Positions 1 through 64,000 of a stretch of DNA of 64,000 nt are shown piece by piece. Both the position numbers and the translations under genes were made by a program. Each line of letters starts with the position of its first letter. Position 1 is the first letter of the stretch. The notes beneath the pieces were generated by a model. It was not told the DNA's origin. It saw only the letters and a program-made list of their open reading frames with translations, and searched no databases. Location: the IMG/VR virus record IMGVR_UViG_3300042473_001540, positions 124,001-188,000 of that record; one strand, given 5' to 3'.

Positions 1-1
1 A

Positions 2-103
2 TTGCCCTCTACAGCTAGAGAACAAAACATAGAGGCTGTAAAAGACTTATTGAGTATCCTAGACAATTTTGGTTACCAGATCAGTCAAAAAACTACCGCC
101 TAA
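2..103 (+). CDS. 3' end of a hypothetical protein (truncated by window edge)
   Basis: Open frame LPSTAREQNIEAVKDLLSILDNFGYQISQKTTA ending in TAA at 101-103. Confidence 0.4.
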   Translation: MPSTAREQNIEAVKDLLSILDNFGYQISQKTTA

Positions 104-131
104 AAACTTGCACCCTTAAAATTATCACCGT

Positions 132-193
132 TAAATAAACATGCTGGATACAGTGTTCAGCATGTTTGTATCTCCAGGCAGTTTAGACCTGGA
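132..193 (+). promoter_or_regulatory. TAAATA late-promoter box followed by two stem-loops in the vWA gene leader
   Basis: TAAATA 132-137; AAACATGCTG/CAGCATGTTT inverted repeat 137-167; TCCAGG/CCTGGA 173-193. Confidence 0.45.
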
Positions 194-211
194 CGTGAAA
201 GAAGGCAAGTA

Positions 212-964
212 ATGCAACAAAATAATAACCCAGTCTGGGCAAATCCTTTTCCTGCACAATCACTAGTGAATTGGACACCAGCCGCAGCTGGTCGCAATGG
301 AACTCTTATTGCAGTGGTTCTTGATGAAAGTGGAAGCATGGGCCGTGTGCGCGATGCTACAATTTCTGGATTGAATGAGTTTGTTGAAGGACAAAAGACT
401 GCCGAAGGCGCTGGTGATGCCTATCTCACTATTGTTAAATTTGACGCCCCACAAATCACTACATTGTTTGAAAATCAACATGTGAAGTCTGTTAAGGCAC
501 TTACATCAGCTGACTATCAGCCTGGTGGTGGCACCAACCTAATGGATGCTATTGGGCACACTTTGGAAAAGATCAACAAGGTTCTTAACTCAGTGCCTCA
601 GGCCGAACGGCCAGGTGTGCTGGTTGTGATTGTAACTGACGGCGAGGAAAACTCAAGCCGCAGCTACAACACAGCTCAAATCAAGGAAATGGTCAAGCTG
701 AGTGAAGCCTCTGACTGGACTTTCACCTTCCTTGGTGCCAATGTAGATGCATTTGCAATGGGTCACACATTTGGTATGCAACAAAGTAACACAGTAACCT
801 ACTCAACCAACAGCATGGCAGACACCATGGATGTGCTAAGCAAGACCACTACTCGTGTTCGCATGGCCAAAAGTGCTGGAGTATCTACCGCTGATCTCTA
901 TGCAAGCGAGACTATGTATAGCGCAGTTGATCGCAACACGGTAATGGGCAACAAAAATGCGTAA
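212..964 (+). CDS. von Willebrand factor A (vWA) domain protein
   Basis: MIDAS motif VLDESGSM, GGGTNLMDAIG, IVTDGEEN. Confidence 0.9.
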   Translation: MQQNNNPVWANPFPAQSLVNWTPAAAGRNGTLIAVVLDESGSMGRVRDATISGLNEFVEGQKTAEGAGDAYLTIVKFDAPQITTLFENQHVKSVKALTSADYQPGGGTNLMDAIGHTLEKINKVLNSVPQAERPGVLVVIVTDGEENSSRSYNTAQIKEMVKLSEASDWTFTFLGANVDAFAMGHTFGMQQSNTVTYSTNSMADTMDVLSKTTTRVRMAKSAGVSTADLYASETMYSAVDRNTVMGNKNA

Positions 965-1694
965 CGGCTATGGGTTGGATTTTATTATTCGGCCCAAAGG
1001 TCGCTCTCCAGCTGATGAATACCCTCATCGTGGCCAAACCTGGATTGAGGGTCGAGCGGGCAGTAACTATGTTATTGAACTTCAAAACCACACCTTAAGC
1101 CCAGTGATGGCTGTAGTGTCTGTTGACGGCATCTGCGTAATTGATGGCAAGCCCGCCAGTTATGAAAGCAATGGGTTTTTGATTCCAGCACAGGGAACCA
1201 CAAGCGTTCCTGGCTGGATGTTGAATAGGGAACAGGCAGCTGAGTTTGTATTTGGCAGCAAGAAGCATAGTTATGCAGCAGAATCTGGTTCAGACACCAG
1301 CAATGTTGGGGTGATTGGTGTAGCTTGGTTTCTCCAAAAAGAGCCCAGCTACACTGGGCAACCCTTTCCATTTTATGGAGCCGTTGACATTCATCAACTT
1401 GGCAAGAGTGTGCTGCGAGCCTCTGGGTCAATAGCTGCTAGTTCAATGAGTATAGGCAGTGTTGGTACTGGATTTGGTCAAGAAACGTCCTTCAATACCA
1501 CTCATGTGAGATTTGAACGAAACAGCAATCAACCGCAGGTTGTTCAAACCATCTTTTATGACAGTGCTGACAACCTTCAAAAAATGGGTATCCGTCTCAA
1601 GGAAAGAAACAGTTATCAGACTCGAGTCGCCTTCCCAGGTAGCGAGCCTGGCTTCTGCAAGCCTCCACCCAGTTGGGTACGAAAAACTCAATGA
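957..1694 (+). CDS. conserved hypothetical protein coupled to the vWA gene
   Basis: 245-aa ORF overlapping the vWA stop; VVSVDG..VIDGKPA and NVGVIGVA segments. Confidence 0.7.
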   Translation: MRNGYGLDFIIRPKGRSPADEYPHRGQTWIEGRAGSNYVIELQNHTLSPVMAVVSVDGICVIDGKPASYESNGFLIPAQGTTSVPGWMLNREQAAEFVFGSKKHSYAAESGSDTSNVGVIGVAWFLQKEPSYTGQPFPFYGAVDIHQLGKSVLRASGSIAASSMSIGSVGTGFGQETSFNTTHVRFERNSNQPQVVQTIFYDSADNLQKMGIRLKERNSYQTRVAFPGSEPGFCKPPPSWVRKTQ

Positions 1695-1732
1695 CAAATT
1701 GACATTGCTGTTTCTGTGCACAAATATAATGC

Positions 1733-2578
1733 ATGGAAACAGCAATTTCAGTTTTTGGGGCCACAGGATTTGTGGGCAGTGCATTTGTTCAAAAAACCCA
1801 ACACAAATGCATAGGTGTTCCTCGAAATTCCCGAACTCCTCCCACAAACAACATACTGTATCTCATCTCTACAACTGACAATTATAATGTATTCAGTGAC
1901 CTGCACAAGGACATCAATACAAATTTAAATGTATTGATGGAGACCCTACAACACTGCAATCAACCAGATGTTGTTTTCAATTTTGTGTCATCTTGGTTTG
2001 TGTATGGAAGTCATACACAATTACCTGTTCCTGAAACTGCGCATTGTGATCCTCGGGGATTTTACAGCATTACCAAGAGAACAGCAGAGCAGCTCTTGAT
2101 GAGCTGGTGCAACACCTTTGGCGTCAAGTATCGTATCCTGCGTTTGTCTAACATTTATGGGCCAGGAGACGCTGGAGCAAGCACAAAGAAAAACGCTATC
2201 CAACACATGGTCTCACAATTGTATCATAACAAACCCATTGACTTGTATGAGAATGGTATGGTTTACAGAGACTTACTCTATATTGACGACGCAGTAAGAG
2301 CCATCAGCTTGGTGCTTGAAAAAGGTGAGCTCAACACTATCTACAACATTGGCTCAGGGCATGCCACGCTATTGCGTGATGTGATTGACATATCTGCCCA
2401 TCTAACAAATAGTAGATCTCAGATCAATGGCATACCAACACCTGAATTTCATCAAAAAATACAAAGTCGAGATTTTTGGCTTGATACGACCCTGCTTCAA
2501 AGTTTGGGGTTTGCGCCTCAAGTGTGTTTGACACAAGGCTTAACTGATCTTATCCGCAGCATTTCCACACACTCTTAA
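1733..2578 (+). CDS. NAD-dependent epimerase/dehydratase (extended SDR), possibly NDP-4-keto-sugar reductase
   Basis: GATGFVG Rossmann motif, SSWFVYG, YSITK (YxxxK), RLSNIYGPG. Confidence 0.9.
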   Translation: METAISVFGATGFVGSAFVQKTQHKCIGVPRNSRTPPTNNILYLISTTDNYNVFSDLHKDINTNLNVLMETLQHCNQPDVVFNFVSSWFVYGSHTQLPVPETAHCDPRGFYSITKRTAEQLLMSWCNTFGVKYRILRLSNIYGPGDAGASTKKNAIQHMVSQLYHNKPIDLYENGMVYRDLLYIDDAVRAISLVLEKGELNTIYNIGSGHATLLRDVIDISAHLTNSRSQINGIPTPEFHQKIQSRDFWLDTTLLQSLGFAPQVCLTQGLTDLIRSISTHS

Positions 2579-2599
2579 CAAAAAGGCCTTGAGTTTTTC

Positions 2600-3904
2600 A
2601 TGAGCATTCGCGCCCACATACAAGATTTTCTTAACCAAGTTGGTAATGAAGAACCCAATTTGTTTCCTTACATGGCCAACTCAGGTGATTTTGAACCTGG
2701 TAAATCCACTGTTTATTATTCTGGTCCCTACTGGGATCAAGATGAAATTGCCGAAATGATGCACAGCATATTGAAGGGCAAATGGTTGAGCAGTGGTGAA
2801 AAGGTTGCTCGCTTTGAAAAGGGTTTTGGCGAAAAGTTCAATCTACCCCATAATGTGATGGTAAACAGCGGGAGCTCGGCCAATCTCGCAATGATTGCAG
2901 CACTGAAAAAGAGTTTTGGGTGGAGTGACGACAGCGAGATTTTGGTTTGTGTGTGTGGCTTCCCCACTACTATTGCTCCCATTGTACAAAACAATCTCAA
3001 GCCAGTTTTTGTGGACATTGACTTCTCTGATCTCAACTGGGATTTGACACAACTGGAGTCAAAAATCACATCAAAAACGGTTGCGGTGTTCAGCAGTCCC
3101 GTGTTGGGCAATCCCTATGACTTTGATAGGATTCAAGAGATTGCAGCCCGGCACAAGCTCCAGCTCATCTCAGACAACTGTGACAGCCTAGGCAGCAAGT
3201 GGCGAGGACAGTATCTCACCGACTTCAGTGTGGCAGCATCTTGTAGCTTTTATCCAGCACACCATCTCTGCACCATGGAAGGCGGTATGGTGAGCAGCAA
3301 GAGTAAAGAGATCGTCACCCTGGCACGGAGCATCAGCTGGTGGGGTCGCGACTGCCATTGTGTGGGGGCACAAAATCTCATTCAGTGTGGCATGTGTGGC
3401 GAGAGGTTCAAAAAGTGGATCCAAGAGTATGACACGGTCATGGACCACAAATATTTGTTCAGCAACATGGGCTATAATCTCAAGCCACTAGACATGCAAG
3501 GTGGAGTTGGCTTAGTTCAGCTGAAAAAATGGGAAAAGATACACGCTCTTCGCCGTATCAACAAAACTCGCATCCAAGATATTTTAGAAACTGTGCCGGG
3601 GGTGCGTGTGGTGAATGAGCGAAGAGAAGCCGAGACCAGTTGGTTCGGTGTGCCTGTGATTTGTGAAAGCAAAGAACAGAAAGAGCACCTTGTGAGCTTC
3701 CTAGAGGGAAATAGGATTCAAACCAGAAATTATTTTGCTGGCAATATCCTAGTGCATCCTGGGTATCGCCATCTCGGTGACTATCGAGATTATTCCAATG
3801 CCAACTTGGTGCTCGACCGCGTGTTTTTCCTGGGTTGCAGTCCCACAATCACAGAGGGTATGTGCGACTACATCGCTTCAGTGGTGCAGCGAGCCACAAG
3901 CTAA
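2600..3904 (+). CDS. rfbH: CDP-4-keto-6-deoxyglucose 3-dehydrase (RfbH/DdhC-like; DegT/DnrJ family)
   Basis: VNSGSSANL; SFYPAHH with His in place of the Schiff-base Lys; GRDCHC...C iron-sulfur Cys motif; YDHKY-like segment. Confidence 0.85.
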   Translation: MSIRAHIQDFLNQVGNEEPNLFPYMANSGDFEPGKSTVYYSGPYWDQDEIAEMMHSILKGKWLSSGEKVARFEKGFGEKFNLPHNVMVNSGSSANLAMIAALKKSFGWSDDSEILVCVCGFPTTIAPIVQNNLKPVFVDIDFSDLNWDLTQLESKITSKTVAVFSSPVLGNPYDFDRIQEIAARHKLQLISDNCDSLGSKWRGQYLTDFSVAASCSFYPAHHLCTMEGGMVSSKSKEIVTLARSISWWGRDCHCVGAQNLIQCGMCGERFKKWIQEYDTVMDHKYLFSNMGYNLKPLDMQGGVGLVQLKKWEKIHALRRINKTRIQDILETVPGVRVVNERREAETSWFGVPVICESKEQKEHLVSFLEGNRIQTRNYFAGNILVHPGYRHLGDYRDYSNANLVLDRVFFLGCSPTITEGMCDYIASVVQRATS

Positions 3905-3912
3905 ATCTCCTG

Positions 3913-3940
3913 TTGACATTTTTCCTGAGTCAGCTATTAT
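3913..3940 (+). promoter_or_regulatory. sigma70-type early promoter
   Basis: TTGACA-N16-TATTAT (GC before -10); GGAGG SD precedes ATG 3964. Confidence 0.6.
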
Positions 3941-3963
3941 GAGCTCCATAACAGGAGGCACAT

Positions 3964-4323
3964 ATGCTGACTCAGGAAGCTTTGGTTGAGAGTGGCTACA
4001 AGAGGTTTCCTAATCCTCTTCCTTCCCGACTTGATCCAGAGTTCAACCAATACGGGTATCAAAAGCGTGTGTCAGATGAAAAGGGCATTCGTTATTTCAT
4101 CGATGTGATCCAGTACAACTGGAAGAATGTGCCTGGCTATCCGGGTGCGCAACTCACTTATGAGCCGGAAGTGCATCTATACACCAGCGATTGTGCAGCG
4201 TTGATTCGGGTCATTGTGCTCAATGACGCGCATTGCGCTAGTGTTGAAGCCCTTGAAGCATATGTGGATCAACTTTGGCGTCAAACAGGCGCCGGATATT
4301 ACGAAAGGTTTGGCTATGAGTGA
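3964..4323 (+). CDS. hypothetical protein
   Basis: 119-aa ORF with promoter and strong SD. Confidence 0.7.
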   Translation: MLTQEALVESGYKRFPNPLPSRLDPEFNQYGYQKRVSDEKGIRYFIDVIQYNWKNVPGYPGAQLTYEPEVHLYTSDCAALIRVIVLNDAHCASVEALEAYVDQLWRQTGAGYYERFGYE

Positions 4324-4855
4324 TCTAGTTCACAGTGCAAAGATCTTCTCAATTGCTGCTCACTCTGCTGTGGGACAGCGACGCAAGTATTCAGATGCAC
4401 CTTACTGGACACACTGCGAGCGTGTGGTGGCTACCTTGGACAAGTTCAGCCAGGCCCCTGTCTCGGATGAGATGCGTGCTGCCGCCTGGCTTCACGACGC
4501 AGTTGAGGACACCAATGTGGACCTTGAACTGATTCGTGACCTGTTTGGTAACAATGTGTATCACCTCGTGGAGATGCTAACTGATGTTAGTCGGCCTGAA
4601 GATGGGAACCGGCGAGCACGCAAAGCTCTAGACCTGGAGCACACCAAGCTAGCTAGCACAGAGGCTCGGAACATCAAGCTTGCAGATCTTATTGATAATG
4701 CTGAGAGTATTGTTGACAATGACCCAGGTTTCGCTGTAGTATGGCTTCGAGAGAAGCGTGCTCTCCTAGAGGTGCTGGCGGATGCTGATCCAGGTCTATA
4801 TGCTGAGGCACTTCGTGTATATAAGGAGTGTGATCGGAAACTGAACAAAAATTGA
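4316..4855 (+). CDS. HD-domain phosphohydrolase, RelA/SpoT-hydrolase (Mesh1/SAH)-like
   Basis: AH..GQRRK...PYWTH, AAWLHDAVEDT, IKLADLIDN; start set at ATG 4316. Confidence 0.85.
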   Translation: MSDLVHSAKIFSIAAHSAVGQRRKYSDAPYWTHCERVVATLDKFSQAPVSDEMRAAAWLHDAVEDTNVDLELIRDLFGNNVYHLVEMLTDVSRPEDGNRRARKALDLEHTKLASTEARNIKLADLIDNAESIVDNDPGFAVVWLREKRALLEVLADADPGLYAEALRVYKECDRKLNKN

Positions 4856-4888
4856 TAACTCTTTGAAACGTTTTTGACTGGCAGGGTG

Positions 4889-4917
4889 TTGACAGCACAA
4901 AAACTACGCGCTATATA
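4889..4917 (+). promoter_or_regulatory. sigma70-type early promoter
   Basis: TTGACA-N17-TATATA, AAGGAG SD downstream. Confidence 0.5.
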
Positions 4918-4952
4918 CAGATACACTACAAACACACAAAGGAGAGACTCAA

Positions 4953-5147
4953 ATGGTAATTTATTCTGCTGAACCTCGTCGGGGCTTTGTGGCCAACATT
5001 GGTGATCGAGTTGTGTATGGCGAAGATGAAAACAACCTCCGCGGTGTGGGCTCAGTGACAGTGAACGAAAAGGGTCGACTGGTGGTAAATGAGCAGCCGC
5101 TGGAAACACTGCTTCGCAAATATGGCTACCTGCGCCTAGCAGCCTAA
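4953..5147 (+). CDS. small hypothetical protein
   Basis: 64-aa ORF with AAGGAG SD. Confidence 0.65.
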   Translation: MVIYSAEPRRGFVANIGDRVVYGEDENNLRGVGSVTVNEKGRLVVNEQPLETLLRKYGYLRLAA

Positions 5148-5151
5148 ATTT

Positions 5152-5202
5152 TGTGCGGGAGTCACAATTTGGTGTTGACTCCCGCACACACTGCTGTATA
5201 GT
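5152..5202 (+). promoter_or_regulatory. 13-bp inverted repeat overlapping the ligase promoter
   Basis: TGTGCGGGAGTCA 5152-5164 / TGACTCCCGCACA 5176-5188; TTGACT-N16-TATAGT 5175-5202. Confidence 0.55.
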
Positions 5203-5228
5203 GTGCTGACAAAGAGGGAAGAGAGCGT

Positions 5229-6578
5229 ATGCAAACCGCAGCTGACGTAATTGTTGCACTAGAAGCCACCAACAGTCGGCTGGACAAGGAAGCGATTGTT
5301 GAGCAGGCTTGGAAGCTGGGCATCACAGACTTTTTTAAAGGTGCAATGCTGGCGTTTGATGCGCTCGTGACCTTTGGCATCAAGAAGGTTCCGCTTATTG
5401 ATGATACTGAGCAGGGACCAGCTGCGGGCAGCTACACGTTTGCACACTTCAAAACTCTCGCAGATGCACTGAAGAATCGCAAGCTTACCGGGCATGATGC
5501 TCGTGACGCTGTGTTGGAAGCTGCTGAAAGCTGCAACACGCACGAGTGGAACAATTGGTATAGGCGCGTGCTACTCAAGGACTTCAAGTGCGGCCTGAGT
5601 GAGACCACCATCAACAAGGTGCTAGGCAAGCTCGGCAAAGACGCCAAAGCTTACACTGTGCCAGTGTTCACTTGCCAGCTGGCCAAGGACAGTGACGATC
5701 ACCCCAATGACATGCGGGGCAAGAAGCTGTGCGACTTCAAGCTGGATGGAGCAAGGTTGCTCACTGTGTTGAACAAGGCTACTGGCGAAGTAATCCAATA
5801 CAGCCGGAATGGCCACATCAACAATAACTTCCCTCAACTAACTGAGGCGCTGGCTACACTCTTGCCCCAACTAACTGAAAGCGTTGTGCTGGATGGGGAG
5901 GTTGTGTCTGCCAGCTTTCAGGCTATGATGAAGCAGTTCAAGCGCAAGAAGAACGTTGACACTTCTGATGCACATCTTGCACTGTTTGACATTGTGCCCT
6001 TGAGTGCATTTCTCAAGGGCGAATACAAGGTCTCGCAGCGTGATCGTCACCTCGCACTGTGTGAGCTGGAACCGCTCCTGAAGTCTGCTACCAAGGACCA
6101 GGTCAGTGTTGTGCCCAAGGTGGAAATTGACCTAGACACAGAGGAGGGGCAGGCTCGCCTCAGCGAGTTCAACCGCGAGGCACTTGACAGTGGCGTAGAA
6201 GGAATCATGGTGAAGGATCCCGGGGCTCCTTACAAGTGCAAGCGAAGCTCAAATTGGTTGAAGACAAAACCATTTATTTTTGTAGACCTTGAGGTAACTG
6301 CTGTTGTTCCAGGTAAACCTGGCACCAAGTATGAACACACCATGGGTGCTGTGGAGTTTGGTGGCGAGGATCAAGGACGAGTGATCTCGGTTAGTGTAGG
6401 CAGCGGCTGGAGCGACGAGGATCGTGATGTGATCTGGAAGCACCGGAAAAAGGCAGTTGGGCGTATTGGTGAGATACGAGCAGATCTCATCTCCAAGAGT
6501 GAGAACGGTGACACGTATAGCCTGCGCTTTCCTCGCTTTGAGCGTTGGCGTGGCTGGGCCCCAGGCGAGAAGATCTAA
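5229..6578 (+). CDS. ATP-dependent DNA ligase
   Basis: KLDGAR adenylation motif, VLDGEV, FDIV, EGIMVK, WLKTK, SLRFPRF. Confidence 0.95.
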   Translation: MQTAADVIVALEATNSRLDKEAIVEQAWKLGITDFFKGAMLAFDALVTFGIKKVPLIDDTEQGPAAGSYTFAHFKTLADALKNRKLTGHDARDAVLEAAESCNTHEWNNWYRRVLLKDFKCGLSETTINKVLGKLGKDAKAYTVPVFTCQLAKDSDDHPNDMRGKKLCDFKLDGARLLTVLNKATGEVIQYSRNGHINNNFPQLTEALATLLPQLTESVVLDGEVVSASFQAMMKQFKRKKNVDTSDAHLALFDIVPLSAFLKGEYKVSQRDRHLALCELEPLLKSATKDQVSVVPKVEIDLDTEEGQARLSEFNREALDSGVEGIMVKDPGAPYKCKRSSNWLKTKPFIFVDLEVTAVVPGKPGTKYEHTMGAVEFGGEDQGRVISVSVGSGWSDEDRDVIWKHRKKAVGRIGEIRADLISKSENGDTYSLRFPRFERWRGWAPGEKI

Positions 6579-6838
6579 TGAAGTATGAGAAACTGCCCAA
6601 GAGCCCAGGCTGGATATTTTTCAGCACTGCAACAAATGCCAAGGAAAGGCGTGCTGAGCTCAAGCCCATTATGGTGCTATGCAAGAGTACCCTGGGACGC
6701 AGCCATGGACCCCACAATCAAGGCAGTCGGTGGTATTACTGCCATGCTCGCAGTCCCAACGGCTGGCTCAACAATAGAGACAGTGTGGTGATCGTGGACC
6801 CTGGCGTGGCTGCCCAGGTTATTTTGACATTTTTCTGA
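6578..6838 (+). CDS. hypothetical protein (possible distant member of the small Trp-rich family)
   Basis: ATG overlaps ligase stop (TAATG). Confidence 0.55.
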   Translation: MKYEKLPKSPGWIFFSTATNAKERRAELKPIMVLCKSTLGRSHGPHNQGSRWYYCHARSPNGWLNNRDSVVIVDPGVAAQVILTFF

Positions 6839-6854
6839 AAAAGGAAACCCAGAG

Positions 6855-7253
6855 ATGCTACTAGCTACCCTGCCCAACTTCCTGCTGTATTTTGGCAGCA
6901 GCCTTGTGATGATTGTCATCAGCCTCTACATCTACATCCGGATCACGCCCTATGATGAGATCCAACTCATCCGAGAAGGGAACACAGCCGCAGCACTGAG
7001 TTTTGCTGGCACCCTGCTGGGCATGACAGTAGCTATGGCCTCTGTGATCATCTACAGCACTGGTTGGCTTGACAAGGTCATTTGGTGTGCTGTGGCACTG
7101 GCTATGCAACTCCTAATGTGGGAGATCATGAACTGGGTGTTTGGCAACCTACAGCGCAGTATTGCAGTTGACCGCTGCATGGCTGATGCAATCATGTTGG
7201 GTACCAGCAGCCTGGCTGTTGGTATCCTACAGGCAGCCTGCTTCACCTACTAA
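6855..7253 (+). CDS. DUF350 (YjfL-like) inner-membrane protein
   Basis: Four hydrophobic segments; ITPYDE..LIREGNTAAA signature. Confidence 0.85.
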   Translation: MLLATLPNFLLYFGSSLVMIVISLYIYIRITPYDEIQLIREGNTAAALSFAGTLLGMTVAMASVIIYSTGWLDKVIWCAVALAMQLLMWEIMNWVFGNLQRSIAVDRCMADAIMLGTSSLAVGILQAACFTY

Positions 7254-7255
7254 GC

Positions 7256-7283
7256 TTGACACTTTCCTTAAACCTGCTATAGT
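7256..7283 (+). promoter_or_regulatory. sigma70-type early promoter
   Basis: TTGACA-N16-TATAGT (GC before -10). Confidence 0.6.
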
Positions 7284-7300
7284 CCTCGCAGGAGACACAC

Positions 7301-8017
7301 ATGCGACACAGTCAAAAAATTGCTCTAGTGCTGTTGGGCTCAGTAAGCGCCATCAGCCTCACAGCTTGTGATGACAAGCCCAAGGATGGTGATCCCATCT
7401 ACGAGAGTGCTGACCAATGCAAGAGCATGGGAGGCACAAATTGTGATGATCGCTGGTACAAGGCCATGAGCGATCATGTGTCTACAGCGCCGAAATACAA
7501 TGACGAGCAAAGCTGTATTGCTCGTGGACACGAGCGTTGCACGTCGGTAACTGGACCGGGAAATTCGGGCAACATTTGGCTACCAGCCATGGTTGGCTTC
7601 ATGGCAGGACGCATGACAGCAGATACTCGGCCGGTTTACTTTCAAGGCTACAACAGCCCTACAAATGCCCGAGAGCGCGAAGATCGTCGAGTGATGGCTG
7701 GTGGTTACCACGGCGGCGGTGGGGCCACTACACCAGTTATGGTAGGAAACTACTACGGAGGCGGCTCGAGTTATGACAGCGGGCGCTTGGGCAGTGGCAT
7801 GAACCAGGGCGCAGCCCGCGCTGGATGGAATGTAAAGCCCGCCTCTCCAGGTGCTCCGGCTGCAAGCAGTGCAGGCACAGTGGCCCGGACTATGCCCACC
7901 TCTGTAAGCCGCGCGAGTGTCCCCTCTAGTGGCTCAAGTGCTGTGAGCACCAGCAGTGCTAGCCGCGGTGGATTTGGTGGTAGTGGTGCTGGTATGGGCA
8001 GCTCGGGCGGCGGTTGA
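7301..8017 (+). CDS. DUF1190 (YgiB/YjfM-like) lipoprotein
   Basis: Lipobox LTAC, APKY...C, WLPAMVGF, Gly/Ser tail with SRGGFG. Confidence 0.85.
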   Translation: MRHSQKIALVLLGSVSAISLTACDDKPKDGDPIYESADQCKSMGGTNCDDRWYKAMSDHVSTAPKYNDEQSCIARGHERCTSVTGPGNSGNIWLPAMVGFMAGRMTADTRPVYFQGYNSPTNAREREDRRVMAGGYHGGGGATTPVMVGNYYGGGSSYDSGRLGSGMNQGAARAGWNVKPASPGAPAASSAGTVARTMPTSVSRASVPSSGSSAVSTSSASRGGFGGSGAGMGSSGGG

Positions 8018-8041
8018 CAAACCCAAAAATTCTGCTACAGT
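8014..8041 (+). promoter_or_regulatory. sigma70-type early promoter
   Basis: TTGACA-N16-TACAGT (GC before -10); AAGGAG SD before ATG 8064. Confidence 0.55.
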
Positions 8042-8063
8042 AAGGCTCAGAAGGAGACATCAT

Positions 8064-9215
8064 ATGCGACGTCACACAATGCAGGCCCGTCCCAACTGGC
8101 GCGAGCGTGCCGAGGAAGTGGGCTTCACGTTTCACACAAGTGGCAACCCCAGCACTGGTGGAGATGGCACCTACTGGGACGAGACTGTGGCCTACGAGTT
8201 CACCAGTGCCGAGATTGATGAGCTGGAAGCTGCTACCGAAGAGGTGCATGCTCGCTGCCTCGATGCTGTGGACCGAGTGTTCAATGACCGTGAGCTGATG
8301 ACGCGCATGGGCATCCCAGCTGACTATCACGACTACATCCAGTGGAGTTGGGCACGGAACGACCCATCACTCTATGGGCGATTTGACTTCGCCTATGACG
8401 GCAAGGGTCCGCCCAAGATGCTGGAATACAACGCTGACACGCCCACTATGGTGATTGAGTCGGCTATGATGCAGTGGTTTTGGCTACAGGACGAGCGCCG
8501 TGGCGCAGATCAGTTCAACAGCCTACATGAGCGCCTCGTGGAGCGATTTACTGAGATTCGCGTGCTCATGCCACCGGGTGAGCCCTTTTACTTTGCTGGC
8601 TTTGGGGACAATGAGGAAGAGCGGCAGACTTGTGTGTATCTTCAGGACCTGGCCACACAGGCTGGCCTTGATGCACGCTTCATCAACCTAGGCGACATTG
8701 GCTGGCTCAACAATCAGTTTGTGGACCTGGAAGATCGCCCCATCAAGTATTGGTTCAAGCTGTATCCGTGGGAGTGGATGTTCTCGGATGAGTTTGGCCA
8801 GCACACAAGGAATGATGTCAGCGGCATCATTGAACCCATCTGGAAGTGCATACTGAGCAACAAAGGCATTCTGCCTGTGCTCCACGAGATGTTCCCGGAT
8901 CACCCCAACATTCTGCCTGCCTACTGGACCTCAACAGAAGCTGGTGGCAGCGACTACGTGGCTAAGCCCATGCTCAGCCGTGAGGGTGCCAACATCAGTA
9001 TTGTGAGCAATGGACGCGAGGTAGCGAGCACTGCGGGCAAGTATCACGGGCACCGGATCTACCAACAGCGGGCGCGACTGTTCCAGCAAGATGGCCATCA
9101 TGCTGTGATTGGCAGTTGGGTGGTGGGAGACAAGCCAGCTGGGCTCATCATTCGAGACAGTGCCCGAGAGATTGTGCAGGACACCAGCCGCGTGGTGCCA
9201 CATTGGTTTCTGTGA
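8064..9215 (+). CDS. glutathionylspermidine synthase family ATP-grasp protein (YgiC/YjfC-like)
   Basis: LYGRFDF, LEYNADTPT, FKLYPWEWM, ILSNKG, KP..SREGAN. Confidence 0.92.
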   Translation: MRRHTMQARPNWRERAEEVGFTFHTSGNPSTGGDGTYWDETVAYEFTSAEIDELEAATEEVHARCLDAVDRVFNDRELMTRMGIPADYHDYIQWSWARNDPSLYGRFDFAYDGKGPPKMLEYNADTPTMVIESAMMQWFWLQDERRGADQFNSLHERLVERFTEIRVLMPPGEPFYFAGFGDNEEERQTCVYLQDLATQAGLDARFINLGDIGWLNNQFVDLEDRPIKYWFKLYPWEWMFSDEFGQHTRNDVSGIIEPIWKCILSNKGILPVLHEMFPDHPNILPAYWTSTEAGGSDYVAKPMLSREGANISIVSNGREVASTAGKYHGHRIYQQRARLFQQDGHHAVIGSWVVGDKPAGLIIRDSAREIVQDTSRVVPHWFL

Positions 9216-9472
9216 GGGACTGGTTTGCACCAATTGGGACAGACATCAGCAAGTGGCGGAAACTGCCTCCGAACCAAAGAGTCTCTAGCAATAATCTATT
9301 GGCTGCTGGTTATCCGTATGTTCTGGTTCAAAATTCACAGAGTAATAAATGGAGTGAGATTCACGCATGGTGCCAAAATGTTTTGGGACAAGACAACTAC
9401 ACCTGGACTGGTGATGTGTTTTGGTTCCTCACAGAAGATGATGCAGTAAAATTCTCACTTGTGTGGGGCTAA
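9212..9472 (+). CDS. small Trp-rich phage protein, paralog 1
   Basis: GTGA overlap with upstream stop; ends YTWTGDVFWFLTEDDAVKFSLVWG. Confidence 0.7.
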   Translation: MRDWFAPIGTDISKWRKLPPNQRVSSNNLLAAGYPYVLVQNSQSNKWSEIHAWCQNVLGQDNYTWTGDVFWFLTEDDAVKFSLVWG

Positions 9473-9789
9473 CATGGAAAAAAACATTGGTTTTCCTAGT
9501 TGACATTGATATTCGAGTTACCATATGGCCCTATCTTTCAGCAGAGACGCCCATGTTTGATATAACAAAATGGACTCGGCTTCCTAAAGACAGAATTGTG
9601 TACGGCAAAGATCTTCAGGACGCCGAGTATCCTTTTGTCTACACGTCAAAAGAACATTTTGGCAAGTGGCAGGAGATACATCAATGGTGCAACACTGTGA
9701 TTGGCGCTGACAGATACACTTGGACCGGTGATGTGTTTTGGTTTCTCACGGAAGATGATGCTGTGAAATTCTCATTGGTATGGGGGTAG
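9398..9789 (+). repeat. 75-bp imperfect direct repeat (9398-9472 and 9715-9789)
   Basis: Identical 24-aa translation, differences are synonymous only. Confidence 0.85.
9553..9789 (+). CDS. small Trp-rich phage protein, paralog 2
   Basis: Same C-terminal 24 aa as paralog 1; start set at ATG 9553. Confidence 0.7.
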   Translation: MFDITKWTRLPKDRIVYGKDLQDAEYPFVYTSKEHFGKWQEIHQWCNTVIGADRYTWTGDVFWFLTEDDAVKFSLVWG

Positions 9790-9790
9790 C

Positions 9791-10099
9791 ATGAAAATCC
9801 AAAGAAGTATTGATGGCTACGAGCGCAAAGACCTCTTGCAATATGTGTTTGCTTACTGTGTGAGTATTGAACAGGATATCCTCAACAGCGCCAAATTGCA
9901 AGAAATGCAGGCCTGGTGTGAAAAAGAGCTCTGTGAAGAAAGAGCAGGCAACATCATCCAGGAGGCAATGTGGGGCTGGTTGGACTACTTTGAAGGAGAT
10001 TGGTGTTTCATTTACGATGATCTCCACGACAATGGCGACTGGGTGTTTTGGTTCGCCAACAAAAGCGACATGACTAGGTTTCAACTCACATGGCTATAA
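9791..10099 (+). CDS. small Trp-rich phage protein, paralog 3
   Basis: AWC...W...FWFANKSDMTRFQLTW pattern. Confidence 0.7.
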   Translation: MKIQRSIDGYERKDLLQYVFAYCVSIEQDILNSAKLQEMQAWCEKELCEERAGNIIQEAMWGWLDYFEGDWCFIYDDLHDNGDWVFWFANKSDMTRFQLTWL

Positions 10100-10431
10100 A
10101 CGAGATTCGCTGGCAAGACATCTTTGTGGAGAAGGTGCATGAGTTTGAAAAAGTGCTGCCCATCTACAGGTGGTGCCTAGAAAGCTGGGGCAAAGAAGTG
10201 CCCGCCAATGCCTACACGTGGTTCAGGGTAGTGTTCTCAGCTGGTGAGCCCGGTGGTTGGACCAACAGTTGGCGAGACAGTGGCTTCAGCTTGATACACA
10301 TGAACAGCAAGGTAATTGAAGACATCAAAGAGGACGCGGGAAGCTATCCGGACCTACTGAAACGCTTCCCACTCTATGTTCTATTTTATAGCCAAGAGGC
10401 AGTAACTGAGTTTCGGTTGACCTGGCAATAA
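10090..10431 (+). CDS. small Trp-rich phage protein, paralog 4
   Basis: RWCLESWG...YTWF...FYSQEAVTEFRLTW pattern. Confidence 0.65.
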   Translation: MAINEIRWQDIFVEKVHEFEKVLPIYRWCLESWGKEVPANAYTWFRVVFSAGEPGGWTNSWRDSGFSLIHMNSKVIEDIKEDAGSYPDLLKRFPLYVLFYSQEAVTEFRLTWQ

Positions 10432-10485
10432 GTTTTGACGCAACAGCAAACTATGTTAAAAAAGTGTGTAACACAGGAGACTCTG

Positions 10486-11511
10486 GTGACTGACAAGCGA
10501 ATTGGTTTTTGCTGTAAATTTGTATCTGAAACAGAGTTCAAAGACAAGAAGAGCGCAGCAGAGTGGCACAGCCTCTACAACACAAAAGGCACAACTGTAA
10601 CCTCACTGGAAAAGCTCACACGTACACAAGCCATTGACAAGCTGTGTGGCATTGTGCGCTACAACACTGAGGTACTTATGAGGCAGTTTCAGCTTGTAGG
10701 CAGTTGGCCACAAGAACTCCGAATGATGCGAATTGGCAGTGAGATTCTCCCTGCTCGCACACACGCCAATTGGAGCTCTGCCTATCAAGAATCTGTGATG
10801 ATTGAAGCACTGCGCGGATTTGGGGAGGTAGGCAAACTAGCACGTGACTTCGACATTCGACTCAGCACGCATCCTGGACAGTTCACTATGCTTGTGAGTC
10901 ATGAGCCCGAGGTGGTGGAGCGTGCTATTGAAGACCTCGAGTACCACTCGGAGATTTTCCGGCTCATGGGCTTTGATGGAAGTGATCAGCGACAGGAGAT
11001 CAACATCCATGGTGGTGCCCGTCGAGACGATTTCCTTGATTACTTTCAACACAGCTTTGCTCGGCTGAGCAGTGACACAAAGCAATGGCTGAGTGTGGAG
11101 AATGATGAGTACAGTTACGGTCTCGATCATCTCTTGCCCTTGAAAGACAAGGTGAAGATCTGTCTCGACATCAACCACTACTGGATTCATCAAGGAACGT
11201 ATCTCAGTCCAGATGACCCAAGGCTGACCCAGGTGATTGAAAGTTGGCGTGGTGCACGTCCAGAAATTCATGTGGCTTGGCCGCACGAAGATGTACTTCC
11301 CTCCCACAGCAACACAACCAGGCCAGACATTGCGTTGCTCGAGTCAAGTGGTATCAAACGAAGCAAGCTGCGTGCCCACAGCAAGCGACCTTGGAACAAG
11401 GCGTTGAACAGCTACTGTCTTGAGTTTTGGGATAGGATGGATCTCATGTGCGAAGCCAAGGAAAAGAATTTAGCTGCTAGAGAATTATATGACTATTCTC
11501 AAACACTATAA
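10486..11511 (+). CDS. uvsE: UV-damage endonuclease (UvsE/UVDE)
   Basis: RIGFCC, RLSTHPGQF, INIHGG, VENDE, LDINHYW, RAHS, CEAKEK; GTG start after AGGAG. Confidence 0.9.
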   Translation: MTDKRIGFCCKFVSETEFKDKKSAAEWHSLYNTKGTTVTSLEKLTRTQAIDKLCGIVRYNTEVLMRQFQLVGSWPQELRMMRIGSEILPARTHANWSSAYQESVMIEALRGFGEVGKLARDFDIRLSTHPGQFTMLVSHEPEVVERAIEDLEYHSEIFRLMGFDGSDQRQEINIHGGARRDDFLDYFQHSFARLSSDTKQWLSVENDEYSYGLDHLLPLKDKVKICLDINHYWIHQGTYLSPDDPRLTQVIESWRGARPEIHVAWPHEDVLPSHSNTTRPDIALLESSGIKRSKLRAHSKRPWNKALNSYCLEFWDRMDLMCEAKEKNLAARELYDYSQTL

Positions 11512-11514
11512 ATA
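11507..11514 (+). promoter_or_regulatory. T4-type late promoter
   Basis: Exact TATAAATA upstream of speD. Confidence 0.6.
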
Positions 11515-11554
11515 ACCACTTAAACCATCTTTTATACCAAGGAGCACATATGAG

Positions 11555-11935
11555 ATGAAAAACCTACCAAGCTGGGGCAAACATTTGGTCGTCGATGCAG
11601 CAGGGTGCAATGAAGCCATCAACGACAAAGAGACTGTAACCAAATGGGTTGACCAACTGGTTAACGATATTGATATGATTGCATTTGGTCGACCAGAGAT
11701 TCATTGGTTCGCAGACCACGATGTTACTAAAGCTGGTATCAGTGCTGTGCAACTTATTACTACATCGGCTATTGTATGTCATTTTGTACCTCACACTTGG
11801 ACACTTCACCTAGACGTGTTTTCTTGTAAGGACTTTGATTCCAATATTGTGCTCAAGCTGTTGCAGGAATATTTTGGGGTGAAAGCTTGGAATATCAAGG
11901 AGTTTGAACGCGAAGCTCCTGACCTCAATAGCTGA
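11555..11935 (+). CDS. speD: S-adenosylmethionine decarboxylase proenzyme (phage type)
   Basis: WGKHLVVD, GISAVQLITTSAIVCH (self-cleavage region; ES replaced by TS), LDVFSCK. Confidence 0.8.
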   Translation: MKNLPSWGKHLVVDAAGCNEAINDKETVTKWVDQLVNDIDMIAFGRPEIHWFADHDVTKAGISAVQLITTSAIVCHFVPHTWTLHLDVFSCKDFDSNIVLKLLQEYFGVKAWNIKEFEREAPDLNS

Positions 11936-11957
11936 ATTATATTATAAGGAAAAAGTA

Positions 11958-12545
11958 ATGCTTATAGGTTATGCAAGGACTAGCACACATGAACAATCCG
12001 CAAGTCTAGAATCTCAAATTGCAGCATTGCAACAGGCTGGGTGTGAAAAAATCTTCGCAGAACAAACCAGTGCTGTTGGAAGTAGACCGCAGCTCACCGC
12101 AGCGATGTCATATATTCGTGAAAAAGATGTGTTTATGGTTACACGAGTAGACCGGTTGGCTCGAAGTACATCAGATCTTCTCAAAATTGTAGAAGATTTG
12201 GAAAAGCGAGAAATTGGCCTAATAGTGCAGAGCATGAACGGCATGGAATTAGACACACGAAATGCAATATCCAAGTTGATGCTGACTGTTTTAGGCGCAG
12301 TAGCAGAGTTTGAGCGTCAAATGATGCTTGAGCGGCAGCGAGAGGGCATCGCCAAGGCAAAGGCAGAGCGGCGCTACAAGGGCAGGGCGCCAACAGCACG
12401 CAGGCAGCTGGCTGAGATTCAGTCACTAAAATCCCAAGGGGTTGGTGCAAGTGAGATCGCAAGGCGGCTTAAGATCAATAGGTCAAGCGTTTATCGAGTG
12501 TTGGCACCAAACTCTGTTATCAGCCCACTGGTTCAAGGTAAGTAA
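11958..12545 (+). CDS. serine recombinase, resolvase/invertase family with C-terminal HTH
   Basis: IGYARTST, RVDRLARS, AEFER..MLERQREGI, HTH ending RSSVYR. Confidence 0.92.
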   Translation: MLIGYARTSTHEQSASLESQIAALQQAGCEKIFAEQTSAVGSRPQLTAAMSYIREKDVFMVTRVDRLARSTSDLLKIVEDLEKREIGLIVQSMNGMELDTRNAISKLMLTVLGAVAEFERQMMLERQREGIAKAKAERRYKGRAPTARRQLAEIQSLKSQGVGASEIARRLKINRSSVYRVLAPNSVISPLVQGK

Positions 12546-12564
12546 GTATAATGGCCACTGGTAC

Positions 12565-12837
12565 CTAATCTTCAACTATCAACAATTTCAAATCCCCTGA
12601 GCCCTTCAATAGTCTATGGAAGGTGTCTCGGGGGATTCTCACGACATCGCCGGGCTTGAGATTGCAGGGCATGCAGTTGTCCATTTGAAGTTGCCAACCA
12701 TTACCCTCAACCACTGTAATAAGTCTGTGACAGTGATCTCGATGCCACACTAGCTCATGAGAATCTACAGATTGAAAGAATGTTCTTTCCAAACCTTGAA
12801 TTTGTTTCTTGTCACTGTAGGGATTCATTACCACCAT
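12565..12837 (-). CDS. small cupin-like phage protein
   Basis: ELVWHRD...GWQLQMDN...IP...FHRLLKG. Confidence 0.7.
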   Translation of the reverse strand: MVVMNPYSDKKQIQGLERTFFQSVDSHELVWHRDHCHRLITVVEGNGWQLQMDNCMPCNLKPGDVVRIPRDTFHRLLKGSGDLKLLIVED

Positions 12838-13406
12838 TTGGCACTAATTGGACTCAATCCCAAGGATTTAGTATAGCGGGGAACTCTACACGCCCAGTAT
12901 CCAGCCTTCATTTTGTCTGTTTTTTGTTCACAGTTGTGACGAGAAGCAAACGCTTTGCGTCGTTTGGGATCGCGGATTTTAACACTCAAACCTGACACAT
13001 CACCAAAGGCAATTTTTTTGACCCTGCCTGTTTTGGGATTCTTGACGTAGACGTAATACTTTTTAGGACCGCCTCTCTTGGGCTTGTTAAGCTCAACAGC
13101 TTTTCCTTGATACTCAGCCTCATCAAGACTTTCTGGAGTTTCAAAAATACAATCCAACGGAACCATTCTGCCTTCATACACACCAAACGTGCCTAAATCA
13201 CTCTCAATCATGTCCTGGTCAAGAGCGTGTTCCAAGAGTATATCTCCACAAGAAACACGACGTCGCATCTCACAAAAAAACTCAAACCAAGCTGGGCTGT
13301 GAATACGGAATATGTTATCAACTAGCGGAACTTTGTTATCCTGGTGCCATTGAATGGCTTGATTTACACTTTCATTCAAAGGTTGCGTAAGGTCTTGAAT
13401 TTTCAT
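12828..13406 (-). CDS. two-module probable virion internal protein with basic C-terminal module
   Basis: MKIQDL..PLNES start, internal SLDEA, KKYYVYVKNP...FASRHNC...YWAC; CTAAATA upstream (13437-13443, minus). Confidence 0.7.
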   Translation of the reverse strand: MKIQDLTQPLNESVNQAIQWHQDNKVPLVDNIFRIHSPAWFEFFCEMRRRVSCGDILLEHALDQDMIESDLGTFGVYEGRMVPLDCIFETPESLDEAEYQGKAVELNKPKRGGPKKYYVYVKNPKTGRVKKIAFGDVSGLSVKIRDPKRRKAFASRHNCEQKTDKMKAGYWACRVPRYTKSLGLSPISAKWW

Positions 13407-13439
13407 TTGGTTTCCCAGATCTTGAAACGTTTGTGTTAT

Positions 13440-14171
13440 TTAGAAACCAAAATGCTCTTGTAAGATCTTGTCTATTTTGTGCAGTTGTTGAGTTACAGGC
13501 CCTAATAGGCAGTGAGTCCAGTGAGAAGGAACTATCGGAGGCAAGTAGCCGTCAATGTCCCGATTTAAATTTAACACGTTGATTACACTAGGACAATCCA
13601 ACACTTTTGCGAAGTTATCAACAGGAACAACTGAGCCTGATGTTCCAATACACAGGAACAGGCTTTTGTCTGTAAGGCTGTCCAGTGTGTTGTAGAGATA
13701 TTGGTATTTGGGTGCTGGTTCACCAAACAACACTACCGCAGGCTTGACATCAGTCAGGCTTTGGCAATTGGGACAACCTAGGGAGATGTTGTATCGAGTG
13801 TAGCCAATATTCCAAACATGGCCACAGTTTTCGCATTGCATTTCATCCAGCTGTCCGTGAACATGCACAACAGGGATGCAACCAGCCTCCTCTAGCAAGA
13901 GGTCTGCATTTTGAGTTATCACTGTTGCACTGTATTTTCTCTGCCATTCTGCCACCTGTTTGTGGGCGGCGTTTGGCTGAAACTTCAGAAGCATTTCCCG
14001 TAAGTCGCTGTGAAATTCATTTACAATTTGAAAGTTTTGTCGCCAAGTGGCGTAATTACTGTAAACCAATGGATCATAACGGCTCCATAAACCTTCGCTA
14101 TCTTCTCTAAATGTGGGGATGCCGCTTTCAGCACTCAAACCAGCGCCGCTAAAAATCAATAATTGGGTCAT
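13440..14171 (-). CDS. Sir2/CobB-family NAD-dependent protein deacylase
   Basis: GAGLSAESGIPTFR, TQNAD, HVHG, two CxxC, KPAVVLFGE, GTSG. Confidence 0.92.
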   Translation of the reverse strand: MTQLLIFSGAGLSAESGIPTFREDSEGLWSRYDPLVYSNYATWRQNFQIVNEFHSDLREMLLKFQPNAAHKQVAEWQRKYSATVITQNADLLLEEAGCIPVVHVHGQLDEMQCENCGHVWNIGYTRYNISLGCPNCQSLTDVKPAVVLFGEPAPKYQYLYNTLDSLTDKSLFLCIGTSGSVVPVDNFAKVLDCPSVINVLNLNRDIDGYLPPIVPSHWTHCLLGPVTQQLHKIDKILQEHFGF

Positions 14172-14267
14172 AATTTTGATTATGCAACAAATTTCTGGAG
14201 GGTTGCAATCCAATTCTCATGTTTACTGCCTTTGTATTGTGCTCACTGTCCAGACAATAAATATACT

Positions 14268-14906
14268 ATGCCATATTTGAATCATAATATCCCCGTTTTA
14301 ACATGCCTAATACGTAACCAATACCTTTACAATCACACCAAAGGCCACGGCGAGTTCACTCCCTGTGATGTACACAGTGTCGCAAGTATGGAGAAACGCA
14401 CGCCTTTATTTGAAGCATTTTTGGAAAATGGAGTGAACTGGACACGTCGACCCATAACTGCTTTTTGTTGGCGTAATGATGCACCAGTAAGACCACTTGC
14501 AGAACATGTTTATTGGGACTGTTTCAGTCATTATATTGATGTGCAGGTCCGGCAACGCATGGCGGGGTTAAGGGCTACGTTGTTGGTTTACACTGGGGAA
14601 CGTCGTCAAGGACAATACTGTATGACTTTAGACTGGGGTTGGGAAAACTCTGCTTTTACTGACACCAATTTCAGTGAAACGCCTGAACACAAATGCGCGC
14701 ATTTGTTCAAAATGGATGAAGGAAACTATTATCTTTATCCCAACAATAGAATCATTTGGCATGACAATGCTTGGGTGAAAAATCCTATAACCAGTAATCC
14801 TGGGTATCAAATAGACATGACAGTCTACAGTGTGGAGAACGCTGTGGACTTTTATACAGATGACAGCTATATGACACATGTGGAGCCTGTAAATGAAGCT
14901 GGTTGA
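14268..14906 (+). CDS. conserved phage hypothetical protein
   Basis: MPYLNHNIP..., WDCFS, SETPEHKC, YPNNRIIW; AATAAATA box just upstream. Confidence 0.75.
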   Translation: MPYLNHNIPVLTCLIRNQYLYNHTKGHGEFTPCDVHSVASMEKRTPLFEAFLENGVNWTRRPITAFCWRNDAPVRPLAEHVYWDCFSHYIDVQVRQRMAGLRATLLVYTGERRQGQYCMTLDWGWENSAFTDTNFSETPEHKCAHLFKMDEGNYYLYPNNRIIWHDNAWVKNPITSNPGYQIDMTVYSVENAVDFYTDDSYMTHVEPVNEAG

Positions 14907-17900
14907 TATTTTGGAAAACAAGGAGGACCAACAGAATCAAAAACCCAGTGTGTTCAGCCAGTGGGAAGACACTGACCCAAAGAATGACAAGCCGGAAGAG
15001 TCAAAAAATAATCCCAGTGAACTCTATCATAGCACTATACTAGACAATGCGCCTAATATCCTGCAATCAGGATATATAACAACCTCTATCTACAAAGATC
15101 CAGCCAAGGATATAGTGTTTGATTCTCGCTCTACAACACCCCATACATCACCAACTATAGCTGTTCTCACTTCTTGTGGGACACTGATGCAAACCTACAA
15201 CGAACAAATTTCTCGCCAGCTAACGACGGCAAGCAGTCAACTGGGAACGCAAAGCAAAGCCTATCGAGCCTTGCGTGCCATCAGTCACGTTTTGGAATCA
15301 CAGAAGCTTTTTGAAAACGATCCACAACTAGGTAACAACAGCATTTGGCTCTACACTGAAGGTTGCCAAAGTGCATTGCACATACTGCTCGACAACAAGA
15401 CAGCAAAAATCACTTGGTTAGGTAGTTTGAATGGCACTGGTAGGCAACTTTTGGAGCAGGGGTTAGCACAAAGCCAGAAACAAGGTGCCTTACTCGCTGT
15501 TGTGAAACCCATCTGGAACAGCCACAAATTTTATGAGAAGATGGGATTTCAAGATCAAGGAACTGGTTATTGGAACTTACCTCTTGAGGAATCAGCTAAT
15601 CAACTGGATCGCGCAGATCTAGAAGACTTATTGGGTGCAATCACATATGAGCAAGAAGAGATTAACGACGCCAGCTATGATGCTGCGGGACCAAAGTATG
15701 AAAAACTTGACAAGGATTTCAAAGCCTTAGAGGCTGTTGCTTATGTGGTTAAAAATAACTTACGAGCACTTGACAATCCCAACTTGGGAAAAAATAGCAT
15801 TTTCCTCTATAACTATACCCCAGATCTAGGCGTGTTCAGTGTAACTGCAATACATGTGGTGATTGAAAATCAAGTGGCGCATGTGAAATGGTTGGGCAGT
15901 TATGACAACAAACCTGGTGCTGGCAAAGCGTTGATGTTACAAGCCTTGACTATCGCAAAGAACAAAGGGGCCACCAAGAGCGTCGTAGAGGCCAAATGGG
16001 AAAGCGAAGGCTTTTATCACAAGCTGGGTTACGATGTGGAGAACAGAGGATCAAACAACCCATTTACAGGCACCAGTTTAGTCCAAATGGGAAAGAAGTT
16101 GGAAGAAGCTTGGACTGATGAAGACCAGCGTATGGTTCACAAAAATCCCACAATTCAAGATTTGAAAAGGTTGGCACGCAACAACAAGTATCACAGTGCC
16201 AGATTTGTGATCTACAAAGATGGCAGTGTTGTGGCTGCGGATAGCGAACATTATACTCACCACAGTGCTGCACCTGCCATGGGCGCTTGGGCTTTGAGAG
16301 GGTATGTGCAATACTTGGGTGGCAACGACTATGCCTATCGCAGCATGGAAGTCTACAGTCCCAAAAGTGTTGACCATCCTCTTTTCCGCAAGTGGGAATC
16401 TAGTGGTATAGAGAATGGCAATCCCTCTGTTGTTGAGGAAAAATGGACCAAAAAGTATAAGAAGAGTATCAACTGCTCTAATCCTCAAGGGTTCAGCCAA
16501 CGTGCTCACTGTGCTGCTAGACGCAAACGACAAAAGGGCGGAAAGACAACTAGCAAGCCCTTGAATGAAAACAATAACGTAGAAATACACAACTATAAAA
16601 AGCTGGATCGCATCTTAGTTGCATTGTGTAACCTAGTTGACACCAGACGAAAGAAAAACCCTGACAAATACGGATGGGTAGCCGCAGGGTTGTTGGATCC
16701 CCGCAACCGTCTTGTAATAGGTTTCAGCACATTTGCCAATGACAAATGGTATCATGCTGAACGATTGGCTATGAGGGCTTATCGTAAAAAATACGGAAGC
16801 ATACCTGATGGCTGTATAATTGTAACCACATGCAGTCCATGCAGCGAGCAGATGCCAAGATATGGTGAAAGTTGTACTGACCTAATCAACAAGAGTCCTG
16901 TCAAAAAAGTCTATTGCGGCTACTCTGATACAACTCAATCCCAAAGTCAACGCACTTTCAATATTATGGTTACTGCTGATACAAACATACGAGAACGGTG
17001 CCAAAAATTTGCTGAAAACTTCATGGATTGGGAAGCGCAATATTTGGATGAAAGCTTGCGTGATTGGTTCAAACAAAAATGGGTGCGATTTGGGACAGAT
17101 GGCAAGATCAGAGGCGACTGTGCTAGAGGCAGTGAAGGCGAAGGCAAGCCCAAATGCCTGCCACAGCGGAAGGCTTGGGCACTGGGCAAGAAAAAACGTG
17201 CAACTGCTGCTAGGCGCAAGCGTAGAGAAGATCCCAATCCTGAACGTGAAGGCAAGGCCCGGAACGTAGCCACAAAAGAAAGTGTTGGCTCTACAAAATT
17301 GGGAGATCTCTGCACTATCAAAACTAATTTTCCTGATGCTGACTTTTGGCTTGTGCGACGCAGTGATAGAACAAATGTGGGCACACCAGCCAAAGAATTC
17401 AGTCCCTATCATATTGGAATCAAAGTCACAGCTACTGAACAGCTGATGCCAGAATATCTCTACTATATGATGATGCATCTCCACAACCAAGGCTATTGGA
17501 ACAGTCGAAGCATGGGCATGAGCAATCTTGTGCACATACGCACAGAAGATGTGAAAAACATACAACTGGCTTTGACAGAGCATGAGCTGAAAGAAAACTC
17601 CAGTTGTCCACATTGCGGAGGCCAAATGGTTAACTACTCTATGCTCAGTGAAAAACAAGATGCCTGCTACTACAAAGTCAAGAGTCGCTACAAAGTTTGG
17701 CCCAGTGCCTATGCCAGCGGTGCATTAGTGCAGTGCAGGAAAAAGGGTGCAAAAAACTGGGGCAAGAGCAAGACAAATGAAAGCATAAGCATTGATCAAC
17801 AAGAGGAACATGGAGGTCTCGAAGCCTACATAACTGATACATCTACCCCACAATTGGTCAATTATCTTGCAAGTGAAAATGCACCCGCCGACCTTGCAGA

Positions 17901-18621
17901 AAAATTGCAACGCAGATACAAAACAATAGCTGTGTTCAAAAACATATGGGTCGAGGAAGATCATCAAGGGTCTGGAGTAGGTAGCTGGATTTTAGAGGCT
18001 GGTATTGGGGATGCAATAGACAACCAGGCTCATGCTGTCATTCTCACTGCTGTCTCAGATGATCCCAAAAGACAATCACAACTTGAGAAATGGTATAAGT
18101 CTTATGACTTCAAAGAAATAGCTCGCAGTTCAACTGGGTATCCTGTGATGTTACTAGATTTAAACAAAGACCAGGTCTCAGAAGCTGCCCCGTGGCTCGG
18201 GCAGGGAGATGAGCCACTGCCCACTAAACTCTATCATGTCACAAGAACAAGAAACCGTTTGAGCATACGCCAGAGAGGACTTGTTCCCAAAACAAAGGAA
18301 CATGATCATATATTGCGACAACCAGGTGTGTTTCTGTTTGAAACTTTTGAACAAGCTGAAGATTGGGCTTACTATTGGAGTCAAGATGAGGGCGAGAGTA
18401 TGGATATATGGGAAATCAAGGTTCAAGATCCCAATGATCTAACTCCTGATCCAGCATTGGATATTCAGCACGATTACGATGCATGGGTCATCTACAAGCC
18501 AATTCCTGCAGCCAATGTGAGGCTGAAATTTACGCAACGCTGGCCGGAACCTTGGGGAAAGCCTACTACAACGGTGAAAAAAATCCGCAACCTTGAAGAA
18601 GATCCTAATGAAACTGAATGA
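14893..18621 (+). CDS. mosaic multidomain protein/polyprotein (3 GNAT-like, deaminase, HsdS-like, ART-like and small basic modules)
   Basis: GNAT motifs (GTGRQLL..FYEKMGF; GAGKALM..FYHKLGY; HQGSGVG..WYKSYDF), HAE..SPC deaminase, KLYHVT..GLVP..GVFL ART-like; modules bounded by LxE. Confidence 0.8.
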   Translation: MKLVDILENKEDQQNQKPSVFSQWEDTDPKNDKPEESKNNPSELYHSTILDNAPNILQSGYITTSIYKDPAKDIVFDSRSTTPHTSPTIAVLTSCGTLMQTYNEQISRQLTTASSQLGTQSKAYRALRAISHVLESQKLFENDPQLGNNSIWLYTEGCQSALHILLDNKTAKITWLGSLNGTGRQLLEQGLAQSQKQGALLAVVKPIWNSHKFYEKMGFQDQGTGYWNLPLEESANQLDRADLEDLLGAITYEQEEINDASYDAAGPKYEKLDKDFKALEAVAYVVKNNLRALDNPNLGKNSIFLYNYTPDLGVFSVTAIHVVIENQVAHVKWLGSYDNKPGAGKALMLQALTIAKNKGATKSVVEAKWESEGFYHKLGYDVENRGSNNPFTGTSLVQMGKKLEEAWTDEDQRMVHKNPTIQDLKRLARNNKYHSARFVIYKDGSVVAADSEHYTHHSAAPAMGAWALRGYVQYLGGNDYAYRSMEVYSPKSVDHPLFRKWESSGIENGNPSVVEEKWTKKYKKSINCSNPQGFSQRAHCAARRKRQKGGKTTSKPLNENNNVEIHNYKKLDRILVALCNLVDTRRKKNPDKYGWVAAGLLDPRNRLVIGFSTFANDKWYHAERLAMRAYRKKYGSIPDGCIIVTTCSPCSEQMPRYGESCTDLINKSPVKKVYCGYSDTTQSQSQRTFNIMVTADTNIRERCQKFAENFMDWEAQYLDESLRDWFKQKWVRFGTDGKIRGDCARGSEGEGKPKCLPQRKAWALGKKKRATAARRKRREDPNPEREGKARNVATKESVGSTKLGDLCTIKTNFPDADFWLVRRSDRTNVGTPAKEFSPYHIGIKVTATEQLMPEYLYYMMMHLHNQGYWNSRSMGMSNLVHIRTEDVKNIQLALTEHELKENSSCPHCGGQMVNYSMLSEKQDACYYKVKSRYKVWPSAYASGALVQCRKKGAKNWGKSKTNESISIDQQEEHGGLEAYITDTSTPQLVNYLASENAPADLAEKLQRRYKTIAVFKNIWVEEDHQGSGVGSWILEAGIGDAIDNQAHAVILTAVSDDPKRQSQLEKWYKSYDFKEIARSSTGYPVMLLDLNKDQVSEAAPWLGQGDEPLPTKLYHVTRTRNRLSIRQRGLVPKTKEHDHILRQPGVFLFETFEQAEDWAYYWSQDEGESMDIWEIKVQDPNDLTPDPALDIQHDYDAWVIYKPIPAANVRLKFTQRWPEPWGKPTTTVKKIRNLEEDPNETE

Positions 18622-21502
18622 CCTATTGAACAAGCCTACCAGTAGCGTAGCTGAGCTGGCTAAAAAATACAAAGTGTCAACAGACTCTGTGGAGAAACAG
18701 CTGGCACAGGGCATCAAAGTGGAGATGGAACACACCCGGTTGCGGAGTGTGGCGCGAGAAATAGCCTTGGATCACTTGGGTGAGGATCTTAACTATTACA
18801 AGAAATTGAGCAAACTTGAGAAAAAGCCTGCTCAAGAAGCTCTTCTGATAGAGCTGTTTGCCCTGCTAAATGAAGTAAAAATCGACAATGTGAGTGGCAT
18901 TGGGGAAGTGCCTGACAATAAGAATGTGGATTATCTTGGCTTGAGAGTCGCGATGAAGCCCAGTGTATTTTTGAAATTGGCTAGCCCTTTGTCAAGAGAA
19001 CATGCTGGGAGTGTGGATTATATCAAACAGCAACTAGATCAAGGGCAGGGAATGGCCAGTCCTTGGCTGGTCTTAGACATACCAATAGAATGGGAAAAAG
19101 GTCGTTATAATAAATCCGCAAGAGTAATTGGGCACGAAGGCCGCAACAGAATGTATGCGGTCCTAGAAACTGAAGGCGATGCACCTGTTGAAACTCATTT
19201 GTTTTTTGTCGGTGGATTGCGTGCTAGGCACATCAAACCTGAATGGATTGAAGCACTCAACCTGCGTCTTGTACCACAGAGAGCAAACACTAGTGTATCT
19301 GGCCCGTTTTTTGAACTGCTGTTAAAGACTCAAAAAAGTCTCTCAGAAGAAAATGAAAACAAAAGAGACACATACCGTGTAACCTGGAGAGGTAGATTGG
19401 GCGAATATGATCCCAATTATTTTGACATCAAAAGTGACCCACTTGAAGACGATGATGGCAAAGTCATCGCCGTAAAAGATCAGCTTGTTCCCAAATCTCA
19501 TTTGCGTGCCAATTTAAACATAACTCCAAATCCCAACCTAGTGTATAGGGGCATGAGTAATCATGAATTTCAAAATATCAAAAAAACAGGAGTGATACAA
19601 AGCAAAGGCGAGTATAACTTGGCTGGGCAACAGGGCTTAACCTATTTTTCAACTGAACCCAGGTCAGCTGAAACTTATGCTCATAGTTTTGCACCATGGA
19701 ATCAAAAAGCCAACTGGGACAATCCAGCATGGGTAATTGCAGTGCCCAAACCTGATGAATCAAAAATTGTGCATGTGCAAGGCACAGGATCACATGAAGT
19801 GGGAGTCAAAGGCTCTATACCAGCGAATCAAATAAGGGAGATATACCGAGGAAAGGTTGTAGAATACGATCCTGGTGTGCACAACCAAGTTGCACCATCA
19901 GCATGGCTGCATTGGGAGAAAATGCCTGTTGATACATTGTTAACAGAGCGCAAAGGTGCGCCTGGCACTCTCAAATCCAAAATCACCAGACTGTATGGCG
20001 GAGGTGTCACATGTGACAAAACACAAAAACTCAAAACACGCCAGGGTGCTACAACTCTAGACAAACGCCAAGCCAACTGGTTTCAAAACAAACATTGCGG
20101 CGGAGCAACTAGAGTTGATGAAATCATAAGTGGTGAGCATATTCCAGGCGATTGGAAAAAATATGGAAGCGGCGACGCAGAAATGTTTGAAACAGAGTTT
20201 GATCTTCAAGGATATAAGATCACAATAAGTGTGAGTCGGGATTGGGCCCAATCTGGTGCCTATGTGTTGATGAAGAAAAACATAGAGGCTGGAGCAAACC
20301 TGGTTGGCAGAGAAATAATATTCAGGGTAGATGGCGAAACTGATCCAACAGGCTTACTAGGCACAGGTGCAGCGAATGTAATTTCAATTGTTGTAGGAAA
20401 AATCATAGGACTACTACAAAATATAGAATGGGACTATTTGGTCTTCGCAGGTGCTGGGGACAGTAGACAAAGAGTATATACTAAAATATTGAGTCAGATA
20501 TCTCCAGGACTTGATTCAGAGCCAATGCAATTTGGAGATTGGTTCCTGCTGATCAAAAACCATTTGTTGGCAGCAAAATCTCAAGAGCTGGATGAAGTTT
20601 TTAAAGGCAAGCCACTTCCTGGAGATTGGCAATCAATAAAGGGCGGTTCAACCCACTACACTGAATTTGAATTTGCTGGCAGTGAAGTGCAAATAGCAGT
20701 CGTAAAAGACGCTTCTTATGAGCTTCAAACTATCTTGCAAAAGCAAGTGCCAGAAAACTGGGTTGGATATGAAGTGTCCTTCTCTGTAGATCACAGCATC
20801 TCTGTAACAGGTATGTTTGACCAAAAAAGTGCCCAATTATTTGATTTGATTATACGAAAACTCAAATGGTTTTTCCAGACCCACAGCTGGGACTACATCA
20901 ACTTCAGTGGGGATGAGCGCAGCCGCAACAAGCTCTATCTCCGGCTGGCAAAACAGTTGGCACCTGCTGATAGCACAGTGTTGCACACTAACAAAAGCTT
21001 TGCAATTGTCAAGCAGGACAAGCTTGCATCATTCACTAACTTGGACGAAAGTTTAAGTTACAAAGGTTTGCGTCCTGGAGCAAATATTTGGTATGAGCCT
21101 GGCATGCAATATTCCCAATATAATTTATATCCAGGCAAAAGTATTGTGGGCCAGCGAGTATACCATATGACCAATAAGCTTACAAGTATAATAAAGTCAG
21201 GCGGACTGAAACCAAAATATGATGAGACTGGTGCTAGAGAATTTGGCCGATATAGCACTGTGGAATATCCTTTCACTCCAGTTATTGCTATATTTTTTGA
21301 TGTTGGTGAGCATGATTGGTTTGGCAAATACATCTTAAGTTGGGAAATAACACCTGAGGATAAAACTGCACGAGCATATATGCCAGTAGATACCATGCAG
21401 CCTTCAGATAGAGATAATTTGCTGCCCAATTGTCAGGTAACACCTGTAAGTATTGATAGGATTACTATCACAGATCTCAAAGGAAACCTTATAAAAGTAT
21501 GA
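18608..21502 (+). CDS. mosaic multidomain protein/polyprotein (EMEH/DH helical module, ParB-like, 2 ART-like, 2 SR-x-x-L/V-Y modules)
   Basis: GIKVEMEH..IALDHLGE, GHEGRNR, VYRGMS..YFST..HEV, VYHMT..GLKP; modules bounded by LxE. Confidence 0.78.
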   Translation: MKLNDLLNKPTSSVAELAKKYKVSTDSVEKQLAQGIKVEMEHTRLRSVAREIALDHLGEDLNYYKKLSKLEKKPAQEALLIELFALLNEVKIDNVSGIGEVPDNKNVDYLGLRVAMKPSVFLKLASPLSREHAGSVDYIKQQLDQGQGMASPWLVLDIPIEWEKGRYNKSARVIGHEGRNRMYAVLETEGDAPVETHLFFVGGLRARHIKPEWIEALNLRLVPQRANTSVSGPFFELLLKTQKSLSEENENKRDTYRVTWRGRLGEYDPNYFDIKSDPLEDDDGKVIAVKDQLVPKSHLRANLNITPNPNLVYRGMSNHEFQNIKKTGVIQSKGEYNLAGQQGLTYFSTEPRSAETYAHSFAPWNQKANWDNPAWVIAVPKPDESKIVHVQGTGSHEVGVKGSIPANQIREIYRGKVVEYDPGVHNQVAPSAWLHWEKMPVDTLLTERKGAPGTLKSKITRLYGGGVTCDKTQKLKTRQGATTLDKRQANWFQNKHCGGATRVDEIISGEHIPGDWKKYGSGDAEMFETEFDLQGYKITISVSRDWAQSGAYVLMKKNIEAGANLVGREIIFRVDGETDPTGLLGTGAANVISIVVGKIIGLLQNIEWDYLVFAGAGDSRQRVYTKILSQISPGLDSEPMQFGDWFLLIKNHLLAAKSQELDEVFKGKPLPGDWQSIKGGSTHYTEFEFAGSEVQIAVVKDASYELQTILQKQVPENWVGYEVSFSVDHSISVTGMFDQKSAQLFDLIIRKLKWFFQTHSWDYINFSGDERSRNKLYLRLAKQLAPADSTVLHTNKSFAIVKQDKLASFTNLDESLSYKGLRPGANIWYEPGMQYSQYNLYPGKSIVGQRVYHMTNKLTSIIKSGGLKPKYDETGAREFGRYSTVEYPFTPVIAIFFDVGEHDWFGKYILSWEITPEDKTARAYMPVDTMQPSDRDNLLPNCQVTPVSIDRITITDLKGNLIKV

Positions 21503-22614
21503 GAATTTACCATTTAGTGCCCTTAAAGAAGTTGCTAGAAGCTTATCAGCCATTGACAACCAAATGGCAACAAGACAATGTGGGCTCAGTTTCAAGATAT
21601 ATTACAAGCTTTGAGTATGATGACCATTTAGTCGAACAAAGACTTACTCAAGATAAAAATCAAAAAGACTTACAGGATGCATTGGCTGCCAGTGATTTAG
21701 AGCCCAATCCACAAGCCAAGGGCTATGTTTGGTTATGGACAGTGGATGGGGAAATAGAACAAACTGGCACAATGGGCCTTAAGGCCATACCCTTGTGGAA
21801 AGAATTGGTGCGACGCCTCTTTGGTTGGCTTGGATCTCATGAATGGGACTACTTGACTTTTATTGGTGGACGCGGCAGCAGGAACAAGCTCTATAGCGCA
21901 TTGGGTCAAATGTTGGCGCAGAGAGCTGGTGCCAAAGTATATTTTGATTTTGACACAAGTGACTTTGTTGTATATAAGCCCAGTGCAATAGTTCAACCAA
22001 AATTGCAAGAGGCTTTTGATTACCAACTTCCCCGGGATAAATGGAAGATAAAAACAGAAGGCGACAGCTATATTGATTTTTTGTTTGAAATTGATGGCAA
22101 CGAATACGAGCTTCGAATGTCTCGATTGCAAGAGCCTCAGAAGAGGGGTATTTACGAGGTGGAATTTAGGCACACAGAGTATGGCATGGACATAAGTGGC
22201 ACAGGTTCAGCCTTTAAAGTCTTCAGTGCTGTGTTTCAACTTCTCAAGTATGCTATTGATCATCAAAAAACCTTACCTGTAAATGGACTTTGGTTCCAGG
22301 CTTGGGCCCCGAGCAGGAAAAAGCGTTATAAGAGTATGGCACCAAAATTAGCAAGACATCTGGGTTGGACTTGGGTAACCAAGCAAGAGAGTTTTCCCTA
22401 CTCTCTCTCGCCAGGAACAGATGGCTACTTGATTCTCAAACCCAGTCTTGGCGAAACAGCTGGTGTGGGCAAGATAGTTAAAGGTGTGAACACTACCACC
22501 GATGTGGGACCTGATGCTGTTCAAAAACAAGCCCGGAAATTTCTCAACAAAGTCACAGCAGGAGGAGTTCCTCCTCAAACTCAAAGCAATGGCAAATTTC
22601 CCTCGGTTAAATAA
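21499..22614 (+). CDS. mosaic protein with two SR-x-x-x-Y modules and a C-terminal peptide module
   Basis: SRNKLY and SRKKRY modules paralogous to those upstream; LLE, LQE, LGE boundaries. Confidence 0.75.
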   Translation: MRIYHLVPLKKLLEAYQPLTTKWQQDNVGSVSRYITSFEYDDHLVEQRLTQDKNQKDLQDALAASDLEPNPQAKGYVWLWTVDGEIEQTGTMGLKAIPLWKELVRRLFGWLGSHEWDYLTFIGGRGSRNKLYSALGQMLAQRAGAKVYFDFDTSDFVVYKPSAIVQPKLQEAFDYQLPRDKWKIKTEGDSYIDFLFEIDGNEYELRMSRLQEPQKRGIYEVEFRHTEYGMDISGTGSAFKVFSAVFQLLKYAIDHQKTLPVNGLWFQAWAPSRKKRYKSMAPKLARHLGWTWVTKQESFPYSLSPGTDGYLILKPSLGETAGVGKIVKGVNTTTDVGPDAVQKQARKFLNKVTAGGVPPQTQSNGKFPSVK

Positions 22615-22620
22615 GCTGAA

Positions 22621-23616
22621 ATGGCAACTTTGTATAGTTTTGGTATGGATCCCACACGGTGGTACAGCAGGGCATTATATGCCTTCTCTACCAATGAATT
22701 AGGCTGGACTACAGGCAATAGTCCAGTCAATGGACTGGGCAGCATACAATCCATGGCGTATGGAAACAATACGTGGGTTGGTGCTACAAATTTTGGAGAC
22801 TTCACAGTAAGTGGTGATGGTGTAAATTGGTATTCCTACACTCCTGAAAACAAAAGTTGGCTTGTTAACAAAATCACATGGGGACAAGGATTGTTCACAG
22901 TTGTGGGACATGAAAAAAACTTCAGTAACCTTGCAGAAACTGGATTTGTCGCAGTGTCTGGAAATGGTGGTCCAGCAACTTGGGTCAGAAAATTTGTCAG
23001 TTATCAAGAACCCATGACTTTGTTTGATATCAAACACTTGGGCCTAGGAAAATGGATTGCTGTGGGCTGCACAAATCATCTGCGACAGCCTGTGGTAATC
23101 TATAGTGAAGACAACACTGACTCTTGGACAAGAATACTACTTCCAGATATTATCCCTGGCGGTATTTACAGTATTGAAGCCCACGTAGGAAGTAGTGTAA
23201 AAGTTTGGCTGGGCGGCAAAGGCTGGATAGCCTATACCAACGATTTTCAAACCACAAGCACAGAATGGACATTGTTTGATAATTTAAAAGATCAAGGCAA
23301 ATCCAAACCATTTACGCGGTTATTATACCGATCCACACTGGGCAAAGAAGCTATTGTTGCACTGTCAGGATCTACAGTTTGGTTCAACGACACAGCTTTG
23401 AATTGGCGGAGCACTACACAAGAGGGCTATAGATTCCAGGACGTAGCTAATTTCCAAAACCCCTTAACAAGCCAAGAGTCATTTAACTTTTCTGTTGGAG
23501 GCATGTTGAACCAGTACACTGGATTCAAAACTCCTTGGCAAGCCCAGAGCACACAAGAATTCTCCCTCATTGGATATAACAATGGAGTCCAAGCCAGCAG
23601 CCTTATTGTTGTTTGA
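22621..23616 (+). CDS. BNR/beta-propeller-like repeat protein, probably structural
   Basis: Repeats like AYGNNTWV..SGDGVNW, YSEDNTDSW; TTAAATA at 22607-22613. Confidence 0.6.
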   Translation: MATLYSFGMDPTRWYSRALYAFSTNELGWTTGNSPVNGLGSIQSMAYGNNTWVGATNFGDFTVSGDGVNWYSYTPENKSWLVNKITWGQGLFTVVGHEKNFSNLAETGFVAVSGNGGPATWVRKFVSYQEPMTLFDIKHLGLGKWIAVGCTNHLRQPVVIYSEDNTDSWTRILLPDIIPGGIYSIEAHVGSSVKVWLGGKGWIAYTNDFQTTSTEWTLFDNLKDQGKSKPFTRLLYRSTLGKEAIVALSGSTVWFNDTALNWRSTTQEGYRFQDVANFQNPLTSQESFNFSVGGMLNQYTGFKTPWQAQSTQEFSLIGYNNGVQASSLIVV

Positions 23617-23672
23617 CACATGTGCTGTCTGCCACACAATCATGGCATACAACAAACGTGGAGCAAAAGTAG

Positions 23673-23948
23673 ATGGGTATCGGCACTCTAGGACCAAATG
23701 ATCGCTCAAAGATTATGGCCCTTGTGAATTCAGGTATTGATGTGTTGCGCGAGATTGCTACCCTCAAAGAGGGACTAAAAGACCAAGTGGGATCAGTAAG
23801 TGAGGAACTGGATATTGACAAAAAGATCCTAAACATGGCTATCCGAACCGCCTACAAGATGAGCCAGCAGAATCAAGACACTTTGAACGATCTTCAAACA
23901 CAGCTGGACAGTGTTGAAGAAGTGCTAAAAGCAGCAGGTGTTTCCTAA
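23673..23948 (+). CDS. small helical dsDNA-binding protein (T4 DsbA/GapR-like)
   Basis: 91-aa coiled pattern EIATLKEGLKD...EELDIDKKILN.AIR.AYK, upstream of the polymerase. Confidence 0.55.
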   Translation: MGIGTLGPNDRSKIMALVNSGIDVLREIATLKEGLKDQVGSVSEELDIDKKILNMAIRTAYKMSQQNQDTLNDLQTQLDSVEEVLKAAGVS

Positions 23949-24228
23949 GGCTGCACTCAAAGCAAGGATACATTTTTATAGATCTTTGACTCAAAGATCT
24001 AAATGGATTGTAATGTTTTTTTTGGAGATTTTAGGTACAGCCAGCATACTGCTGGCTGTCGCCGTTTAAGCCTTTCAAATATTACCTTTGAGCACATTGT
24101 ATTTGTTTTGGTTGTTTGGCAGTGTAGCCTTGACCATCAGCAGTATTTTGCGTAAGAATCTATTACTCGCTGTAATGATGTTGTTTTATACAGGGTTGAA
24201 TTTATATGGATTATGGAGTTTTGGATGA
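23938..24228 (+). pseudogene. small 3-TM membrane protein gene interrupted by one in-frame TAA (24067-24069)
   Basis: Frame reads ...MFFLEILGTASILLAVAV*AFQILPLSTLYLFWLFGS...LNLYGLWSFG*; final TGA overlaps the polymerase ATG (ATGA). Confidence 0.7.
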
Positions 24229-26981
24229 CGTATGTTGATGCTATTTTGGAGAAAGACAAACACTGTATTCAAGTTGTGGAGCGTGTAAACCACAAACGAG
24301 TCTACAACACATATCCCAGCAAATACGTAATGTATTTTCCCAGTGAGCGTGGAAAATACACTAGCATTTATGGTGAACGGCTGGATAAATTTGAAACCAA
24401 TCGTTGGGAAGAGTTTCAAAGAGAGTGTCGCTTGGTTCCAAAAACACAACAATATGAAAGTGATAGCAATCCCATTTTCCGTTGTTTTTATGAACATTAC
24501 AAAAATACAGCAAGTCCACAGTTGCATGTGGCGTTTTTTGACTTGGAAACTGATTTTGATCCTGATCGGGGCTTCTCGTCAACTGACGAGGCGTTCAATC
24601 CCATTACAGCAGTATCTGTATATTTGAGTTGGCTGGGCAAAAACTTTACTCTTGTCCTCAAACCCAAAACACTCACAGTAGAGCAAGCATCAGCAGTTGT
24701 GGACAAATTTGAAGACACTGTGCTGTGTAGCAATGAAACTGAGCTATTGGATGTGTTTCTCACCCTCATTGAGGATGCAGATGTTCTCACAGGTTGGAAT
24801 TCAGAGGGTTATGATATTCCCTATTTGCACAATCGTATCATTCAAATTTTGAGTAAGGAGCACACTAAAAGGCTGTGTCTCTGGAACAAATTTCCCAAGA
24901 AAAGGGAGTATGAAAGCTATGGCAAGCCCACTATTACTTTTGATCTAGTGGGCAGAGTCCATCTTGACTATCTGCAACTGTACCGCAAGCATACCTATCA
25001 CGAGATGCACAGTTATCGACTGGACTTTGTGGGCGAGTATGAAGTGGGCGACAAGAAGATAGCTTACGAAGGCAGCTTGGACAAGCTCTATAACGAAGAC
25101 TTTGAAAAGTTCATTGCCTATAACAGGCAAGACGTTATGCTGTTGGTGAAAATTGATCGCAAGCTGAAATTCATTGATCTAAGCAATGATCTAGCACACA
25201 CAAACGGAGTGTTGATCCAAACAACAATGGGGTCAGTACAGCTTATTGACAATGCCATTACTAACGAAGCACATGATCTTGGCTTATGTGTTCCTACTCG
25301 ACGTAGAGACAATCCTGAAATCATGAAAGACGATCAGGGTGAAGACATTGAGCCCAATGGTATTGCTGGTGCATATGTGGCTGACCCAGTTGAAGGCATG
25401 CACAAATGGATTGGCGGTGTAGACATCAACAGTCTATATCCCAGTGCTATTCGAAGTTTGAACATGAGCAAGGAAACAGTAGTGGGGCAAATCCGCCCTG
25501 TGGGTAATGATCGTTTGATTCAACACAGGATGCAAAAGGAAAAACGCACTTTTGCTGACAGTTGGAACGAGATGTTTGGCATTATTGAGTATAACCAAGT
25601 GATGAATAGGGAAATGGTTATGCTGACTGTGGACTTTGAAGACGGCACCACTGTGGAACTCAGTGCTGACGAACTGTATCAATGGATTTTTGAAAATCCC
25701 AAAAAGCAAATGACGCTCAGTGCCAATGGCACTATTTTTGATCTCAACAAGGAAGGTGTGGTACCAGGCTTGCTGGCCCGCTGGTATGGTGAGAGAAAGG
25801 AGTTGCAGGCAGAAGCCAAAGCATGTTTCAAAAAAGCTGATGAAGAACCTAATCCCTCTAAGAAGAGTGAGTATCAAGAAAAAGCTGATTTTTATGACAG
25901 AAGGCAGTTGATTAAGAAAATTTTGCTAAATTCACTTTATGGAGCTATCGGAAATTCTAGCTCATCGTGGTTTGACAACCGTATTGCACAAAGTACTACT
26001 TTAACAGGTAGATGTATCGTCAAACACATGGGTAGTAAGATCAATGAGGTAATATCAGGGAAATATCACTACAAAGGTGATGCTGTCATATATGGCGACA
26101 CCGACAGCATTTATTTTAGCGCATATCCAGTAATGAGCCAGCTTGAAGACTTCAAAAGCTTTGATTGGAGTCGTGAAGCAGTGGTGCAACTGTATGATCA
26201 AGTTGCAGACATCACTAACCAAAGCTTTCCTGGATTTATGAAACAGGCATTCAATGTACCTGAATCCAGGAGTGTGATCAAAGCTGGCCGTGAACTAGTA
26301 GCAAGCCATGGATTGTTCATTACCAAAAAACGGTATGCTGTGATGATCTACGACAAAGAAGGCAAGCGAAAGGATGTAGATGGCAAGCCAGGTGAGATCA
26401 AAGTTATGGGGCTTGATCTCAAGAGAAGTGATACACCAAAACCAGTCCAGGACTTCTTGAGTGAGATTTTAACTTTGGTTTTGACTGAGGTTGACAAAGA
26501 CAGCATTTTCACGCGCATCAAGGAGTTCCGCACAGAGTTCAGCCAATGGCCCAGCTGGGCAAAAGGCAGCCCCAAAAGGGTGAATAACCTTACTCAATAT
26601 GGCATGATTAAGAAAGCTCAGGAAAGCGTTGACCTCAACAAAGACACTGGGAAAAGAAAAACTATTCCGGGCCATGTCCTTGCGAGCCTAAACTGGAACC
26701 TATTGTGTGAGATCTACAACGATTATGGATCAATGCGAATTCAAGACGGGCAAAAGGTGATTGTCTGTAAGCTGAGATCAAACCCTTTGGGTATGACATC
26801 TGTTGCATACCCTGTAGATCAACTGTATCTTCCTGATTGGTTCAAGTCTATGCCTTTTGACAACGCTCTTATGGAGGCCACAATTTTGGACAAGAAACTG
26901 GAAAACTTGTTGGGTGTATTGCACTGGAATCTTGAAGATGCCAAAAACAACGAAACTTTTGACAGCATGTTTAGTTTTTGA
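24225..26981 (+). CDS. family B DNA polymerase (T4 gp43-like)
   Basis: ExoI FFDLET, ExoII GWNSEGYD, ExoIII YNRQDV; DINSLYPS, KILLNSLYG, YGDTDS, KKRY. Confidence 0.97.
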   Translation: MTYVDAILEKDKHCIQVVERVNHKRVYNTYPSKYVMYFPSERGKYTSIYGERLDKFETNRWEEFQRECRLVPKTQQYESDSNPIFRCFYEHYKNTASPQLHVAFFDLETDFDPDRGFSSTDEAFNPITAVSVYLSWLGKNFTLVLKPKTLTVEQASAVVDKFEDTVLCSNETELLDVFLTLIEDADVLTGWNSEGYDIPYLHNRIIQILSKEHTKRLCLWNKFPKKREYESYGKPTITFDLVGRVHLDYLQLYRKHTYHEMHSYRLDFVGEYEVGDKKIAYEGSLDKLYNEDFEKFIAYNRQDVMLLVKIDRKLKFIDLSNDLAHTNGVLIQTTMGSVQLIDNAITNEAHDLGLCVPTRRRDNPEIMKDDQGEDIEPNGIAGAYVADPVEGMHKWIGGVDINSLYPSAIRSLNMSKETVVGQIRPVGNDRLIQHRMQKEKRTFADSWNEMFGIIEYNQVMNREMVMLTVDFEDGTTVELSADELYQWIFENPKKQMTLSANGTIFDLNKEGVVPGLLARWYGERKELQAEAKACFKKADEEPNPSKKSEYQEKADFYDRRQLIKKILLNSLYGAIGNSSSSWFDNRIAQSTTLTGRCIVKHMGSKINEVISGKYHYKGDAVIYGDTDSIYFSAYPVMSQLEDFKSFDWSREAVVQLYDQVADITNQSFPGFMKQAFNVPESRSVIKAGRELVASHGLFITKKRYAVMIYDKEGKRKDVDGKPGEIKVMGLDLKRSDTPKPVQDFLSEILTLVLTEVDKDSIFTRIKEFRTEFSQWPSWAKGSPKRVNNLTQYGMIKKAQESVDLNKDTGKRKTIPGHVLASLNWNLLCEIYNDYGSMRIQDGQKVIVCKLRSNPLGMTSVAYPVDQLYLPDWFKSMPFDNALMEATILDKKLENLLGVLHWNLEDAKNNETFDSMFSF

Positions 26982-27044
26982 AAGGTTGACAACGGAGCTA
27001 TATGTCAAGTAGATTTGACAAAAGTCAACCTTAAGGAATAATTC

Positions 27045-27419
27045 ATGAATATTTTTTCTGCCTTATACGAACGCATACGACGGATGTTTGGGCCTGATCA
27101 AACACCAGTTTCAACTACTCTTGCACCCAGGACAGAACCAATCCAGCCAATAGTTGTGACACCCGCTGGAAATCCTGTGCCACCCAGCTCAGAGAAGGCA
27201 GCCCTTGTAATTGAAAAAGGTGCATACCAACCAATCACGTCTAGTCCAACAGATCCACCAGTGTTGCAGCAACCTGCCCCTGTAATTACTGCCAAACAAG
27301 AGCCATCACAGGAACCTCCCCCAGCTAAAACAGGGAAAAAGCCAAAAGCTACAACAGCCCTTAAGGAACCCAAGGCGCCTAGTCAACGCAAGGCACCAGC
27401 CAAAAAGAAAACTAATTAG
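27045..27419 (+). CDS. Pro/Lys-rich low-complexity hypothetical protein
   Basis: 124-aa ORF, AAGGA SD, basic tail. Confidence 0.65.
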   Translation: MNIFSALYERIRRMFGPDQTPVSTTLAPRTEPIQPIVVTPAGNPVPPSSEKAALVIEKGAYQPITSSPTDPPVLQQPAPVITAKQEPSQEPPPAKTGKKPKATTALKEPKAPSQRKAPAKKKTN

Positions 27420-27428
27420 CCAATTCTA

Positions 27429-28061
27429 GTGAGCCCTCTCTTTGGAACCTCTCTTGAAGAGAGGGCTCAACTCTTACGGTATAAGTCCTACCCTCCAACT
27501 TCACCGGCTTCTTGGAACTCACCAACAAGCACCCCCACTAGCACCTTAGTGTTCGTTACTGGCCATGTGTGTCTAGATTCAGTAGTGGACGACTTTCATG
27601 AAGTCGACAGCATAATTGAAGCTGAAGATTTGCTGTTTTCACAAGCAAACACTGTGGTGGAAAAATACGATGGATTGCCATTTGCACTCCGTAGACAGTC
27701 AACCTTATTAGGGCATCAAAATCGTCGAGGCTGTGGTAATCTCATTTTCACAACTCCGGAGATACGTGCCCAAATACCAGACAATCAACTGTATATTGAT
27801 GACAGCAATTCCTGTAAACAAGTGGGCTGTTGGTACTCAGCAGGCGTGTTGCGCAAATTTGACAAACAAGGCAGTCAAATATTTGTTAGTGATCGGGTAC
27901 CCGAGCACACTGCCTATGTGGCATACAAAGGTTCAAGTGATTTAGACAGCGTTGCACTCCTGTTCAAAAAAGAAGATCAAATGCGACTGTGGTGTCCCTT
28001 AAGAGTTGACATACCCGTGAGCATCGCTCACTATATTACAAAGGTTGTGTTTGACAACTGA
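27429..28061 (+). CDS. truncated paralog of T4 gp23-type major capsid protein (C-terminal part only)
   Basis: VEKYDGL.F...NRRGCGNLIF, AGVL, IFVS...YVAYKGSSDLDS follow the order of gp23 C-terminal motifs. Confidence 0.6.
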   Translation: MSPLFGTSLEERAQLLRYKSYPPTSPASWNSPTSTPTSTLVFVTGHVCLDSVVDDFHEVDSIIEAEDLLFSQANTVVEKYDGLPFALRRQSTLLGHQNRRGCGNLIFTTPEIRAQIPDNQLYIDDSNSCKQVGCWYSAGVLRKFDKQGSQIFVSDRVPEHTAYVAYKGSSDLDSVALLFKKEDQMRLWCPLRVDIPVSIAHYITKVVFDN

Positions 28062-28079
28062 CTCAATTGTGGAAAAATT

Positions 28080-28283
28080 ATGAAATCCCAAAAAACTCGA
28101 ATATATGAGCCTACTGAACTCAAAACTTTATTTGAAGCATTGAACAGTGCACCACCTTGGCTAAGTCGAAGGTTCATACTCAAGAACATGATGGGTTGGA
28201 CTGATGATGATTTGAAACAAAATGCCATCCTGGTTGACGAAGAGACAACACAACGCAAAATGGGTAACAAAGGGAGTTATTGA
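28080..28283 (+). CDS. small protein resembling the C-terminal segment of gp20-type portal protein
   Basis: PWLSRRFILKNMMGWTDDDLKQN...DEE resembles the portal Y.S..F.LK..L..T.EEI..N....EE segment. Confidence 0.45.
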   Translation: MKSQKTRIYEPTELKTLFEALNSAPPWLSRRFILKNMMGWTDDDLKQNAILVDEETTQRKMGNKGSY

Positions 28284-29038
28284 AAATGACAGCAACAGCT
28301 ATTAAGGATGCAATTTCTGATCTTGCAAAGAACGTGATCAGTACTGGCTTTTACGAAAAAATCAAGGTGTCTGGTGGCGCCAAAACCAGCACCATTGAGG
28401 CTATTGACAAAGACAAACAAGTGATTCTCAAGGCTGAAACTTTGCATCCTGTGGACGGCTGGGCTGGAGAATTTGGCCTTGCCAATCTAGGCTTGCTCAA
28501 CAGCATTGTGAATGATTCCGAGTTTGCCCACAAAGACAGCAAGCTTGAACTAGTGCTTACTGAGCGTGAAGGTGTAGACGTTCCCACTGAGATGCACTAC
28601 ACAAACAAGAGCAATAGTTTCATCAATTATCGCTTCCTAGCAAAAAACATGGTCCCAGATCAACCCAAGTACATGGAACCACAGTGGGACGTGAAAATCA
28701 AACCCAGCAAAAGCAACATTCAACAGTTCAATTGGGCTGCTGGCAGTCTCAGCAGCTACGAGCAATACTTCATTCCCAAGACAGTTGATGGTAACCTCAA
28801 GTTTTTCATTGGAGATGAAGGTGCAGCTACTCAACGCGGCGGTGTAGTGTTTGCTACAGGGGTTACGGGCGAGTTTGAAAGCTCACACAAATGGCCTATT
28901 GCTCTTGTATCTGCACTTTTGAAGCTGGTTGATGGTGCTGATGCTGAAATGAGCTTCTCCGTCAAGGGTGCTATTCAGCTCAAGCTCAATACTGGCATTA
29001 CCACATACAAGTATGTGCTGCCAGCAAAGCTGCGCTAA
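28280..29038 (+). CDS. DNA polymerase sliding clamp (gp45-like)
   Basis: ~250 aa, GEFGLANL..L, NYRFL, C-terminal YKYVLPA; replication block context. Confidence 0.7.
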   Translation: MKMTATAIKDAISDLAKNVISTGFYEKIKVSGGAKTSTIEAIDKDKQVILKAETLHPVDGWAGEFGLANLGLLNSIVNDSEFAHKDSKLELVLTEREGVDVPTEMHYTNKSNSFINYRFLAKNMVPDQPKYMEPQWDVKIKPSKSNIQQFNWAAGSLSSYEQYFIPKTVDGNLKFFIGDEGAATQRGGVVFATGVTGEFESSHKWPIALVSALLKLVDGADAEMSFSVKGAIQLKLNTGITTYKYVLPAKLR

Positions 29039-29048
29039 TAGGACACAG

Positions 29049-29074
29049 TGGGCACCCCACAGTGCCCATTTTTT
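29049..29074 (+). terminator. intrinsic terminator
   Basis: TGGGCAC-N6-GTGCCCA followed by T6. Confidence 0.75.
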
Positions 29075-29085
29075 GGAGACTGCTT

Positions 29086-29616
29086 GTGCCAGTTGAACAC
29101 GAACGCAAAATGCTCCTGCGACCTGAAAGCCCGCAGGAGCTACTACGACATTTGAAACGCCAACCCCTTGTGCAAACCTTTGAAATAACACAGGGTTATA
29201 TCAACAAAAGTGCAAGAATTCGACATGTGGTACCACACAATGGTGATGCAGAAACGCATTGGTTCACTTTCAAAACCAAGGTTACTGGAAATACAGTGGA
29301 GATCGAAACAGAAATTTCAATCCACGACTATCACAAACTTTTCTTGATAGCTAAACCCGTAATCCACAAAACTCGCTGCAAGTTTCAAGAAGGGTTGAAC
29401 TGTTGGGACGTGGATTTTTTCAAAAATCCCAAAAGCGGCGACATTTATTTGAGCATGGCAGAAGTGGAAATGCCAGAATTTGAGTTAGACCTTCCTGAGG
29501 TTCATCCTCTCTTACAGGAGAATTTTTGGCGCTGGATTGACGCAAACGACAAGAGGTTTCAGAACAAGAATCTTAGTAACTATAAAAAAGTTTTGATGAA
29601 CCTGAAAGGTCTATAA
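29086..29616 (+). CDS. CYTH/triphosphate-tunnel metalloenzyme
   Basis: EHERK (ExExK), ITQGY, RIR, EIETEI, KTR, WDVDFF, AEVE. Confidence 0.85.
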   Translation: MPVEHERKMLLRPESPQELLRHLKRQPLVQTFEITQGYINKSARIRHVVPHNGDAETHWFTFKTKVTGNTVEIETEISIHDYHKLFLIAKPVIHKTRCKFQEGLNCWDVDFFKNPKSGDIYLSMAEVEMPEFELDLPEVHPLLQENFWRWIDANDKRFQNKNLSNYKKVLMNLKGL

Positions 29617-30404
29617 TGCCAAACAGCAAATATCGTAGCATCTTCATAAGCGATACGCATCTTGGTAGTCGTGCATGCCAAGCTGAGCTACTTGTGGAGT
29701 TTTTGAAACACAACTCCTGCCAAAATCTATACCTCGTTGGTGACATATTTGATTTGTGGAAATTGAAAAGCAGCAAATTCTGGCCACAAACACATAGCAA
29801 TGTGGTTCGAAGAATTCTCACTGCGGCCAAGAGAGGCACACAGGTGAGATATGTTTTAGGTAATCATGATGAGTACCTTCGAGCATGGATTCCAGACATA
29901 CACACTTTTGGCAACATTGAGCTGGGCAATGCCTTTGAACATCACTCTGTTCATGGGCAGAGATTTTTGGTAACACACGGTGATTTGTTTGACGGTGTAA
30001 TTCGATATCACAAATGGCTTAGCTTGATGGGCGACAAAGCACACAGTTTTTTACTGTGGTTGAACACACATTTGAATCATATGCGCCGGTTTTTTGGAAA
30101 AGATTATTGGAGTCTAAGTTCATACCTTAAAACAAACACGAAACAAGCTGTTGCATTTATCACCAAATACGAGCAACATGTAGTACAATATGCTCGGGAC
30201 GAAGCATTTCATGGAGTAATTTGTGGCCATATTCATTCTCCATCGTTGAAAACGTTTGAGGATGGGTTTGTGTATATGAATTGTGGTGATTTTTGTGAAA
30301 CTGTGTCAGCTTTGGTTGAAAACTTTGATGGCTCAATAGAGCTACTGGTTTACGACACTGAAACAAAAAGTATGATGACGAAAAACACATGGAGCCTTGA
30401 ATGA
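29616..30404 (+). CDS. metallophosphoesterase, UDP-2,3-diacylglucosamine hydrolase (LpxH)-like
   Basis: ISDTHLG, LVGDIFD, GNHD, HGDLFD, CGHIH, YMNCGD. Confidence 0.9.
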   Translation: MPNSKYRSIFISDTHLGSRACQAELLVEFLKHNSCQNLYLVGDIFDLWKLKSSKFWPQTHSNVVRRILTAAKRGTQVRYVLGNHDEYLRAWIPDIHTFGNIELGNAFEHHSVHGQRFLVTHGDLFDGVIRYHKWLSLMGDKAHSFLLWLNTHLNHMRRFFGKDYWSLSSYLKTNTKQAVAFITKYEQHVVQYARDEAFHGVICGHIHSPSLKTFEDGFVYMNCGDFCETVSALVENFDGSIELLVYDTETKSMMTKNTWSLE

Positions 30405-31393
30405 GACTTGTGATTGTTGATGACAACTGCCAAGACCAAGTGAATGGTGTTGTAACTACAATGAATGCAGTGAAAAAACAAATGTTTTCTCGAGGCATAC
30501 AGAATCTCATTCACATCACTCCTGATCAAATGATGTCTATGCCTGCATTGGTATATCCAGGTGCTCGCATACCATTGAATTTTTGGAATTTGAAAAAAAG
30601 AATAGAGGCGTATGAACCCACACACTTGCACATTTGTACAGAAGGTGTGCTGGGCTTAACTGCTAGGCAATTTTTTCAAAACAAAAATTGGCGCTACACA
30701 ACTAGCTTTCACACAAGATGGGATCACTATCTCAAGGAAAAATTTGGTGTGCCGGCCCTCAAAACCATGAGGTATCTCAAATGGTTTCATCAAAATAGTG
30801 CAGCAACTTTGGTCAACACTCCTACTATGCAAAGAGAGATGGTGTCGCTTGGCCTGTCTCAAGCCATCACATGGTCACGGGGAGTCAACACCCAACTGTT
30901 TCAATTTAATGACCGCAAGTGTGACACCAAGCCCACATTGTTGAGTGTTGGTCGAATCAGTGCTGAGAAAAATTTAGAGGTGTTTTGTAGCCTATCAGCA
31001 GAAAAATACAATCTAGTGTGTGTTGGTGATGGCCCTGATCTCAAGCGGTTACAGAACAAATACCCCTGGGTGACATTTACTGGGCAATTGAGCGGTAAGC
31101 AACTGGTACAGCAGTTCCAAAATGCTGACTGCTTTGTTTTCACCAGCAAAAGTGACACGTTTGGGTTGGTTATGATTGAAAGCATGAGTGTTGGTACTCC
31201 TGTTGCAGCATTTCCTGTGCAGGGTCCAATAGATGTTGTAGATGATGGGGTGACTGGTGTGCTAAATGAGGATATTCAGACAGCTATCTCGCAATGTTTG
31301 ACATTGAGTCGAAAAACTGTTTTTGAAGGCAGCAAGCGATGGAGTTGGGAAAAAACAACTGATATCTTTGTTGATACGCTGGTACCCAAATGA
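30401..31393 (+). CDS. GT4 family glycosyltransferase
   Basis: QVNGVVTT, EGVLG, VGRISAEKN, SDTFGLVMIESM..GTPV. Confidence 0.9.
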   Translation: MRLVIVDDNCQDQVNGVVTTMNAVKKQMFSRGIQNLIHITPDQMMSMPALVYPGARIPLNFWNLKKRIEAYEPTHLHICTEGVLGLTARQFFQNKNWRYTTSFHTRWDHYLKEKFGVPALKTMRYLKWFHQNSAATLVNTPTMQREMVSLGLSQAITWSRGVNTQLFQFNDRKCDTKPTLLSVGRISAEKNLEVFCSLSAEKYNLVCVGDGPDLKRLQNKYPWVTFTGQLSGKQLVQQFQNADCFVFTSKSDTFGLVMIESMSVGTPVAAFPVQGPIDVVDDGVTGVLNEDIQTAISQCLTLSRKTVFEGSKRWSWEKTTDIFVDTLVPK

Positions 31394-31617
31394 AACATAA
31401 AAAAACCATTCCATCAAATTTTCCCACTCTCAAATGTGTTGCATGCGGCACAAGCTGTGAGCCTTACAGGAAATACGTTTGTGACAATGATGGGGCAGTA
31501 GTCCATACTCAAAGTGACATTTGGCCAGAATATTTCCGTGACATGGGGACCACCCGTATTGAGTTTTGTAGTGCACAATGTGGCCTCAAATATTGCACAG
31601 TAAATCAATTGGTGTAG
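31390..31617 (+). CDS. small Cys-containing (zinc-finger-like) protein
   Basis: CVAC...FCSAQC; ATGA overlap with upstream gene. Confidence 0.6.
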   Translation: MKHKKTIPSNFPTLKCVACGTSCEPYRKYVCDNDGAVVHTQSDIWPEYFRDMGTTRIEFCSAQCGLKYCTVNQLV

Positions 31618-31673
31618 CGGTTGATTTAGCTGACTACAGCATATAATCTGAACACATAACAAAGAGAGAAATA

Positions 31674-32045
31674 ATGACAGAACCAACTACAAGAAAAATC
31701 TACGTGACTTTTCAACGTGAAGGGATTCACAAGTATCCAGCAGCTGGAACTGACCCCTCCCTTGCAGATGTAAATTTTCTTCAATATCCGCATAGGCACA
31801 TGTTTCATTTCAAGGTTGGAATTGGCGTCAATCACCTAGACCGAGACATTGAATTTATCATTTTCAAGCGTTGGCTGGAAAGTCTCTATGGTGATGGTGT
31901 GATCCAACTGGATTTCAAAAGCTGCGAGATGATCGCCGAAGACCTCTACGCCCAAATCTCTGCTCGCTATCCAGGTCGTGCAGTGAGCATTGACGTTAGT
32001 GAAGATGGTGAGAATGGGGCTGTGCTAGCCTGGGACGCTGCATAA
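31674..32045 (+). CDS. T-fold QueD paralog (DpdL-like)
   Basis: LQYPHRHMF (LxxxHRHxF instead of QueD CxxxHGH), DIEF, SCEMIA, VSEDGENG. Confidence 0.75.
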   Translation: MTEPTTRKIYVTFQREGIHKYPAAGTDPSLADVNFLQYPHRHMFHFKVGIGVNHLDRDIEFIIFKRWLESLYGDGVIQLDFKSCEMIAEDLYAQISARYPGRAVSIDVSEDGENGAVLAWDAA

Positions 32046-32060
32046 CCACCAAGGATTGCT

Positions 32061-32122
32061 ATACAAAGTATTTGAGCGCCAGGAGATCGAGATAGGATTG
32101 TGCTGGCTCAAATACTTTGTAT
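32061..32122. repeat. 17-bp perfect inverted repeat forming a long intergenic hairpin
   Basis: ATACAAAGTATTTGAGC 32061-32077 / GCTCAAATACTTTGTAT 32106-32122. Confidence 0.85.
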
Positions 32123-32215
32123 TGGCGATAACCTTATAATTTTCAATGCTATAATTGTCAAAAACTCCTGTGGTTTATATACTATCTCTATTAGAGAATA
32201 TTTGAAGGATCAAAA

Positions 32216-33304
32216 ATGCCCAATGTATTTGTATGGCCTATCGAGCCATTGGATAATCGCTACACCCAACAATGGTATCACGAGATTCCGTTGCGGCTCC
32301 AAGAAATAGTTGGAAATGCAGCAAAAGTAATCCAACTTGATGGGGTCCAAAACACTACAAGCACCACATCTGGTGCATTTTTGAATTTCAGCGACACCAA
32401 CAGATGGAAAAGCACTCAACTGGTTGAGTTTCTCAACAAACATGATGCTGGAGAAACAACTCCAAATGATGTGCATTTGTTCACTGACGCTTGGAATCCA
32501 GTGATTCTGCAAGTCAAGTATATGAATGATCTCATGGGATATAATTGGAACATACAAGGTTACTGGCATGCTGGAGCATACGATCCCACTGATATCCTTG
32601 GATATAAAATGAGCAAACCGTGGCCCTGGCTAGCTGAGCAGGCACTGTTTCATGCCTGCGATGAGAATTGGTATGCAACAGATTTTCATAAAAAAATGTT
32701 TTTGAGCAATCTGGGCATCAGCAATGAATATCATCACAAAGCCAAAACTAGTGGGCAACCACACTCTGCTATTGTCAAACAAATGCAAGATATTATGCAG
32801 GACAGCCGAGAGAGGAAACAGGGCGTTATTTGGCCACACCGTTACAATCCAGATAAGCAGCCTGAAATTGCTGAAGATCTCTCCAACAGCATGAAACAGC
32901 CTTGGTGTATTACACAAAAAATGAATCTCAACAAAAGCAGTTATTACGAAAAGCTGGCTGACTGCCAAGTAATTTTTTCCTGTAGCTTGCATGAAAACTT
33001 GGGCATCAGTGTAATGGAAGCTGTGCTGGCAGATGTGATCCCAGTGCTGCCCAATCGGTGCAGCTACAGCGAAATGTATCATCCTGATTTTCTCTATCCC
33101 AGCAACTGGACTCAAGATTGGGAAAGTTATCAAACACACAAACAACAATTGACTGAATTTATTCAGTACAGATTGAATCACCCCAAAAAGTTCAGTAGGC
33201 AGTTGGAAAAGCAAAAGAAAGTGCTCTTACAAAAATATCTTTCAGCTAGCGTAATGTTTGAAAACATCAGCAACACAGTTGCTAGATCAACCACAGTAAA
33301 GTAA
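32216..33304 (+). CDS. GT-B glycosyltransferase, GTDC1/QTMAN-like C-terminal domain
   Basis: WPHRYNPDKQPE and YY..L....VIFSCSLHENLGISVMEAV...PVLPNRCSYSEM...FLY. Confidence 0.75.
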   Translation: MPNVFVWPIEPLDNRYTQQWYHEIPLRLQEIVGNAAKVIQLDGVQNTTSTTSGAFLNFSDTNRWKSTQLVEFLNKHDAGETTPNDVHLFTDAWNPVILQVKYMNDLMGYNWNIQGYWHAGAYDPTDILGYKMSKPWPWLAEQALFHACDENWYATDFHKKMFLSNLGISNEYHHKAKTSGQPHSAIVKQMQDIMQDSRERKQGVIWPHRYNPDKQPEIAEDLSNSMKQPWCITQKMNLNKSSYYEKLADCQVIFSCSLHENLGISVMEAVLADVIPVLPNRCSYSEMYHPDFLYPSNWTQDWESYQTHKQQLTEFIQYRLNHPKKFSRQLEKQKKVLLQKYLSASVMFENISNTVARSTTVK

Positions 33305-33313
33305 GATATATCT

Positions 33314-34972
33314 ATGACAAAACTTTCCAGCCCCAACCCACATTTGAAAAAAATTGATCAAAACATGCAACCTGTGGTGGGTAGAGACATGTGGACCACC
33401 AACAAGGACTATGCTATTTTTCTTCCTTCAATCTCAGCGATCTATGTGCGACTAGTAAGTCAGCCCAACGCTCGCACAGTCAAGGGGCTGCCGGGTGGAT
33501 TGCAGGATTTGGACTTTCTGCAAACCAATACCAACTTATTTTATTATCCCACTGCACTCTACAGCAGCGGTCACAGTTATTGGGATCCTGCTCAAAGTGA
33601 TATCCAAGAAGCTATGGTGCAAAAGCGAGACAAAAACGCCTCAGTAATTGTGGGCGACAGTGGTGGTTATCAGATTGCTACTGGCGTTCTCAAATGGCCT
33701 TGGCAGAAAAAAGAAAAGCAAACTGATCAAGACTGGATGAAGGACAAAGACGCCATTAGGATGAAAATCCTACGCTGGCTTGAACACACTTGTGACTACA
33801 GTATGGTATTAGATGTCCCCACAGGCAGCTTGTTGAAGTTTGGTAACGATCCCATCACAGGTGAGAACCTACATCCTGGGGTTAAGAACTTTAGAGACTG
33901 TCTTGAAAGCAGTATGGAGAATCACAACTTTTTCATCAAAAATCGTCGGGAAGGTAGTACACAATTTTTGAATGTGTTGCAGGGGCGCAATCAAGAAGAA
34001 GGTGACATTTGGTGGGACGTTGTGAAAGATCTTCCTTTTGAAACCTGGGCATTCAGTAATGTGCAAGCCAGCAACTTTGCTATAAATCTCCGTCGGATCA
34101 TTATCATGCGAGATGGCAAGTATTTGGATAACAGAGATTGGATCCATTATCTAGGCAATGGCAAAATCAAGGCAGGCTGCGCTCTTACTACACTTCAACG
34201 AGTGTGGAGAAAGCACATCAACGAGCGTACAACTCTCAGTTACGATGCAGCAAGTCCTTTTGTGAACGTAGCAAAAGGCAACATCTACTACAGTTGGGAA
34301 GTAAGTCCGCAAAGCATTGCATATAAAAACAACTCGTTGCCAGACAAAAAAGAGCTTAAGGGCAGTCAAGAACTGTTTCAAGACTGGATCAATCGCCACA
34401 ATCAAAAACATGCTGTTCGCGAAAGCAGCATTGGCAAGCGGATCACCATTGGTGATATCTGTGTCAAAGGTTATGAAGATCTCAATTTCAAAAAACAAGC
34501 TTTTTCACAAAAAGAGTTTGAAAGCTTGTTGTATCAACAAAGCTTGGAAGGCGTTCATGGCGAGAAGTTTCGCTACAGTGATGAATACAAACATTATCTT
34601 ATGCATGAGCACACTGACCACGGCAGCGGCATGTTTGATTGGGGCAAGAAAGAGTTTAAGGACCATGAAAAGTATCAGGTCAAATGGCCCAGCAGCATGG
34701 ATGGTCTCAGCTATGTGCTGGGCATGAGCCACAATGTTGAGCTTCATATTGAAGCTATTCAACATGCATGTGCAATGCAAGACCTGCCAATGGAGGAGAG
34801 GAAACATCACATCAGCGAAGACTTGATTGAATTTGCTGGGGGACTTTGTGAAGAGATCTTCACTAGTGAAAAACCCATGCAACTGATTGAAAAACATTCT
34901 GCTATGTTAGCCAAAATCACAGGAATGAACGCTGATAACAACATTGTCATGGATTTTGATGAATTTGAATAG
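33314..34972 (+). CDS. divergent guanine transglycosylase (TGT/DpdA superfamily)
   Basis: GDSGGYQI, LDVP, VLQG, HYLG, SYDAASP, HNV; no CxCxxC zinc site; flanked by QueD-like and folE genes. Confidence 0.75.
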   Translation: MTKLSSPNPHLKKIDQNMQPVVGRDMWTTNKDYAIFLPSISAIYVRLVSQPNARTVKGLPGGLQDLDFLQTNTNLFYYPTALYSSGHSYWDPAQSDIQEAMVQKRDKNASVIVGDSGGYQIATGVLKWPWQKKEKQTDQDWMKDKDAIRMKILRWLEHTCDYSMVLDVPTGSLLKFGNDPITGENLHPGVKNFRDCLESSMENHNFFIKNRREGSTQFLNVLQGRNQEEGDIWWDVVKDLPFETWAFSNVQASNFAINLRRIIIMRDGKYLDNRDWIHYLGNGKIKAGCALTTLQRVWRKHINERTTLSYDAASPFVNVAKGNIYYSWEVSPQSIAYKNNSLPDKKELKGSQELFQDWINRHNQKHAVRESSIGKRITIGDICVKGYEDLNFKKQAFSQKEFESLLYQQSLEGVHGEKFRYSDEYKHYLMHEHTDHGSGMFDWGKKEFKDHEKYQVKWPSSMDGLSYVLGMSHNVELHIEAIQHACAMQDLPMEERKHHISEDLIEFAGGLCEEIFTSEKPMQLIEKHSAMLAKITGMNADNNIVMDFDEFE

Positions 34973-34992
34973 CAATAACACAATTTTTGTGT

Positions 34993-35075
34993 TATAAATA
35001 GTCTGCTACATTACGGTAGCAAATTGGTGGAAACACCCGTTGTGCATAAACGACAGATGCTTTGAAAGGAAAGAT
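34993..35075 (+). promoter_or_regulatory. late promoter and structured leader of folE
   Basis: TATAAATA 34993-35000; TGCTAC/GTAGCA stem, GGTG-GAAA-CACC tetraloop, CGTT/AACG stem; AAGGA SD. Confidence 0.5.
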
Positions 35076-35756
35076 ATGAGCTATAATCGCACAAAATGTG
35101 ATCCTGAACTGGGTCGCAAAGTACATGAATACCTAGTTTCCAAAGGGGTTGAAACCCCAACAGTGGAAAATTCCCTAAGCCGCACAGACAAAATTGATAT
35201 TATTGAACGCAAGTTCAAGGACATCATGGAAACAATGGGCTTGAATCTATCAGATGATAGTTTGGCTGAAACGCCGACACGAGTGGCTCGCATGTTTATC
35301 CAGGAACTTTTTTGGGGTCTTGATTGGGAAGCTTTCCCCAAGTGCACCACTGTTGCCAACAAAATGGGCTATGATGAAATGGTGTGTGAACGAAATGTCA
35401 CTGTCAAAAGTGCCTGCGAACATCACTTCATTGTGATTGATGGTGTAGCAACTGTGGCTTATATTCCCAAAGAAAAGGTATTGGGCCTAAGCAAGATCAA
35501 TCGAATTGTCGAATACTTTAGCCGCCGACCACAAATTCAAGAGCGTTTGACTGAGCAGATCTTTCATGCAATGGAATATATCCTGGAAACCGATAGCATT
35601 GCTGTCGTCATTCACGGCAAGCACTATTGCGTAAGTCATCGTGGCGTTGAAGATGATTGCAGCAGCACAGTTACCAGCAAGCTGGGTGGTGCGTTCAAAC
35701 AGGATCCCAGTGCTCGTGCTGAATTTATGAAGATGGTTGACTTGACCTCTCTCTAA
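35076..35756 (+). CDS. folE: GTP cyclohydrolase I
   Basis: ETPTRVARM, SACEHHF, GLSKINR, RPQIQERLT, HYC...RG. Confidence 0.96.
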   Translation: MSYNRTKCDPELGRKVHEYLVSKGVETPTVENSLSRTDKIDIIERKFKDIMETMGLNLSDDSLAETPTRVARMFIQELFWGLDWEAFPKCTTVANKMGYDEMVCERNVTVKSACEHHFIVIDGVATVAYIPKEKVLGLSKINRIVEYFSRRPQIQERLTEQIFHAMEYILETDSIAVVIHGKHYCVSHRGVEDDCSSTVTSKLGGAFKQDPSARAEFMKMVDLTSL

Positions 35757-35795
35757 TACAACAGTTATTGTAACAGAGAATTTTTAGGTCAAAAT

Positions 35796-36080
35796 ATGAA
35801 AATCATCAACAGTAGATATAGAGAGTGGAATGTGTTGCCCGAGAGTGTTCGGGCAATACTCATTCACAATCAATTACTCCTTAGCTTCGAAGAGCTTTAC
35901 AAGCCATCCAACCAACGTTATGAACCCAGTTATGAACTGTTGTTCAATTGGTGTGTGGAAAATTGCACCAATATTTGGTCCACAGAAAAAATCAGCTATG
36001 AGAGTTTTCGGTTCAGTTTTTGGGCTGTGGAAGATCAAGCTCGTTTTATAGAGTTTTTGCAATCGCCCAGAGGTTCCTGA
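35796..36080 (+). CDS. small Trp-containing phage protein (related to 9.2-10.4 kb family)
   Basis: NWCVENC..IW...FSFWAVEDQARF. Confidence 0.6.
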   Translation: MKIINSRYREWNVLPESVRAILIHNQLLLSFEELYKPSNQRYEPSYELLFNWCVENCTNIWSTEKISYESFRFSFWAVEDQARFIEFLQSPRGS

Positions 36081-36535
36081 TGGCCTCTAATATTTTTAAG
36101 GTAACCAGTGTCTGTCAAGGCAGTGTAACCGGTATCACAGTGAATAACCTTGGATCAGGTTACACGGTTGGTACGTTACTGACATTTGGTAGCAGTAATG
36201 CCAGGCCTACTCAAGCATTGCGAGTTGACAATGACTATGGCGAAACCATCTTAAGCATCAGCATACAAGGTGAGGTCACTTGGCATCAAAACCATCCCAC
36301 TAAGGCAGCATCTAAGTTGGTAGACAGTTTGCAGAACTGCATTGACATAAAAGCCGCTGGGGAAGTAGCTATAGCAAGAAGTTATCTACAAGGGGTTAAA
36401 AAGTGTTTGAGGATAGCTAAACAAGTTTCCCATGAGGACCTGATTAGGCCATTGGAAACAGAAGTTGAGCATAGAGAAGGGAAACTCACTTGGCAGGCGT
36501 TAAACAACAGTTTGGAGAATCAAAATGACACATGA
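36080..36535 (+). CDS. hypothetical protein
   Basis: ORF coupled to both neighbours; N-terminal VTGITVNN.GSGY motif typical of phage structural repeats. Confidence 0.55.
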   Translation: MASNIFKVTSVCQGSVTGITVNNLGSGYTVGTLLTFGSSNARPTQALRVDNDYGETILSISIQGEVTWHQNHPTKAASKLVDSLQNCIDIKAAGEVAIARSYLQGVKKCLRIAKQVSHEDLIRPLETEVEHREGKLTWQALNNSLENQNDT

Positions 36536-37106
36536 AACCAGTAAAGCTGTTATGAGAAGGCTCTCTGACAGCAGATTTATTACTCGATATTTCGTAGGCA
36601 ATGGCATTGACATTGGTGCTGGGGATGACCCAGTCAGCAATTACAAAGATTTTTTTCCAGGAATGCAGCAGGTGAGAAATTGGGACCTACCTGATGGTGA
36701 TGCGCAGTTGATGGCAGGTGTAGCTGACAACAGTTTTGATTGGTTACTCAGCAGCCATTGTCTTGAGCACATGAGAGACCCTACAGAAGCTATGAGAAAC
36801 TGGAGCAGAATTTTGCAACCAGGTGGGCATATGGTCCTATTGGTTCCAGATGAAGACCTTTATGAACAAGGGGTTTTTCCCAGTCGTTTCAACTGGGATC
36901 ACAAAACTACTTGGACAATTCAAAAAAATCTCAGCTGGAGTCCTGTTTCTGTAAGCTGCACAAGTTTCCTAGCCAACTTTCCCGAACTCACTATCTTGAA
37001 GCTTGAGCTTTTGGATGCCAGTTATCGATACCATATTCAAAATCAAGATCAAACACTGACACCCATTGGTGAATCAGCTATCGAAATCATTCTTAGGAAA
37101 AAGTGA
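36525..37106 (+). CDS. class I SAM-dependent methyltransferase
   Basis: GIDIGAG, FD..LSSHCLEH, RILQPGG. Confidence 0.88.
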   Translation: MTHETSKAVMRRLSDSRFITRYFVGNGIDIGAGDDPVSNYKDFFPGMQQVRNWDLPDGDAQLMAGVADNSFDWLLSSHCLEHMRDPTEAMRNWSRILQPGGHMVLLVPDEDLYEQGVFPSRFNWDHKTTWTIQKNLSWSPVSVSCTSFLANFPELTILKLELLDASYRYHIQNQDQTLTPIGESAIEIILRKK

Positions 37107-37151
37107 CAATCTTGCACGACTCTGGTATAGTTTTGAAATAGTTTTCTTGGG

Positions 37152-37949
37152 TTGATTGTGCTGAAAAACTTCATAACCTATGCCACTGCTGGTGATATAA
37201 TATACAGTCTTTGTGCAGTAAAAATCCTTGGGGGTGGCAACATTTACCTCAAATTGGGATACCTTGATGAGTTTTGCCGAAATGTGTTGGGTTGGTACAA
37301 TCAGCCCTTCACAGGCAGAATAAGTGAAAAAGATTTTCAAAACATTGAAAGCCTGTTGTTACACCAAAGTTATTTGCATGAAGTGCAAATCTATACCAAC
37401 CAGCACATTGATTATGATTTAGCAGCTGAAAATTGGAAATTCATATTACCTTCTGGTTGGCAAGGTAATCAAACTCAAGCCTATGCCTTGGGACTGGGAT
37501 GGGATATGACTGACGTTCAATTGCAGCACCAGTTGTTGAGAGAGCCTTGGCTCACACAGGTTAGCCCAATCCTTATCCCCAATCGACCCATAGTAATCAA
37601 TCGAACACCTAGACATAGAGACAACAGTGCTACACAAAAATGGATGGATTTTATCAAACAAGGTCTGTGCAAGCAGGCTGTGTTTGTGGGCACACCTAGA
37701 GAACATCAAGAGTGGCAAACAGAGTTCAAGGAGACTATTGACTATTTTCCTACCCTAGATCTGTTGCATTTGGCACAGGTAATTCAAGGTTGTGAAATGT
37801 TCATTGGCAATCAAAGTGCGCCATTGGCTATAGCGATAGGTTTGGGCAAAAGCTATTGGTGCGAAGGCAATCGGGATACAAAAACACAAACTCCTCTAGG
37901 AGGCGGGGGCGATTGTTGGTTTGACCGCATAAATGGAAATTATTTTTGA
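37152..37949 (+). CDS. GT9 (heptosyltransferase)-like glycosyltransferase
   Basis: GDIIYSL, LLHLAQVIQGCEMFIGNQS..LAIA.GLG. Confidence 0.7.
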   Translation: MIVLKNFITYATAGDIIYSLCAVKILGGGNIYLKLGYLDEFCRNVLGWYNQPFTGRISEKDFQNIESLLLHQSYLHEVQIYTNQHIDYDLAAENWKFILPSGWQGNQTQAYALGLGWDMTDVQLQHQLLREPWLTQVSPILIPNRPIVINRTPRHRDNSATQKWMDFIKQGLCKQAVFVGTPREHQEWQTEFKETIDYFPTLDLLHLAQVIQGCEMFIGNQSAPLAIAIGLGKSYWCEGNRDTKTQTPLGGGGDCWFDRINGNYF

Positions 37950-38653
37950 TCGGGCAACACATGTATGGACTGCTGGTTGTTTACAACAACAATTTCTCAG
38001 AACTTTCAAAAATAACCTTGGACAAAAACAAAAAGCTGTATGCTCAGAGACACAATTATCATCTGTTTGAAAAAACCACTTGGACCAGTCACTTTGACAG
38101 AATCCATGCGGTGTTGGAACTTTTTGACACACACCCACATCTCAGTTGGCTTTGGTATACTGATACTGATGTTTTGATCACCAACTTCAAAACAACCATA
38201 CAAGAAAAAACTAGTGACACACATGATTTACTCATCTCAACTGATGTAAATGGCCTCAATACAGGCAGCATTTTATTTCGTAACTCAAGTCAGTGTCGGT
38301 CATTACTGCACGAGTTATTGAAAGTGGAAAAAGAAGCTTTGCAACATTGGGACTCAGAACAGTGGGCATTGAATCAGTTATTTGGGTTCCCCGGCACACA
38401 CCACCCAAGTTACCCGCAAGGCGAGTCTTTGAAAATTCCACATCCTTGGGACAAAACGATTCAAGTTGTGCCTCAACGAATGTTAAACAGCTATGATTAC
38501 AACCTATATCCTTATATACCAAAACCTGCCTTGGACAAACTGTTGACAGATGGCTCATGGCAGCCAGGCGATTGGGCTGTGCATTTTCCTGGTGTAAGTG
38601 AATCAGAAAAAATAAATTTGTGCAACAGTTGGCAAAACAAAATACTGTTGTAA
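37946..38653 (+). CDS. GT34 (GMA12/MNN10)-like glycosyltransferase
   Basis: NKKLYA.RHNY, WLWYTDTD (DxD), LNTGSILFRN, EQWAL, PGDWAVHFPG. Confidence 0.8.
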   Translation: MIGQHMYGLLVVYNNNFSELSKITLDKNKKLYAQRHNYHLFEKTTWTSHFDRIHAVLELFDTHPHLSWLWYTDTDVLITNFKTTIQEKTSDTHDLLISTDVNGLNTGSILFRNSSQCRSLLHELLKVEKEALQHWDSEQWALNQLFGFPGTHHPSYPQGESLKIPHPWDKTIQVVPQRMLNSYDYNLYPYIPKPALDKLLTDGSWQPGDWAVHFPGVSESEKINLCNSWQNKILL

Positions 38654-38671
38654 CTGCCAAAGGACAAAAAA

Positions 38672-39544
38672 TTGAAAGTATATGATTGTTTTACTTTTTT
38701 CAATGAGTTAGATCTACTTGAAATACGCCTTGAAGAGCTATGGGACGTTGTTGACTATTTTGTGTTAGCTGAATCAAATGTTACACATACTGGCATGTTC
38801 AAGCCCTTGTATTTTGATCTAAACAAACAACGCTTTGAAAAATATGCCCAGAAAATTCGTCACATTGTTGTTGATGACATGCCTGGCGGTGAAGACAACC
38901 TTTGGTTCAGAGAAAATCATCAACGCAGATGTCTTGCTCGAGGACTAGGAGACAAAAGCCCTGATGATTTGATCATTGTAACTGATGCCGATGAAATTCC
39001 TCGAGCATCAGTAGTTTCTAGCATAAAACATGATAGTCAGCACACTCGTTGGATTTTGTTTGCTCCACAGTATTTGTATAAATTAAATTACATGAGAATC
39101 AAAACCACAAATGGGGTAGATTGGCAAGCTGGTCCAAGTATTATTGTCTCAAAGTCTCAAGACTTTACTGACCCTCAAACAGAACGAACATTTACGTTTC
39201 CATGGGTTGGGTTGCCTGATGGCACAGCCTTTGTTGCGCATGGAGGTTGGCATTGGAGCTCATTGGGAAACAATCAGCATTGTATTCAAAAGATCAACAG
39301 TTTTGTTCATACAAATGAGAATATACCTGAAATAGTCGAAAACTTTGACATTGACAGATTTATAGCCACAAAAGGTAGCCATCACACCCCAGGACAGTTT
39401 TTTGAAACAGTGGAATTGAACAACTATTTTCCCAATTTTGTCTTATCCAATGCACAAAAATTCTCGCAACATGTTGCACCTGGGTTAGGTGTCAAAACAA
39501 GTGATATCTATCCTTTTGATACCCAACACACTTACAGAACATAA
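38672..39544 (+). CDS. GT17 (MGAT3-like) N-acetylglucosaminyltransferase
   Basis: YDCFTFFNELDLLEIRL, ESN.THTG..KPLYF, RENHQR, DADEIP, GGWHWS. Confidence 0.88.
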   Translation: MKVYDCFTFFNELDLLEIRLEELWDVVDYFVLAESNVTHTGMFKPLYFDLNKQRFEKYAQKIRHIVVDDMPGGEDNLWFRENHQRRCLARGLGDKSPDDLIIVTDADEIPRASVVSSIKHDSQHTRWILFAPQYLYKLNYMRIKTTNGVDWQAGPSIIVSKSQDFTDPQTERTFTFPWVGLPDGTAFVAHGGWHWSSLGNNQHCIQKINSFVHTNENIPEIVENFDIDRFIATKGSHHTPGQFFETVELNNYFPNFVLSNAQKFSQHVAPGLGVKTSDIYPFDTQHTYRT

Positions 39545-39560
39545 CAAGGGAGAAATAAAA

Positions 39561-40145
39561 ATGGACATGAGCCTTGAACAAATGCTGGCCCAAACAGGTA
39601 AGCGCCAAGCCAGCTTTGAAATAATGATAAATCATCTAAAACAAACTGCCAATCCGTTGATTGTTGAAACTGGATGCAGTCGCAGCCTACAACATGGATT
39701 CCACGGTGATGGTTTCAGTACAATAATTTTTGACAAGTATGTGGAAACTTTTTCTGGGCAACTATTGACAGTTGATTTGGATGAGTCTCATGTGAATTTT
39801 TCTCGCTCACAAGTGTGCTCAAACACACAAATTTTTTGTCAAGACAGTGTTGTTTGGTTACGAAATTTAAGTCAAAAGTTGCAGGCAGAAAACCGTCAGA
39901 TAAACTTACTCTATCTCGACAGTTTTGATTTTTACCCAGACAATCCTCATCCCAGTAGTTTTCATCATATGAAAGAATTGACTGCAATTTGGAGTTGTTT
40001 GGGTCCAGGCACAATGATTGCTGTGGACGATAATTTTGGTGACTCTTCTTCTCGGATAGGCAAAGGCAAGTATGTGGAAGAATTCTTTCAAAACATTTGT
40101 GTGCCGCTTGTATATGACGGCTATCAACTAGTTTGGCAGCTTTAA
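39561..40145 (+). CDS. SAM-dependent methyltransferase-like protein
   Basis: IVETG, TVD, DSV, LLYLDS, IAVDD, GKG. Confidence 0.7.
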   Translation: MDMSLEQMLAQTGKRQASFEIMINHLKQTANPLIVETGCSRSLQHGFHGDGFSTIIFDKYVETFSGQLLTVDLDESHVNFSRSQVCSNTQIFCQDSVVWLRNLSQKLQAENRQINLLYLDSFDFYPDNPHPSSFHHMKELTAIWSCLGPGTMIAVDDNFGDSSSRIGKGKYVEEFFQNICVPLVYDGYQLVWQL

Positions 40146-40207
40146 CACAAGCTCCTTGACTTGTCTGCATGGTTACAACAAAATTATAACAAATAGGAGA
40201 ATCTAGG

Positions 40208-41089
40208 ATGTTTGGACGCAATGAGCTGGTTGGTGAACGTTACTTCAAAAATGCAGAAGATGAACTTTTTGTAACTAGTATTTTCACCACATTTCAGGGA
40301 GAAGGCCCATATCGAGGCGAGCCTGCTGTGTTTGTTAGGCTAGCCAAGTGCAATCTCCAATGTTCATTTTGTGATACTTTCTTTGATGATGGTGATTGGA
40401 TGACAATCCAAGAGATTGACTCCAAAATCGCAAAGAGCATCTCTGACAGCTTCAATGGTAATACCCCTCTTTGGGCTGATGTTGTGTATGGGGGTCCAGG
40501 AAGTGATCCTGTAAAGAAACGCAACATGGTTCTCGTGCTTACTGGCGGTGAGCCCATGCTACAAAAAAACATTGTTCCATTTTTAGAGCATATGAATACC
40601 CAGTTTGCCCGAACGCAAATTGAAAGCAACGGCACTATCGTCCAGAACATTCCTCAGGAAACTACCTTAGTAGTAAGTCCCAAGTGCAGTGAAAAAAATG
40701 GCCGTCCGGTGAAATATCTTGAACCACGAGCAGAAATGCTAGGAAGAGCAGACTGTTTGAAATTTGTAATGAGTGCAGATTCTGATACTCCTTACAATAA
40801 TGTCCCTGACTGGGCACACAACTGGCGGGACCAAACTGGTAAGAAGGTGTTTGTAAGTCCCATGAACATTTACAACCATGAACCGCAGAAAAGCAAGCAA
40901 ATTCGAGCTGAGAAAAATCAAATTAGTCTTGAAGAACGCAGTATTGTGGATGAAGTTGTGAGTTTTTGGACGCCAGGGCTTATCAATATGCAAACTGCTC
41001 AAGCCAATCACGAACACGCTGCTCGTTATTGTGTCCAGAACGGATTCGTCTTTAATATGCAATTGCATTTATTTGGAAGTTACGCCTAA
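40208..41089 (+). CDS. queE: 7-carboxy-7-deazaguanine synthase (radical SAM)
   Basis: IFTTFQGEG...G.PAVFVRL, CNLQCSFCDT, LTGGEP, ESNG, VSPK, QLH. Confidence 0.88.
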   Translation: MFGRNELVGERYFKNAEDELFVTSIFTTFQGEGPYRGEPAVFVRLAKCNLQCSFCDTFFDDGDWMTIQEIDSKIAKSISDSFNGNTPLWADVVYGGPGSDPVKKRNMVLVLTGGEPMLQKNIVPFLEHMNTQFARTQIESNGTIVQNIPQETTLVVSPKCSEKNGRPVKYLEPRAEMLGRADCLKFVMSADSDTPYNNVPDWAHNWRDQTGKKVFVSPMNIYNHEPQKSKQIRAEKNQISLEERSIVDEVVSFWTPGLINMQTAQANHEHAARYCVQNGFVFNMQLHLFGSYA

Positions 41090-41091
41090 GC

Positions 41092-41358
41092 ATGAGCATA
41101 CCTGTCAGATTTGATTGGTATTCAGATAGTGGCGAGCTGTTGGTGGCCAACCGGGGATTCTTCACCATCTCGTATGGTCAGGATCCCCACAATCTCTCCA
41201 CGCTAGCTAGTAGGGTGGCTGAGTGTCCTATTTCAGAGCACCAAAAATACATCCATCCCCAAGTGAGGTATGCAGTGCCACTTTCAGCACCCGACTACAT
41301 GTTTGATCTACAAGATCTCAGTTATGTGCTACCAAACAACTTCAAGGAAAAAACATGA
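41092..41358 (+). CDS. hypothetical protein
   Basis: 88-aa ORF tightly packed between neighbours. Confidence 0.55.
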   Translation: MSIPVRFDWYSDSGELLVANRGFFTISYGQDPHNLSTLASRVAECPISEHQKYIHPQVRYAVPLSAPDYMFDLQDLSYVLPNNFKEKT

Positions 41359-41975
41359 GCAAGAATCTAAAAATCCCCTTTGGCCTTTGGCCAGGAAGTT
41401 GGGGTCTACGAGGTCGCACAAGACAAATTGCAGAAGCCGAATACACTATGCAGGGTCTTGACCTTGAGTTACGCTTGATTGAAATAAATGAGGAAGATCC
41501 TCTTCAGAAAGAGATCAAAACTCTCAAATCCAAAAAGAAATATGGGCAACTTACTGAGTATGAGTTTGACCAGCAAATATGCATGCTGACTACTGAAGAA
41601 ACCAGTGTTGATCGTGCAATAGCCCTGTTGGATGTTGAACTCAAACACAACAAAATTGATCGCAATGAGCATGAGAAGCAAACAGCTGAGGCCAAAAAAG
41701 AGCCTTGGGTAGCTATGCCCAACATCAGTTGGGACCCCACTGATCCGTCACGAAGCTTTTTTGAATTGGATTACAACAGTTATTTTGTGGAATTTCTCCG
41801 CAACCACGGTTATGAAGGTGCCAGTGAGCAAGAAGTAGTGGAAAAGTGGTTAACAGATGTTTGTCGAGCCGTAGCCTCAGATTTGGGCGAACAAGATGAT
41901 GCATTTGTTGCCACTGCTATACCAACTAACCGGAGAGCAAGGCGACCTAACAAACAGAAGACTGAATACAGTTGA
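41355..41975 (+). CDS. conserved phage hypothetical protein
   Basis: KEPWV...FFELDYN.YFVE.L...GY.G..E.EVVEKW..DVCR; AAGGA SD. Confidence 0.75.
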   Translation: MSKNLKIPFGLWPGSWGLRGRTRQIAEAEYTMQGLDLELRLIEINEEDPLQKEIKTLKSKKKYGQLTEYEFDQQICMLTTEETSVDRAIALLDVELKHNKIDRNEHEKQTAEAKKEPWVAMPNISWDPTDPSRSFFELDYNSYFVEFLRNHGYEGASEQEVVEKWLTDVCRAVASDLGEQDDAFVATAIPTNRRARRPNKQKTEYS

Positions 41976-41999
41976 CACACTGCCTAGCCTTGCTAGAGT
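41972..41999 (+). promoter_or_regulatory. sigma70-type early promoter
   Basis: TTGACA-N16-TAGAGT (GC before -10). Confidence 0.5.
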
Positions 42000-42024
42000 T
42001 GTGTCATATAGTGGAGATAGAACT

Positions 42025-43005
42025 TTGAGCACTTATGTAATTGTAGATCTGCAAAATTTGGCGATGCGTGTTCGATATGGTGTAAGAGCTCCAGATTTCA
42101 ATGCACAAGTGGGCTTGGCCATGCACATTATTTTCACCAGCATCAAAAAGGTGTGGAACGATTTCAATGGGTCACATTTAGTGTGCTGCCTCGAAAGCAG
42201 GAGTTGGCGACGGGATTTTTACCAGCCTTACAAAGCTCATCGCCGAGTAGCTGCTGGACAGCGCACAGCGGATGAACAGGAAGAAGATCGAGTGTTTTAT
42301 GAAGCTCTTGATGACTTCATTAAGTTCGTAAGCTCGCGTACCAATGCAACAGTGTTGAAGGCGCCACAAGCTGAAGCAGATGATCTCATTGCACGTTGGA
42401 TCCAATTGCATCCGGGTGATGATCATGTGATTGTCAGCACTGACAGTGACTTTCAACAACTGCTAGCCACGAATGTTAAAATTTACGATGGTATCAGTGC
42501 GTTGCTCTATACCATAAACGGAATTTACGACAAAGATGGCAATCTTGCGCACAACAAGAAGGGCGAGGCACTACCAGTGCCTCATCCTGAATGGATTTTG
42601 TTTGAAAAATGCATTAGGGGTGATGCCAGTGATAATGTCATGAGTGCATTCCCAGGTGTGCGGAAGAAAAAGATGTTGGAAGCATTTGAAAACAAAGTGT
42701 CCCAAGGCTATTCCTGGAACAATCTCATGCTCAGCACGTGGACAGACCACAACGGAGAAGAGATTCGAGTTCGTGACGCATATGAAAGAAACTGTACTCT
42801 TGTTGATCTCACCGCTCAGCCTCAAGAGTTTGTGGAAACTTGGGATACTTGCATCAAAAATGCAGTAAACCAACCCCGTAAGGCACAAGTGGGCATTGCA
42901 TTGCTGAAATTTGCAGCACAGTGGGGTTTGATGCGGATTGAAAAAACAGCCTCAGATTACAGTGTGTGTTTCAGTAGTGAATATCAAGGACACTTGACCG
43001 AGTAA
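42025..43005 (+). CDS. T4 RNase H-like 5'-3' exonuclease (FEN superfamily)
   Basis: IVD..N, SWRRDFY.PYK, EADDLI, STDSDF.Q, GDASDNV; TTG start after GGAG. Confidence 0.9.
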   Translation: MSTYVIVDLQNLAMRVRYGVRAPDFNAQVGLAMHIIFTSIKKVWNDFNGSHLVCCLESRSWRRDFYQPYKAHRRVAAGQRTADEQEEDRVFYEALDDFIKFVSSRTNATVLKAPQAEADDLIARWIQLHPGDDHVIVSTDSDFQQLLATNVKIYDGISALLYTINGIYDKDGNLAHNKKGEALPVPHPEWILFEKCIRGDASDNVMSAFPGVRKKKMLEAFENKVSQGYSWNNLMLSTWTDHNGEEIRVRDAYERNCTLVDLTAQPQEFVETWDTCIKNAVNQPRKAQVGIALLKFAAQWGLMRIEKTASDYSVCFSSEYQGHLTE

Positions 43006-43013
43006 ATAAGGCT

Positions 43014-43568
43014 ATGGATTTGGATTTTCAAAACATCTGGAACATCCTAGTCTCATGTCAACCTCCTGAGATCACACACTTTCAACAAAAGAGCCATCCT
43101 GGCCGCGGATGGTGGTTAAAGACGTGTGTACCACTTATTGGTGAACCAGACCTATACAAAATTTGGAGTCGCATCATCAAAAACAACAATCGTTTGGTTT
43201 GTATTACTAGTGAAAGTTTTGATTGGCAACAGGCCCCAATTCCAAATACTGCTAGCATTTGGTGCCGCGATGGTATAGATATAACCCTAAAAATAGCAGA
43301 TGGTGTTTTTGACTACAACATATTGCCTTTTGAAAATTCATTTAACCAACATGGAAACTCCTTAAGAAAACAATTGCTTAAATTCAACGAATCTTATCCA
43401 GGGGCACTAGCACCTGATGAGTTGACAAAGCTGGTTGCTGTTGCAGACTTGATGTGTAACTGGCAGACAGAAACACAAGCGAAGGCCCGTAGGGCAAAGT
43501 TCAAGGTAGTTGACAATGAAGAAAATCTCAGCCAAACCCATCAGTGCACAAAGTTGGATGTTGACTGA
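43014..43568 (+). CDS. hypothetical protein
   Basis: 184-aa ORF after GTAAATA box (43002-43008). Confidence 0.6.
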   Translation: MDLDFQNIWNILVSCQPPEITHFQQKSHPGRGWWLKTCVPLIGEPDLYKIWSRIIKNNNRLVCITSESFDWQQAPIPNTASIWCRDGIDITLKIADGVFDYNILPFENSFNQHGNSLRKQLLKFNESYPGALAPDELTKLVAVADLMCNWQTETQAKARRAKFKVVDNEENLSQTHQCTKLDVD

Positions 43569-43992
43569 ATGGGGGAATAGAGTTGGAGTGCTCAGTGCCC
43601 AGGATGGATCTTACACGCTCCTAAGCAGCCAAACAACTGAAACATTCTCTAGTCAAGAGGCGTTGGAAAAGTCGCTGGGGTGGCACATCACTTTTGAGCA
43701 ACTGGAAGCAAAGGAAGAACCTTTGGACAAAATTGGCGTTTGGCCAATCAAGCATACGAATCCACAAAATGTCCAAGACTCTCCTTTTGTTACCTATTCA
43801 AAAACAGCACACAGCAAAAGTAGATTTGCAGCTGGATATTGGGGCATTCACTATAGTCATGGCTGGAGTCCCAGTTTTTGTCCCAAGATGGAAACTGTAG
43901 AAAACGCCCCTACTGTGGGGCCATTTTCCAGCAAGTTGGAACTCAATACAGTGCTCAACAAAAAACAAAAAGAGGGACAAAAACAGCCATGA
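43516..43992 (+). CDS. conserved phage hypothetical protein
   Basis: YSK...SKS.FAAGY...W..SFCPK...GPF. Confidence 0.7.
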   Translation: MKKISAKPISAQSWMLTEWGNRVGVLSAQDGSYTLLSSQTTETFSSQEALEKSLGWHITFEQLEAKEEPLDKIGVWPIKHTNPQNVQDSPFVTYSKTAHSKSRFAAGYWGIHYSHGWSPSFCPKMETVENAPTVGPFSSKLELNTVLNKKQKEGQKQP

Positions 43993-44234
43993 GCAGCAAC
44001 TTTTCCAGTGATCCCATCAATCAGTTTGTGAAACTGGTGAACACTGCTCGCGACTACAACTCAAAAGAGATTCGCATGTCAAGAGAAGACGCGGAAAGTT
44101 TGGCCTTGAGCTTAACTGCATTGTTGGCTCGCGATGTAAATCTTGCACAAAAAGTGATGGAACTACAAGAAAAACTTGTGGGGCAACTGCAATCAACCCC
44201 ACGCAATCTAGATCTCAATGGAGGCACGTTCTGA
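43989..44234 (+). CDS. small helical hypothetical protein
   Basis: ATGA coupling; ends LNGGTF. Confidence 0.65.
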   Translation: MSSNFSSDPINQFVKLVNTARDYNSKEIRMSREDAESLALSLTALLARDVNLAQKVMELQEKLVGQLQSTPRNLDLNGGTF

Positions 44235-44926
44235 TGTTGATGAAGCCTGTGGTTGATCCCTTATTCCAAACTTTGATTGCTCGAATGCCTCCTTTGAGTA
44301 TTACTGAAGGGCCTTGGATTGCTGGCGGCGCGGCACGCAAACTTTGGGAAAACAATCCCTGGACTACTGGTGACTTAGATGTGTTTTTCACCAGCGGGGA
44401 ACAGCTGGCCACTTGGAAAAAAATCTTTGAAACCTCTCTTATGGTGAATGTGCAGGAGGAGTTTGAAAAAGAAACTGAATGCATGGAACAAGAAGACAAC
44501 ACCTTCACAGTAGAGCTTTTCAACAACTTCAAATGCCTACAGACCAAACCCAAAAACAAGTTTTACGTTGCACACCAAAGTGATAATGCCATCACTTATC
44601 GGATGCCAGGTGATTCCCCGCTCACAGGAATAACAGTGCAAATGATCAAACGCCGCTTTGGAGAAAGTGTAGAGAAGGTTTGGGACAGCTTTGACTTCCA
44701 CAATTGTGAGTTTGCCACAGATGGGAAAACACTGCTGGCTTCAGAATCTGCTGCTTGGGGCAGCCTTTCTGGAGAGCTGCTCTTGAAAGACTCTGACAAC
44801 ACCCGCAACTTGCCCTTGAGAACCTTGAAATATCATTTGCATGGTTTTGAAGCCAGCAAAGAATTGCTATTGACTGCGGTAGAGCAACTTACAAAGGGAG
44901 GAGTAACATGGGACAACGATTACTAG
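44234..44926 (+). CDS. polymerase-beta superfamily nucleotidyltransferase (stand-alone head domain)
   Basis: WIAGGAAR, GDLDVFF (DxD), VQMI, SFDF..CEFA. Confidence 0.75.
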   Translation: MLMKPVVDPLFQTLIARMPPLSITEGPWIAGGAARKLWENNPWTTGDLDVFFTSGEQLATWKKIFETSLMVNVQEEFEKETECMEQEDNTFTVELFNNFKCLQTKPKNKFYVAHQSDNAITYRMPGDSPLTGITVQMIKRRFGESVEKVWDSFDFHNCEFATDGKTLLASESAAWGSLSGELLLKDSDNTRNLPLRTLKYHLHGFEASKELLLTAVEQLTKGGVTWDNDY

Positions 44927-45321
44927 ACTTCCAGCATTCAGATTTGGAATGCCTCCGAATCGCCAGCGATTTGGGTGAAAGTGTCCTGGTAGACCGGTTG
45001 CCAACCTCAGAGGGCACCACTTGCGTAATTGCTGCTGGCAGCCTTTTGTTCACATCTCGCAGTTTCACCACATTTTGGATGTGGCTATGCATGGGTGGCA
45101 AATGGTATCAAGCAAACATCTGCAAAGATGGTGAACATGAGCTGATCCGTGATATGCGACTGTTAAATCCCAATGTCTATGCTCATGTGTGCAAAGACAC
45201 TCAGTTTGTGCCTGAGCGTTTTCTCAGCTTTCTCTTCAGTATTCTCAGCAAAAAACTCAAGAACATGACCCATGAGGAGCGTTTTGCCACTTTCAAGCGA
45301 GTGGTTTACGAGGTGGACTGA
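44908..45321 (+). CDS. hypothetical protein
   Basis: 137-aa ORF with GGAG SD. Confidence 0.55.
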   Translation: MGQRLLDFQHSDLECLRIASDLGESVLVDRLPTSEGTTCVIAAGSLLFTSRSFTTFWMWLCMGGKWYQANICKDGEHELIRDMRLLNPNVYAHVCKDTQFVPERFLSFLFSILSKKLKNMTHEERFATFKRVVYEVD

Positions 45322-45374
45322 CTGAGAAAACTCACGACTCATAAATATTGCACACCAGAAACAAGGCAATAGTC

Positions 45375-45677
45375 ATGAGTCGTCCCAAGCCCAAAGTGTT
45401 GTTGAGCTACACTGATCCCAAGACATTTCAGAGCGAACAGATTATTGCGGCCAAGGCAATTTATGCTGTATTTTATGATGGAACCCCCATCAACCTCAAG
45501 AGTGTCAATACACTGCATGACGATTCAAATCCAAAATATCGTAGGGTCACTTTTCCAGAAAGTCCTGGGCATGCCTTCAATCTTGCTGATAAACTTAACA
45601 AAATGTTCAAAACAACTAAATTTGAAGTGTTTGAGTTTTCCCAAGGTGTTAAGATATCTAGACCTCCCAAGGTGTAA
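45375..45677 (+). CDS. conserved phage hypothetical protein
   Basis: MSRPKP.VL, AVFYDG.PINLK, PKYRRV.F...GHAFNLA.KLN; CATAAATA upstream. Confidence 0.75.
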   Translation: MSRPKPKVLLSYTDPKTFQSEQIIAAKAIYAVFYDGTPINLKSVNTLHDDSNPKYRRVTFPESPGHAFNLADKLNKMFKTTKFEVFEFSQGVKISRPPKV

Positions 45678-46073
45678 GTGACCCAATTACAGCGGGCAAT
45701 CTGGGAAGATTTTTGCGAGCAGATCAACCCAGATGCAACTGAGCAAGCTTTTCCAGAAAACCTTGTGGAAGGTGGTTTTGAAGGTTTTTGTAAAATTCTG
45801 TTTGTAAATTGGAGCAGCACACGCCCTAGTTTTCGGTTAACATCAACAGGGCTTCTGATCCTTTGTAGGATGTACCAATTTTGGGAATTTGATATCAGCA
45901 AACAGCCTTTCAACACATTTAATATTCCAAAGGTTCACATCCATCTGTATAGGAGTGTGAAAAGCCCTTATCACTATGATCAAAAACGGTTTGTAGTTTT
46001 TCATTCTGAGCGTGCTATGGAACTGGAGATGGCGGGTGGCAATATACTGACGTGGGCTGAAATGTTCGGATGA
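45678..46073 (+). CDS. hypothetical protein
   Basis: 131-aa ORF, FRLT..G and PY motifs, abuts upstream stop. Confidence 0.6.
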   Translation: MTQLQRAIWEDFCEQINPDATEQAFPENLVEGGFEGFCKILFVNWSSTRPSFRLTSTGLLILCRMYQFWEFDISKQPFNTFNIPKVHIHLYRSVKSPYHYDQKRFVVFHSERAMELEMAGGNILTWAEMFG

Positions 46074-46146
46074 TTTTTGTGTTGACGTAAAAAATACCTG
46101 CCATATATTCAGCTGGTAATACACAACAGCAAGGACACACGCAGAC

Positions 46147-47361
46147 ATGGCTAAGGCAGCTCAAGAGAAAATCCAGACAATCACTACTGTCAGTCCCAGC
46201 AAGCTGAAGGTGATGATCGATCACGTGACGCGTAGGAAGCGACCTCTCTTCATCGCCGGCCCTCCTGGCATTGGCAAGAGTGACATTGTTGCAGAGGTTG
46301 CTCGTGCTCAGAAGCGCCCACTGATTGACATTCGACTTCCCCTACTTGAGGCCACTGACATTCGAGGCATTCCGCACCTCGCAGAAGTGACTATCCGCGA
46401 TGCAGAAGGCAACGTGGTAAAGAATGAGCACAACGTTCCACTGACAGAGAAGATTTTCAAGTGGAGCAACCCTACCGATCTGCCCACTGATCCCAACAGC
46501 CGCGCAATGGTGTTTTTTGATGAGATGAGCGCAGCACCACCCTCTGTGCAGGCTGCCACATATCAGCTGATCCTGAACCGGCGCATTGGCAGTTACCAGC
46601 TGCCTGATGATGCAGTGATGGTTGCTGCTGGTAACCGAGTGCGTGACAAGGGTGTGGCCTACAACATGCCAACTCCGCTGGCAAATCGCTTCATCCATGC
46701 AACGCTGGCTGTGGACTTTGATGACTGGCAGGAATGGGCTATGATGAATCGCATCCACGAGCATGTGGTGGGTTACCTCAGCTATCAGCCCAATGATCTC
46801 TTTGACTTTGATCCCCGTCGCGAAAGCTATGCGTTTGCTACCCCACGTAGCTGGAGCTTTGTCAGCGAACTGCTGTATGAGCCCCAACTGGATGGCAGCT
46901 ACCGCGAGACGGATCTGCCAGCAGATGTGCTTGGCGATCTCATCAAGGGCACTGTAGGTGAGGGTCCTGCCCTGAAGTTCCTCAGCTATCGTCGACAAGC
47001 AGCTAACCTACCCCGTGCACGCGACATCCTTGATGGCACAGTCACCAAGCTGAACGTGAAGCAGATGGACATTTGCTATGCACTGACCACTGCACTGGTG
47101 TATGAGCTCACAGATGATGTCAAGAAAGCTGAGAGTAATAAGCAGAATGGTGTGAAGAATTCGCACGATGACATGTATAAGAGCGCCGATCGCTTCTTCC
47201 AGTTCATGATGGACAACTTTGAACCGGAGATGGTTGTAATGGGTGCTCGGTCGTTTATGGCAACTACACGTGACCACCCCATCAAGCCAAATCAACTGAG
47301 TTCATGGAAAGTTTTTGTGAAACAATATTCGTCACTTATTCCGAGCATGAACGCAAACTAA
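46147..47361 (+). CDS. MoxR-type AAA+ ATPase
   Basis: Walker A GPPGIGKS, Walker B FFDEM, AAGNR, PLANRF, TPRSW. Confidence 0.92.
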   Translation: MAKAAQEKIQTITTVSPSKLKVMIDHVTRRKRPLFIAGPPGIGKSDIVAEVARAQKRPLIDIRLPLLEATDIRGIPHLAEVTIRDAEGNVVKNEHNVPLTEKIFKWSNPTDLPTDPNSRAMVFFDEMSAAPPSVQAATYQLILNRRIGSYQLPDDAVMVAAGNRVRDKGVAYNMPTPLANRFIHATLAVDFDDWQEWAMMNRIHEHVVGYLSYQPNDLFDFDPRRESYAFATPRSWSFVSELLYEPQLDGSYRETDLPADVLGDLIKGTVGEGPALKFLSYRRQAANLPRARDILDGTVTKLNVKQMDICYALTTALVYELTDDVKKAESNKQNGVKNSHDDMYKSADRFFQFMMDNFEPEMVVMGARSFMATTRDHPIKPNQLSSWKVFVKQYSSLIPSMNAN

Positions 47362-47381
47362 ACTCAGCTACTAGAGTTACC

Positions 47382-47428
47382 AAGAACAAGGGTGCAGCGT
47401 TGTGGAGCACTGCACCTTTGTTCTTTTT
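47382..47428 (+). terminator. intrinsic terminator (possibly bidirectional)
   Basis: AAGAACAAGGGTGCAG / CTGCACCTTTGTTCTT plus T-run. Confidence 0.75.
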
Positions 47429-47569
47429 AGCTACTGCGTTCCTTTCATATGCACTAGCAAGGTTGCGATCCTCAAAAGGATTTATGATACCTCAAGCCAA
47501 ATCAACTTTCTACGTGTAAGGTTGTTTGTGAATCAGTCTTCCCCGCGTGCACGTCTATAGCACCATAGG

Positions 47570-47609
47570 TGAAAACGGAGGACAATATGCCCTCCGTTTT
47601 CATGTTTTT
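47570..47609. terminator. terminator-like hairpin at the end of the inverted island
   Basis: TGAAAACGGAGG / CCTCCGTTTTCA 12-bp stem. Confidence 0.7.
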
Positions 47610-47621
47610 GCATAACTTAAA

Positions 47622-47930
47622 TTATCCGTTCAAAATGGTCTTGATACGTGTAATGAGATCTTCGTTGCGCCAAGTGTCCCTTATAGCATCATACGCATCA
47701 TTGTCCCACACTGTAATCCCTCGACGACTGCTTCCTCTTGTTTGCGTGCTGCCATCTGGTCTTGTGTCAGTAACAAATGGCCCAAGCTCAATCTCAGCCC
47801 GCACAGAACGGTTCACAATGCTTTCATAAATTTCAGCAATAACAAACTCATTTGTTACTACTCTTTCACTTAAAACAATTTCAGTAGTTATTGTTTGTGG
47901 ATCAATAATTGATCCCACTGTCTCACTCAT
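47622..47930 (-). CDS. hypothetical protein (late; possible fibre accessory)
   Basis: 102 aa, AAGGAG SD, exact TATAAATA at 47955-47962 on minus strand. Confidence 0.7.
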   Translation of the reverse strand: MSETVGSIIDPQTITTEIVLSERVVTNEFVIAEIYESIVNRSVRAEIELGPFVTDTRPDGSTQTRGSSRRGITVWDNDAYDAIRDTWRNEDLITRIKTILNG

Positions 47931-47957
47931 GTTTTTTTCTCCTTGGATATAACATAT

Positions 47958-48833
47958 TTATATAACTTTATTGAACTCTAGTGCAGTTAGCAAGGATTTT
48001 ATTATGTCGTTGAAACGGCATTCGTTAAGTAACCCGTGTAATTGATATTTTTCAATAATAGATGTTGGTTGTCCTGAACTCATACACAAGTCGTGTAAAT
48101 CTTCTCCCCATTTCTCAATAAAAGTTTGCATATACAACCGGTTACGCAGTTGAGTTTCAGCTAAGGTTTCCGCCCCGTTCCAACTACTGCAACCGTTGAA
48201 GTGTAGCAAATAACTGCTGCAATATTTGATTTCAAAGCCTTTTTGAAGTAGGCGCAATCTATAGTCCACATCTTCACCTCCCATGTTGAACGCTTCATCA
48301 AAGCCTCCAACTTCTTGGTAAATTAGACGTGGAATTCTACATACATAGGTGGGCATGAGAAGGCGCTCAAAAGGTGCTGGTGACCGTGCAGCATGTGTGT
48401 GAGCAGCTACATTCAAATGTAGAAATCTACCACCAAATTGCTGTAGATTTAAGGTAGGGTCAAAGCCATAAAAATGAGTTTGATTACAACTGGGAATGCT
48501 CACTGTCCTGTCATTTATCACTAGACGGGTAGCCCACTTGGGGGTAAAAACAACATCATTGCTGAGGAAAACTAAATCTGCATATTGTTCATCAGCCCAT
48601 CTCAGCAATTGATTGATATTTGTGCTAAAATTCTGAGGGTTTGAATTCACATATACTAGGTTGGGATCAAAACAGTCCAAATGCCAGTTTTTAGTCCATT
48701 CTCCGTCGTTGTCAATCAACACAAACCTATCTTCTGCAGATAATTTTGTGTGTTTGAAAAAACTTGTAAGGGCTACATGTGTATATTGGTTGCTGCTTGC
48801 AACAGTTATCATCCCATATAAGGTGCCTGCCAT
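47958..48833 (-). CDS. GT2 family glycosyltransferase
   Basis: LIDN, LSNDV, VGGFDE.F..GGEDVDY.LRL. Confidence 0.85.
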   Translation of the reverse strand: MAGTLYGMITVASSNQYTHVALTSFFKHTKLSAEDRFVLIDNDGEWTKNWHLDCFDPNLVYVNSNPQNFSTNINQLLRWADEQYADLVFLSNDVVFTPKWATRLVINDRTVSIPSCNQTHFYGFDPTLNLQQFGGRFLHLNVAAHTHAARSPAPFERLLMPTYVCRIPRLIYQEVGGFDEAFNMGGEDVDYRLRLLQKGFEIKYCSSYLLHFNGCSSWNGAETLAETQLRNRLYMQTFIEKWGEDLHDLCMSSGQPTSIIEKYQLHGLLNECRFNDIIKSLLTALEFNKVI

Positions 48834-48839
48834 TTATAA

Positions 48840-49276
48840 TTGCTTTCTTGTAGGTGTATGAAACTTCCAGTGTTGCATACTTTTGTTAAAAGATCTGCTA
48901 TATGCGTGAATCTAGAGGATATTTTGTAATTCTAAGCTGTTTCATTACCAAAAAATCATAAGGTAATTACAGATCCTACAACACAGTCGTCAAGTCTCTT
49001 GGAGAATTGGTAGTAGCGACCACTTTTTTTGGACTGTATGCTATCCAATATCAAACTCATTGTGAGTATTTGCCGGCGTCGATCTCAAGTTATTTGTGCA
49101 ACCACACCAACAGGGCTGTTGATGTCTCTTATAAGGATGTGCACAAAACTATGCAAAGGATCACTTATAGTGGCAGAGAACTTTGGATTTTGTTTAATTA
49201 TGCTGTTGAGCAGTGGGCTACCTGCTCCAGGTAACGCACTGCTCAAGTGAAACTCTTTTAAATTTACTGTTTGCAT
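48840..49276 (-). pseudogene. decayed sulfotransferase gene
   Basis: SALPGAGSPLLNSIIKQNP resembles the 5'-PSB motif GLPRSGSTLL..IL.QNP; frame breaks at 49085, DRRRQIL continues in another frame, then several stops. Confidence 0.7.
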
Positions 49277-50961
49277 ACTAACATTCCCAGATCGGGAAGA
49301 TACAGGTAGTGGATATCACAGTTGAAGATTGTTATCAAGGCGTCTACCAGTGTTTCCACCAATGGCTGCCCAGCTAGATTGAAACTAGTGTTAAACAGCA
49401 ACGGTGTTTCGGTTTGTTGCCGAAAAGCATCTAGCAGCTGATACAAATGCAAGTTTTGCTCGCTGGTGACAGTTTGTACTCTGCAGGTGCCATCCACATG
49501 TGTAACTGCAGGAATCAACTCTCTTTGGCTTTCCTTCACATTTACAGCATACATCATGTAAGGGCTTTCATTGAGATTGCGCATGTCAAACCAGTCATTT
49601 GCATGTTCTGCCATCACACTCGCAGCAAAAGGGCGGAACCATTCACGATTTTTAACTTGGTTAACAATATCCTTGCCGTTGGTTACTCGAGGATCAAAAA
49701 GAATGCTTCTGTTGCCTAGTGCACGAGGCCCACCTTCACTAGCGCCTTGAAACAAAGCCACAATATTGCCTTCTGCCAGCAGTAGTGCCACTTCAGCAGG
49801 TGATGTGTCTCTCATGCTGATACCTTCAACAGAAGCAATAGTGGTTTCAATCTGATTATAGTCTGGCAACACACTCAAGTAGAGATGAGAGAGTGGTTGA
49901 GGTGTAGTATCTTGGCTCAGAACATAATAAGCATGCCGAGCTAAACCAATGGCTGTTCCACCATCATGTGCAATGGGATCAATGTAAAACTCAATATTAG
50001 GGAAACGTTCTAGATATTTGTAGTTGGCAACACAGTTGAGTGCATAACCACCACTGATTACAATGCGATTTTCTCCAGTAATGTCAATAGCACGCTCAAT
50101 CAACTTCACCATCTGCTCTTCAGTTTCTTTCTGCACATGGTAGGCTAGATTCTTGTCTTGATCTCGCACTAATTCAAAGTTATTATGCCAGTCACTTGGT
50201 TGTGTGTATCTACGCAAGTAAGGAAATCTATTCTCGTCAATGTGTGCGCCGGTGGGATATCGAGGAATCAACAAGTTCTTGTTGCCTTTATTGTTGATGA
50301 AAAAGGCAGGAATGTTGCTGTCTTCTTGGCCATAAGGAGCTAGTCCCATGGTCTTCCCAGCTTCAATAGCCCCAAATCCTAAATAATCACTTACACTCTC
50401 GTATGCCTTAACAATAGTAACATTATTATCAAATTCTTGGATACCGTTGTCGTAGTAGAGGCTGGTTTCCGCACCGTCACTGTATCTTTTGTAAACTGCG
50501 TTGAACTCATGTGGATAGCTGCAATGATAGATGCTTTCAGTTTCAAAACCCCCAGTAAGTGGTAGTCCTTCTCCCATGCTTTCTTGCACATAGCTTCCGG
50601 CCCCATCTACGACCAAGGCGCATGCTGTTTCAAAACCACTGCCATAGAAGGCATTAGCTGCATGACCCAAGTGATGTAGATGGCCCATTAGGGTAACTTG
50701 CACATTAGGACTGAATTTGCGAGCTAATGCAGCATAGGCATTCTCGTTAGTCCAAGGAAGAGTAACCCAATTAGTGGTGGTCCCACCAATGATCAAGTGG
50801 TCTACCAAATGATTAGTTAGTACCCATAGCATGGCTCTAAATGGATTACCGTCATACTTTAGGCGACTCCATCGTTCTTCCTCGCTATAAAACAGCAACT
50901 TACCGTCTTCAACAAGCGCCACACTGCTGTTGTGACCGGGATTGATGGCCATTATTTTCAT
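49264..50961 (-). CDS. O-carbamoyltransferase (NodU/CmcH/TobZ family)
   Basis: GHNSS, EEERWSRLK, HHLGHA, VDGAG, GKTMGLAPYG, GGYALNC.AN, GPRALGNRS, RPFA, NTSFN. Confidence 0.93.
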   Translation of the reverse strand: MKIMAINPGHNSSVALVEDGKLLFYSEEERWSRLKYDGNPFRAMLWVLTNHLVDHLIIGGTTTNWVTLPWTNENAYAALARKFSPNVQVTLMGHLHHLGHAANAFYGSGFETACALVVDGAGSYVQESMGEGLPLTGGFETESIYHCSYPHEFNAVYKRYSDGAETSLYYDNGIQEFDNNVTIVKAYESVSDYLGFGAIEAGKTMGLAPYGQEDSNIPAFFINNKGNKNLLIPRYPTGAHIDENRFPYLRRYTQPSDWHNNFELVRDQDKNLAYHVQKETEEQMVKLIERAIDITGENRIVISGGYALNCVANYKYLERFPNIEFYIDPIAHDGGTAIGLARHAYYVLSQDTTPQPLSHLYLSVLPDYNQIETTIASVEGISMRDTSPAEVALLLAEGNIVALFQGASEGGPRALGNRSILFDPRVTNGKDIVNQVKNREWFRPFAASVMAEHANDWFDMRNLNESPYMMYAVNVKESQRELIPAVTHVDGTCRVQTVTSEQNLHLYQLLDAFRQQTETPLLFNTSFNLAGQPLVETLVDALITIFNCDIHYLYLPDLGMLVCKQ

Positions 50962-51893
50962 CAGCGTGTTTTCCTTTCAATATCTGCAACAATCTTTTGA
51001 TAGATGTCGTCTAGTTCTTTGGTTGAGAATTTCATTGTGCCTTCATTCAGCCTATTGCTGAGATTTACGTCCAGACCAGCAATACGAATAGGACTATATT
51101 TCCTAGCAGCAGGCTTTTCAATTATTTGAAAGTAATCTGGATAGCTGGTGTTCTTGGGAAACGTACTCCCAATAATTACTGTGCCTGGTACTCCAGAGGC
51201 TCTAGCAATATGCTGGCCTACACTGTCACATCCTACAAAATAGTCAGAGTTGGCAACTAGAGCTGACCAAACTCTTAAATCAGCAGTGTATTTGGCACTC
51301 CAGTTGTCGTCTTTCAATTGAAAGTCAGGCTCGCCAAAAAAGATCATGTTGTATTTTTGATTAAGACGCCGGCTCAGGCTCAAATAGTCGTTTGAGCTTA
51401 AGCTTCTGCTTTCTTCGTCAATCACTGTGGCACGATCCAGTTTGGCACCACGGCCAAAGGGTTGAAATACAATAGTTTTGTTCTTTTTGCTCACACTTTT
51501 GAGATCAGCTATGGTATTCTTGGCTACTAGAGTTTCTTGTTGATTGAATGCCAAGCGTGGTGGCAATAAATCACTGTGATCTGTAGTTTGGTTGATTTCC
51601 CTGTCAAAAGCTTCAGCCAAACTTATCTCTTGCCTAAAATATGCTGGGATACGATAAGGCTCCGGGGTTACTATTTGATCAGCATTCTTGACTACGTTGT
51701 CAAAAACACCTTTTGTATCAAGATTGTAGGTGCGATCTTGCAGCTCGGGAATACCCCAGTATAAGAAATCCCATGCCCCAACCAACACAGCCCATTCGCT
51801 GTTGGGATGCAATCGACCGTATTTGATTAATGCAGGAATAGCGGTGATTACTCTACCAGCACCACCGTCTATCCAAAATATCTTTTTTGTCAT
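50961..51893 (-). CDS. GT-B (GT9-like) glycosyltransferase
   Basis: DGGAGRVI.AIPAL, FQPFG, FVGCDSVGQHIA. Confidence 0.65.
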   Translation of the reverse strand: MTKKIFWIDGGAGRVITAIPALIKYGRLHPNSEWAVLVGAWDFLYWGIPELQDRTYNLDTKGVFDNVVKNADQIVTPEPYRIPAYFRQEISLAEAFDREINQTTDHSDLLPPRLAFNQQETLVAKNTIADLKSVSKKNKTIVFQPFGRGAKLDRATVIDEESRSLSSNDYLSLSRRLNQKYNMIFFGEPDFQLKDDNWSAKYTADLRVWSALVANSDYFVGCDSVGQHIARASGVPGTVIIGSTFPKNTSYPDYFQIIEKPAARKYSPIRIAGLDVNLSNRLNEGTMKFSTKELDDIYQKIVADIERKTR

Positions 51894-52015
51894 TCTAGTT
51901 CCTCGAAGCTTCAAGATATTATAAGGCAAATTGACTATTTTTGCCAAAATTTAAGATTCATCTGCCTATAATAGACTAAAAAGCTGTTGAGAACTTGACC
52001 AACACTTGTAGGTAG

Positions 52016-52714
52016 TCACAATTGCCGGCCTTTTGTCTGTCCCAGCCCTGTGTACCATTGTAGGAAGTCACCCTGATATTGCTTATAGCCGCCGTGCTTG
52101 CAAGTGATTGTGGTGTCAAGATATATGGGAAATCCGCCTTCCTGAAGTTTTTCAAACATACGTATGTCCTCACTCATAAGACCGGTGTTGGTAACTATCA
52201 CATCACAGATCATTCGGCGTTGCTTCATGTCTTTGGGATCAATATAGGCTTGACTGGTGTTCCACAAATGGTTTATAGCTTGTCGACTCATGCGTGCAAA
52301 TCCTGTGCCCAAGCCATCAACTTCCATCAAACCAGTTTGCGGGTCAATAGGGCGTTTAGTCATTTGTCTTACAACATATTCTGGACGATCCCCTTTTTTG
52401 GGATATGTGCCACCCACAACATCTACAGGATGATCCAGTAGTTTAAAAAACTGTTGCGGGGTCCATTCAATATCTTGATCAATCCATACGAGATCATCAA
52501 CACCGATCTCATATGCTAATTGCAAGGTGTCATTTCTAGCTCTTTGAATCAATGCATCGAAGCTGACCCATAAGGGTAAAAGTTCAATGTTTCTTTTTTC
52601 AGCAGCTTTAGTAGTATAAAATAAACTGCTAGTGTAGCTGACCTCTACCTTGCCATCATAGCTAGGGGTGCCTATCATTACTCTGCGACGAGTTGATTGA
52701 TTAAAATTTGCCAT
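52016..52714 (-). CDS. GT-A fold glycosyltransferase-like protein
   Basis: IGTPSY, IQRARN, WIDQD (DxD), GTGF, SED. Confidence 0.75.
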   Translation of the reverse strand: MANFNQSTRRRVMIGTPSYDGKVEVSYTSSLFYTTKAAEKRNIELLPLWVSFDALIQRARNDTLQLAYEIGVDDLVWIDQDIEWTPQQFFKLLDHPVDVVGGTYPKKGDRPEYVVRQMTKRPIDPQTGLMEVDGLGTGFARMSRQAINHLWNTSQAYIDPKDMKQRRMICDVIVTNTGLMSEDIRMFEKLQEGGFPIYLDTTITCKHGGYKQYQGDFLQWYTGLGQTKGRQL

Positions 52715-53586
52715 TCGTGTATTCTAGTGTTCCAACTGTAGAGTTTGTCAAATAATAATGCTTGATTTTGCCATTGAGGGTTATTTGAATCATATTTGCT
52801 CAATTGGTTATCAAGAGATTTAGCAAAGGCTGCTGACAATACCCGTTTGTTGGTAGTATAGTCTACAAAACAAGCACTTTCGCCAAGGGTTTCTTCAAGA
52901 GCACCAAGTCGAGTGGTGACCACCTGGCACCCAGCACTAGCAGCCTCTATTGCTGAGATGCAGCTGGTTTCTGGGAAAGTGCTGGGATATACCCATAAGT
53001 GACTGCCTTGCAATCTCTTTCTCACAGCTTGATTGAGCCCGTAACCAACATACTGGATTTGAGTGTGCTGGCGACAGCGATCAAACAAAGACTGATAGCC
53101 TCTCATGGTGCTGTCACTGAAACCTTTGCCATAGATAATGGTGCTGCTGTAAACTGTGAGACGCCAGTTTTGATATTGCAGTTGGTCTACAGCATCCAGC
53201 AACACATCAAGTCCTCTCCAAGGAGTGCTGGTGTAGATCATTTCAATTTGCTGAGAGGCGGGTTTGAGTTGCCAATTGAAAGAGTGTATGGCATTGCGGA
53301 TCACAACTGTTTTGTTTGGATCTATGCCAAAATAGTTTATCCATTTTATACGTTGCCATTCACTTACAAATATCCAGCAAGCAACAGCCTGTTGAAACTG
53401 TGGATTAGCCGCACCTTGACTGGCCTCTTGGTCGGTGTCGAGATGCTGCCAAACAACGTTCTTTTTGTTGGGATCTATTTGATGTAAGCTGCAATTGCTT
53501 ACTATGAGATTCAACGATGTTGGCCAACCTCCCAGTTGTTGAGAGAGATTGGCCATCATGAGTTCAGTGCCACCGCGTGGGATCAT
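52678..53586 (-). CDS. GT4-like glycosyltransferase
   Basis: RGGTE, YTSTPWRGL, YPSTFPETSCISAIEA..AG. Confidence 0.82.
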   Translation of the reverse strand: MIPRGGTELMMANLSQQLGGWPTSLNLIVSNCSLHQIDPNKKNVVWQHLDTDQEASQGAANPQFQQAVACWIFVSEWQRIKWINYFGIDPNKTVVIRNAIHSFNWQLKPASQQIEMIYTSTPWRGLDVLLDAVDQLQYQNWRLTVYSSTIIYGKGFSDSTMRGYQSLFDRCRQHTQIQYVGYGLNQAVRKRLQGSHLWVYPSTFPETSCISAIEAASAGCQVVTTRLGALEETLGESACFVDYTTNKRVLSAAFAKSLDNQLSKYDSNNPQWQNQALLFDKLYSWNTRIHEWQILINQLVAE

Positions 53587-53597
53587 AAGCCTAAAGT

Positions 53598-56500
53598 CTA
53601 CACACCTTTGGCAGTGAGTGCAAGTTCAAGAGCTGTCACACGCTGATTGAGCTGATCGTTGCTTTCAGCCAACTCTTGCACAGCTCGAATCAACACAGGG
53701 AACACGTTAGCTACTGTGGCTTCAAGCTTCTCTGGGTTGTCCTCAAGCACCAAATGCAGCCAGTCTTGTAGATTATATCGATTGCTGACTTCCAGTACTT
53801 CTTGAGCAATAAATCCAGCGCTCTTGACCCCTACTCGGCTGCCATCTCTAGTATTCCATGTGAATTTTACTGGACGTAGATCACGTATCAGCTGCAATCC
53901 CAAAGGAATATCTTCGATGTCAGTTTTGTCTCTAGCATCAGACAAAGCAGTAATAGTAGTTACCTGAGCTCGCAGTGTAGTAATGCTGGAATCACCAAAA
54001 GTTATTGTGTTGTTGCTGGTTGCTGTTGCTCCACTTGCACCGCATCCCAAAAACACGTTGTTACTGCCATTTGTGTTGCTCGTACCTGCTGATCGTCCTA
54101 TTGCAGTGTTGTTTGTGCCATTGGTATTCTGCTGTAGGGCAGCGCCGCCAATTGCTATGTTTGAATTGGTGGTATTGTTCCTTAGAGCACATGCCCCCAA
54201 TGCAATGTTGTCACTGCCACAAAAGTTAGTGCCAAGGGCATCAAAGCCCAGGCCTATATTATTGATACCACTTGTATTAAATTGGAGTGCCCAACAACCA
54301 ACTGCAATGTTATTGCTACCAGTTGTATTGCATCGTAGAGCACAAGCACCGATAGCTGTATTATTACTACCATTTTGGTTGCAACAAAGCGCAGCTAGGC
54401 CAAATGCCATGTTAAATAGCCCAGTGCTGCTGGTATTGGATGTGCCTATTTTATAACTGCTAGTGCAGTCCAAACACGCATATCCACAACAGCCCACAGG
54501 GTTGCCGTTTATAGCAAATCCATTCCCATCTATAGCCAGTCGCAGACAACTGCCAGCAGCAATCAGCACACAAGATACACTGCCTGCTGCTGGTGTTACA
54601 TTGCCAATTACCGTGTTGTTGAACCCAGTTGTGATCAGACTTCCAGCGTTTTGGCCAATTGCTATGTTACATGTTCCAGTGGTGTTGGCAGTCAGCGCAC
54701 CAATACCCAGTGCTATGTTACCAGTCCCAGTAGTATTCTGCTGTAGGGCAGCGCCGCCAATTGCTATGTTTGAATTGGTGGTATTGTTCCTTAGAGCACA
54801 TGCCCCCAATGCAATGTTGTCACAGCCACCAGGGTTAATTCCAAGGGCATCAAAGCCCATGCCTATGTTATTGTTACCACTTGTATTAAATTGGAGTGCT
54901 AAACAACCAACTGCAATGTTGTGACACCCGCTAGTATTGCATCGTAGAGCAGACGCACCGATAGCTGTATTGCTACAACCATTACGGTTGCAACAAAGCG
55001 CAGCTAGGCCAAATGCCATGTTAAATAGCCCAGTGCTGCTGGTATTGGATGTGCCTATTTTATAACTGCTAGTGCAGTCCAAACACGCATATCCACAACA
55101 GCCCACAGGGTTGCCGTTTATAGCAAATCCATTCCCATCTATAGCCAGTCGCAGACAACTGCCAGCAGCAATCAGCACACAAGATACACTGCCTGCTGCT
55201 GGTGTTACATTGCCAATTACCGTGTTGTTGAACCCAGTTGTGATCAGACTTCCAGCGTTTTGGCCAATTGCTATGTTACATGTTCCAGTGGTGTTGGCAG
55301 TCAGCGCACCAATACCCAGTGCTATGTTACCAGTCCCAGTAGTATTCTGCGATAGGGCAAAGTAACCAATTGCTATGTTGCAACCGGTGGTGTTTGAGCA
55401 AAGGGCCAATGCCCCCAATGCTATGTTGTCACTTCCATTCAAGTTAGTGCCTAGGGCATTAACTCCCATGCCTATGTTATTGCAACCTAGTGTGTTGAAT
55501 TGAAGTGCCAAACAACCAATTGCAATATTATGAGACCCGTTCTGGTTGCATCGTAGAGCAGACGCACCGATAGCTGTATTGCTACAACCAGTTAAATTAC
55601 AACAAAGCGCCCCTTGGCCAAATGCCATGTTAAATGTCCCAGCACTGCTGGACATAAATGTGCCTATTTTATAACTGGAAGTGCAGTCCAAACATGCATA
55701 TCCACAGCTACCAATAGATGCTCCATTAACATAAAGCCCAGTTCCGTCTACTCGCAGTCGTTCACATGCGCCAGCACCAATCAATACAGTGCAAACCAAA
55801 CCCCCGGTGCCAGACAAATTGCCAATTACCGTGTTGTTGAACCCAGTGGTTATTAGGGAGCCAGCGTTTTGGCCAATTGCTATGTTACATGTTCCAGTGG
55901 TGTTGGCAGTCAGCGCACCAATACCCAGTGCTATGTTAAATGTGCCATTGGTATTCTGCTGTAGGGCAGCGCCGCCAATTGCTATGTTTGAATTGGTAAG
56001 ATTGTTCCTTAGAGCACATGCCCCCAATGCAATGTTGTCACAGCCACCAGGGTTAATGCCAAGGGCATCAAAGCCCATGCCTATGTTATTGTTACCAGTT
56101 AGGTTTAATTGGAGTGCCAAACAACCAACTGCAATGTTATTGCTACCAGCAGTATTGCATCGTAGAGCAGACGCACCGATAGCTGTATTGCTACTACCAT
56201 TACGGTTGCAACAAAGCGCACCTAGGCCAAATGCCATGTTATATAACCCAGTGCTGCTGGACATAAATGTGCCTATTTTATAACTGCTAGTGCAGTCCAA
56301 AGACGCATATCCACAGCTACCAATAGATGCCCCATTAACATAAAGCCCACTTGAGTCTACTTTCAGTCGTTCACAACTGCCAGCACCAATCAATACAGTG
56401 TTATTCAAACCCGTAGTGCCAGACAAATTGCCAATTATTGTGTTGTTAGATCCAGTTACAACATTTCCAGCTCCTTGGCCAATTGCTATGTTACATGTTC

Positions 56501-59500
56501 CAACGGCGTTTGCACTCAGCGCACCAATACCCAGTGCTATGTTAAATGTGCCACTGCAATTCTGCTGTAGGGCAGCGCCGCCAATTGCTATGTTTGAATT
56601 GGTCTGATTGTTCCTTAGAGCACATGCCCCCAATGCAATGTTGTCACTGCCACCAGAGGTAGTGCCAAGGGTGCCAAGGGCATCAAAGCCCATGCCTATG
56701 TTATTGTTACCACTTGTATTAAATTGGAGTGCCAGACAACCAACTGCAATGTTATTGCTACCAGTTGTATTGCATCGTAGAGCAGACGCACCGATAGCTG
56801 TATTATTACTACCATTTAGATTAAGACAAAGCGCAGCTAGGCCAAATGCCATGTTATATAACCCAGTGCTGCTGGACATAAATGTGCCTATTTTATAACT
56901 GCTATAGACGTCCAAACACGCATATCCACAGCTACCAATAGATGCCCCATTAACATAAAGCCCACTTGAGTCTACTTTCAGTCGTTCACAACTGCCAGCA
57001 CCAATCAATACAGTGTTATTCAAACCCGTAGTGCCAGACAAATTGCCAATTATTGTGTTGTTAGATCCAGTTACAACATTTCCAGCTCCTTGGCCAATTG
57101 CTATGTTACATGTTCCAACGGCGTTTGCACTCAGCGCACCAATACCCAGTGCTATGTTAAATGTGCCACTGCAATTCTGCTGTAGGGCAGCGCCGCCAAT
57201 TGCTATGTTTGAATTGGTCTGATTGTTCCTTAGAGCACATGCCCCCAATGCAATGTTGTCACTGCCACCAGAGGTAGTGCCAAGGGTGCCAAGGGCATCA
57301 AAGCCCATGCCTATGTTATTGTTACCAGTTAGGTTAAGTTGGAGTGCTAAACAACCAACTGCAATATTGTGACACCCGCTAGTATTGCATCGTAGAGCAG
57401 ACGCACCGATAGCTGTATTGCTACAACCATTTCGGTTACAACAAAGCGCACCTTGGCCAAATGCCATGTTAAATGTCCCAGTGCTGCTGGTATTGAATGT
57501 GCCTATTTTATAACTGCTAGTGCAGTCCAAACACGCATATCCGCAACAGCCCACACCGCTGCCGTTTATAGCAAATCCATTCACATCTATAGCCAGTCGC
57601 TGACAACTGCCAGCAGCAATCAGCACACAACATACACTGCCGGCTGCTGGTGACAAATTGCCAATTATTGTGTTGTTGAACCCAGTTGTGATCAGACTTC
57701 CAGCGAGTTGGCCAATTGCTATGTTACATATTCCAGCGGTGTTTGCAGTCAGCGCACCAATACCCAGTGCTATGTTAAATGTGCCACTGGTATTCTGCTG
57801 TAGGGCAGCGCCGCCAATTGCTATGTTTGAATTGGTAATATTGTTCCTTAGAGCACATGCCCCCAATGCAATGTTGTCACTGCCATTAAAATTAGTGCCA
57901 AGGGCATCAAAGCCCATGCCTATGTTATTGTTACCACTTGTATTAAATTGGAGTGCCAAACAACCAACTGCAATGTTATTGCTACCAGTTGTATTGCATC
58001 GTAGAGCACTCGCACCGATAGCTGTATTGCTACAACCATTTCGGTTACAACAAAGCGCACCTTGGCCAAAAGCAAAGTTGTTTGTTCCTGTACTGACTGT
58101 AAGGCCGTTACCAACCTTATAGCTGGCATAGATGTCCAAATTGGCAGTAGTAGCCGCAACACCTGTTAAAGCAGCGCCGCAACCAAAATAACATCTTGCA
58201 CACACGTCCCCTGTGCCGTTGTTGACAACCAAACAGTTTGCGTCAACTCTTAGTCTTTCGTTTGTTCCAGCGCCTATCAACACTGTGTTCACACAATCAG
58301 CTGTGCCAGCCAAGTTACCAATTACTGTATTACTGCACCCAGTTGTTATTGAAAAACCTGCACAAACGCCTATACCAATGTTGCTGTTACCAGTTGTGTT
58401 GCAGTTCAGGGCCATGAATCCAAGTGCTGTATTGAAACAGCCTATAGTATTTGACTTAAGACTATTCCCGCCAACCGCAGTATTGCACAAACCTATTGTG
58501 TTAGCTGTAAGGCTGCAAGTGCCTATACCAACATTTTCCACTCCTGTGGTATTGGCGTCTACAGCATAAGCCCCAATTCCAATGTTGTTAAAGCCTGAGG
58601 TATTAGCCCCCAATGCAAAGGCACCAAAACCTATGTTTTGGCATCCTATTGTATTGTTTTGAAGTACTTGCTCACCAACCGCAGTGTTGTAGCCACCAGT
58701 TGTAGTCCTTCTCAAGGCAAAATGTCCCAGAGCCACATTGGCTGTTCCCTGTGTGCCACTTACGCAACAAAGAGCCCCGTTACCAACACCAATGTTACCA
58801 CACGGCCCGCCTCCTAACATCATGGTGTCAATGCCTATTGCGATATTACTGCGCCCAGTTGTGCTTGCACACATGCTGCTGCTGCCAAATGCCAAGTTTT
58901 GACATCCAAAACCGTTGTTGACCAAAGCTAGACAACCAACTGCAATGTTATCTGCTCCAGTAGCAGTAGTATTGCCAGCATTATATCCCAACTGCACATT
59001 CGACCCAACAGGAGTGTTGGCATAAACTGTCCCCAAACTTGTGGGAGTAGCAGCAGACACACTTCCGCCGCTAATGCCAGTTAAACCAGCACCACAGCCA
59101 AAGAAGCAGCGAGCACACACATCACCAGTGCCATTGTTTACAACTAGACAATTGGCGTCAACACGGATACGTTCAGTAGCCCCTGCGCCAATCAATACAG
59201 TGGCGGTGAGGCCAGCACAACCTGATAAATTACCTATAATAGTATTGCTGGTTCCGGTTGTGATATTACCCCCACTGCTGTTGCCAATTGCTATATTACA
59301 TGCACCAGTAGTTGTGTTGAGTAGCGAAAGAACACCAATGCCAATGTTGCAGTTGCCAGTATTAGCGGCCAAAGCACATCTGCCCATTGCAATGTTACGA
59401 ACTCCTACTGTATTGCTGGCCAAAGCAAATGGCCCAACAGCAACGTTGCTACCACCCGATGTGTTTGCAGCTAGTGAGCATGCGCCAAGAGCAATATTGC

Positions 59501-60728
59501 ATGCTCCAATGGTGTTGGCACATGATGCGTAGTGGCCGATAGCTGTATTCAAGGTTCCTGTTGTGTTGGCAGAGAGGGCAAACGATCCAAATGCAGCATT
59601 GTCTGAACCAACTGAGCTGCTGCACATGCTGGAGAATCCCAAAGCAATATTGTTGCAGCCTGTGGTGTTGCAGCGCAAAGCATTTGAGCCCACAGCGATG
59701 TTCCATAAGCCGTTAGTGAGTCCTCCCAGGGCACTGCTGCCAACAGCTACGTTGTCTGATCCACTCACACTATTGAACAGGGCACAGTCACCAACAGCAA
59801 TGTTCCGACTGCCACTGGTGTTGTTAAACAAACTGTTGTTGCCAACAGCAATGTTCAAGTTGCCTTGGGTATTGCAACGCAAGGCGCTTGTGCCCAGTGC
59901 AGTATTGTAGCTGCCTGTTGTGTTGCACAACAGGGTGGCTTCACCAAATGCGGCATTGAAGCTGCCAGTGGTATTAGTGCACAGACTGTTCCGCCCAACA
60001 GCCACATTCATTTGGCCCACAGTGTTGGCATATAGTGCACACCGCCCTACAGCCACGTTCCAATTGCCAGTTGTGTTTGAGAACAACGCGTCGCTGCCAA
60101 GGGCAGTATTTTCTTGCCCAATCGTATTGGATTTGAGCGCGTCTACCCCCACGGCAGTGTTTTGAACGCCAGTTGTGTTATTGCTGAGCGCCAAACAACC
60201 AATAGCAATATTTTCTGTGCCTGTGCTGGTTGTGCTGCCTGCACAGTATCCTATTGCAGTGTTGGAGTTGTTGCTTGTGAGGCCATACACAGTTCCCAAT
60301 TGAATTGGAGTTGCTGCTGAAACTGCCCCGCCAGAAATGCCAGTTAAACCAGCACCACAACCAAAGAAGCAGCGGGCACACACATCACCAGTGCCATTGT
60401 TGACAACTAGACAATTGGCGTCAACACGCAATCTCTCAGTTGTGCCAGCACCAATCAGCACAGTGTCAACGAGGCCTGGGGTACCAGCCAACTGCCCAAT
60501 CACTGTGTTGGCACAGCCTGTTGTGATGCTACCACCAGCATAGACACCTAGACCCATGTTCAGAGAGCCGGTTGAGACAGCCAGAAGAGCCCCACCACCA
60601 AAAGCTGTATTGCTAACACCTGTGTTGAGATTACAAAGTGCATTGATACCCACGGCTGTGTTAAGTGCAGTCGTATTGCATCCTGTACTATTGGGAATCA
60701 CTATATTCCCACAAATTTTTATCGCCAT
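53598..60728 (-). CDS. giant Cys/Asn/Gly-rich repeat fibre with C-terminal peptidase S74 intramolecular chaperone
   Basis: 14-residue N(I/T)A(I/V)GxxALxxNxxG repeats; SDARDK..I, LRPV.F.W, GFIAQEV, terminal coiled coil. Confidence 0.88.
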   Translation of the reverse strand: MAIKICGNIVIPNSTGCNTTALNTAVGINALCNLNTGVSNTAFGGGALLAVSTGSLNMGLGVYAGGSITTGCANTVIGQLAGTPGLVDTVLIGAGTTERLRVDANCLVVNNGTGDVCARCFFGCGAGLTGISGGAVSAATPIQLGTVYGLTSNNSNTAIGYCAGSTTSTGTENIAIGCLALSNNTTGVQNTAVGVDALKSNTIGQENTALGSDALFSNTTGNWNVAVGRCALYANTVGQMNVAVGRNSLCTNTTGSFNAAFGEATLLCNTTGSYNTALGTSALRCNTQGNLNIAVGNNSLFNNTSGSRNIAVGDCALFNSVSGSDNVAVGSSALGGLTNGLWNIAVGSNALRCNTTGCNNIALGFSSMCSSSVGSDNAAFGSFALSANTTGTLNTAIGHYASCANTIGACNIALGACSLAANTSGGSNVAVGPFALASNTVGVRNIAMGRCALAANTGNCNIGIGVLSLLNTTTGACNIAIGNSSGGNITTGTSNTIIGNLSGCAGLTATVLIGAGATERIRVDANCLVVNNGTGDVCARCFFGCGAGLTGISGGSVSAATPTSLGTVYANTPVGSNVQLGYNAGNTTATGADNIAVGCLALVNNGFGCQNLAFGSSSMCASTTGRSNIAIGIDTMMLGGGPCGNIGVGNGALCCVSGTQGTANVALGHFALRRTTTGGYNTAVGEQVLQNNTIGCQNIGFGAFALGANTSGFNNIGIGAYAVDANTTGVENVGIGTCSLTANTIGLCNTAVGGNSLKSNTIGCFNTALGFMALNCNTTGNSNIGIGVCAGFSITTGCSNTVIGNLAGTADCVNTVLIGAGTNERLRVDANCLVVNNGTGDVCARCYFGCGAALTGVAATTANLDIYASYKVGNGLTVSTGTNNFAFGQGALCCNRNGCSNTAIGASALRCNTTGSNNIAVGCLALQFNTSGNNNIGMGFDALGTNFNGSDNIALGACALRNNITNSNIAIGGAALQQNTSGTFNIALGIGALTANTAGICNIAIGQLAGSLITTGFNNTIIGNLSPAAGSVCCVLIAAGSCQRLAIDVNGFAINGSGVGCCGYACLDCTSSYKIGTFNTSSTGTFNMAFGQGALCCNRNGCSNTAIGASALRCNTSGCHNIAVGCLALQLNLTGNNNIGMGFDALGTLGTTSGGSDNIALGACALRNNQTNSNIAIGGAALQQNCSGTFNIALGIGALSANAVGTCNIAIGQGAGNVVTGSNNTIIGNLSGTTGLNNTVLIGAGSCERLKVDSSGLYVNGASIGSCGYACLDVYSSYKIGTFMSSSTGLYNMAFGLAALCLNLNGSNNTAIGASALRCNTTGSNNIAVGCLALQFNTSGNNNIGMGFDALGTLGTTSGGSDNIALGACALRNNQTNSNIAIGGAALQQNCSGTFNIALGIGALSANAVGTCNIAIGQGAGNVVTGSNNTIIGNLSGTTGLNNTVLIGAGSCERLKVDSSGLYVNGASIGSCGYASLDCTSSYKIGTFMSSSTGLYNMAFGLGALCCNRNGSSNTAIGASALRCNTAGSNNIAVGCLALQLNLTGNNNIGMGFDALGINPGGCDNIALGACALRNNLTNSNIAIGGAALQQNTNGTFNIALGIGALTANTTGTCNIAIGQNAGSLITTGFNNTVIGNLSGTGGLVCTVLIGAGACERLRVDGTGLYVNGASIGSCGYACLDCTSSYKIGTFMSSSAGTFNMAFGQGALCCNLTGCSNTAIGASALRCNQNGSHNIAIGCLALQFNTLGCNNIGMGVNALGTNLNGSDNIALGALALCSNTTGCNIAIGYFALSQNTTGTGNIALGIGALTANTTGTCNIAIGQNAGSLITTGFNNTVIGNVTPAAGSVSCVLIAAGSCLRLAIDGNGFAINGNPVGCCGYACLDCTSSYKIGTSNTSSTGLFNMAFGLAALCCNRNGCSNTAIGASALRCNTSGCHNIAVGCLALQFNTSGNNNIGMGFDALGINPGGCDNIALGACALRNNTTNSNIAIGGAALQQNTTGTGNIALGIGALTANTTGTCNIAIGQNAGSLITTGFNNTVIGNVTPAAGSVSCVLIAAGSCLRLAIDGNGFAINGNPVGCCGYACLDCTSSYKIGTSNTSSTGLFNMAFGLAALCCNQNGSNNTAIGACALRCNTTGSNNIAVGCWALQFNTSGINNIGLGFDALGTNFCGSDNIALGACALRNNTTNSNIAIGGAALQQNTNGTNNTAIGRSAGTSNTNGSNNVFLGCGASGATATSNNTITFGDSSITTLRAQVTTITALSDARDKTDIEDIPLGLQLIRDLRPVKFTWNTRDGSRVGVKSAGFIAQEVLEVSNRYNLQDWLHLVLEDNPEKLEATVANVFPVLIRAVQELAESNDQLNQRVTALELALTAKGV
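54030..58140 (-). repeat. seven tandem ~609-615 bp internal repeats in the fibre gene
   Basis: Equivalent anchor (YKIG/YKVG codons) at 54445, 55054, 55663, 56272, 56887, 57502, 58111; long blocks identical at nucleotide level; outer limits approximate. Confidence 0.92.
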
Positions 60729-60832
60729 AGTGGATTACACCTTGTTTTCGTTTTCAGAGTTCTTTCCTGCACTACAACAAAAATGGCTGAACCATCTTCG
60801 CTCTCCCCTGCTGGATCAAACTCGGCTACCCC

Positions 60833-60839
60833 TATTTAC
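60833..60839 (-). promoter_or_regulatory. late-promoter-like box for the fibre/glycosylation operon
   Basis: GTAAATA on minus strand about 100 nt before ATG 60728. Confidence 0.4.
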
Positions 60840-61001
60840 GGAATGGTCTTGGAGCTAGGTAGTTGATTACCGTTTTGCCTCTACCTTTTTAAGGTGTCCT
60901 GACACCGTCGGGAAAAATTTTTTCCCAAATTTCCACGTGACTTAAGAGTTTTTGGTTGTATATTATGCTGAATATGCCACTACGCAAGGAGGCCACTTAT
61001 T

Positions 61002-62264
61002 ATGTCTATCGCCAATGACGATTCAGCTATGACCAAGATCCGCAAGGCTCGATTGAAGTTGATGTTCACCCATCCTTTTTTCGGAACATTGGTCATGAAC
61101 CTTCCGGTTAAGGACGCAACTGATGCTGGATGGTGCCCGACTGCTGCGGTTGATGGTCGATATATCTACTACAACCGAAATTTCATCAACGACCTATCAG
61201 TTGATGAAGTGCTGTTTGTTTTTGCGCACGAGTGCTACCATTGTATCTTTGATCACTTTGGTCGACGCAGCCATCGTGATCCGCAGTGGTTTAACATGGC
61301 CAATGATTACGTTATAAACGGCCTACTTGTGCAAGACAAGATTGGCAAAATGCCAGAAAAAAAGGTAGAAGTTAAAGACGCTGATGGCAAATCCACCCAG
61401 CGTGTTGGCCTCTACGACAGCAAGTATCTGGGCTGGACGTCAGAAAAAGTCTATGACGACCTTGTAAAGCGCAAGGTGAAGAAACAGCTTACTCTCGACG
61501 TGCACATTGAGATGGGCAAAGATGCCCAAAACTCAGATGGGCAAAAAAGCAACCAAGGCATTCCTGTTGAGATTGATGAGGAAAGCCTCAAACAGCTTCG
61601 AGCTGAGCTCAAAGACAAGGTTCTGCAAGCTGCCAATGCCTCTGCTGGAAATCTTCCAGCCAGCATTGCACGTCTTGTGGACCATCTTGTGGAGCCCAAG
61701 ATCAACTGGCGTGACTTCATTCGCGAGACTATTCAAAGCCAACTCACAAGCGACTACACCTACCGGCGCCCCAATCGTCGCCATCATGGTGGTGATGTGG
61801 TGTTTGCCAGCCTGGAGCGTGAGGAAACTGTGGATGTGGAGGTCAGCATTGACCAAAGCGGCAGCATCTCTGCTGACATGGCACGCGACTTTCTAAGTGA
61901 AGTTTTGGGGATAACTTCACAATATGATAATTTCCGGCTTGCAGTCAGCACCTTTGATACCCGGCTCTATAATCGCCAGGAGTTTACTCCAGAAAACATT
62001 GAAGAGCTGCTGGAGTATGAGCCCATGGGTGGCGGCGGAACCGACATTTCTGTGGTTATTAGATCACTCAAGGAAATGAATGTTGAGCCCAAGGTATTGA
62101 TCATCTTCACAGATCTTGAATCAAGTGAGTTTGGCGAGCCCAATTTCTGTCCCGTTGTTTGGCTTGTCAACAATCCTTGGAACAAGAATATCGTTCCGCC
62201 GTTTGGTACCTGGGTGCGGTTCACAAAAGAAGAAGGGGTGGCTGAAACAGGAGATGCAGGCTAG
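61002..62264 (+). CDS. metallopeptidase-vWA protein (DUF2201-like), MoxR partner
   Basis: PFFG.L, TAAVDG, HECYH (HExxH), IDQSGS, GGGGTD, FTD. Confidence 0.9.
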   Translation: MSIANDDSAMTKIRKARLKLMFTHPFFGTLVMNLPVKDATDAGWCPTAAVDGRYIYYNRNFINDLSVDEVLFVFAHECYHCIFDHFGRRSHRDPQWFNMANDYVINGLLVQDKIGKMPEKKVEVKDADGKSTQRVGLYDSKYLGWTSEKVYDDLVKRKVKKQLTLDVHIEMGKDAQNSDGQKSNQGIPVEIDEESLKQLRAELKDKVLQAANASAGNLPASIARLVDHLVEPKINWRDFIRETIQSQLTSDYTYRRPNRRHHGGDVVFASLEREETVDVEVSIDQSGSISADMARDFLSEVLGITSQYDNFRLAVSTFDTRLYNRQEFTPENIEELLEYEPMGGGGTDISVVIRSLKEMNVEPKVLIIFTDLESSEFGEPNFCPVVWLVNNPWNKNIVPPFGTWVRFTKEEGVAETGDAG

Positions 62265-62275
62265 ATAATTGCCTC

Positions 62276-62305
62276 AATAGGCGGAAGTTATTTCCGCCTA
62301 TTTTT
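62276..62305 (+). terminator. intrinsic terminator overlapping the 3' end of the convergent endonuclease gene
   Basis: AATAGGCGGAA / TTCCGCCTATT plus T-run. Confidence 0.7.
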
Positions 62306-63223
62306 AGCACTTGCAGACATTTTTCTTTTTGACTCGTCAGAATGTTTGAGACCTTGTCTGCTTTCACTGATTTTCTTTTTTGTCTCATCCGAAAGCTTGC
62401 GACCTTTGTTATTTTCGCTGATTTTCCTTTTTGTTTCTTCAGATTGAGTTTTACCCTTTTTAATCTCGCTCATTTTCTGTTTTGACAAATCGCTGTGTTT
62501 CTTTCCTTTGAACGGGTTAACCATTCCGTTGGTGTAATTCTGCTTGTTTTTTTGACGTGATTTTTCTTTTACTTCTTCGCTGCGCGGAATGCCACGGAGT
62601 TTACTGACCTTGCCCATATTGATTTGGGATAATAAGGCTCTAGTTTGCTCGGATACAATACGACCCTTCAATTTAGCTGCGCGTTTAGCCACTAATTCTA
62701 GTGGCTGTTTTTTACCTTTCAAAGCTTCTGATCTTTTTCTATTGGACTCCTCTGAGGGAGTTCTGCCTTTGCTACTTTCTCCTATCTTCTTGCAGGTTTC
62801 TGGTGAATGTTTTCTGCCTGTCCTGACTTGTGATACCATCTTTCTGCACTTCTCATATAGAGATGCAGTAACAAAATGTGAATTTGTTCGATAACCTACC
62901 ATATAATTCAGTGCATAAATCATTTTAGCTTTCGCTGAGTCAGTAGATACTATATAAATCAATAGTTGATGACATAACAAATGTTCTCTTGCTGTGAGGC
63001 GAACTAAATTCGAAGGGTCATTTGAATTTCCTTCAATCCATCCTCTTGTACCCTTCCGATTACGATGTAAAAAGAAAGAGTCAGGGACTATGTGATGTTG
63101 TTCTGTATACCCAACAAGTTGACGAATTCTTGCTGATTCAATTATACTGTAATACCATTGAGTGTATTTGTTGTCTAAATACGGATGGTTGATAGGCAAA
63201 GATACCCTAGGCAATAATTTCAT
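62288..63223 (-). mobile_element. free-standing HNH homing endonuclease with NUMOD3 repeats
   Basis: EQHHIVP...NLVRLTAREH..CH.LL; repeated G.K.SEE.K.KISE motifs; AAGGAG SD before ATG 63223. Confidence 0.9.
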
Positions 63224-63294
63224 GCTGAATGCTCCTTCATAGCGTTTAGAGCGGTCGGAGAGGTTAGAGGCTCGCGGACCGCAATTGTATTTAG
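63224..63294 (-). promoter_or_regulatory. late promoter and structured leader of the endonuclease
   Basis: CTAAATA 63288-63294 (minus); GCGGTC/GACCGC stem 63251-63282. Confidence 0.5.
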
Positions 63295-63337
63295 TGTCAA
63301 TTTTGACACGTACACACATAATTGTACAAACTCTGCT

Positions 63338-63607
63338 ATGAGCACCAACATATCAACCCAACTTGAAGAACTGGCTGTGGGCATTGTCACCAGAGTCAGT
63401 GAAATGCTGTATGTGGCCAGCAAAGATCTTGAGCCCAGCAAGCGGGAAAAGATCGTAGAGATGATTGAAAACCAACTGCCTACAGTGGTTGTCAACACTC
63501 TCTTCCGAACAGAGGCTCTTCACACACCAAAAGGCATTGATCATCTCAGAGAGAATATCGAAGATTATTCAATGCAGTTCACACAAATGTTCATCAGGAA
63601 CGATTGA
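63338..63607 (+). CDS. hypothetical helical protein
   Basis: 89-aa ORF after TTGACA at 63303. Confidence 0.65.
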   Translation: MSTNISTQLEELAVGIVTRVSEMLYVASKDLEPSKREKIVEMIENQLPTVVVNTLFRTEALHTPKGIDHLRENIEDYSMQFTQMFIRND

Positions 63608-63930
63608 GCTTAAATAGGGGTGTGACCCAACCCCTCACTGTTTGTCTCAAATTTCCACGAGACTGTTCCATGACACTGCTAAGAATAGCAGTACTGGAAA
63701 CTCAAATCACAAACACATATGAAAATGTAGGTTTCCGCAAACAGGAAACAATTTATGACATTGACGTCACCATAGAGTTTAACTCAGTTGGTGACCAAAT
63801 ACATTGGGAATTTACCAATTCCTCCTTGACACAAGTGGCTGGCATGTTATTTTGGCCCCATGAGCAAGAAAACAACAGCTTATTTTTCCATAGACATCGA
63901 AACCGATGGACCCTGTCCAGGACTCAATAG
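63604..63930 (+). CDS. hypothetical protein (start uncertain)
   Basis: ORF fills the gap but overlaps the next gene by about 70 nt. Confidence 0.4.
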   Translation: MSLNRGVTQPLTVCLKFPRDCSMTLLRIAVLETQITNTYENVGFRKQETIYDIDVTIEFNSVGDQIHWEFTNSSLTQVAGMLFWPHEQENNSLFFHRHRNRWTLSRTQ

Positions 63931-64000
63931 TATGTTGAGCTTGGGTTGTGTGGCTTTTGATGAACAGGGCAACAATCTTGACACCTACTATGTGAACTTG
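63860..64000 (+). CDS. DEDD 3'-5' exonuclease, N-terminus (runs off window; not in ORF track)
   Basis: MSKKTTAYFSIDIETDGPCPGLNSMLSLGCVAF, ExoI DxE motif. Confidence 0.8.
   Translation, partial: MSKKTTAYFSIDIETDGPCPGLNSMLSLGCVAFDEQGNNLDTYYVNL

What the first reader, a model, noticed from the sequence alone, without database searches (positions are those of the whole stretch)
47430..61000. Inverted fibre-plus-glycosylation island splits the MoxR/vWA gene pair
Seen: MoxR (46147-47361) and its metallopeptidase-vWA partner (61002-62264) are both on +, separated by ~13.5 kb of minus-strand genes: giant fibre, four GTs, a carbamoyltransferase, a dead sulfotransferase and a small late gene, closed by two terminator hairpins. 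Established: MoxR and vWA partners are usually neighbours; NodU-family enzymes carbamoylate sugars. Inference: a swappable cassette encoding a fibre and its own machinery for a carbamoylated (formerly also sulfated) glycan, i.e. phage-encoded virion glycosylation.
Basis: partly seen in the sequence, partly recalled or inferred. Interest (0 to 1): 0.62.

Follow-up and report, generated by a model that had tools for sequence, protein, structure and literature searches.

The report
Fibre-plus-sugar-enzyme cassette splitting a gene pair
A jumbo phage has acquired, between two genes that are normally neighbours, a 13.6-kb block that encodes a giant repeat tail fibre followed by sugar-, carbamoyl- and (now dead) sulfate-transferring enzymes. 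The same fibre-then-enzymes arrangement recurs in many unrelated aquatic phages, which suggests, but does not prove, that these phages decorate their own fibre with a glycan.

Summary
MoxR-like ATPase (46147-47361, +) and DUF2201 metallopeptidase-vWA (61002-62264, +) are separated by a minus-strand block. In transcription order it holds a 2376-aa fibre, a GT1/4, a GT-A, a GT9-like enzyme, a NodU-type carbamoyltransferase, a sulfotransferase pseudogene, a GT2-like enzyme and a 102-aa protein. It ends in a hairpin.

In 57 of 64 related loci the two flanking genes lie under 300 bp apart. Relatives with about 94% identical MoxR carry only a homing endonuclease there. One relative (L012) keeps a decayed copy of the vWA 5' end beside the island, so the island was gained.

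The cassette is collinear in about 25 divergent viral contigs, there with two intact sulfotransferases, and sits elsewhere in their genomes. Its GT9-like/carbamoyltransferase core lies among tail-fibre genes in T4-like cyanophages. Two 32-kb pelagiphages have just fibre plus a GT9-like enzyme.

The enzymes have no membrane segments. No thymidylate synthase or dCMP hydroxymethylase homologue was found in the 310 kb held (76% complete). Fibre glycosylation is therefore the best reading (about 0.5) but is untested. The conserved Thr/Ser turn of the fibre repeat is not an acceptor signature. 'Swappable' is only partly supported.

The parts
46147..47361 (+). MoxR-like AAA+ ATPase (404 aa), left flank of the island
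   Evidence: Pfam AAA_5 1.1e-5, AAA and AAA_3; phrog_1297 2.7e-90. 41% identical to the PA5oct ATPase.
47375..47432 (.). Bidirectional hairpin terminator after MoxR. It belongs to the conserved flank; homology with island-free relatives ends inside or just after it.
   Evidence: Inverted repeat of 23-nt arms, 83% complementary. Terminator-like hit. blastn breakpoints at 47416 (L011) and 47429 (L013).
47433..47569 (.). Lineage-specific spacer at the MoxR-proximal end of the island. In L012 this position holds a NUMOD3 homing endonuclease and a decayed copy of the vWA upstream region and first ~55 nt.
   Evidence: No homology to L011, L012 or L013. Fossil in L012 7127-7315.
47570..47602 (-). Hairpin 20 nt after the last cassette gene; probable terminator of the cassette operon
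   Evidence: 15-nt arms, 93% complementary, 3-nt loop. Conserved with L012, whose homology resumes at 47571.
47622..47930 (-). 102-aa conserved cassette protein of unknown function (sm102)
   Evidence: No Pfam, PHROG or NCBIfam hit. Present at the cassette end in 10 or more divergent contigs, 45-69% identity.
47958..48833 (-). Probable GT-A/GT2-like glycosyltransferase (291 aa)
   Evidence: Sub-threshold Pfam GT2-family hits at E ~1e-3. MftF glycosyltransferase 4e-5. A DxD-like motif is visible in the sequence. Orthologues occur in cassettes of other contigs.
48837..49276 (-). Sulfotransferase pseudogene (internal deletion of about residues 73-219; the PAPS-loop region is altered)
   Evidence: tblastn of the intact L012 sulfotransferase (PF13469, 2.2e-10): residues 1-72 at 69% identity, E 9e-25; weak C-terminal match.
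49264..50961 (-). NodU/CmcH-type O-carbamoyltransferase (565 aa)
   Evidence: Carbam_trans_C 6.5e-60, Carbam_trans_N 4.7e-24, phrog_1601 2.8e-156, NodU 6.5e-40.
50961..51893 (-). GT9-like (heptosyltransferase-fold) glycosyltransferase, 310 aa. The true start is the ATG at 51893, not the TTG at 51947.
   Evidence: Start is conserved in 21 homologues. AF2 model pLDDT 86.6. Foldseek top hits are WaaF 1psw (1.5e-10), WaaC, GT9 3tov and TibC 4rap. Atlas clusters carry PF01075.
51938..52103 (-). Faint remnants of a second sulfotransferase gene that is intact in L012 and in divergent cassettes
   Evidence: tblastn of the L012 292-aa sulfotransferase: ends only, E 0.005-0.008. A 90-aa remnant survives in L008-L010.
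52016..52714 (-). GT-A fold glycosyltransferase (232 aa)
   Evidence: phrog_1574 2.5e-18 and phrog_34859 7e-8. Atlas structural neighbours are GT2/Anp1-like, TM 0.87-0.92.
52678..53586 (-). GT-B GT1/GT4-type glycosyltransferase (302 aa). It starts 11 nt after the fibre stop.
   Evidence: Glyco_trans_1_4 2.2e-10, Glycos_transf_1 6.4e-10, phrog_2170.
53598..60728 (-). Giant fibre (2376 aa). It has at least 93 copies of a 17-residue repeat (N-[IT]-A-h-G-x-x-A-L-x-x-N-T-[TS]-G-x-x), nine connector motifs, six 203-205-aa super-repeats and 132 Cys.
   Evidence: phrog_23837, phrog_4636 and phrog_6002. The same length to within 2 aa in independent contigs. Homologous to tail fibres of cultured aquatic phages.
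53601..53942 (-). C-terminal intramolecular-chaperone (Peptidase_S74) domain of the fibre. This domain marks a trimeric fibre that cleaves itself.
   Evidence: PF13884 3e-11, residues 2263-2314. The domain begins with the S-D-x-R-x-K type motif.
60729..61001 (.). Island-borne intergenic region. It carries the fibre RBS and presumably the fibre promoter on the minus strand, and a new upstream region and RBS for vWA on the plus strand.
   Evidence: Not homologous to the vWA upstream region of L011 or L013; homology resumes at 61000. Sequence read.
61002..62264 (+). DUF2201 metallopeptidase plus VWA-like protein (420 aa), right flank
   Evidence: DUF2201_N 2.5e-42, DUF2201 2e-16. 86% identical to the L011 orthologue from residue 1.
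62288..63319 (-). NUMOD3-containing homing endonuclease next to the right flank
   Evidence: PF07460 1.2e-25, phrog_655.

Best explanation
The region is a conserved, operon-like cassette: a fibre gene plus glycan-tailoring genes. It was inserted into the 5' end of the vWA gene of an ancestrally adjacent MoxR-vWA pair, at an intergenic site that often collects accessory genes in this phage group.

The first gene encodes a trimeric tail-fibre-type protein with an intramolecular-chaperone C-terminus. Most of its length is a 17-residue repeat that probably forms a beta-solenoid.

The genes that follow it on the same strand, closely spaced or overlapping, encode soluble enzymes:
- a GT4-type glycosyltransferase;
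- a GT-A glycosyltransferase;
- a GT9-like (heptosyltransferase-fold) enzyme coupled to a NodU-type O-carbamoyltransferase;
- a GT2-like enzyme.

The ancestral cassette also had two sulfotransferases. In this phage one is a pseudogene and the other is deleted.

Inference: these enzymes work in the infected cell's cytoplasm on host sugar nucleotides and carbamoyl phosphate. They build a short carbamoylated glycan, possibly heptose-containing and formerly sulfated, directly on the fibre protein before or during virion assembly. The closest mechanistic model is the heptosylation of AIDA-I and TibA beta-helix repeats by TibC/AAH.

Shown: the anatomy, the insertion and its polarity, the conservation of the fibre-to-enzyme linkage, and the fold assignments.

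Inferred: the acceptor (the fibre), the sugar (heptose), and the timing (late).
For: Insertion and its polarity:
- MoxR and vWA lie under 300 bp apart in 57 of 64 loci, and are adjacent in Phosso.
- L011 and L013 (MoxR 94% identical) have only an HNH endonuclease in the gap. L012, which is 93% identical in nucleotides to L013 in the flank, has the island.
- L012 7127-7315 is a decayed copy of the vWA upstream region plus its first ~55 nt, next to the island's end hairpin.

Cassette conservation:
- The same genes occur in the same order and strand after a homologous fibre in about 25 divergent contigs, with proteins 40-75% identical.
- In 45 non-redundant fibre loci, 17 have a cassette enzyme starting within 1 kb after the fibre stop. 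Background jumbo-phage DNA (826 kb) gave 0 hits.
- Three different gene orders all keep the enzymes directly after the fibre.

The linkage spans phage types:
- The GT9-like/carbamoyltransferase pair sits among tail-fibre genes, and beside ADP-heptose synthesis genes, in P-SSM2, S-CAM1 and S-SSM7.
- HTVC111P and HTVC112P (31-32 kb) have the fibre followed, stop overlapping start, by a GT that is distantly homologous to the GT9-like enzyme.
- In L107 the cassette follows non-homologous tail-fibre genes and lies near the tail sheath gene.

Nature of the enzymes and genome:
- No enzyme has a membrane-spanning segment. No Wzx-, Wzy- or WecA-type genes are in the block.
- The GT9-like model matches WaaF, WaaC and the protein heptosyltransferase TibC. 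TibC heptosylates autotransporter beta-helix repeats (PMC4358343).
- The held genome has no thymidylate synthase or dCMP hydroxymethylase homologue.
- The same genome holds a second block in which an S74 fibre (collagen-like) is followed by GT2 genes.

Precedents:
- Mycobacteriophage virion glycans (as summarised in PMC12619734).
- Virion glycoproteins in jumbo phage XacN1 (PMC5852040).
Against: - There is no direct evidence for any glycan on any protein.
- Fibres of this family exist without adjacent enzymes: Venkman, CRP-1 and CRP-7, and 28 of the 45 loci. Glycosylation is therefore not needed for the fold.
- The conserved Thr/Ser turn of the repeat is just as frequent in fibres without enzymes (0.90/0.89) as with them (0.85/0.67). 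It gives no acceptor signature.
- The GT9-like enzyme has no Pfam or PDB sequence-level hit. It is shorter than TibC, and fold alone cannot tell a lipid-linked or sugar acceptor from a protein acceptor.
- The fibre loci in the linkage count were found with a profile built from enzyme-linked fibres. This biases the 17/45 figure upward.
- The beta-solenoid model of the repeat is only moderate (pLDDT 61 overall, 70-89 in the repeats) and has no significant PDB match.
- Cyanophage homologues have been read in the literature as 'LPS genes' of unknown role (PMC3037559).
Confidence: 0.5

Rival explanations
1. The enzymes remodel a host envelope glycan (LPS core, O-antigen or exopolysaccharide) during infection. 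This could mask receptors against superinfection or stop progeny from sticking to debris. Under this reading the enzymes travel with the fibre gene only because both are host-range cargo.
For: - GT9 enzymes are classically LPS-core heptosyltransferases.
- From memory: NodU-family carbamoyltransferases act on saccharides, and P. aeruginosa LPS core carries carbamoyl-heptose.
- Cyanophage homologues are annotated as LPS genes.
- GT1/GT4 and GT2 enzymes are typical of surface-polysaccharide clusters.
Against: - No membrane-embedded component, flippase, polymerase or initiating phosphoglycosyl transferase is present, and none of the enzymes has a TM segment.
- The enzymes start 11-125 nt after the stop of a structural gene, on its strand, across 40%-identity divergence and three different gene orders.
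- A 32-kb siphovirus keeps just fibre plus GT with overlapping stop and start.
- From memory: marine picocyanobacterial LPS is reported to lack heptose, yet their phages carry heptose synthesis next to the pair.
Confidence: 0.22
2. The enzymes glycosylate another virion protein (capsid, sheath or another fibre), or make a virion-associated free glycan, rather than modifying the adjacent fibre itself.
For: - In mycobacteriophages the glycans sit on capsid and tail-tube subunits.
- In L107 the cassette follows non-homologous fibre proteins.
- The genome has several other giant fibre-like proteins.
Against: The tightest and most widely conserved neighbour is always a fibre gene immediately upstream.
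Confidence: 0.13
3. Chance or neutral co-localisation. The block is a patchwork of unrelated accessory genes accumulated in a plastic region, with no functional link between fibre and enzymes. Some of the enzymes may be decaying.
For: - The MoxR|vWA gap collects unrelated cargo in other phages.
- Two sulfotransferases have already decayed here.
- One published view calls the cyanophage LPS clusters possible 'stuffer DNA'.
Against: - Collinearity over about 25 divergent contigs, with 17 hits in 45 kb against 0 in 826 kb.
- The remaining six genes have intact ORFs, with conserved catalytic-type motifs visible in the sequences.
- The cassette is found at different genome sites as one unit.
Confidence: 0.1
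4. DNA hypermodification. The carbamoyltransferase and glycosyltransferases modify hydroxymethylated bases of the phage DNA.
For: - A phage carbamoyltransferase makes 5-carbamoyloxymethylcytosine (PMC8670742).
- Phage GTs often glucosylate DNA.
Against: - That enzyme class co-occurs with thymidylate-synthase homologues and dCMP deaminases. In unmodified contigs carbamoyltransferases are flanked by GT1 genes, as here.
- No PF00303 homologue was found in the 310-kb record. The record is only 76% complete.
- Sulfotransferases and a fibre gene have no place in a DNA-modification pathway.
Confidence: 0.03

Closest known systems
Bacterial autotransporter heptosyltransferases (TibC/AAH) acting on AIDA-I and TibA
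   Same: - A soluble GT-B enzyme of heptosyltransferase fold is encoded next to a very long beta-solenoid repeat protein that ends up outside the cell.
- TibC is among the top structural matches of the GT9-like enzyme.
- Glycosylation happens in the cytoplasm, on repeat units (PMC4358343).
   Different: - No sequence-level similarity was detected.
- The enzyme here is 310 aa. I did not examine the iron-finger or dodecamer features of TibC.
- The substrate here would be a phage fibre with a 17-residue repeat and an S74 chaperone, not a type V secreted adhesin.
- Extra carbamoyl-, sulfo- and three further glycosyl-transferases are present.
Mycobacteriophage virion glycosylation (Che8-type; Freeman et al. 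2023, seen only through its summary in PMC12619734)
   Same: Phage-encoded glycosyltransferases decorate virion proteins in a bacterial cytoplasm.
   Different: - There the glycans are on C-termini of capsid and tail-tube subunits of siphoviruses of Gram-positive hosts.
- Here the candidate target is a repeat fibre. The enzyme set (GT9-like, carbamoyltransferase, sulfotransferases) is different, and nothing has been shown biochemically.
'LPS gene' clusters of T4-like cyanomyoviruses (P-SSM2, S-SM2, S-SSM7, S-CAM1)
   Same: - They contain orthologues of the GT9-like/carbamoyltransferase pair: 36-39% and 42-47% identity, adjacent and in the same order.
- The pair lies between tail-fibre genes.
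- P-SSM2 gp298 is a homologue of the fibre.
   Different: - The cyanophage clusters add ADP-heptose synthesis genes (HldE, GmhA, epimerase), which are absent here.
- By tblastn at E 1e-3 they lack the GT1, GT-A and GT2 genes of this cassette.
- Their function has been left open in the literature.
Giant-virus fibril and capsid glycosylation clusters (Mimivirus, PBCV-1). Mimivirus is from memory; PBCV-1 is mentioned in PMC5852040.
   Same: Virus-encoded, host-independent glycosylation of surface fibres or capsid, by gene clusters that vary between lineages.
   Different: The hosts are eukaryotic and the fibre proteins and enzymes are unrelated. No homology was tested.
Endosialidase / T5 pb1-type fibres with a C-terminal intramolecular chaperone (Peptidase_S74)
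   Same: The C-terminal S74 domain is present, with its start motif. The fibre family serves as the tail fibre in cultured phages.
   Different: - The shaft is an unusually long array of 93 or more 17-residue repeats, with 5.6% Cys.
- No enzymatic (sialidase or depolymerase) domain was detected.

Membership tests
NodU/CmcH/TobZ O-carbamoyltransferase family | Kae1-like N-terminal domain plus YrdC-like C-terminal domain (Pfam Carbam_trans_N and Carbam_trans_C) | tested here: met
   PF16861 6.5e-60 and PF02543 4.7e-24, both above cut-off. NodU NF041651 scores 6.5e-40 but is below the equivalog cut-off.
NodU/CmcH/TobZ O-carbamoyltransferase family | Carbamoyl transfer from carbamoyl phosphate/ATP to a hydroxyl of a saccharide | not testable with these tools
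   This needs an enzyme assay. The context resembles the 'unmodified-contig' class, flanked by GT1 genes (PMC8670742).
5-hydroxymethylcytosine carbamoyltransferase (DNA-modifying subclade) | Co-occurrence with a thymidylate synthase/dCMP hydroxymethylase homologue and dCMP deaminase | tested here: not met
   No PF00303 match in the 310-kb record. The neighbours are GTs and a fibre. I did not compare against the published enzyme sequence, because a sequence printed in a paper has no reference to hand in.
GT9 (ADP-heptose:LPS heptosyltransferase) family | GT-B fold that most closely matches solved GT9 structures | tested here: met
   AF2 model pLDDT 86.6. Foldseek: 1psw 1.5e-10, 2h1h, 3tov, 4rap, all at probability 1.00.
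GT9 (ADP-heptose:LPS heptosyltransferase) family | Significant match to the family profile (PF01075) | tested here: not met
   No Pfam hit at E 0.01. RfaQ scores only 0.071. PF01075 is carried only by some members of related Atlas clusters. I therefore file it as 'GT9-like', not as a member.
BAHT (TibC/AAH) protein heptosyltransferases | Heptosylation of Ser in beta-helix repeats; iron-binding dodecamer | not testable with these tools
   Only fold similarity is shown. The complex prediction could not be run.
Peptidase_S74 intramolecular-chaperone fibres | C-terminal S74 domain above the Pfam cut-off | tested here: met
   PF13884 3e-11, 43.9 bits against a cut-off of 22, residues 2263-2314.
PAPS-dependent sulfotransferases | Full-length Sulfotransfer_1/3 domain with an intact reading frame | tested here: not met
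   The window keeps only residues 1-72 plus a faint C-terminal trace. The orthologue in L012 is intact (PF13469, 2.2e-10). It is a pseudogene.
MoxR AAA+ / vWA partner pair | A MoxR-type AAA+ ATPase gene adjacent to a vWA-domain gene | tested here: met
   The domains are present. The two genes are adjacent in 57 of 64 relatives. In the window itself they are separated by 13.6 kb.
Classical mobile genomic island | Integrase, transposase or recombinase, and flanking direct repeats | tested here: not met
   No such gene lies in the block. There are no flanking repeats in the window. Only L012 shows a duplicated vWA 5' end. Homing endonucleases flank the site.
Phage virion glycosylation systems | A glycan demonstrated on a virion protein and dependent on phage GTs | not testable with these tools
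   Only gene linkage is available.

The most novel reading that the evidence does not exclude
A widespread and so far unrecognised tail-fibre glycosylation system exists in aquatic phages. Its core would be a GT9-like protein glycosyl(heptosyl)transferase, usually paired with an O-carbamoyltransferase, and often extended with further GTs and sulfotransferases. It would be found from 32-kb pelagiphages through T4-like cyanophages to jumbo phages. If so, it would explain the long-puzzling 'LPS genes' of cyanophages as enzymes that decorate the fibre with a carbamoylated and sulfated glycan. Lineage-specific loss, as of sulfation in this phage, would tune adsorption or evasion.
Probability: 0.35. 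Interest if true: 0.8.

Novelty: new variant of a known kind. Interest (0 to 1): 0.62.

Why it matters
Glycosylation of phage structural proteins has rarely been documented (PMC5852040). The cases I found are mycobacteriophages and a hint in one jumbo phage.

If the linkage found here reflects function, three things follow. First, receptor-binding fibres of very abundant marine and freshwater phages (SAR11, cyanobacterial and jumbo phages) carry phage-made glycans that can be carbamoylated and sulfated. That would affect host recognition, stickiness to organic matter, and resistance to proteases or grazers. Second, it gives a testable role to the cyanophage 'LPS genes'. Third, cultured phages carry the minimal two-gene version, so the question can be answered with ordinary virion mass spectrometry.

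Independently of function, the locus is a clean example of cassette gain at a cargo hotspot, with a molecular fossil that fixes the direction of the event. It also shows stepwise decay of part of a pathway.

Tried and rejected
- **Near-identical DNA in cultured phages.** None was found by megablast.
- **PDB sequence searches.** Searches with the GT9-like, GT-A and GT2-like proteins and with two fibre segments gave nothing meaningful. One search failed on a frame error and was corrected.
- **Fold of the fibre repeat.** The AF2 model is moderate, and Foldseek gave only weak solenoid-type rows (LRR, tailspike beta-helices), none at E <= 0.001. I call it 'probably beta-solenoid' and no more.
- **Acceptor-site idea.** N-x-S/T sequons are enriched (86 against 55 +/- 6 in shuffles), and each repeat has a T-[TS] turn. 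But the same turn is equally conserved in fibres without enzymes. I rejected it as evidence.
- **Compositional anomaly of the island.** There is none: GC 0.446 against 0.458 +/- 0.031 for the genome.
- **Flanking direct repeats in the window.** There are none.
- **Tandem Repeats Finder.** It did not report the 609-615-bp super-repeats, because its longest period is 500. They are seen in the protein instead.
- **Promoter scan.** Sigma-70-like sites are barely above shuffled expectation and were not used. I did not search for a late-promoter motif.
- **Literature.** Searches for carbamoyltransferase/heptose/tail-fibre glycosylation in phages found no description of this cassette. The Freeman 2023 paper itself is not held.
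- **Other.** The big protein searches were not needed. No alternative genetic code was used.

Full report
**What the window is.** The window is bases 124001-188000 of a 309.8-kb IMG/VR viral record that CheckV rates 76% complete. Its MoxR-like ATPase and vWA protein are 39-41% identical to those of Pseudomonas jumbo phage PA5oct. They have more distant matches in Phosso, Atu_ph07, phage G and RaK2-like phages. It is therefore an uncultured jumbo phage. No cultured phage shares near-identical DNA.

**Check of the observation.**
- On the plus strand lie a 404-aa AAA+ ATPase of MoxR type (46147-47361) and a 420-aa DUF2201 metallopeptidase/VWA-like protein (61002-62264).
- Between them all genes are on the minus strand, inside a region of about 130 kb that is otherwise almost wholly plus-stranded.
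- In transcription order the genes are:
  - a 2376-aa fibre (60728 to 53598) ending in a Peptidase_S74 intramolecular chaperone;
  - a GT1/GT4 enzyme that starts 11 nt after the fibre stop;
  - a 232-aa GT-A enzyme;
  - a protein without a Pfam hit, which turned out to be GT9-like;
  - a NodU-type carbamoyltransferase that overlaps it by one base;
  - a 430-bp gap;
  - a weak GT2-like protein;
  - a 102-aa protein.
- The gap is a dead sulfotransferase. Relative L012 has an intact 302-aa sulfotransferase there (PF13469, 2.2e-10). The window keeps its first 72 codons at 69% identity, lacks about residues 73-219, and shows only a faint C-terminal trace.
- L012 and all divergent cassettes also have a second sulfotransferase between the GT-A and GT9-like genes. 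In the window it is deleted. In L008-L010 a 90-codon remnant survives.
- The two hairpins exist. The one at 47375-47432 is a bidirectional terminator shared with island-free relatives, so it belongs to MoxR. The one at 47570-47602 is shared with L012 and closes the cassette.

**Is it an insertion, and in which direction?**
- A scan of IMG/VR with MoxR returned 80 loci.
- Where both genes are visible, vWA follows MoxR within 300 bp in 57 of 64 loci, with a median gap of 71 bp. This includes a 77%-identical relative (L015). Phosso shows the same adjacency.
- The exceptions carry cargo in the gap:
  - homing endonucleases in PA5oct, L011 and L013;
  - AMP-binding enzymes in L017;
  - two fatty-acid desaturases and a hexapeptide transferase in L047.
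- Three contigs have MoxR 94% identical to the window and about 91-93% nucleotide identity to each other. They differ at this site. L011 and L013 have about 1 kb with an HNH endonuclease. L012 has a NUMOD3 endonuclease plus the island.
- Homology between the window and L011/L013 stops at 47416/47429 and resumes at 61000/61002.
- L012 positions 7127-7315 lie between its endonuclease and the island's end hairpin. They are a decayed copy (91% to L011) of the ancestral vWA upstream region and the first ~55 nt of vWA, without a start codon. The island therefore entered the 5' end of vWA, with a duplication of that end.
- The direction is gain, not loss in the relatives.
- The window has since lost the fossil. 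The 273 bp now upstream of vWA are island DNA.
- No integrase, transposase or flanking repeat is present in the window. Base composition is unremarkable. The neighbourhood is rich in homing endonucleases, which may promote such exchanges. That link is an inference.

**The cassette is a conserved unit.**
- A scan with the GT9-like protein found 39 loci.
- In about 25 divergent contigs the same genes follow a homologous fibre in the same order and orientation: fibre, GT1, GT-A, sulfotransferase, (GT2), GT9-like, carbamoyltransferase, sulfotransferase, small protein.
- Protein identities to the window are 38-44% for the fibre, GT1 and GT2, and 65-75% for the GT9-like and carbamoyltransferase pair.
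- In these contigs no MoxR or vWA lies nearby. In the 126-kb record that holds L115, the cassette lies at about 19-33 kb, while MoxR and vWA are adjacent about 70 kb away. A 222-kb record, 93% complete, has the cassette and no MoxR or vWA at all.
- The cassette is thus a module found at different places in different phages. The window's copy is a rearranged and decayed version: the GT2 gene has moved behind the carbamoyltransferase and both sulfotransferases are lost.

**The linkage beyond jumbo phages.**
- The GT9-like/carbamoyltransferase pair is adjacent, in the same order, in T4-like cyanomyoviruses (P-SSM2, P-SSM5, S-CAM1, S-CAM3, S-SSM7) at 36-39% and 42-47% identity. There it lies between tail-fibre genes and next to ADP-heptose synthesis genes.
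- P-SSM2 gp298 is a homologue of the fibre, including the S74 end.
- The fibre family is the annotated tail fibre of cultured aquatic phages: Methylophilales phage Venkman, pelagiphages HTVC111P and HTVC112P, and roseophages CRP-1 and CRP-7.
- In the two pelagiphages (31-32 kb) the fibre gene is followed, stop overlapping start, by a 'putative glycosyl transferase'. That protein aligns with the GT9-like family profile over 226 columns (hhalign probability 68%, E 5e-5).
- Venkman, CRP-1 and CRP-7 have no such neighbour.
- A profile of fibre C-termini found at least 450 relatives in IMG/VR. Of 45 non-redundant loci with at least 2 kb downstream, 17 have a cassette enzyme starting within 1 kb after the fibre stop on the same strand. 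The same HMMs hit nothing in 826 kb of other jumbo-phage loci.
- Three gene orders occur: GT1 first, GT9-like first, or a small ORF then GT-A. All keep the enzymes directly after the fibre.
- Caveat: the profile came from enzyme-linked fibres, so the 17/45 fraction is biased upward.
- In L107 the cassette follows non-homologous tail-fibre proteins, and is followed by more sugar genes and the tail sheath gene.
- The window's own genome holds a second block in which an S74 fibre is followed by GTs. At 63-81 kb on the minus strand lie a 2512-aa protein, a 1325-aa collagen-like S74 fibre, a GT2-FkbM methyltransferase fusion and a GT2.

**What the parts are.**
- *The fibre.* It consists almost from residue 18 of a 17-residue repeat, N-[IT]-A-h-G-x-x-A-L-x-x-N-T-[TS]-G-x-x. 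There are at least 93 copies, broken by nine connector segments, and the last six modules are 203-205-aa super-repeats. It has 132 cysteines and no separate N-terminal anchor domain. Its length is the same to within two residues in independent contigs, so it is not an assembly artefact. An AF2 model of one module gives regular short strands with 17-residue spacing at pLDDT 70-89, but has no significant PDB match. The S74 domain implies a trimer that cleaves off its chaperone; this is established for the family and not tested here.
- *The GT9-like enzyme.* Its true start is the ATG at 51893, conserved in 21 homologues. The model has pLDDT 86.6. Its best structural matches are WaaF, WaaC, a Veillonella GT9 and the autotransporter heptosyltransferase TibC. 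It has no significant Pfam or PDB sequence match, hence 'GT9-like'.
- *Membrane segments.* None of the enzymes has a hydrophobic stretch compatible with a membrane helix.

**How it most likely works.**
- Shown: a fibre gene and six intact enzyme or accessory genes form a compact, same-strand unit ending in a hairpin. This unit is conserved across deep divergence, across phage morphotypes and across genome positions.
- Inferred: the unit is co-transcribed with the fibre. The soluble enzymes use host nucleotide sugars and carbamoyl phosphate to build a short glycan on the fibre in the cytoplasm. The genome lacks GmhA, so any ADP-heptose would come from the host. The GT9-like/carbamoyltransferase pair would make the conserved core, possibly carbamoyl-heptose, and the other GTs would extend or initiate it. 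In the ancestral cassette two sulfotransferases added sulfate, a capacity this lineage has lost.
- The nearest mechanistic model is TibC/AAH heptosylating the beta-helix repeats of TibA and AIDA-I (PMC4358343).
- I put about 0.5 on the fibre as acceptor.

**Rivals.**
- *Host-envelope remodelling (about 0.22).* This fits the classical roles of GT9, GT4 and GT2 enzymes and the 'LPS gene' label in cyanophages (PMC3037559). It fits poorly with the lack of any membrane component and with the fibre-coupled arrangement kept even in a 32-kb siphovirus.
- *Another virion protein as target (about 0.13).* This cannot be excluded.
- *Neutral co-localisation (about 0.1).* The conservation statistics contradict it.
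- *DNA hypermodification (about 0.03).* The DNA-acting carbamoyltransferases co-occur with thymidylate-synthase homologues, while those in unmodified contigs sit next to GT1 genes as here (PMC8670742). The record has no PF00303 homologue.

**A negative result worth stating.** The Thr/Ser pair in the N-T-[TS]-G turn looked like an obvious acceptor, and N-x-S/T sequons are enriched. However, the pair is as frequent in fibres without adjacent enzymes (0.90/0.89) as in those with them (0.85/0.67), and it is present in Venkman and CRP-1/7. It is a structural feature of the repeat. It says nothing about glycosylation.

**Novelty.**
- Phage virion glycosylation is known from mycobacteriophages (summarised in PMC12619734) and hinted at in jumbo phage XacN1 (PMC5852040).
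- I found no description of a fibre-linked cassette with a GT9-like enzyme, a carbamoyltransferase and sulfotransferases, nor of the fibre-GT pair in pelagiphages.
- I rate it a new variant of a known kind, with function still to be shown.

**Limits.**
- The Freeman 2023 paper was not readable.
- Statements about P. aeruginosa carbamoyl-heptose, picocyanobacterial LPS lacking heptose, and Mimivirus fibrils rest on my own knowledge, not on a tool result.

Noticed in passing
G000:C1:63061-81243 (outside the window; locus L128): A second minus-strand 'fibre then GTs' block in the same genome. It holds a 2512-aa protein without Pfam hits, a 1325-aa collagen-repeat fibre with an S74 C-terminus, a GT2-FkbM methyltransferase fusion (488 aa) and a GT2 (323 aa).
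   Followed up: partly
G000:C1:226433-244887 (locus L130): A third minus-strand block of giant genes: 1126 aa, 4017 aa, 194 aa, and a 603-aa protein with an S74 C-terminus. No GT was seen in the two proteins scanned.
   Followed up: partly
G000:C1:86417-93378 (locus L129): A sugar-metabolism cluster on the minus strand: a GT2 with TPR repeats, a TPR protein, and a nucleotidyltransferase-HAD phosphatase fusion. It may supply activated sugars.
   Followed up: no
G000:C1:103528-104427: A GT2-like frame interrupted by an in-frame TAA (125-aa ORF), directly before a short ORF with weak similarity to the fibre's S74 end. It may be another decayed fibre/GT pair.
   Followed up: no
window 62288-63319 (-); L012 6170-7129; L011 2344-3294; L013 5773-6495: The MoxR-vWA neighbourhood is crowded with homing endonucleases of different families (NUMOD3-type and HNH_3-type), and they differ between relatives that are about 92% identical.
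   Followed up: partly
L017 11242-14611; L047 9865-12175: In more distant phages the same MoxR|vWA gap holds metabolic cargo. L017 has split AMP-binding enzyme genes. L047 has two fatty-acid desaturases plus a hexapeptide acyltransferase.
   Followed up: partly
L153 7309-9152: After another fibre of this family come an APS-kinase/cytidylyltransferase-like protein and a papain-family protease. The first could supply PAPS for sulfation.
   Followed up: no
L170 5235-8447 (also L177, L180, L188, L191, L193, L197): A recurrent trio without any Pfam hit (about 315 aa overlapping the fibre stop, then about 620 aa, then 128 aa) follows fibres of this family in at least seven contigs. Its function is unknown.
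   Followed up: partly
window 53598-60728: The fibre contains 132 cysteines (5.6%), many at fixed repeat positions. This is unusual for a protein made in a bacterial cytoplasm.
   Followed up: no
window 60897-60926: A plus-strand hairpin followed by an A5T6 palindrome lies in the island-borne region upstream of vWA. No plus-strand gene lies before it inside the island. Its role is unknown.
   Followed up: no
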